Of a stretch of 37,381 nt of DNA, positions 1 through 37,381 are shown piece by piece (the first letter of the stretch is position 1; each line of letters begins with the position of its first letter). The notes under the pieces are model-generated. The model searched no databases. It was not told the DNA's origin and saw nothing but the letters and a program-made list of their open reading frames with translations. Source of the stretch: Chiloscyllium plagiosum (Eukaryota); contig NC_057718.1 in NCBI RefSeq assembly GCF_004010195.1, positions 100,728,272-100,765,652 of the forward strand. The letters are read 5' to 3'. The position numbers and the translations under genes are program-made.

Positions 1-193
1 ACTCTCTCCCCACCCCTACCCTCCTCTAGCTTATCTCTCCATGCTTCAGGCTCTCTGCCTTTATTCCTGATGAAGGGCTTTTGCCCGAAACGTCGATTTT
101 GCCTGTCCTCGGATGCTGCCTGAATTGCTGTGCTCTTCCAGCACCACTAATCCAGAATCTGGTTTCCAGCATCTGCAGTCATTGTTTTTACCT
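1..193 (+). mobile_element. Penelope-like element 3' end/pLTR, family A
   Basis: Same sequence recurs at 1132, 19448, 35553 and 37252; carries a hammerhead core. Confidence 0.7.
65..96 (+). ncRNA. Minimal type I hammerhead ribozyme (family A)
   Basis: TC-CTGATGA-A-GGGC TTTT GCCC-GAAAC-GTC-GA: all core nucleotides, stem II 4 bp, palindromic ACGT stem III, predicted cleavage after C94. Confidence 0.75.
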
Positions 194-291
194 ACAAATA
201 ATACTTGTAAAGTGTGGACATTCTTTGTAAAGTTTGGTACCAGAAATAGACACCATTCTGGTCCTAGCCAGTGACTTACTATAATTATAAT

Positions 292-498
292 GTGGAGGTG
301 CCAGTGTTGGACTAGGGTGGACAAAGTTTAAAAATCACACAACATCAAGTTATATTTCAACAAGTGTATTTGAAAGTACAAGCTTTCGGAGTTACCTGAG
401 TTGTCTAACTAGTTATCTGACGAAGGAGCAGTGCTCCAAAGCTTGTACTTTCAAATAAACCTGTTGAACTGTAACTCGGGGTTGCGTGATTTTTAACT
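292..498. mobile_element. Fold-back PLE remnant, family B
   Basis: Inverted arms ~325-390 and ~433-498; degenerate hammerhead CTGACGA..AAAG at 417-445. Confidence 0.7.
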
Positions 499-1131
499 AT
501 AAATATTGAGTTAGAAATGATTGTACTAATTTTAAAATCATCCTTTTCATCTTGCCACATTCAACGCATTGTCTATACCCCCATCCCCTTCCCAGGCTTC
601 ACCCCTGCTAGCATTGATCCATCTTGTTTATATAGCCTCTCCTTAGTCATCTAATCAAAGTGCAACACAAAACACTTATCTGCATTACATTTAATTTGCC
701 ATTTGTCTGCCTGTTTTGCCACTCTTAAATCAGTCAGTGAGAAAACATGACAGAGTCAACTAAATATTTCAATGTACCGGACTGTCGTGGTAGTGTTTTA
801 ACTGCTGCTAACAAACTGCTAATTGTGGAAAGAGTACATGCCTTAAAGCTCTGTGACTGCAGCTTAAATAACTAACAACTGCAGTTGTTCGGCAACAAGT
901 TTGCATCTGCAGTTCCTTCCATGTTCACACATTATGTAGAGAAAAGCTGCTTCTGTTAAGAAACCTCCATGCAGATTGCAACACCTGTCCTCTTAGCTGG
1001 GAGGAACAGTGCCAGCAATAGGCACCAGTTTGATGTGAAATCAACAAATAGACCCAAAGTATTTAAAAATAAACATAGACAGGTTTGGTTAAAATTGCTC
1101 CCTATCATGAAACTGACTCAACTAATAGAAG

Positions 1132-1222
1132 CCCTGAAGAATGGCTTATGCCCGAAACGTCGATTCTCCTGTTCCCTGGATGCTACCTGACCTGCTGCGC
1201 TTTTCCAGCAACACATTTTCAG
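1132..1222 (+). mobile_element. PLE family A fragment with hammerhead core
   Basis: CTGAAGA-AT-GGC TTAT GCC-C-GAAACGTC; flanked by ctaatag direct repeat (1122-1128, 1225-1231). Confidence 0.7.
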
Positions 1223-1369
1223 CGCTAATAGTAAAGTAAGTCAGGGTGCGAAACCGAAGCTGTCAACCTACAAATGTTTTATGAATTAAAACCGTCCCCA
1301 TTGTTTTCATTTTTCTCTTTATCTTGCTTGCTTGTTTTGTTAATATTTGATAATCACCATAAGAAGAAG

Positions 1370-1870
1370 TAGAAGCAGGTCCTTGGATCTTGAAGCCTGT
1401 TGTGCCATCCATTGAGATCAGGGCAGAACTTGTGCTGAACTCCACTTTTCTGCATCATTCATCTCCCTCATTCCTTTAGTATTTAAAAGTCTGTCAATCT
1501 TTCCTTAAAAACTGAGCATTCACAACTTTCAAAGATTCAGAACCCTTCTAAGTGAAGAAATTTCTTATCTCCATCTGAAATGGCTGTCCCTTTTTCCAGA
1601 AACTGACCCATAGTTCAAGACTGACCAGTTTGAGTGCAGTACCTTCTCAGTATTTACCCAACCAAACTCTGAGAATTTCAGATGTTTCAATGAGGTTATC
1701 TTTATTATTCCAAAACAGAAGGAATATAGCTCAGTCTACTCAAGCTTTCCATTTAGGATAATGCCTTCATCCCAGGACCAACTCTGTTGAATCTTTGTTG
1801 CACTGTCTTTTGGGTGGGTATATAACTTAGGAAACTAAAACTGTACACAGTGCTCCCAAGTGAGGTCAAA
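1370..1870 (-). mobile_element. Degraded CR1-type LINE 3' end
   Basis: Reverse complement resembles the CR1 3' regions at 13325 and 24620. Confidence 0.55.
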
Positions 1871-2804
1871 CTATGCTGATATGTTATGCTAATCTTAAAA
1901 GCCCTAATTTTGCACAGAACTCTCCTGTGGAGAATTGAATGCTTTTTGAAAATTCACTGGTTCACCTTTACCTAGCCTGCTGGACAGAATCTCTGAACAG
2001 ATCATGTCTTTCCTCTCATATCCATGCTGTCTCTGTCCAATATATAATGAGTTTCTAACTTAACCCTGTTAACATATGCTTCCTTGCTACTTGTTTATTG
2101 ATCTAATCCTTGTCCAGTTGATATGAGCCAGTCCATTACATGCTACTTGCCAGTTTAGTTAGCTTTAATCCTATAAATAGTTCAGTTTTCACACTTTACA
2201 AAACATTTTGTACCATTAACCATTCAAAAAAGGTAAATAAAATTCATTCATTGACTACATCACACTACTTTAGATTTAGATCTTGCTATATAATCAATGA
2301 TATGAGCCATGTGTTTTTAAATAGTGATTGTCATTTTGTATGGAAAACATTTTACGATCAGGTGCTTAATCCACTTGTGCCCGGTCTTAGCTGTATTTAT
2401 GCTATCAATCAAAACAACACTTTCTCAGCGGTTTTATTATTACGAATACATACAGCCAGCTTGATTAACTGGAATTGAGGAGTTTGATCAAAGGAGAAAG
2501 TTTTGCTGGTTGTGAGTTATGCGAAGAGTGTAATAAGCTGGGAAATGTTATTATCAAATTTTTCTTAAAACAGTTGAAGATAATAAAAGAGGAAGGTATT
2601 TAGGAAGTTTAGTTGTTTAAACTGTACAATTAAATTGTCTTCCTAAAGTTAAACATTTTTCTTTGGAAAGTCAGTAATATTGAAGAGGAAATGTTTGAGT
2701 ATCATTGATTGTGTGTATTTGGTATGTACAACCTTGTCTGTTCATGTACACAGGAGTCACTTAATGTATTATTTACTCCATTCATTGTCTGTGTTTTATT
2801 TCAG

Positions 2805-2891
2805 GCGAAGCCAGCACAGAAAGGCTCTGCTACATTCTCATTTGGTGATTTAGGCAATATATCCAAACTGATGACAAAGAAGGATAAATAG
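2805..2891 (+). CDS. NDUFAF5: NDUFAF5 last coding exon: AKPAQKGSATFSFGDLGNISKLMTKKDK*
   Basis: Polypyrimidine acceptor gttttatttcag; matches the NDUFAF5 C-terminus (ARPAERGSATVSFGELG); NDUFAF5 neighbours SEL1L2 in human. Confidence 0.88.
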   Translation, partial: AKPAQKGSATFSFGDLGNISKLMTKKDK

Positions 2892-2970
2892 AGCTTTAAA
2901 TAATTGTAAACAAAACCTTTTATATTTAAATAAGAACAGAATGCCAAATTTGGTTTGCATAAATATAAAC

Positions 2971-2976
2971 AATAAA
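2971..2976 (+). promoter_or_regulatory. Candidate NDUFAF5 polyadenylation signal AATAAA (alternative at 3760-3765)
   Basis: First AATAAA, 80 nt after the stop. Confidence 0.45.
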
Positions 2977-3819
2977 GAATGTATATGGTCCTTTGCAGAG
3001 TGGAATTTTATTGCTTACTGGGTGTAGCTTTATATCCTGGCCAAGATGGAGAGCAGCCTTTCGCCAATATTATAAGATGCTAAGAAGTACAATTGAGCAG
3101 TTTGTATGACTTGTACTGTACTTATTCAGTCCTCAACTTCCCTGATAACAGAATTGAGACCTGGAGTGCACCGGTTTGAGGGAATTAAAGCCATGTTATT
3201 CCAGAATACGTTATTCTGGAATCGGAGATATGAATGTATATTTTCATGGGATGAACTATAGAGTTGCTAGCATGTTGCTGCTTTATACCTGGCTTTTGGT
3301 CTACAGTAATTACAATAATAGAAGATAACTTTATGTTGCAGTAGGACCATCTGCACAAAGAGATTACTTAATTTAAAAGACTTGAAATTGAATATTTTAA
3401 AATGAATTAGAAGTATTGCAGGTACTTGAGTAATAGTTAAACAAGATTAAATTTACAGTTGACTATTACATGGATACTCCTTTTGAGGGGCTGAAATTCA
3501 AGCCTGTCAAAATTCCATACTGTATCATTAGTAGAGAATTCTGCATGTCTGTATGAAAAGTCCCTCTCCTGGATTTTAAATTTAAACTCATACTTTTTTT
3601 AGAGTTTAATGATGGGAAAGTTAACATTAATATCTGTATTCATTAAATATTTAAACCATTTGTTATATTAACACAAATTGTGCAAGGATTACTTTGTGTT
3701 ACTAATGCATCATATTTATAACAAGTAAACTGATATTCTCTACTTAGCCTGTGACTATGAATAAAAAGAGCAACTTAAGACAAAGATGACAATCTGAAGT
3801 CAGTGACATTTTGATTGTA

Positions 3820-3825
3820 TTTAAT
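3820..3825 (-). promoter_or_regulatory. Candidate SEL1L2 polyadenylation signal ATTAAA (canonical AATAAA further down at 3007-3012)
   Basis: Hexamers on the minus strand downstream of the stop. Confidence 0.35.
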
Positions 3826-3960
3826 GTCACAGTGTTGAAACTTGTACCTTAAGTGATTACATCAATTTCTTCTGAGAGTTATTCACAAAAAATCTAAATT
3901 TGTGAAGCAACCAGCAAGCAGCAGCTCTGAAAGTTAGATGTAACTTCTTTGGCATGTCAT

Positions 3961-4080
3961 CTAGACATGTCTGTAGGCCATCAGTACAGCCAGGAGTAAA
4001 GTTAAAATCATTATCAGAAAAAGATCCCAATGAGGCCATAGCAATCGATCCAGACTTGTGTGTTTCCATACTGCACTGAG
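3961..4080 (-). CDS. SEL1L2: SEL1L2 terminal coding exon: LSAVWKHTSLDRLLWPHWDLFLIMILTLLLAVLMAYRHV*
   Basis: Acceptor tttgcag; PHWDLF followed by a hydrophobic TM segment and TAG stop at 3961-3963. Confidence 0.92.
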   Translation of the reverse strand, partial: LSAVWKHTSLDRLLWPHWDLFLIMILTLLLAVLMAYRHV

Positions 4081-4148
4081 CTGCAAAGATAAAGGTTAAC
4101 ACCTTTATCAACACCTTTCTATTAATCCAATGTTTCTAATCAAGTAGT

Positions 4149-4173
4149 TTTTTTTCTCCCCCCCCCCCCCCCC
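4149..4173. repeat. T run followed by a long poly-C run
   Basis: Direct reading. Confidence 0.85.
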
Positions 4174-4669
4174 TTAACTGAATCCTCTCAATTTAACTCT
4201 TGCTCCTGAAAGTACGGCACTATTGCTGAAAGTATACCCTTGTTAAAGCTTTCATGAACAATCTACCCAAATAAACACCAAAATCTATGCATTCTTCAAA
4301 ACAGAGATTTAGATATATAAAATCTTTTCTGGGTACATTTTCAATGCTACAACAGACTGCAGTTTATAAAGTACTCCTTTGACTGCAAAGTGGTTTGAGA
4401 CATCTGATGATCATTGCTATATAAATGGGTATTTCTCTTTAATGTGTTGTTTTAGTCTTAGTGGTGGTTCAGGCTTCAGCGACCTGAATCATATTTCCTA
4501 AAATTCCTCCGACTGTTTCCTATTTTTAAAAAATTACTCAAAAACCTTTTAGAGATAAGCAAATGTAACAGGAATTTTGCCAACTATGTTGCTCCAACCC
4601 TCCCCCTCCCCCACCTACCTATTTCCATCACATGGCACCTCAGGACTTTTTTCACATAAAGAAATGCTA

Positions 4670-4852
<183 letters not shown>

Positions 4853-5855
4853 TTAGGTGTTGCAATGTTTGTTTGACTTATCAGTGAGGATAGATGAAAG
4901 AAATGTGACCTTCTCAATCCTGTAAAGAGGTCATCTTTTGAGATTACATTTACAAACTAGTTCCAGAACCAAGAAAGATAAAGGGGAACAGGATCAATCC
5001 AGATCAAATTCTGTATTGATGGCAGGAAATGTTTGTTCAGCTACAGTATTCACATGTAGAATGGAAGAAGTGAAGATGAAAGGCTTTGGAATCTTTGAAG
5101 ACGTTGGGTCCTTTAATTGGCCAGGAACGCTGGTGTAAAACGCTGGAAGAAAAAACTTCTGTCCTTATCATCCCAACCTTGTCAAAACAGTGACATTCTC
5201 CGAACTAAACTGATTTTTAAAAATGGGCTTGAGCAGAGTTTTAAAATTTTACATCGATTAATAATACTGGATGCTAATGACTGTTATTCTATATGAAAGA
5301 TATACTTCTAGCAGCTGTATAAAGAGGAAGGAACCGTCATGACACTACAAAGATCCAAAACACCTTTACAATATCTTATTGTCACTGTTTTGAATCCAGG
5401 CTTATCATTGGAACAAACAGCACGATTGATGAGAATAGAAAGGCAAGGACATGGTTTTGTCCCACGTGAAATATTTCTAATTTCTGGCTCAGGTTTTTTG
5501 AATTGGGTGAGTATTAAAGAGTGCCAAATTCAAGCATTAGCTAGTGTAATTTAAACACATGCCTGTTCCAAAAGCCTAAGTATACGCTGAAGAAGAGTTA
5601 AAGCAAGAAAGAGGCCAAACAGCCCATCAATTCCATCCTAAAAACTTCCCCTTTCCCACTTAAGTTGCACTGCATCCTACACAACAACAAAAACAGCCTG
5701 GCATTTCTGTTGGAACATTGTCACCTCAAGCACTGCAATGGTTTGAGGTGATCCATCATTCATCTACTCAAGTCAAGTAGCTAACACCAATAAATTCAAC
5801 ACTGGCAGTCCATATGTGCGCTGAATAATGTTTTAAAAGTCATATGATTTTGGAG

Positions 5856-6069
5856 TTAAAAATCACACAACACCAGGTTATAGTCCAACAGATTTAATTG
5901 GAAGCACTAGCTTTCGGAGCACTGCTCCTTCATCAGCTTCATCACAACCACATGATGAAGGAACAGCGCTCTGAAAGCTAGTGCTTCCAATTAAACCTGT
6001 TGGACTATAACCTGGTGTTGTGTGATTTTTAACTTTATACACCCCAGTCCAACACCGGCATCTCCAAAT
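5856..6069. mobile_element. Fold-back PLE mini-element, family B, with 13-bp TSD
   Basis: ~80-bp inverted arms, each with a hammerhead core; TATGATTTTGGAG at 5843-5855 and 6070-6082. Confidence 0.8.
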
Positions 6070-6258
6070 TATGATTTTGGAGGTCATTTAACCCCATCAA
6101 AAGAGTTCTTAACCTTCAAATGTAGCCCCTCACATCCCTTAATGTTTTGTGCAACAGTTTTGAAGATGTGATATTTTCTTATACAGTGACTATTTTTAAG
6201 GTGCTTGTTACATGAATAACTTTAAGGTCCTTTGAAAAATGATGTATATTTTCATTCA

Positions 6259-6549
<291 letters not shown>

Positions 6550-7828
6550 TCACTTATAAGCTTTGAAGATTTCCTTACCAGAACTGGAGAACTTGGGTCT
6601 CCTATGCCTCTTCCTTACAACATTCAGTCAACTCAAAATCTCTCAAGTTTAGGAAAGGGAGGGGAGGTGGGATAGCAACAATTCCAAGCCTGGAAGGTGG
6701 GCGTGGAAGAGAAGCTTACCCTCTAGGGAGCAGACCAAGCAAGCAAGAGTTCACATTGCAACTTGGGAAACTTTTAAAATTTGTGTACTAACAAAGCGAG
6801 AAATCAAATGACCTGCAATGAGCAAACCGTGAAATAAAAAAAAGTGCTAGAGAAACTCTGCAGGTCTTCTCACATCTGTGGAGAGAAAACAGTTAACGTT
6901 TTGAGTTCAATATGACTTTAGAATTGAAAGGGACTTGAAAATCATGGGGTTTTTTTCTGCACTCCACTGATACTGCTCCTATGCAGGGAGATAGTGTACA
7001 TCGCCATTATAATTGATGAACCTGATGGACTGGGCTGTAGGAAGGGGAAATTGGATACATCCAGCTAAGCACAAAAGTTATATGGAGATGAACAAGGCTG
7101 AGAAGTGACTGGTGAGTGCTTTTGAAATATGTACCTTTGCTAACAGTTACACTATAATCATGCTTGGACTTTTGGGAGAAATTGAAGACCATTAACTAAT
7201 GCCAATGTTGTCTTATTAAATGGTTATATTTTTTAATACAACCTTAGAAAAAGCTACCAAAACCTTCAGAATTGATCACACTAAGCACATGTTGGTCACA
7301 TTGCTAACAACAAGAAGCTAAATATGCTTGTGGAATGACTATCATGTTATCATAGCAAGCAAACCCCTAAGCAATTTTTGATTATCCATGTGCTTTGCTC
7401 TGTTGCAAAATTTGCCTCTGTGACTGTCACCTCCCACTGAAACCCAGCATCGTTTGTGGAGAGAATTGATAACAAAATTGTATCACTCCAAAGCCAGCCA
7501 AATAGGGAAATCTAAACAGTCTTACTTAACTTCAAAGCTATTCAAATAATAATTATATGCTACATATATACTCTACATATAAAATGTGCTTTTGAACAGT
7601 CGTTTAGGGAAATAGATCACTTGAGTCCAGGCCAACATAAATTACTCAAGTTGTTTTTTGTAAACCATCATTTCCTGATATATATACCTTTTATACAAAC
7701 ACCCATAAAGAGGACTAATAATCCACTGGTGCCTTGAGTCTTTGTGAGATACCATGTCCAAAACTAACAGTTGTATTTTCAGATAAACTAGTAGTTTTCC
7801 GCCATGTACCTTATATATACATCTGTAC

Positions 7829-7903
7829 CTTGAGCTGCAGCTCGGTTCCAGTATATCAGAGCCATATGGTAGCAATCAATCTGTGAGAGGAGTGCAGACT
7901 GCT
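7829..7903 (-). CDS. SEL1L2: SEL1L2 coding exon (75 nt): (E)QSALLSQIDCYHMALIYWNRAAAQ
   Basis: Acceptor taatag, donor GTACA; WNRAA.Q motif. Confidence 0.93.
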
Positions 7904-7991
7904 CTATTAAAACAACAGTACATTTCACAGATTTTACTTTTTTTAAAAGAAAAAATGCAAAGATAGAATTTTTGGAGAGATTATGTGTTCA

Positions 7992-8171
<180 letters not shown>

Positions 8172-9218
8172 CTAAACATGGAAGACATTGATACATTAAA
8201 GGTCAAAAGTAAATAGTCAACTGAAGGATAAGGTTATAATTTTGGAAATAAAAACCAAATTTAATTCAATTTTTAAAAATTGAATATTGAAAAGAGTGAT
8301 GTGTTGTCAAAGCTGCTGTTTTCAGCAGACCATGTCAAATTTCAAATGATTGCAGCAATTTATACTGCAGGAGTTGGCAATATCCTCAGAAGGGCCGAGG
8401 TGTTGTCATTGCAAAAAGGAACTTCAGGCTTCCCAAATATCTGGTAATTTAATGGAGATGAAAGGTTTTAACATATCCTTTGCATGTGCATATGAATTTT
8501 TGTCACTCCTAGCAAGCAAAAATGAACCATGTTATGAGCTCAACAGATTATCTTAAATTGGATTAGCACACTCTTAAATTATTTTAAATTCGCACACTCG
8601 TAATTGTTTCGCAATTGTCCAATTCTGGAATCATCTCTAACTAGATGTTTACATGCATGGTTTTGTTGAGTACAGTCTTAACTCCTCCTATCACAAACAA
8701 TTGAAGGAACAAGCTCTTTGATTTGATCAGCCAGTATACACCCAATGTACTGGGCATCTCACCTGCACTTTGTTCAACTGTGAGAACACCATCTTGGACT
8801 CATGGCAGCATTCTGTTAGTGGAAATGCCAACTGAATAACCACTGCATAGTAGCAGTATGAAAAGGCTCCTTTAACTTGTTCAAATTTTTGAGATACTCT
8901 GCCAATGCAGGATAATTTAAGGTAGACCGAATACTTTTTTCAGATTAAAAAATGTTAGCCTGTGGCCTGTTTGTGAGTTTGCAGGATACACAATGATAAG
9001 GTTAGCCACTGTCCTGCCAGGCAGCTTTATTTCTGCATCAAGCTTTCAAGGTGAACAAATGACTAGGCCTCAATTTACAGGATTGCCGATGAAGCTAATC
9101 TTATAGCACATGGAACTATAGGAATCCCAATATATGGATGGATTCAAAGTTTGGGTGAAGATTTGTAGCTCGGGTGCTCGTTGTTGTGGTTCTGTTTGCC
9201 GAGCTGGAAATTTTTGTT

Positions 9219-9258
9219 GCAAACGTTTCGCCCCCTGTCTAGGTGACATCCTCAGTGC
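9219..9258 (-). ncRNA. Minimal type I hammerhead ribozyme (family C, GUU variant)
   Basis: GCA-CTGAGGA-T-GTC..GGC-GAAAC-GTT-TGC on the minus strand. Confidence 0.7.
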
Positions 9259-10064
9259 TTAGGAGCCTCCTGTGAAGCGCTTCTGTGGTGTTTCCTCCGG
9301 CATTTATAGTGGCCTGCCCCGAGACAGCTCAAACAGTTCCGACAGGCATAATGAGCAAAAACCCTTTATGCTTATTAGTCCAAACAGGGCTATGAGGAGG
9401 GGGATGGGGTGGAAGGTAATCCCCTGGAAAGGGCTAGTTTTCACCATATTGGTCAAAATTTTCCAAGGATTGGCAATTCCATGCAGATTTTTGACAGCTC
9501 TGTATTTCTGAGAAAAGATTCTGCTGAAGGCTGATATGTTATTGCACTTACAACCGCACATTCCAACATCTAACACTGTTTAAGTCCCAAGCCACAAAGC
9601 TTTGCATACCCCTGCCTAAGTCACTGCCATTCTTTCTCCAGTTCCCATGGTAGCCCAGGACCTTATCTTTGTGGGATCATGACATGCAGGAATACATTGC
9701 ATAGGTGTTCTTCTTCCTCTTTTTGCAGTTCTGGTGTACTGCAGTGTGTTGTGGCCCTTTTGAATAGTGTCTTGATGCAACTTCTTTTGTGTGTGTTGGG
9801 TTGGTTGCTTTCGTAGTTTAGGACTTGGTCTGTGTGTGTGGCTTTACTGTATTACTATTATAGGACAAGCCAAACAGAGAACAGCCAGGGAATTCCTAGA
9901 GGCATGGCACTCATCCACAGATTCAATAAACAAGCACATCGACCTGGACCCAATATACCGACCACTGCAGCGGACAGCTGGAACTGACAACCGGAAGCAG
10001 CAGATTCAAACCACTACAAATGCCGGAGGAAAGATCACAGAAGCGCTTCACAGGAGGCTCCCAA

Positions 10065-10104
10065 GCACTGAGGATGTCACCTAGACAGGGGACGAAACGT
10101 CTGC
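10065..10104 (+). ncRNA. Minimal type I hammerhead ribozyme (family C)
   Basis: GCA-CTGAGGA-T-GTC A CCT AGAC AGG G GAC-GAAAC-GTC-TGC: stem I GCA/TGC, extended stem II, GUC cleavage triplet. Confidence 0.8.
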
Positions 10105-10742
10105 AACACAAATTCCCAGCTCGGCGAACAGAACCACAACAATAAAGAGATTCTTCAAATACAATCATGGTTACGTAGATGGATCAGTAAAACAAATCGT
10201 TAATGTTAACACCCAGCATACCACTCTCTTAATAGAAGCAGCTCCTAAAACGAAAGATATGTCTAGGTACTGATTTCATCCTCAAACACAATAAAAGCAA
10301 GTTTTATTTCAAATAATTAAATTAAATAATTTTGGTTTTATGCCAAGTGTATCACACGAAAGAAATCTCTGCAGTGAATATTAAAATGTCTTGGAGGTTT
10401 TAACGCTGGATACTTGTAAAGGTTGAGCATTGTCTGTCCATCTCTATAAGTAAACCTTCCATTCTGACCAAATGCTTCTCTTATGAAAATATGACACTGA
10501 ACTCAACATGACACAATTCTTATTTATTGAACTTAACCTTTTACAGTGCCACATATTATAAAACAGGAAAAAAATGTATTGATAAATAAACAAATACACA
10601 GTTCAATGGTATATTGATAACACTGTGATTACAAATTCTCTTGATCTTAAACTGTACTAGACTTGAAATGTTAGCTTGCTCTCTCACCATGGATGCTGTC
10701 TGATCTGCCGTGATATCAGCATTGGTTGTTTTCAGTAAAGAT

Positions 10743-10990
10743 AGCATGGTAGCTTAGTGATTAGCACTGCCACCTCACAGTGCCAAGCGCCTGTCCTTGA
10801 AAATTTGCATATTCCCCCATATCAATGTGGGTTTCCTCCCAAAGTCCAACAATGTACAAGCTAGGTGGGTTAGCCATGGGAAATGCAGAGTTTTAGGGTA
10901 GGGATTGGGTCTGGGTGGGATGCTGTTCAGAGAGTTGGTGTGGACCCGATGGGCCAAATGGCCTGCTTCTACACTGAAGGGATTCTATTC
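10743..10990 (+). mobile_element. HE1/V-SINE-type tRNA-derived SINE, degraded
   Basis: Similar to the copies at 21923 and 22215. Confidence 0.75.
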
Positions 10991-11518
10991 CTTTGTGTGC
11001 AAACATGCCACATTAAACTAATGCCAAAATGCTTTTTGTTGACGGAGCAGCTGCATGCGTGTGGTTAAATGAAACAGTAGAGTTGTTGACTTCTTCTATA
11101 TCTCCTCCAGCTTCTATTTGTGCAATACCATTATTACCAATTGCTTTCGAAGAAAACCCAGTACAAAAGCAATTTAAAAACTGTCTCTCTCTTTCTGAAG
11201 TACATTAAATAGTCCCAGGAATCCTGTGATTGGTTTCGGGACTCCTTCCTGAAAAATCACGCAATCTGTTCCAATTAATTTAAAACAATCCTGAGAGATG
11301 GATTCAACTTCAAGGACAAAGGTAGCCATTCGATAAACATTTCATCAAGGACAGAAATTCTTCATTTCAATGCCAGAAACATTTAAAGTATTCTGGCAAT
11401 ACCCGACTCCCAGTTACAATGATAAAACACTTCATTTTTGTTGCTGCCAATTACACACATAAGCCTTGCTTTATGATTTATCAGCTTAGCAACCGAGAGT
11501 TTTAAGTGGGTCTACTGA

Positions 11519-12490
11519 TGTAATGTAAAAGTTCCTGCAGTCAATATGATGTAAAATGTTTGATTTATATTTGTTTTTAACATCATTTATTTTAAGTTTG
11601 GGGATTTGGTTTCTGAATTCGTAACGTGGGTTTTCTGTGTGTCTGAAGTTAATGATTAACTTGTACCTATTTCTGAAGCCAGAATGATTTATTTAAAAAT
11701 AGGTTTTGAGGCCTAGCTTTAGGATTAATGGATTTTGTTGCAGCACTGATGGACATTTGTTTGCCTTAGATTGTTTTGCGACCCAGTAGAGTGAATAGTG
11801 GGGCCTAAAAGCTTGTTTGATATTTTTGGAACTTGCATTTTCTTTGCTTCATACCCATACTTAAAGGAATGTATTTTATTTTACTTTGAGTTTTGAACAG
11901 TCCTGTGACATCCTTGTCTGCATCAACAAATGCTCCTGAGTAGGGAAGGATATAGTGAAATGAAATTATCTCTGAGTAAAGTCTCCTTTCCAAACCAGAA
12001 TTGTAGTGATAAAACCCTGAAGAGGTTACTTAAAGCTGAGTATCTTTCAGCTCCAAGAAAAATCTATCAGCAGTTCCAGTGTATAAGTAAAGTCACAAGT
12101 GTCTGAAACCTATTAAAGTATTAGAGACAAGGACTCTGCTGTGAGTACTTTATTGGTGACAATGTTGATCCTATACCAGATGTGATTTTGTTTATTGTGC
12201 TAGGGGTTTATTTTGGGTACTGTATGAAAACTGTTGTTTTTCTTTTCAATTTATAAAGGGGTTTTTCTGGATTAATGGGATTATACTTTTACCATGTGCT
12301 TAAAATCATTTTAATTTGTGTTTAATGTCGATTGCTCTATTTATTCTATCTTCATTTTTTTGTTAATAAAGCAAAGTTTGCAGAATTGTGTGCTTGTGTT
12401 TCAGTGAAAGAACACTTTGTTAAAACAAAAATAAAACAAACCATGATCCATCAAGCCTGGCTTCAGTTTGGCTTCTGACTTTGCAATTAG
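11519..12490. mobile_element. Possible degraded LTR-like repeat
   Basis: Starts TGTAA; T-rich LTR-like body with AATAAA; no TSD or clean CA end found. Confidence 0.3.
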
Positions 12491-13324
12491 ACAAAAAAAG
12501 CACATGGGCAGCATGATCCACTTTGTGGCTGGAGAGTTGAGGTCCCTGCTATAGGAAGATCCATCCAGGAGAGAAAGCTGAATCTCTCCATACAATGAAA
12601 TCATGGTGAAAACTGCCTGCAGGAAAACCGATTGAGCCACTGTAGTTTCTTAGCTCCTTTATATCTGTTGCAAAGAATGAAGAGGTTTTCTAGTCGCAGA
12701 AAAAAAGTGAAAAAAAGAAAGCCTTTCTCACTTTTTTTTCCATTTTCCATTGCTTATCATGCATATGAGACTCACACAGGAGACTATTTCAGGCTCTGGG
12801 AGACACTATTTAAATCACAGCATACAATCACAGCTCTCATACACACACTCTTCTATTATTTAAATCTGTAAGGCACAGCTATACTATTGGAGGTGGTGGA
12901 GTTGAAAAGGTATCAAGTCATTTAAGAATCATCCCATTCCCTATTACAGCAGGTAAGGAACACATTGTGGCTGCTCCCTGATTTATGGCTGCTGAAGAGC
13001 ATAATGATGTTGCAATATTCAGATAGCAAGTTAAATCCTGAATGCAAACCATTGATAGTTCTGTGGGTAATGGTTGAATATATCAGCATGAATCTTCACA
13101 GGAATTGAAGCTGTATTGAATTCAAGGGAAGACTCATGTTCAGTGAAAACTGTGTTTATCAAATTGGTACCTTGATCAACACAGAGATAGTGAGGAGTGG
13201 GTTTCTCCTGGTAAATTTTGCATTTGTTAATTGGCAAGTGCAAATATTACCAACTGTCTGATGTGGAAATGGTCCCTTAGGATGACGTGGAATTGAACAT
13301 TGATGGGACTACACTTGGAACATT

Positions 13325-13806
13325 GTGCCCAGTTTCAGTCCCCTTGCCTAAGGGAAGGTATACTTGCCTGAGAGGGAGTGCAGTGGTGGTTCACTAGAAC
13401 GATGCCTGGGACAGTGGGATTGTACTACAAGCAAAGTTTGAGGATATTCTCTATTCGACAATCGCGTGGGTTTTGCAAAGTTCTTAAAACGATAGATAGG
13501 AGTAGATGCAGAAAGAATGATCTGACCTTGAGACCGTGAGATCAAGAACCAAGGACATAATCTCAGAATGAAGGACAAGCTATTTTGCATTGTGATGTAA
13601 ACAGACTTCTTCATTTGCAGGGTGGTGAATCTTGGGAATTCTCTACCTCAGAGAGTTGTGGGAGTTCAGTTGTTAATACATTCAAGACAGGTTTGATAGA
13701 TTTCCAGATACTAGTGGCATTAATACATGAGAGGATAGTGTGGGAAACTGGTGTTAATGATGATGAAGCAGATTCAAATGACTGAATGGCCTGCTCTTGC
13801 TCCTAT
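13325..13806 (+). mobile_element. CR1 LINE 3' fragment
   Basis: Degenerate QF.SP.L RT C-terminal coding; CR1-type 3' tail gaatggcctgctcttgctcctat. Confidence 0.7.
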
Positions 13807-14372
13807 GGTATGATGGCTTGACAAGGTAACACCCTGTCAACTTTCATATAAGGAGACGGAAGAAGAGTAATAAAGAGTTGGTGGACAGGGGATAATGCAG
13901 TATGGAGGAAAATTAAGTGGCACTGAAGAGCATTCAAAAAACAGTGATGGGGTAATTGTGGGACTTCAGCCTCTAAATTTGAAGCTACTTTCAAAATAAG
14001 ACCAGTTTTTGTTCCAGAATAAACATTCCTAACCTGGATGAAACCCAGTTATTTGGATCATAATGCAAACTCAAAATATCATCACATTCGAGCATGAACA
14101 GATTCAGTTACAATTTGAGAACGAAGAGATTTATTTCCCCAAGGATTATGAATATATGGAATGAACCACAGCCAGATTTGCATTCATCAATATTTCTGAA
14201 GGGAAGCCAAAATTATAACTTGATTAAGAACAGGACTGAGGATAAACAGAGAATGATGAAGGAACCTGTGAATGATTCTTTCTGAACTATTTGGACAAGA
14301 AAACTGTCCATCAAGAAGACAACCAGACTGGATTAAAAATATCAGATGTAAGTTAGGGATGAATAGATTGGA

Positions 14373-14576
14373 CCATAGGGTTGCTCTCTCTCATTACAGA
14401 AAGAGAGACGGCAGGTGGTGGTTTGACCTGAGGGCCACCATGCCTCAGGTAAGGGAAGAAGTCGAAACGAAGAGTCGTTCATGGTCACCACAGCCAGTAT
14501 GGGAATTGAACTCACGCTATTGGCATTATGCTGCATCACAAAACAACCGTCCAGCTAATTGAGCTAACTAACCCCC
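14373..14576 (-). mobile_element. tRNA-derived SINE
   Basis: Minus-strand head GGGGTTAGTTAGCTCAATTAGCTGG (A box) and GAGTTCAATTCCC (B box). Confidence 0.65.
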
Positions 14577-14789
14577 AAGAATGAAGGTAGATGCATGGTT
14601 AGATATTCTTATGGTTAGATATTCTTATGTCTTGTAAATGACAAGGGGTTGATTTCAGTCCATGAAATTGCAGGTAAAATGGGTCAGACTTCAACTCTGT
14701 CTCAGTGAACATATTTGTGAGAGATTGAAATCTGAAAAGTCCACATAAGTTTTCTTTTCTCCCTCCATTCATCTTCACTCTACTATTTA

Positions 14790-15002
<213 letters not shown>

Positions 15003-15015
15003 TTAAATTCAGTTA

Positions 15016-15246
<231 letters not shown>

Positions 15247-15285
15247 CTATTATACAAGACAGATTTTCCAGGAAAAGACACTTAC

Positions 15286-15348
15286 CACTGGCACTCCTTT
15301 TCCATAAAGATAAGCTAATCCTAAACCCGTCAGTCCAATAGGGTTGCC
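15286..15348 (-). CDS. SEL1L2: SEL1L2 coding exon (63 nt): GNPIGLTGLGLAYLYGKGVPV
   Basis: Acceptor ttgcag, donor GTAAG; Sel1 repeat. Confidence 0.95.
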
Positions 15349-15469
15349 CTGCAATATGACATTAGAGAAAATATTGAAGATCTGCAGAAAGAATAGGGAA
15401 TGAGGGGCTGTGCACCCCTATCGCATAAACAATTGTTGGGATAGAATCTGGAAAAAGGTGGACTGTTTA

Positions 15470-15675
15470 GGAAAAGCCAGCATGGATTTCTAAAAGAGAG
15501 ATCACGTTTGACTAACCTGCTGAAGCTTTATACAGAGGCAACAAAAGGTTTCAGTGAGGGTAATGTGTATATGGACTTTCAAAAGGCATTCAATTTAATG
15601 CCACACAACAGACTAGTGGGAATAGTTGTAGCTCATGGATTAAAATGGACAGTAGCAATGTGGGTCCAAAATGAG
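15470..15675 (+). mobile_element. CR1 reverse transcriptase fragment
   Basis: QHGFLKERSRLTNLL...VYMDFQKAFNLMPHNRL. Confidence 0.85.
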
Positions 15676-15718
15676 CCAAGCAGCTGTGGATTTGTTCTGT
15701 AAGTTCCCTGAGATATCC

Positions 15719-16486
15719 TGTTATGAAGTTGAAAGTGTGTACTGTACCTTTAAGAGAGAGTGAATGTTGTTCTGAACTGAGAAATTACAAGCAACTGTGT
15801 ATCTGACTAGATGGCAGTTCCCAGAATGTACTGGAAAATTGAAAATATGTAACATTTGGCTGTGAAATGGATACCTGAGTTTTGGTTGCTGTTTTGACAA
15901 CAATTCCAATTTAACCAGTTTAAAGTGTGCCCCAGGAGACTAAAACCCAATCAAGTTTGAATTTATTGTTTTGCCAACTTCGAACCAATGACATGATCCG
16001 ATGTTGGGGATATAAAAATGCAGACATTTTGAAAACTGGAGAGAAAGCAACTGCCATCAAGATAGAAACACCTGGAGATCTCTCCAAGAAATTAGGAAAC
16101 ATTCACTCTTTTCATATGAAACATACCTGCAATAAAAAGGAAGAAGATGGACCAAGGAATTTAGCAGCTGGAAGAGGGAAATCACAGACAATGACAGCCG
16201 CTAGGTGGTTTGAAATTAAGTTGATGTAATTTTACTAAATGTCTTATTGGAACAGCATAGTGTTATAGAGTTCGAGGCAGGTATTAAGCAGTTAGAGAAA
16301 GGGGAGCTTAGAGTTGTGAATAGTTGTTGTTTAATGTTCACTTTTATAGTTAAAAAATAAATTGATTTTTCTAAAACAGTGGAATGTGGAAGTTCTCCGT
16401 CACTCATTTTAACAGATTACGGGGCGAGGTGAGCTTTTCTGGGTGTTAAGTTTAATTAACAAAGGGTTCACCGTCGTGCTGTAACA
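15719..16486. mobile_element. Solo LTR (768 bp)
   Basis: TGTTA...TAACA inverted termini; 4-bp TSD ATCC at 15715-15718 and 16487-16490. Confidence 0.8.
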
Positions 16487-17035
16487 ATCCCCAATTTAAT
16501 GGTGAAGCCAAAAGGGGTGTCTGAAGCACCAAAGGACTATTAAAGAACCACTGTCCCTCTCAATTACGGATCCACACCGCTGCGAATATGGGTTGGCATC
16601 ATCAGAACTGTTGATAGGAAAGCAGCTCCAAATATAGCTTTAAAAAAAATTTAATTCCAGGGCCGTAAGTCCAGCCTTATCAAAAAGTACAAAAACAAGA
16701 ACGGTTCTATTGAAAATAAAAGTCATCCAACTCCAACTGGAAATACTGTAACTGCAGCCTATCCAGGTTGATAGGAGGAGAAACTATGGTTAACAGAACA
16801 AGGGAGAAAAGAAGTTATAGCCCAGGGAGATTAGTACATACTTCAGAAACAGGAAGAATCTTAACTTCAATTCATCAATTGCAACAATTAGTAATACATT
16901 TGGAACCAGACATTGAGCCAGAATTTGATTTAATAACCAGATACCACAAATGTCAATGAAGATGATCCAAATCGAGAAAAGGGTGCTCTGAGAGGGATTA
17001 CTGACCTTCCAAGTTGAACAAGAATACAGTCAAGG

Positions 17036-17105
17036 AGTGCTCCGAAAGCTAGTGCTTCCAAGTAAACCTGTTGGACTATAACCTGGTGCTGTGTGATTTT
17101 TAACA
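17036..17105 (+). mobile_element. Truncated PLE family B fragment (3' half of the hammerhead)
   Basis: gtgctccgaaagctagtgcttcc...gatttttaac. Confidence 0.7.
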
Positions 17106-18394
17106 ATCAAGAAGAGTTGTGAAGCCCCCTGGCATGTTGTGTCTGTGATATCAGAGATTTTGGGAGAGATTATTACAATTAAATATAATTATAAAAAGGG
17201 ATAAAGACAAGGAGTAGAGGTGGGAAAGGTGGAGGAATTCGTTTGTAACACTCAGTGTCTGGGACTGTGTTAATAGTAATCAATAGCATCTCCTATAATG
17301 ATTTTGTAAGAGAACACATGACAGCAATTAGGCAGACTCGTGGCTTCAGCACAACAGGACCCAATCATGACCAGCTATATAGTTCCTTGATGTATAAGAA
17401 ATCACTTGTTTGAACATATCAACAACCAAGTATCATTCTGATGCTACATTAACTAATATGCACTGCACACAGTGAATTAGTCTGCTTTTTCAGAACAGTA
17501 GTGGTGTGTTATATCATTGAAATGGATGATGGATTATCAAGGCCACCGATTAATGATATCAGACTAAGTCCTCTTTTGCAATTATAACAAAGCATTCAGA
17601 GAACCTTACAAGTGTTCTGGAGATTAAGTTCCCATACAACTGCCCAACATTCTGCAAAAAGCCTGTATATATCGACAGAAAAGTCTGCATTTCACCAAAA
17701 CAGTCATTTCAATAATTAAATAAAATACGCTTAAGAGGTTCCCAATTAAATGGAACTGGTTTCTTTGGAATTATTTATTAGTTAACAAAATCAAGTCCTA
17801 ATTAATTGGAATAGGCTTCTCTGTAATTAACCAATGAATTCCAATATACAGTTCCCTTTGAACAAACAGACATGAAAAGAGAGGAACCTGCAGAAACTTA
17901 TGTACTCCAAGGAGGCACTTGTAAAGGTCTCAATGAAAAGGAATTCATTAACTAAATAAAATAAACTTACATAACAAGGTGTCAATTAACTGGACAGTTT
18001 CTCAGCAATGAATTTATTTAGTGAAAGGTGCAACAGTTTCCAGTTAAAAGGGCATGCAAATGAATGTGAGGAAGAAGAGAAACTGATTAATCATTGATAG
18101 AGTGCTGCAGGAGCAGTTTAGGGGCTGCAAGGAAACACTTATAAAAGTAGAAAATGTGTTTACTGTCAACTGTAGCAGATATCTTGTCAAGCAACTAAAC
18201 AAAATGGCATTGAAGTGTTTATCTCTCTTTTGGTGGGGGATGTGAGCAGAAGAGGCAGGCAATCAATTGGAGAGAGAAAGAGAAAAGCTCACGTTCTGCT
18301 GAGAAACACAACCAATCCAAACTAAACGTGCACTTTAATATAGCAGGCATCTTGGACAATTGGCTCTCAAAGTCATTTGGCAAAATGGCTCATC

Positions 18395-18790
18395 ATCAGA
18401 ACTTCCCAACAAGTACTAAGACATCGCTCAGCTGATGGTGAGAAGGCCTTTCATATCCTTCATGTTTGCCTGGATTCTCTGTGCTACTGTATGATGCCCT
18501 CGAAACAGCCTCGGGGGTGGAGGTGGGGGGAGGTGGTTAAAGACTGTTACCCATCTGCTGCTGGAATGTGCCTTTGCAAAGGAAGTCTGGAGACAGACGT
18601 AGTGGGTTTTGTCTCAGTTCATCCCGAGCAGCTCCATCACCCACGACTCTGTGCTCTATGGTCTGTTCCCAGGGACACATACTGAGACAACCATCAACTG
18701 TACCTGGAGGATCATCAACTCGGTGAAAGTTTTGGGGCTGCAGAGTTAGAAAGTTATTGATCAAGTTCGTTTCCTTCAGACCTGAAGTCA
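18395..18790 (+). mobile_element. Tx1/L1-like ORF2 C-terminal fragment
   Basis: KTVTHLLLECAFAKEVWRQ..VLYGLFPG (zinc-knuckle region), with stops. Confidence 0.7.
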
Positions 18791-18829
18791 AATTGCACAG
18801 TTACATGTGAACAATCTCCAGAAGGTACT

Positions 18830-20370
18830 TGACATAAACAATTATTGTGCAAAGTAAAAGCCCTTTGAACAGGGAATAACACAGTCAGAGGATTGGCTGA
18901 CTGGCAGAGAGAGTGAGGGTGTATAAATAGATCTTTTCGGATTGGCAGCATGTGACAAGTGGGGCTCTGTAGGAGGCAGGGCTAGGCCCTTGACATTTTA
19001 TCATTTATATCAGTGATGAAGATAGAGGGGATTGAATTTGCAGAGGGCACAAGAGATCAGAAAGTATTTGTGGAAATGTCATAATAAGGATGCAGACTGA
19101 TAGACATTGATTAATGAAGTGGGTAAAAATCTTCAAAACCAGTTATAATGTGAGGCAAGTGTGAAATCGTTCACTTTGATAGGATGAATGAAAAATCAGT
19201 ATCACTTCATTGACTGCAAATCTAAGTGTTCTACTGCATGAGTCACACAGGTTACTGCAGCTACAGCAAGTGGTCACAAAGGTTAATGAAATGCTATCCC
19301 TTATTGTGAGAGGAATTGGACACAAGGGTGTGAATGTTGTGATTCAGTTATAGAGTCAGAGAGTCATGCAGCACCCTGCAGTCCTCACTTTTGCCTTCGG
19401 TCTAAAGATTCCATGCTGACCAAATCCCAAACTAAACTAGTCCCACTAGGAGAAAGTGAGGACGACAGATGCTGAAGATCGGAGTCGAAGAGTGTGTTGC
19501 TGGAAAAGCACAGCAGGTCAGGCAGCATCTGAGGAGCAAGAGAGTTAACATTTCGGGCATAAGCCCTTCATCAGGAATGAGGCTTGTGGGCCAAAGGGAC
19601 TAAGAGATAAATGGGAAGGGGGTGGGACTGGGGGAAAGGTAGCGGGGAATGTGATAGATAGATGAATGTAGAGGTGAAACATCCTGGTAAACCTCTTCAT
19701 ACCCGCAACATCCTGGTAAACCTCTTCTGAACTCTCTCCAGCTTAATAGTATCCCTCCCATTTAAGAGGAAGACCAAAACTGGACACAGTATTCCAGAAG
19801 AAGCCTCACCAATGTCCTGTACAATCTTAACATGGTTTCCCAAGTCCTAAACTCAAAGGACTAAGCAATGAAGGTAAATAATAGGACACTGGTGAGACCA
19901 TATCTTGAAAACTGTTAGCAATTTTGGTCCCTTTATTTAAAGAAGGATGTAGATGTATTGCAGGAGATTTACTAGGTTGTTACCTGGAATGAATGAGTTG
20001 TGTCATGAGAGACAGGCTGGCCTTGTTTTCACTAGAATTTAGGAGTGAATGGTGACTTGATTGAAATTTATAGGATCCCAAATGGTCCTGATGAGGTCCA
20101 TACGGTAATAGGTGTTTAGTCTTGCGAGCGAGTCTAGACCTAGGAAATGCTGTTTTAAAATTATGGTGTCACCCTTTTAGGGCAGAGATTAGGATTTTTT
20201 TTCTCTGAGGCTTGGAACTCTCCCCGTTTTAGGTGGTGGAAACAGGGTCATTGAATACTTTTAAGGTTGAAATAGATAGATTCTTGTCAGACAAGGGCGT
20301 CAAAAGTAATCAGAGGTAGATGAGAATGTGAAATTCCGAACACAAATAGATCAGCCAAGAATTGAATAGT
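18830..20370 (+). mobile_element. CR1 LINE RT/3' fragment interrupted by nested insertions
   Basis: QLY (to ~19352) resumes as RTLVRP..QFWSLYLKKD (from ~19883). Confidence 0.75.
19448..19677 (-). mobile_element. PLE family A 3' end with degenerate hammerhead
   Basis: Minus CTGATGAAGGGCTTATGCCCGAAATGTT at ~19546-19574. Confidence 0.7.
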
Positions 20371-20596
20371 GGAGCATTTGGACAAACACATGGATAGGAA
20401 AGGTTTTGAAGGATATGGGCAAAGTGCAGGGAAATGGGTTAGCATGGATGGACATTTTGGTCGGCATGGACCAGTTTGAGCCAAAGGGCCTGTCTGTGTG
20501 CTGTATCTATGACTCTATGGAGCTGGCATGAAGTGGCGAATGGGCAACGTCTGCTCCCAGTTCATACATTCAGATGTTCAAATGTGTTAGGCTTAC

Positions 20597-20674
20597 CCTT
20601 TCAGCTGCCATTCTGAAGTACATGAGAGCAGTTTCATTATTCTGAGGCACAATTTCATTTCCTTCAGAATACAT
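20597..20674 (-). CDS. SEL1L2: SEL1L2 coding exon (78 nt): MYSEGNEIVPQNNETALMYFRMAAER
   Basis: Acceptor ttctag, donor GTAAG; matches MYSEGSDIVPQSNETAL. Confidence 0.95.
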
Positions 20675-21905
20675 CTAGAAAACAAAGTTATAGTTACAGT
20701 AACTTCATTCAAGATATTTAAACCCAGAGGGTTGGAAGTGAAGCAGTGAATCCGGTCTGGCGGCAAGCAGCAATCCGTGATGGCCTGCAGTTTTAAAATG
20801 GAGGAGTGAATCACATAGTCAGCTAAATATTTTTCTAAAATGTACCTTTCTGATGACAGAGTGTCAACTGCATGCAGATGGTGGACAAACTGGGGATTCA
20901 CTTTTGCCCACGTAAACAGAAAAGACCGTAATTGTAGTTATTGTGCATGTTTATAATGTGAATGTCTGTACATAAATGATTGTTAAAGCAACTATAATGA
21001 TTGCTTATAATAATTATTAAGCTTATTATTTGTGGGAAGATTGGCTCTAGTTCTATCCTGCACCATTCTACTCTCTTGCAGAAGCTTGTGAGAAATTGGG
21101 TAATGTCAGCAACTTTCTCAACTGCTGCACAGAATCTTCTTCTGGTACAAGAGGACTTGAGTGTCAGCTGAAGAACTGGCAAAGTGACCCATGCTGCCTT
21201 TCCCAGGGGAACCCTACACGTCGGCGATGTCTTCCTCTGGAATCCAATCTCCTGGGTGTTCACAAATAACACAGAATAGTTCATACGAGACCATAGTTGC
21301 TGCTGCTGGAAGAGCAGAATCACAGACGGTCCAGGACAAGAGTAATTGATTGAAGGGGAAGTTCTCCTGGGTTGGGGGCATAGGGAGAAGCGACAAGGGG
21401 TTGGTCAGAAGCAAGGGCCAGAGCTTGGCTCCCAGTGGTCAGCCTCCTGCCTGATGTTCAATCCCTCTATCAGGAACTGAACCATGTCCCACACTCCGAA
21501 TGAGAGAAGTTGGGCAGTAGTGGTTGTGAATCCTGGGTGGCAATGGGCCCATCTCCATGTGGGTTCATCCCAGTGGCACTTAAACCCCACGGTGGGCATC
21601 AGAGCTGCAAGGTCAACCATGAGCCTTCTGGACCAGAATCTAATTCTGGCAAAGGCAGAAACGCAGTAAAATTCAGGTAGACCACCAGTCAAGTCTGATT
21701 AAATGCTCCTTCTGCCTCCAATACACTAGAAGATTCTGCTCAAAGCATCCTCTGAAACCTTCAGTAATTAAATAATTTTTTTTCTAAATGGATGGGCACC
21801 TTTGCCAATGATTTATAGGAGTTGCTTGAAGCAAAATAATCTGTTTGTTTTATCTATTGCTAAAACTGAAATAAGTTTAAAGACACATCGTCAATACTCC
21901 TTACT

Positions 21906-22209
21906 GGCATGGTGGCACAGTGGGGGCAGCACGGTGGCATAGTGGTTAGCACTGTTGCCTCACAGCCAGAGACCCGGGTTCAATTCCTGCCTCAGGCAAC
22001 TGACTGTGTGGAGTTTGCACATTCTCCCCGTGTCTGCGTGGGTTTCCTCCGGGTGCTCCGGTTTCCTCCCACAGTCCAAAAATGTGCGGGTTAGGTGAAT
22101 TGGCCATGCTAAATTGTCCATAGTGTTAGGTGAAGGGGTCTGGGTGGGTTGCGCTTCGGCGGGGTGAGTGTGGACTTGTTGGGGCAAAGGGCCTGTTTCC
22201 TCACTGTAA
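21906..22209 (+). mobile_element. HE1/V-SINE, near full length
   Basis: A box TGGCATAGTGG, B box GGTTCAATTCC, V-domain tgtgtggagtttgcacattctccccgtgtctgcgtgggtttcc, CR1-like tail. Confidence 0.85.
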
Positions 22210-22214
22210 AAAAT

Positions 22215-22482
22215 GGATGGTACGGTGGCTCAGTGGTTAGCACTGCTGCACAAGGAGTTTGCACATTCTCCCTGTGTGTGCGTGGGTTTCTTCTGGGTGC
22301 TCCGGTTTCCTCCCACAGTCCAAAAATGTGCAGGTTAGGTGAATTGGCCAAGTTAAATTGCCCGTAGTGTTAGATGAAGGGGTAAATGTAGGGGAATGGG
22401 TCTGGCTGGGTTGCGCTTCGGCGGGTCGGTGCGGACTTGTTGGGCCGAAGGGCCTGTTTCCATACTGTATGGAATCTAATCT
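22215..22482 (+). mobile_element. HE1/V-SINE, second copy lacking the B-box segment
   Basis: Tandem with the first copy; ends aatctaatct. Confidence 0.85.
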
Positions 22483-22550
22483 TTAAATCATTGCTTACTG
22501 CCCTCTATAGGGAGTCTGTAATATTGCATGGAAATCATGAATAATTTCAA

Positions 22551-23398
22551 ACATAAAAGCACACAGCACTAGGTTACAGTCCAATTGGAAGCACTAGCTT
22601 TCTGAGCACTGCTCCTTCATCAGGTGGTTGTGGAGTATAAGATCGTAAGACACAGAATTTATTGCAAAAGTTTACAGTGTGATGTAACTGAAATTATACA
22701 TTGAAAAATACCTTGATTGTTTGTTAAGTCTCTCATTTGTTAGAATGACCATGATAGTTTCACTTGTTTCATATGTAAATCGCAAAACCTTTTTTTAAAA
22801 GTTACATTCTCAAGTGAACTTTGACAACTGTTGTCAGCCCAGACAATGTACTGGGTATTAGCACCCCTCTGTGCTGCTGTCTGTGCCATAATGTTTAGAC
22901 TGATTCTAATCTAAAAAAATGAATTAACAGAATCTTACATGGATTCATGCAGTTTTTGAGCCAAGTACAATGTAACTGTGTAAGTACAAATTCACCCCAC
23001 AAATTTGTATGTATATGTGTATAGGAGTGTGTGTGTGTGTGACCTGTAGTGTGACATGAACCCAAGATCCTGGTTGAGGCCCTCCCTATGGGTACCGAAC
23101 TTAGCTATCAGTCTCTGCTCGGCCACTTTTCGCTGCTGCCTGTCCAAAATCTGCCTTGGAGGATGGTCACCCGAAGATCTGAAGTTGATGGCACAGATTA
23201 ATTTATAATTTCAGTTACATCACACTATAAGCTTTTGCTATAAATTCTGTGTCTTACAATCTTATACTCCACAACCACCTGATGAAGGAGCAGTGCTCCG
23301 AAGGCTAGTGCTTCCAAATAAACCTGTTGGACTATAACCTGGTGTGGTGTGATTTTTAACTTTGTACACCCAGTCCAACACCGGCATCTCCAAATCAT
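22551..23398. mobile_element. Penelope-like element family B, 5'-truncated with inverted pLTR
   Basis: Minus GIY-YIG C-terminus SDLRVTILQG/DRQQRKVAEQRLIAKFGTHREGLNQDLGFMSHYR (23041-23185, 1-nt frameshift); inverted repeats ~22560-22698 and ~23205-23355 with hammerhead cores at 22592-22626 (-) and 23276-23310 (+); (TG)n at ~23027. Confidence 0.8.
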
Positions 23399-23654
23399 AA
23401 ACAATTTCAACCAAAATTATGTTATCTGACTTGACCTATAACACACAATATGAGATCACCACAGATACATTTACAGGCTCAATGTAAAATATATTTATAT
23501 CATACTCTGTTTTATAAACAAAAAAGCAAAAAGCCAATCACATAAATATGCTCTGCAACCCAAATTGTAATGTTTACATGAACAATTAGGACAAAAAGTT
23601 TGTTAATGCAAAAGGCCAAATAATGACCAATTTTCAAAGCTCTACTCTTATTAC

Positions 23655-23723
23655 CTTTCCTAAAAAGCCCAAGGCATTGGTACTGCCACCATGAGCCGCC
23701 TTTGATAAGTAGTAGACAGCCTT
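23655..23723 (-). CDS. SEL1L2: SEL1L2 coding exon (69 nt): KAVYYLSKAAHGGSTNALGFLGK
   Basis: Acceptor tgtttag, donor GTAAT; Sel1 repeat. Confidence 0.93.
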
Positions 23724-24419
23724 CTAAACAAAGAGAGAAAATAGTTTATTCAGTATATTCCAAACAACCTGTTGAATTTACAATGAAGCCTCTATTTATG
23801 TTATATCATAAATGAGTCTTAAAGTTGTGATAGCATATTTACAAAAGGTCTTTTCACCCTGCATTTTTCTTCTTCCTTTGTTAAAGACACATCTGTTTAT
23901 ATTTCTGCATATGCAAGTTGTCTTTCAATTGCTCAGCCAGCCATTTTTCATGCTTTGTGCCTTGACAGGTTCATAACCAAACACAATCTCAAACTTAATG
24001 CACATCCACATGTTGACTCTCCAGTGCTCTTTCTCCCAGATGGTGACCAGGAGCAAGCTCCCTTGCTGACTTTCACCTGCTTGCAGTGGAAAAGATTGAG
24101 ACCCCTCACAGTTCCCTAATGCCACTACAGTTAACTCAGTACAGAACGGAAATGTTCCAGTCTGAGTGGTTCAGTTACACCTTGAAAGGTCTGATTTTAA
24201 TCCCTCCACCACTGGCTGCCATGCCTTAAGGTTTGGAATTCCTCCAGAAACCTACTATACCCTCCACTGCTTTTTACTCTTTTAAGATGTACTGCAAAAT
24301 GTTTGGTTTTAAAACATAAGACCAAACTGTGATTACCTGCATTAATGTCTCCTTATGTGGGCTTGGTGTCAAATTCAATCTGATCATTATCCTGTGTAGC
24401 ACCTTGATATTGTAAAGAT

Positions 24420-25055
24420 TCCATAGAAGAGTTTTACATCATGGACTCAGGGGAATTTAGGAAAAACTTATTTACCCAGAGTAGTTAAAACGTGGAACTT
24501 CCACAGGGAGTAGCTCTGAGGTATGTAGCATTTAAGAGGAAAACGAATTCGGGAGAAAGGAATGGAAGCATTGGTGATATAGTCAGATGAAGAGGGTAGA
24601 AAAAGGCTCAAGTGAAGGGAGGGGTCTCATTGAAACATATGAAATCTTGATGGGACTGGACAGGAATGATGCAGGAAGAATGTTCCCTATGTTGTGGAAG
24701 TCCAGAACGAGGAATTGCAGTCGAAGAATAAAGGGTAAGCCATTCAGGACTTGAGGAGGAATTTCTTCTCTCAGTGAATTATGACCCCATGGAAATCTCT
24801 CCCATGGGAAGCTATTGGGGCCAGTCCATTAGATATATTCAAGAGGGAACTGGATGTGACCCTTGTGGCTAAAGAGATCAAGGAGCATGGGGAGAGAGCG
24901 GGAGTGGATACCAAAATTGCATGATCAGGCATGATCATATTGAATGGTGGTACAGGCTCAAAGGGCTGAATGGCCTACTCCTGCAGCTATTTTCTATGTT
25001 TCTATAAACAACAGCATGGGCCAGTTAAGCTGAATGGCTTGTTTCTATGCCATAA
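24420..25055 (+). mobile_element. CR1 LINE 3' fragments (nested)
   Basis: CR1 3' tail gaatggcctactcctgcagctattttctatgtttctat inside an older CR1 end. Confidence 0.7.
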
Positions 25056-25227
25056 ATGCTCCAATGAGAAATTGTGGACATTATTTTAGCACTATTTTGC
25101 AGTTTACGCCAATCTCATTTTTTAAAAAATTCATTAATTACAGAATTCTTACACACACTTGCTTTATTTTTGGATTGCTTCCCATCTATGCATAGGTTTA
25201 AAAAAGTCCATCCTCTGATGCACCTAC

Positions 25228-25284
25228 CTCGAAGTCTTGTTCTATTCCTTTGCCTCCAGTTAGGTGAAGCTGACCAAGGCCAAC
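25228..25284 (-). CDS. SEL1L2: SEL1L2 coding exon (57 nt): VGLGQLHLTGGKGIEQDFE
   Basis: Acceptor cacag, donor GTAGG; VGLGQLHL motif. Confidence 0.95.
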
Positions 25285-25953
25285 CTGTGAGGGAATGCAT
25301 TGTGAATCAATTTCAGAATGCCAAAAAGGCAAACTCTTTCTTTTTTCAAAAAAGTAACAAAGAGTAGTAATTTAACCAATGCAGTACTTGTTTTTTTTTA
25401 AAAAGACAATACGAAAGATTGATATATTTGCAATTGAAAGAAACCTGCCACACTGTAAACTGCTCAAAATATGCAGCTACTCTTATTGAAGTAAATTTCT
25501 ATTTTGGCCAAACAATTAAAAACTACAATTTACCACAAAGTTCAAAGATCTTTTATGGAGTTATAATTTACGCATCATTCATGTTGCTTAAATTTGAACT
25601 AAGTGGGGTAGTTAGTATTAATATCTAGAGTTTCTTTTAAGAGGAGTGGGCTAGCTGAGTTACTATTGCAGAGAGCTGGCATGGATAGGATGGCCCAAAT
25701 GGTCTTCTTTTGTGCTGTATTAATTCTATGAAATTATTGAAGGGATTGGAGCAAATGGAAAATGAACTTCAACAAGCCAGCTTTTCCAACATCTTTACAG
25801 ACGGGTACACATACAAACTTGAGTAAAAATAAAAATCTGCAAGATTTAAAATTAACAATTCAAAATGTTTGGTGACATCTTCTTGAAGTAATAAGCTGTT
25901 GGGTGTTTTTGTTGAAAGAAAATTAACAAAAGTAAGGTGGTGCAGTTTGGTAC

Positions 25954-26108
25954 CTGTGACTGGAGATCTCCTTTCTCTGCTATAAACTGATAGTACTGAT
26001 ACAAATCTAAATCCATTATTTCACCATTGGAGCTCAGATTTTCAGCTCTTTCTGTCAGTCGAACCTTTTCAGTTGGAATTTCACCAAAGAGAGCAACATT
26101 ATCTGCCA
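25954..26108 (-). CDS. SEL1L2: SEL1L2 coding exon (155 nt): (V)ADNVALFGEIPTEKVRLTERAENLSSNGEIMDLDLYQYYQFIAEKGDLQSQ
   Basis: Acceptor aacag, donor GTACC; SEL1L2-type VRLTER.ENLSSN. Confidence 0.95.
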
Positions 26109-27162
26109 CTGTTAGTGAGTAAAAAAAGAATTAACTTTTGCATCATCTAGTGTATCACACTATTGAAGGTATAATAGTATATTGTATGAGCTCTCATCCT
26201 CTTTGTAAACAAAGTAGATTTATTAAAAGGTATCAGAGAGCTAAAGCATTTGCATTACTTGTATTAACATTTAAAAGTGACAATTTGAATCATGCAAAAT
26301 TTAATTTGTATTGGAAATAACACAAGCTTAGGAAGATTGTCCATGTCAAGGAATAATTAGAAGTGAGATTTAGGACTAAAGTTAAGGGAGCACTTGAATT
26401 AATGTTTAGCTCCTCCCCTGATGTTTCAAAGCATTAATGAAAACAACAAACAAATATGGCTTTTATGATCCTGTTGCTCATATCCTAATTTATAAAAATG
26501 TCCTGTTCACTCATTGTACTTGTGTTTGCAGGCCTACATGGGCTCCCAGTAGGAACATGCTTTGAATTTAAAATTGTTGTCCTTTATTTTCATGTGCCTC
26601 CTTTGTTGTGATCCTCCTATTCTATGTAATTTTCTCCAATGATATTCTGGGCTAGGTTTGTCATTCCTTGTGAATTAATGACAGGTGTCTTTCCTTCATA
26701 TATGTATTTTGCAATTAAGAGAGTTCACTTTTAAGGACTCTGTGTTCTGTGTACAATGTTGTGACTCTTCCTGGTAGTTAGTGTGTTATGCGTCTGCAAA
26801 CTACATATACAGAAACCAGCTGGTTTTCTTTTTGTTGTAACTGCATCAGAACTTGTAATGTTTCATACTGTTATAATTGTTTATTTATTCATTCATAAAC
26901 TGGCTCTTGGAGGTAACCAATCCCTATGAGATTCTGAACACTCCCATTTTATTTCTTCATCTCTCTTTGATTTAGAGGCATGAGTGGATTACATCCCTAT
27001 CTGTTACCAATCGGTTCAGGTTAACATGTCGTCACAATGAATTCATTCTAGTTGCAAAAGTTTAGGAACACCAAAAAGCAAATTACTGAGTCTGAAAGTT
27101 AGTTCAATGCAGTAACGTTTGGATAGCTTCTGCCTCTTTAAGAACAGCCAACATTTTTCGTA

Positions 27163-27280
27163 AAACAAAAACAAAAATTGCTGGAAAAGCTGAGAGCAGA
27201 TACTGCCAGACCTGCTGAGCTTTTCCAGTCATTTTTGTTTCTCTATCTGATGTACAGCATCAGTGGCTCTTATGATTTTT
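27163..27280. mobile_element. Short fold-back PLE-related remnant
   Basis: aacaaaaattgctggaaaagct / agcttttccagtcatttttgtt inverted pair, related to family A. Confidence 0.5.
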
Positions 27281-27318
27281 ATATAACAATTTTCCTATGG
27301 AAGTTCAAAGATGATTAC

Positions 27319-27400
27319 CATATTTCGCTGCGGTTCTGTAATGAATGAGGGCTGCTTCACAATGCTGAGGCAGATTAATGCCATTAAGGTACCTGTAACC
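27319..27400 (-). CDS. SEL1L2: SEL1L2 coding exon (82 nt): GYRYLNGINLPQHCEAALIHYRTAAKY
   Basis: Acceptor caacag, donor GTAAT; GYRY..C..AL..Y motif. Confidence 0.95.
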
Positions 27401-27507
27401 CTGTTGAAAGAGAAGTCATTGCATTTAGTGCTGTGGTTTCAAAATTATTGGCTATTATGATTCAATGCAACCAAACATTATTTAAATTGTACAAATTTAG
27501 CACCTAC

Positions 27508-27567
27508 CAAAATCATATGTGCCACGAAGTTTCCACCCAATGCAGCAAATGTATAATACACCAGAGC
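27508..27567 (-). CDS. SEL1L2: SEL1L2 coding exon (60 nt): ALVYYTFAALGGNFVAHMIL
   Basis: Acceptor tttcag, donor GTAGG; near-identical to SEL1L [20 protein letters not shown]. Confidence 0.95.
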
Positions 27568-27674
27568 CTGAAAAATATTTATAGCAAGATTTCTGCTCAG
27601 TATATACGTTTATAAAATCTAGCATCAATTCCAGCAAAGTAATCCCATTGCACTTAATATGACATAGTGAGATT

Positions 27675-27920
27675 CATAATGAATAGGTTAAGGAGACAGC
27701 TATTTCGAACTAAGATGAAGAAAAATTTCTTCATTCAGTGGGCTCTGAATCTTTGGAATTTTCTGGCCTGTGGATTTTCAGAGGATGATGACATTTAAAG
27801 GGGAGATGGAGAGACTTTTAGACTCTAAGAGAATCAAGGGCTTTGTGGATTTGGTCAGAAAGTGAATGTGAGTTTTACAGTAAAGCAGGCTTGAGGGGGT
27901 AAATGGCCTACTTTTATTGA
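27675..27920 (+). mobile_element. Degraded CR1 3' end
   Basis: aatttcttcattcag..gaatctttggaatt..aatggcctact. Confidence 0.6.
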
Positions 27921-28394
27921 TGACCATTTGTTATCATAATAGCCAACTCACAGTTATTTACAGTGACAGTATCACATGCTTGTCAATACCATTGTGTCAC
28001 TTGTCATGATGGACTACAAAATAATTTACAATCTGATCAGGGATCCGCCACAAATTAAGTAATGAACCCAAAGGACCATTATGAACAGGGAAAACCTAAA
28101 GTTGTTAAATCTGATATCGCAAAGTTTTGCAACGATCTATTTAAACAGTGAATTATTAAGTATAAGTTTTGAAACAGAAAATTATTTTTCTGTACCATCT
28201 GCTGTAGTGAGTGGGAGAACTCCCTAAATCAGATAGAGACCAGAAAAAATACTTTCTTATAACAAGAATGTTACATCATGCAATACACAATGGATTATAA
28301 TATAATTAATCTCCTATGACAAAATTTACAGAAAACCTTTTGCTCTTTCTTCACACTATTTCCTGCCCAATGACCAATTCCTTCAACATTTTTG

Positions 28395-28610
28395 GTCCTC
28401 CTTATTTTGTGTCTCTGTCTTGACATCTTTTTCCCTTATCTCTCCCTCTTTCTCTATTCCCCACTCTCTCCTGTTTCTCTCTTGCCCCAGCTGTTTCTTT
28501 CCCTCTCTTTGTCTTTATCTGTCTCTTGCTCCCTGAGCCCGTCCTTACCTCCTTCTCCCCTTGTCTCAAACTGTCCCTCATCTCTCACTGCCACGTCCTT
28601 CTCAATGTGA
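28395..28610. repeat. CT-rich low-complexity tract
   Basis: Direct reading. Confidence 0.7.
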
Positions 28611-29069
28611 TATATGTATCAAGCTGTCCAACTCATTTGTCATTTGCCTGCCTTACTCTTGCTGTGAGTCTTTGATATTTGAGGTAAAAAGTTAGCAGGG
28701 TTCACAGTATTAAAACTGTTTTCTCTCTGTGTGTCATGTATGTGCATGAGACAAATGTGTTTGCACAGGGACACAAATGTGATTCTAGGAAAAAAATGCA
28801 CATTTGTGCTAAAATATGGAACACTGCCTTCTGAAGCTGCCGTGCCTGAATATTTTTAAAAGGGATATTTCTTCATTGAAGCTTCTGTCCTGCATGATGC
28901 TTGTAATAAAGCTTTTCTAACTTCAGCTTGCTCTAAAATCATAGTAGTTATTGTTTCACAAGTCTCTATCCCCTCTATTTCCAATGCTTCAATGTGTCAC
29001 TCACACATGTTCTTTACTGATACACTCAATATCTATCTTATCATTTTGAAGGCCTTTGAAATGTAGTAA

Positions 29070-29900
29070 TCAAGCCGTTAAAGAAACATCAACCACATGG
29101 GCAAGCAAGATTGTCAAGCTGGGAGGAAGAATGATTTCAGGACTGGAAGAGGAGGAAGCAATGGATAGCAGTGAGAATGTGAAAGAAATGTGGTTTGGAA
29201 AAGAATGAAAATAGGGATATAATTGAGAATATTGAATATTTTGGAATGCTTTCAAGTGGAATTGAAATCCTGGGCCAGGGAGGATTTTGTGGATGGGGTG
29301 GGTTAAACTGAAACATGCTTGTATTTGTAAAGTGCATTGCAAATACTGGAATCATAGAATGTGCAGTGGAAGCAGCTGGTGGATGTGAGAAAAAGAGGAG
29401 GAAGAATAGGATCATGGAGGAAGTCTGGAGATCAGAAAGTCTCAGGAGATATTCAATAATAAGGGGGACACAAACCTGAAGGCAGTGAGTTATGCTGGGT
29501 GTTGAGCACGTGGGATAAATACCAGAGTTAGGGGAAGGGGGAATATGAGCCAGAGGTACTGAAGGGAAAGTTGGAATGGCCAAGCAGATTAACATAGACT
29601 AAAATGGAGATTGGGAAAAACAAGTGTTGGAGAGCATAAGGAGTGGAAGAAAATGGATTTGGAAATTGACAAGGACAAAGATTAGGTTTCAGATCAAGCA
29701 CCCAGGTTTCGAGTACTGATCCAGATCTAGAATGGCCACATTTGGGTATGGAGTATAGACAATAATAACCAGTGTCTATAGCTGAGGAAAAGCACAGGTG
29801 TCAGACAGCTAAAAAGCTGTTGAGGTATTTTGGGACAACAAAGAGCCAGAGACACTAGAAGGGAATGAAAACAATGAAAGAGATGTTGGATTCCGCTTGG
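29070..29900 (-). mobile_element. Old purine-rich LINE (L2-like) remnant
   Basis: Strong strand asymmetry; P/S/L-rich degenerate minus-strand ORFs. Confidence 0.4.
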
Positions 29901-30291
29901 AGCAGCTGTGTTCTGGTGGGACAGAAATTCTAACCATCCCTTTGATTCTGTCATCATTCCAAACAACTTTGGTTCGGGGTCATTACTTCAGCATCAAAAA
30001 TTACCTAAGAGTTCCCTTCTCAAAGATGGGATCCAACAGTGGCAGTAGGAATACTTCAGCAACACAAAACATCAAAAGAATCTAAAGGGGCACCAGAACC
30101 ACGAACAAGGCCCTGGTATGTCTCCACATGCTATAATCTGCATGTAACTTTCTATCATCTGTGACAACTTGTCTTTATCCCATAGTGTCCCAATTTAAAT
30201 ACCCCCCAAATTTTCTTTTTATCCTTTCTGAGTTGACACCATTTCTCTTCTATTTAAATACTATTCAATTACTAGAAGCTTCTTTTGCTCT

Positions 30292-30351
30292 CAAGACATT
30301 CTGGTTCCCCAAGACATTCTGGTTCCCCAAGACATTCTGGTTCCCCAAGAC
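30292..30351 (+). repeat. Perfect 18-bp tandem repeat (CAAGACATTCTGGTTCCC) x3.3
   Basis: Direct reading. Confidence 0.95.
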
Positions 30352-30409
30352 TGTTTTTCAGATTTAAACAGGCCCAATCTGCCCTCTCTAAAAGATCAAT
30401 TCATAAGTT

Positions 30410-30640
30410 CAGGGAGTTCTTCCTAAGGTCCTGGCCAATATTTATCAACCAACCATATCAATCAATATCCAAACTAGATTATCCGGACATTTACATATTA
30501 CTGTTTGTGGAAGTTGTCATGAGCAAACTTGCCTGTTACATCTCCTATATTAAAACACTGAATACACTTCAAGTATACTTAATTCTCTGTGAAGCACTTT
30601 GAAATATCCTGTAAAGATGTGATGGAAATGTTTCTTTTCT
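30410..30640 (+). mobile_element. DeuSINE (SacSINE1/AmnSINE1-like) fragment
   Basis: gtcctggccaatatttat..agattatc..ctgtttgtgg..tacacttcaa..gtgaagcacttt resembles the Deu domain and tail. Confidence 0.6.
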
Positions 30641-31375
30641 TGCTCCCAGTACTGAGTTCCGAGCTGTATGTTAATGGCAGAGTTTGTTGGCACTGAAACC
30701 ATGGGGGCAACTGCACCTTTGTGCTGTCTCAGAAACACCCATGTACATCGTTCCGGACCCTTGACATGGTCCCAATAGCCCCGCCACTCTGCACCAGCCC
30801 CCTCCCCTTCTCCCCAACTGTGCTTGAATCGCCACATCTCTATCCTCAGCCCTCCCCTTTACCACCCACTACCCCAAAACCACCCCCCTACCCCTGTTCC
30901 AATGCCACACACCCCACCCCCTCCCAATCCACAGTCTCCAGCGAACTCCTGTCAAGTATACCTGCAATGACCCTGAGGCCAAATTTACTTGTTATAGAAT
31001 CATTGGCTGTGAGGAAGCCTATTCCAATAATCTCAACCTTTGATCAATAACCTTTTTTTAATGTAAATCATACATGTTACTCGTGGCTTCTCCTACCAAA
31101 GCAGATATTGTTGCTTCTAACCTCCCACTAGAAATAGAAAGTAGAGGGACCCAACAAAGGCTGATATGGCTTGAATGTTGGATCTTGATGATTATTAGGA
31201 GCAATATCTGAATGAAATGAAATATTCTCAATTCATCTGTCATGCTCAATATTTGCTCTTAATACATTGAATGATGTCTTGCAACATCATGTCACTGTCA
31301 ATGACCCCCATCAGCAGATTTAGTATTTTCTCTGATCTAATTATTCATAAAATTACACCAGCTACATCTTCTTAC

Positions 31376-31429
31376 CTTAGGTTGGTTAAATTCCACACCA
31401 ATACCGGTGGCATGCATGAACCCTAATGC
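31376..31429 (-). CDS. SEL1L2: SEL1L2 coding exon (54 nt): ALGFMHATGIGVEFNQPK
   Basis: Acceptor ttgttag, donor GTAAG; matches ALGFLYASGLGV motif. Confidence 0.92.
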
Positions 31430-32781
31430 CTAACAAAAGCCCAAAAAGAAAACACTTGTTTAAAATTATTCACAGAATTTCGGTACACTATTTCAACTTA
31501 AGCATTCACAAACAGTTTGATTTCCAATGTGTTGCTAAATTATGTGTTTAACTTTTTGAAAATAATGTTTGTCATAATAGATAATAAGAAGTAGATAAGA
31601 TACATCTCAAATGTTAATTGGAAAAATTAAAACATTGAAATATTTCCTCAAAGTATTATACCATTTTCTGAGAAAAATGTATGTTTTGAACAATCTGCCG
31701 CATTACAGTGTGGTGCTGCACAACATGGGCTTGGGGTTAGGCCCTCCACACAATGAGTGTCTACACTGAGAGTGGGATAACTGTCACAAAGGTCCATTGA
31801 GAAAAAGTCTTTCAGGCAAAGTGCACCCAAGCTATGAAAAGCCCATCGGGATGATAAATGTTAACTGTAATTGTGAATGTACTGATTAATGTACAGTATG
31901 GGAAGAAACTTATTTTGCTTGCAGCTTATGCATTGTCACATATCAAACCTCACAAATATAATGGGATATGTTTTTGGAAAACAAAATTTGCACTTCTCTA
32001 ATTCTGACTTCTTGAACATCACTGATTTTAATTGTTCCATCATTTGGTGGCTGTGCCTTCAGCTGCTTGGGCCCTAACCTCTGGAATTCCCTCCATGTGG
32101 CTCTCCACCTCTCTCTTCTCCTTTAAGATGTTGCTTAAAACTAAATATTTAATCCAACCATGTGCCCCAATATCTCTTTAAGTGGTTTATTCTACATTTT
32201 GTTTCATACTGACCGTACGAAGCATCTTGAGACATTTTACGAAGTTAAACACATTAAATAAACACACATTGTTTTTGTTAAACAAAGGTGAACCTTTCCC
32301 TCATTGGGAGAAAGGATAAAATAATTTTCAAAGGCAATTCAACATTTGCTTACTCTTCTTGAATACCATCTGGTAGTCGGTTTCAGGACATCACTTCTCA
32401 ACCATCGTTTTTCTTGGCTAGGAATACTGTACACATATTGATGCTTATGGGGTGAATAATTTTTCAAATGAGGTGGGAACATAACACAAGCCCAAGTTAA
32501 ATACTGAAAAAGTTACACATGGGCTGGATAATATTAAATTGCAACCTTATACTGTTGGGAATATTCCTAGCCCTTTGTTTTAAACTAAATCTTTTTAATG
32601 CAGCAACATCTGCTTTCCAATTCAAAATAATTTTCATGAGCAATATTTGACAAAACCATTCCCAAGATCTTAAGAAATGGTAGCCCTTCAAATAGTAGTT
32701 CTGTTTTAGCAGGTCAGCACAAACGAGCAACTATGTTTTATCATTTTTTTCCCATGCTAATTCCATTTTGAAGGAGCTCAC

Positions 32782-32944
32782 AGTTTGGGCCTTATGAGAG
32801 CCATTTTCTGCCAGGGCTTCAAAGAGATCTTTAGCTGCCGTGACGTTCTGGGGCAGTTGGTCACCAAATAATAAGGCAAAGGCTATTCGCTCCATGGCTT
32901 TCCTACTTCCGAAATCAGCTGCTTTCACCAGTAGTTTATAACCT
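32782..32944 (-). CDS. SEL1L2: SEL1L2 coding exon (163 nt): GYKLLVKAADFGSRKAMERIAFALLFGDQLPQNVTAAKDLFEALAENGSHKAQT
   Basis: Acceptor tttttaagtag, donor GTGAG; Sel1 repeat similar to SEL1L ALLFGDYLPQN. Confidence 0.92.
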
Positions 32945-33893
32945 CTACTTAAAAACAGGAAATATAAAGTGTTAGAAGCAGAAAAATTCAAACGTCTCCT
33001 GATATTATTGAATATAAGCCTCTGCTATATGAATACTATTGGAGGCTACATGTTGAAGAGATAAGAATGTCTGTGGACTGACCATCAGCAGAACCAACAT
33101 CACCATGGAGAAGACTGTCGTGAGAAGAAATTTAACTGTTTAACAACTTGGCTAGTAACATAAGCCTTCAATGATGTAGAACCAATTGACAGCATATGGC
33201 ACTGCATTTGTGAAATAGCTCTTTTCTTGGATAATAAATAATGTAAGGGAACTCAACTGTTCAGACCTTCTGTTCAGAGGCCTGTCAATCCTGTACCTTC
33301 GCAGCTCCTTCCAATCCTCTGCTGCAAATGCAGCAGAGACTGCTATTCCAAAGTGTGGCTTTTGAGCCACACCAGATAATGCTTAACACAAAGCTTACAT
33401 CATGATGCAAACCACTGTTTCATGAGACACAAAGCTGTCAATGATCAATGAATTGCAATACACATGAGGAGTCAGGACCAAATGTTGTCTTCTGCTGAAG
33501 CAGGGTGATTGAAAGGAGGATAATTGGACCAGGTTGCACAGTTGTACTAGTGCCCATTTTAAGCTGTCCTTATTTTTCTGACATAGTTCTGTGATCTCTT
33601 TTATTAATCATCAGCTGGCAGAAAGATGACAAATTAGAAAACAGAGAAATAGGGTTGGTTGGAATACTACAGCTTTGATGCAGTGCAGATGAGCAGCTAC
33701 AAGACATAAAACTGATGAGGTGCTGTAAAATGACAGAATAGCATATCAAGGTTATTTAGGCAGTCTCCTTTATAAATGTTGTCACAGGAATTTGTATTGG
33801 GGAAAAGCTGAAAAAAAAGGTGTGACAGAAACATGGCAGAAGGAGAAGTAAGTTTAGGCAGTATGCAGATGTTTGAAGATGTAAGATTTTTTT

Positions 33894-35431
33894 ATATAGA
33901 TATTTTTATTAGAAATTTAACATTTTTACAAGTTTACAAAAATAAACAAAACTCTCAAGTACAAACATTGATATACAATTAAATCTTAAATATATAATAA
34001 CCAAAATTTAACAAAAGAAAAATACCGAGAAAAAAAACAAAACTCAACTAACTACTAATCTAACCTACAACTAACCAGAGTGTATATTTAAGTCTCTTAC
34101 ATTGTTCAAACAAGAGAAAGAGAAAAAAAACAACAGATAACACAGAAATTGGGTAGTGAGATACATGCTCGGAATGTGTTAACATCAAATGTAACAAACC
34201 CGTATTCATGCGGGATTCCTCCTCCAAGGGGCCCTGGACCAGCCAGGTTCGTAATCTCAATTAAATAAAAGCCCTTGTTAGGATAGCCGAAATATCTGTA
34301 TACATATAATTCAAGAAGGGCTGCCATATTTTATGAAATAATTTGGTCTTTCGGTGCACCATATTTGTAAGGAAGTCAAGGGGAATACATTCCATAATTA
34401 ATCTGTGCCAATTTGAAAGTCCAGGGGGGCCCTCAGCCACCCAGTTTCCCAAAATATTTTTCCTTGCACAGAAAGAGAGAATAGAAAATAATCTCTTCCC
34501 ATGCATATCCAGGGAGGGTAAGTTCCAAAAGGCCAAAAGGAGAGATACAGGGTCCACTTTAATTTCCGTTCCTAAAATTTCTGTCAGGGTACTTGTTACT
34601 TTAGTCCAATATCTATGGATCTTATGACAGGTCCATAGGCAATGTACAAGAGTGCCCACCTCTATTTTACATTTGGGACACATTGGAGATGCTCCTGCCT
34701 TAAATTTTGCCAATCGATCCGGTGCTAAATGGGCCCTATGAATTATCTTCAGCTGGATAGCCTGAGTTCTTCTGGCGTTTTCCCAAATGTCATTCCACGT
34801 TTCGATAGAGATTTCTAGTCCCAAATCCTGATCCCATGTTTTAAGCAGATTGTCCATACTTCATCATGTAGTAAATGATAAATAGTACTGACGGAAGATA
34901 CCCCCATTGGTCATAGTACTCCACATTCTCTATCTGATTTATAAAAACTATCTAATAATGTAGTCTTCTTCTGTATATAATCTCGAATTTAGAAGTATCG
35001 AAAGAGGTCTCCATTAGGTAATCCGAATTTCTGACGCAGCTGTCCAAAAGACATCAGGACCCCATCTTTAAATAGGTCCCCTAGACATGAGATACCCCTG
35101 GATCTCCAGTGTTTAAAAGTGGCATCTGTAAACTCTGGTTGGAATCCCCTGCTCCCACTATCGGCGCATAGGGGGATGTTTTATGTGAGTTGCCTTCATT
35201 TTGGCATTATATTCCAAGCTTTAATTGTGTTTAGTATTATAGGGTTTTTACAGTGATCCATAATGATTTTCCTCTTGTCTGAAAATAAAAGGTTAATAAG
35301 TGGGCACTTTACTTGAGAAGCCTCGATATCCAGCCAGATTGATTGCAGATCATACAAGACCCAATCAGCTATGTAACTTAATAGGGAACTTAACTGATAT
35401 TTCCTAAAATCTGGGAAGTCCAATCCTCCCC
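33894..35431 (-). mobile_element. 5'-truncated LINE-1 with ORF2 C-terminus, 3' UTR and 14-bp TSD
   Basis: GGLDFPDFRKYQL; CCHC knuckle CPKCKIEVGTLVHCLWTC; AATAAA near the 3' end; TSD TGTAAGATTTTTTT at 33880-33893 and 35432-35445. Confidence 0.9.
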
Positions 35432-35552
35432 TGTAAGATTTTTTTGAAGGACTCATTTCAGGTTTGTGCCAAAGTAAGGTACCAGACTGACACGGCACAG
35501 GTACACTTTCTCAAATCTGGCCACTGCGAAAGCTGGTATTGTCTGAAAACTG

Positions 35553-35741
35553 TGTCAAGATTAGAGTGGTGCTGGAAAAGCACAGCAGGTCAGGCAGCAT
35601 CCGAGGAGCAGGAAAAATGATGATTCAGGCAGGAACCCTTCATCAGGAATGGCTCCTGACCTTGCTGCTTGACCTGCTGTGTTTTCTAGCATCACTCTAA
35701 TCTTGGCTCTGATCTCCAGATCTGCAATCTTCACTTTTGCC
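35553..35741. mobile_element. Fold-back PLE mini-element, family A, with 15-bp TSD
   Basis: Inverted arms ~35556-35598 and ~35663-35705; ATTGTCTGAAAACTG at 35538-35552 and 35742-35756; decayed hammerhead at ~35617-35646. Confidence 0.8.
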
Positions 35742-37089
35742 ATTGTCTGAAAACTGGACATTCTTTAATTGATCCTTTCTCATTTTAAACTGGTGTGCTA
35801 ATGAACTAGGGGGTGCATGGAAGGGCTATTAAATCCATTGTTTGTAAACTGACTTAATATCAGTGACAACATGAACATTGACCTAAAGTGCTTCGCAATT
35901 GTAACAGTTAGTTTTCTGCTGTGTTCCCTATTCACCAGATTAAATGTTCTAATTTTTTTCAGAAAATCCCAGACGGTTCCAAAATCCACCACAATCCAAA
36001 TTCAAGGCTGCCAGGTTTGAGAGAATGTACTGGTACAGTTGTGTAAATAAGATTGGGCCTTAACTTTCAGATTTTACAATATTAAAACCTCCAAATTGAG
36101 TACAGAATTCCAATATTTCTTAATTAACATATTACATCTACTCAACTAATATTTAATATTTCCTAAATCCACAGAAGGTTAACGAATGTAAAATGTTTTG
36201 TCAGTCTGTGATTTATCTGTCCTTATCAATAATATGTGAGAAAAAAGTAAGACACTTAACATTAATAGAATAATTGAAATGTTTGCTGGAATTTAGTTCC
36301 TTGAGTGAAGTGGTGACTGGTGTCCCAATTAACTTATGATGAAGGATATAGAAAATATGCTACCACCACAAAATTACTCAAGATCAAGGATCCTTGTTGA
36401 AGAGATTTAGAAGTTCATTTAGAAAACTATTCTGAAAAACAACACAGAAATGATCTGCATGTGTAACTGATAATGTACACGTTAATCAATACATGTTTAT
36501 AAAGGTTACTTTTTATTACAAAATATTGAAACATGTTAAAATAAAAAATAAAACTTACACAAGAAGAAAGGATATTGTTATTTGTTTTATAACCTGGCAA
36601 TGCTTTCAGATTTAATTCAAAAACTCTAAATTAATTTTTTAAAAATCATTCACAAAAGGCACGACAAAGATGCAATTTTTACTTTCAGACCCAGTGAGGT
36701 GCGATTTTAGTGAGATTACAGATTCTAATACCAATTCCCTTTTTCGGAGGTCCAGAATTGAGCTCATATTGACTGCAGAGGTTTTAAGCTGTGCTCATTG
36801 AGGCACTAGAATTTCAATAACACTGACAGTTCTCCCATGCCAGTGGCCAGAGATTGCCTGAGATGTGCCCTGATTGCCATAGTAACATGGCTGGTGACTG
36901 TGCATTTGCCAGCAACACTCTCAACAGCTCATTCCAAACCTGCAAACTCCACCATCTCGAATAGTAAGGTCAGCAAATGTGTGGAAACACTATCACCTGC
37001 AAGTTACCCTCCAAGCCGTGTTTACCAACCTGAAGTGGAAATACATCGCCATTGCTTTGAAATCCTGGAACTTGCAAGTTAACAGCATG

Positions 37090-37250
37090 GGGCAGCATGA
37101 TGGCTCAGTGGTTAGCAATGCTGCTTCACAGCACCAGGGACTTGGGTTTGATTCCAGTCTGTGTGGAGTTTGCATGCTCTCCCTGTGTCTCCCTGTCTCC
37201 CGGTGCTCCGGTATCCTCCCACAATCCAAAGATGTGCAATTCAGGTGAAT
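37090..37250 (+). mobile_element. HE1/V-SINE 5' part, interrupted by a PLE
   Basis: tggctcagtggttagc A box; V-domain. Confidence 0.8.
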
Positions 37251-37251
37251 T

Positions 37252-37381
37252 CAAGATTAGACTGGTGCTGGAAAAGCATAGCAGGTCAGGCAGCATCTCA
37301 GGAGTAGGAAAATTGATGTTTTGGGCAGGAGCCCTTCATCAGGAATGAGGCTGAGAGCATCCGGTATGAAGAGCTAAATGG
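37252..37381 (-). mobile_element. PLE family A 3' end (hammerhead G12 mutated)
   Basis: Minus CTGATGAAGGGCTCCTGCCCAAAACATC. Confidence 0.7.

What the first reader, a model, noticed from the sequence alone, without database searches (positions are those of the whole stretch)
65..37345. Three distinct families of minimal hammerhead ribozymes scattered through the introns
Seen: about a dozen repeats carry the hammerhead core CUGANGA-stem II-GAAA-..UH. Family A reads TC CTGATGA A GGGC TTTT GCCC GAAAC GTC GA (65-96; also 1134, 19546, 35617, 37312). Family B reads CAC CTGATGA A GGAGC AGT GCTCC GAAAG CTA GTG (5902, 5949, 22592, 23276, 417, 17036). Family C reads GCA CTGAGGA T GTC..GAC GAAAC GTC TGC (10065, 9219). 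Stems I and II differ completely between families but still pair. Stem III is reduced to a palindrome that covaries (ACGU vs AGCU), and all three have one extra nucleotide after CUGANGA. Known: Penelope-like retroelements carry minimal hammerheads in their pLTRs that are thought to cleave as dimers. Inference: several PLE lineages, including an AGCU/CUA variant, spread these ribozymes at high density in this genome; these particular families may be uncharacterised.
Basis: partly seen in the sequence, partly recalled or inferred. Interest (0 to 1): 0.75.

Follow-up and report, generated by a model that had tools for sequence, protein, structure and literature searches.

The report
Shark Penelope stubs carrying minimal hammerheads
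These repeats are the already described minimal hammerhead motif at the ends of Penelope-like jumping genes, present about 200,000 times in this likely shark genome, mostly as short mirror-image stubs that break off just upstream of the motif, likely because copying runs off the start of the element's RNA.

Summary
All 13 listed sites are real copies of three repeat families, but only 3 keep a complete minimal hammerhead. Six lie on the minus strand, three lie past the 3' end of the SEL1L-like host gene, and the 13 come from about 10 insertions. Each family ends a Penelope-like element (PLE): A and B Neptune-like, C Penelope/Poseidon-like by motif. The extra nucleotide, the palindromic stem III (AGCU included), opposite-strand pairs, tail and target duplication are all in print, so this is a new member of a known kind. 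Two things stand out. The genome holds 207,562 intact-core motifs against 294 in the control. In a 1.35-Mb sample about half of all arms are head-to-head pairs with a tail on exactly one arm (80 of 86), and 5' ends pile up just upstream of the core (A 109 of 215, B 38 of 109), with no clear excess at the cut site. Likely reading: two internally primed cDNAs run off the transcript's start, mostly from uncut RNA. Cleavage and the start site were not shown. The scan found this same system before on other shark DNA, including this genome.

The parts
1..193 (+). Family A (Neptune-like PLE) pLTR end with tail; intact minimal hammerhead, C3 at 67, predicted cut after 94; stem I only 2 bp; abuts an assembly gap on the left
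   Evidence: 39 other places at 98-100% identity listed
285..498 (.). Family B head-to-head pair: minus arm with tail (391 to 285, no CUGANGA), plus arm from 417 (G12 lost); 11-bp target duplication with one mismatch
1133..1224 (+). Family A solo stub starting at the core, no tail, G10.1>U; 9-bp target duplication with one mismatch
5854..6072 (.). Family B head-to-head pair: minus arm C3 5936 (no tail), plus arm C3 5952 (C3>A, tail); target duplication of about 13-15 bp
9143..9312 (-). Family C arm with tail, C3 9255, passes the descriptor (U at position 17)
9690..9852 (-). Inverted internal ORF fragments of the family C element, joined to the plus arm
   Evidence: 94-97% to L049 and L043
9853..10142 (+). 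Family C (Penelope/Poseidon-like): end of the endonuclease domain, then intact hammerhead, C3 10068, predicted cut after 10101; no tail
17033..17104 (+). Family B stub truncated inside stem II (no CUGANGA); 9-bp target duplication with one mismatch
19449..19680 (-). Family A older subfamily: pyrimidine-rich pLTR, decayed hammerhead (C3 19574), tail; left end exact, right end approximate
22555..23398 (.). Family B insertion: long minus arm (endonuclease end at 23049-23177, pLTR, C3 22623 with C11.1>A) and inverted plus arm 23200-23398 (C3 23279 with A15.1>G, tail); 11-bp target duplication with one mismatch
35555..35741 (.). Family A head-to-head pair: minus arm C3 35646 (decayed), short plus arm with tail; perfect 15-bp target duplication
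37249..37377 (-). Family A arm, C3 37342 (G12>A); abuts an assembly gap beyond which a plus-strand family A arm with tail follows
27162..27242 (.).
   Evidence: (I24)
3964..33024 (-). Host gene, SEL1L-like: exons matching SEL1L residues 206-263 (within 32734-33024), 624-682 (within 6259-6549), 678-726 (within 4670-4852), 731-763 (within 3964-4095); likely 3' end near 2801

Best explanation
The motifs are minimal type I hammerheads in the terminal repeats (pLTRs) of at least three endonuclease-bearing Penelope-like retrotransposon families, and most genomic copies are short, decayed, often head-to-head stubs that likely arise when the element's enzyme primes at two internal sites about 80 and 120 bases past the core and likely runs off the transcript's 5' end just upstream of the core. 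Shown: link to reverse transcriptase and GIY-YIG sequence, two discrete 3' ends per family, tail on one arm of a pair, target duplications, pile-up of 5' ends, read-through of the cut site. Inferred: that both target strands prime one cDNA each and the two are joined head to head; that the pile-up marks a transcription start (family A reads YCA/TTA-TTCC there, which fits the recalled initiator consensus YYANWYY with A at -4); that templates are mostly uncut. The ribozyme is predicted to work only as a dimer through the ACGU or AGCU palindrome, likely with protein help, in tandem element transcripts rather than in host introns. Identity about 0.93; run-off at a start site about 0.5.
For: PLE link: L044 has motif (2375), ATG at the tail end (2494), RT (PF00078, E 2.5e-5, below the curated cut-off), a CX4CX2C linker, endonuclease-like ORF, second motif (5450). 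L159 runs gap-free from a GIY-YIG ORF (PF01541, E 2.9e-5, above cut-off) into motif A. L048, L049 and L043 carry a YVDD RT piece and endonuclease next to motif C. Counts: 160,196 ACGU and 47,366 AGCU motifs against 243 and 51 reversed controls; non-palindromic ACCU 1,803 against 198. Core positions differ from the majority less than downstream flank: A 36/1368 vs 542/6876, B 36/687 vs 287/3651, C 3/144 vs 61/447. Pairs: 54 in A and 32 in B; tail on exactly one arm in 49 and 31; target duplication with 10 or more matches in 40 of 54 and 18 of 32, null 0.6% and 1.9%. 5' ends: A 109 of 215 in -10..+4, B 38 of 109 in -12..+3; only 7 of 41 and 7 of 31 survivors end in the next 60 nt upstream; uniform simulated cuts put 60 of 300 and 64 of 300 there; 45 of the A ends near the core are solo arms, 19 with a duplication (null 3%), so joining between arms is not the cause. 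Precedent: two internal RT starts, extension of both strands, uncut RNA as main template, protein-assisted cleavage (PMC11167929, parts 1-2 of 4); internal promoter in the pLTR upstream of the hammerhead in D. virilis (PMC2377424 section 15).
Against: No RNA start or end was seen at -4 or at the cut site: 1,749 reads of a poly(A) single-cell run on L159 gave one pile, at an unrelated place, and none on window 1-16000; that library is a weak test. Family B has no clear initiator and its ends spread over -12 to +3. Family C is inconclusive (16 arms; the 4 ends at -2 look like diverged subfamilies). The pile-up windows were chosen after seeing the data. In D. virilis the start lies 125 nt before the core, not beside it. 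The dimeric hammerhead fold is 1.1-9.5 kcal/mol less stable than two monomer minimum-energy folds in 6 of 6 copies tested (the model ignores core contacts, and one stem II pair of B was left out). No Pfam endonuclease hit for B or C, no intact full-length ORF was recovered, and no tree against reference clades was built.
Confidence: 0.72

Rival explanations
1. Same elements, but the 5' ends pile up because the reverse transcriptase pauses or falls off on leaving the folded or protein-bound ribozyme, or on meeting the pyrimidine tract upstream, not because the RNA starts there.
For: The pile-up matches the 5' edge of the fold in A and B, and the end rate already rises inside the core (A +5..+14: 24 of 174). 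No RNA start was seen. B lacks a clear initiator.
Against: Structural stalls usually fall at the 3' foot of a hairpin (recalled), which here would be near +33, where ends are few. Copies that pass -10 rarely stop in the next 60 nt, as expected of two template classes.
Confidence: 0.3
2. The stubs are non-autonomous SINE- or MITE-like elements that keep an internal promoter and are themselves re-copied, so their number reflects their own spread.
For: Stubs would begin at the start site and hold both priming sites; Penelope promoters are internal. Some junction types recur among the first 50 listed genome-wide. Five loci share an identical 321-nt tandem unit.
Against: Junction coordinates in the 86 pairs are highly varied, and the recurrent ones sit on AAGC/GCTT or AGCT microhomology. 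The identical tandem units all border assembly gaps and may be fill artefacts.
Confidence: 0.15
3. One reading: these are working ribozyme families that cleave as dimers where they sit, including in host introns.
For: 57 of 126 A, 18 of 60 B and 11 of 15 C whole-core copies keep core and palindrome, so very many potential partners exist in nuclear RNA for trans pairing.
Against: 10 of 13 window copies are damaged; only 15 of 201 whole-core copies have a same-strand, same-family partner within 1 kb; strand counts are equal genome-wide; published activity is low even as dimers or needs the element's protein.
Confidence: 0.08
4. The ribozyme cuts, the RNA is re-joined into a circle, and copies read through the cut site because the template is circular (model of Cervera and de la Pena).
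For: Read-through of the cut site is the rule and a circle would allow it; a few arms end at or just after the cut.
Against: A circle has no end just upstream of the core, so it does not explain the main pile-up. Ends at the cut are not clearly in excess: A 4 vs 2.0 expected, B 2 vs 1.3.
Confidence: 0.1

Closest known systems
[quoted passage not shown]
   Same: Core, one unpaired base before stem II, G10.1-C11.1, palindromic 15.2-16.2 (CG, UA and GC types), several families per genome, mostly single truncated copies, pairs 100-700 bp apart on opposite strands. Family C is close in sequence to their Clonorchis motifs, family A to their Acropora and Nematostella motifs.
   Different: No cartilaginous fish in the files searched (file 1 not searchable). 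Count here 207,562 by a sequence pattern without a pairing check, against about 4,000 (coelacanth) and 9,000 (Xenopus) by their descriptor. AGCU with A17 not in their Fig. S3.
Insertion structure of endonuclease-positive PLEs (Arkhipova et al. 2013, PMC3846280, passages; Craig et al. 2021, PMC8557442, passages)
   Same: 5' truncation, adjacent inverted copy head to head, 30-40 bp tail at one end, 8-10 bp target duplication, assembly gaps at such sites.
   Different: Here the typical unit is about 190-200 bp with junctions concentrated at the 5' edge of the hammerhead; I saw no such pile-up in the passages read or in searches. Duplications run 10-17 bp.
Anolis Poseidon element PAc (Frangieh et al. 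2024, PMC11167929, parts 1-2 of 4)
   Same: Two internal RT starts that define the tail, extension of both strands, uncut RNA as dominant template, no RNA ends at the cut site in public reads.
   Different: In PAc the ORF starts inside the ribozyme; in family B the ATG sits at the tail end. The paper does not report one start site per arm or the 5' ends of genomic copies in the parts read.
Non-LTR retrozymes (PMC7229834, passages; bioRxiv 10.64898/2026.07.22.740005, parts 1-3 of 5)
   Same: Type I hammerheads in PLE-related repeats, very high copy number (up to 120,000 in axolotl, section title), reported in one chondrichthyan.
   Different: Retrozymes are head-to-tail tandem arrays; the window copies are solo or inverted and 186 of 201 sampled whole-core copies have no same-strand partner within 1 kb. 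The preprint's supplements were not seen and may list these shark families.

Membership tests
Metazoan PLE minimal hammerhead | CUGANGA, stem II, GAAA, UH core with stem I | tested here: met
   103 descriptor hits in 1.35 Mb vs 6-12 in shuffles; 3 of 13 window copies complete
Metazoan PLE minimal hammerhead | One unpaired base between positions 9 and 10.1 | tested here: met
   89 of 103 hits, not required by the descriptor
Metazoan PLE minimal hammerhead | Palindromic 15.2-16.2, no stem III loop | tested here: met
   93 of 103 have a 2-nt insert; 68 CG or GC, 21 CA or TG (CpG decay); genome counts
Metazoan PLE minimal hammerhead | Located in the pLTR of a PLE | tested here: met
   L044 both ends, L159, L049
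Metazoan PLE minimal hammerhead | Self-cleavage as a dimer | not testable with these tools
   Folding energies do not favour the dimer fold; RNA reads uninformative
Endonuclease-positive PLE | One ORF with RT followed by C-terminal GIY-YIG | tested here: met
   Order seen in frameshifted L044 and in pieces for A and C; Pfam GIY-YIG only for A, RVT_1 weak for B and C
Endonuclease-positive PLE | Direct pLTRs, inverted truncated copy, tail on one end, target duplication | tested here: met
   L044; 80 of 86 pairs with one tail; 58 of 86 with duplication
Neptune clade (families A, B) | CX2-5CXXC linker between RT and endonuclease (PMC8557442 passage) | tested here: met
   CX4CX2C read by eye in L149, L159 and L044 translations
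Penelope/Poseidon clade (family C) | No zinc-finger-like linker | tested here: met
   None seen in L043 and L049 translations
Neptune or Penelope/Poseidon clade | Placement on an RT tree with reference elements | not tested
Non-LTR retrozyme | Head-to-tail tandem units each with a hammerhead | tested here: not met
   None in the window; 15 of 201 sampled copies have a same-strand partner within 1 kb
Rfam hammerhead families | Match to a covariance model | tested here: not met
   No hammerhead among 9 matches at E<=5

The most novel reading that the evidence does not exclude
Shark PLE transcripts begin with the hammerhead itself. Because the enzyme primes only 80-120 bases further in, each ordinary transposition event yields a two-armed stub, one cDNA from each priming site, copied from uncut RNA, possibly from an RNA pair held by the ribozyme's palindrome. 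In family B, polyadenylation at +58 removes both priming sites from the 3' pLTR, so full copies need read-through. This has filled the genome with about half a million whole-core copies, a denser load of hammerhead motifs than any figure I found in print, and makes their junctions a large natural record of the unknown late steps of PLE integration.
Probability: 0.4. Interest if true: 0.58.

Novelty: new member of a known kind. Interest (0 to 1): 0.32.

Why it matters
The motif and its home are known, so the finding as written is ordinary. What it adds is scale and a test bed. The role of hammerheads in endonuclease-positive PLEs is called unclear in PMC8557442, and the steps after priming are unvalidated in PMC11167929. 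Tens of thousands of two-armed stubs give genomic support for one priming site per target strand and for uncut templates, and they predict a start site that one cap-mapping experiment can check. The AGCU/CUA family, with 47,366 motifs, is a natural variant worth one cleavage assay.

Tried and rejected
Rfam scan: 9 weak matches, none a hammerhead; the MIR6024 and P14 matches at 27147-27288 are an inverted PLE stub. Long open frames of 808-933 aa reported for family C were runs of N in assembly gaps; no intact ORF was recovered. A protein search meant to fetch a SEL1L homologue returned repeat-rich Sel1 proteins and was not used; solved structures served instead. Excess of 5' ends at the cut site: an apparent cluster at +28..+33 was largely internal deletions and microhomology joins on inspection; the 2-nt test was not significant; 316 and 276 near-cut junctions exist genome-wide, of which I read the first 50 each by eye without a formal count. 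The figure '0 intact B copies' was an artefact of a mutated reference and was redone (18 of 60). No RNA holder was listed on record for L159; run X21 laid 0 reads. The 100% identity of young family A copies suggests recent activity, but 18 of the 20 loci fetched hold an assembly gap and may be homogenised; the two gap-free loci are also identical over 192-193 nt. Lunse et al. (PMC5785218) is not held; I know it only through a review passage (PMC6765202), and it may already contain the CUA variant or shark examples. The host is called a likely shark from recalled repeat types and the scan's earlier notes; this was not tested.


Full report
Setting. The window is G000:C9:100728272-100765652 in a 3.56-Gb assembly and is bounded by assembly gaps on both sides. 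It holds most of a SEL1L-like gene on the minus strand: exon peptides match SEL1L residues 206-263, 624-682, 678-726 and 731-763. Contigs from three RNA-guessed runs end at 2801, next to an AATAAA on the gene strand. The animal is likely a shark; that rests on recalled repeat types and is untested.

Observation. All 13 listed sites are copies of three families. A descriptor asking for the core, stem II of 3 bp or more, stem I of 2 bp or more and UH finds 3 in the window (67 +, 10068 +, 9255 -) against 0.25 in 100 shuffles. The other ten carry core changes or lack a part. Six are on the minus strand. The sites make about ten insertions, six of eight tested with 9-15 bp target duplications. Three (67, 417, 1134) lie beyond the gene's 3' end, eight are intronic, two are unresolved. 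Rfam finds no hammerhead.

Is it a hammerhead-shaped family? In 140 stretches of 10 kb at fixed offsets (1,351,902 non-N bases) the descriptor gave 103 hits against 6-12 in four shuffles. Features it did not ask for came out: 89 have one extra base after CUGANGA, 93 have a 2-nt stem III insert, 68 of those CG or GC and 21 their CpG decay products. At least three further families appear. Genome-wide, a sequence pattern without a pairing check matches 160,196 times with ACGU and 47,366 times with AGCU (reversed controls 243 and 51); non-palindromic ACCU gives 1,803 against 198, and those listed are mostly point mutants of the same families. Homology finds 225 A, 110 B and 18 C arms in the sample, 200 covering the whole core, which extrapolates to about half a million. 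Stem I of A is mostly 2 bp, and the dimer fold is less stable than two monomer folds in 6 of 6 copies, so activity is doubtful without help.

What carries them. L044 is a degraded near-full family B element: motif at 2375, ATG at 2494 exactly at the tail end, RT, CX4CX2C linker, endonuclease-like frame, motif at 5450. L159 joins a Pfam GIY-YIG frame with the same linker type to motif A without a gap. L043, L048 and L049 join a YVDD RT piece and a linker-less endonuclease to motif C. By the linker criterion quoted in PMC8557442, A and B are Neptune-like and C Penelope/Poseidon-like; no tree was built. In the window, endonuclease ends precede the motif at 9853-10142 and 23049-23177.

Anatomy of the insertions. 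3' ends fall in two groups per family, about +76-81 and +111-126 in A, +81-86 and +116-120 in B, counted from C3. 108 of 225 A arms and 64 of 110 B arms form head-to-head pairs; exactly one arm has the tail in 49 of 54 and 31 of 32 pairs. Duplications with 10 or more matches flank 40 of 54 and 18 of 32 pairs, null 0.6% and 1.9%; median span 186 and 202 bp. So a pair is one insertion. 5' ends, after dropping 10 A, 1 B and 2 C arms with N or an edge upstream, pile up at -10..+4 in A (109 of 215, mode -4) and -12..+3 in B (38 of 109); of the survivors only 7 of 41 and 7 of 31 end in the next 60 nt. Simulated uniform cuts put 20-21% in these windows. The windows were chosen after seeing the data. 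C is inconclusive. Ends at the cut site show no clear excess (4 vs 2.0, 2 vs 1.3). Only 15 of 201 whole-core copies have a same-strand partner within 1 kb.

Mechanism. The simplest account joins two published facts: PLE enzymes start reverse transcription at two internal sites and extend both target strands, mostly on uncut RNA (PMC11167929), and Penelope has an internal promoter in its pLTR (PMC2377424). If the shark transcripts start just before the core, priming 80-120 nt inside gives cDNAs that run off there; one from each strand, joined head to head, gives the observed unit. Family A has an initiator-like sequence with A at -4 (consensus recalled; sequences). Family B has AATAAA or ATTAAA near +38 in 77 of 110 arms and 127 reads turn to poly(A) at window 6010, which is +58; these reads could come from a few host transcripts. 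The start site and any cleavage remain unshown: the one raw RNA run that laid reads gave no pile at -4 or at the cut and is a weak test. Rivals are a pause at the fold (0.3), self-spreading stubs (0.15), circular templates (0.1) and working intronic ribozymes (0.08).

Comparison with what is known. PMC4209133 describes this motif class, its extra base, its palindrome, several families per genome, single truncated copies, opposite-strand pairs and low dimer activity; its Fig. S3 has AGCU in five entries and motifs close to A and C. PMC3846280 and PMC8557442 describe the inverted copy, one-sided tail and duplication. A 2026 preprint reports hammerhead tandem repeats and PLEs in one chondrichthyan (supplements not seen). 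Searches for shark PLE hammerheads and for a 5' pile-up or twin priming in PLEs listed nothing on point; I saw only the listings, and the library lacks most subscription papers, Repbase and Lunse et al.. The scan's own notes, opened after my reading was set, report the same system in at least 23 genomes; they are not independent support.

Verdict. Real, correctly assigned to PLEs, overstated in intactness and novelty. New member of a known kind, interest 0.32. The start-site run-off reading, if true, would merit about 0.58.

Noticed in passing
window 6832-6909 (-), 10657-10736 (+), 27162-27242: Three more truncated stubs of other hammerhead-bearing families, all lacking CUGANGA; the last is an inverted pair that draws chance Rfam matches.
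   Followed up: partly
L142, L147, L150, L156, L157 (about 1180-1693 in element orientation): An identical 321-nt head-to-tail duplication of the family A end, with a shared core change in the upstream unit, next to a gap in all five loci: a retrozyme-like unit or an assembly fill.
   Followed up: partly
window 6010: 127 reads of run X20 turn to poly(A) 58 nt after C3 of family B, about 20 nt after an AATAAA or ATTAAA in the pLTR.
   Followed up: partly
L155:407-1693; L080:7094-7251; L137:8232-8450: PLE pieces of different families nested in or abutting each other, such as a B-type endonuclease end between two A arms, suggesting insertion into other PLEs or template switching.
   Followed up: no
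window 10738-10978, 21923-22469, 37089-37251: Copies of a SINE-like repeat (families D4-D7, D9, D10), recalled as a shark SINE; not tested.
   Followed up: no
window 34261-35510 (-) and 15445-15702 (+): LINE fragments: zf-RVT (E 5e-4) and a weak RVT_1 match (E 0.03).
   Followed up: no
L048:1673-5857 (-): LTR-retrotransposon-like pol frames interrupted by a family C insertion; observed only.
   Followed up: no
window 10060-10110: Family C's hammerhead is close in sequence to the Clonorchis motifs in Fig. S3 of PMC4209133: deep conservation or transfer between a fish parasite lineage and fishes is untested.
   Followed up: no
window 1 and 37381: Both window ends are assembly gaps inside family A elements, and 18 of 20 best loci for the young subfamily hold gaps, so PLE content is probably under-assembled.
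   Followed up: partly
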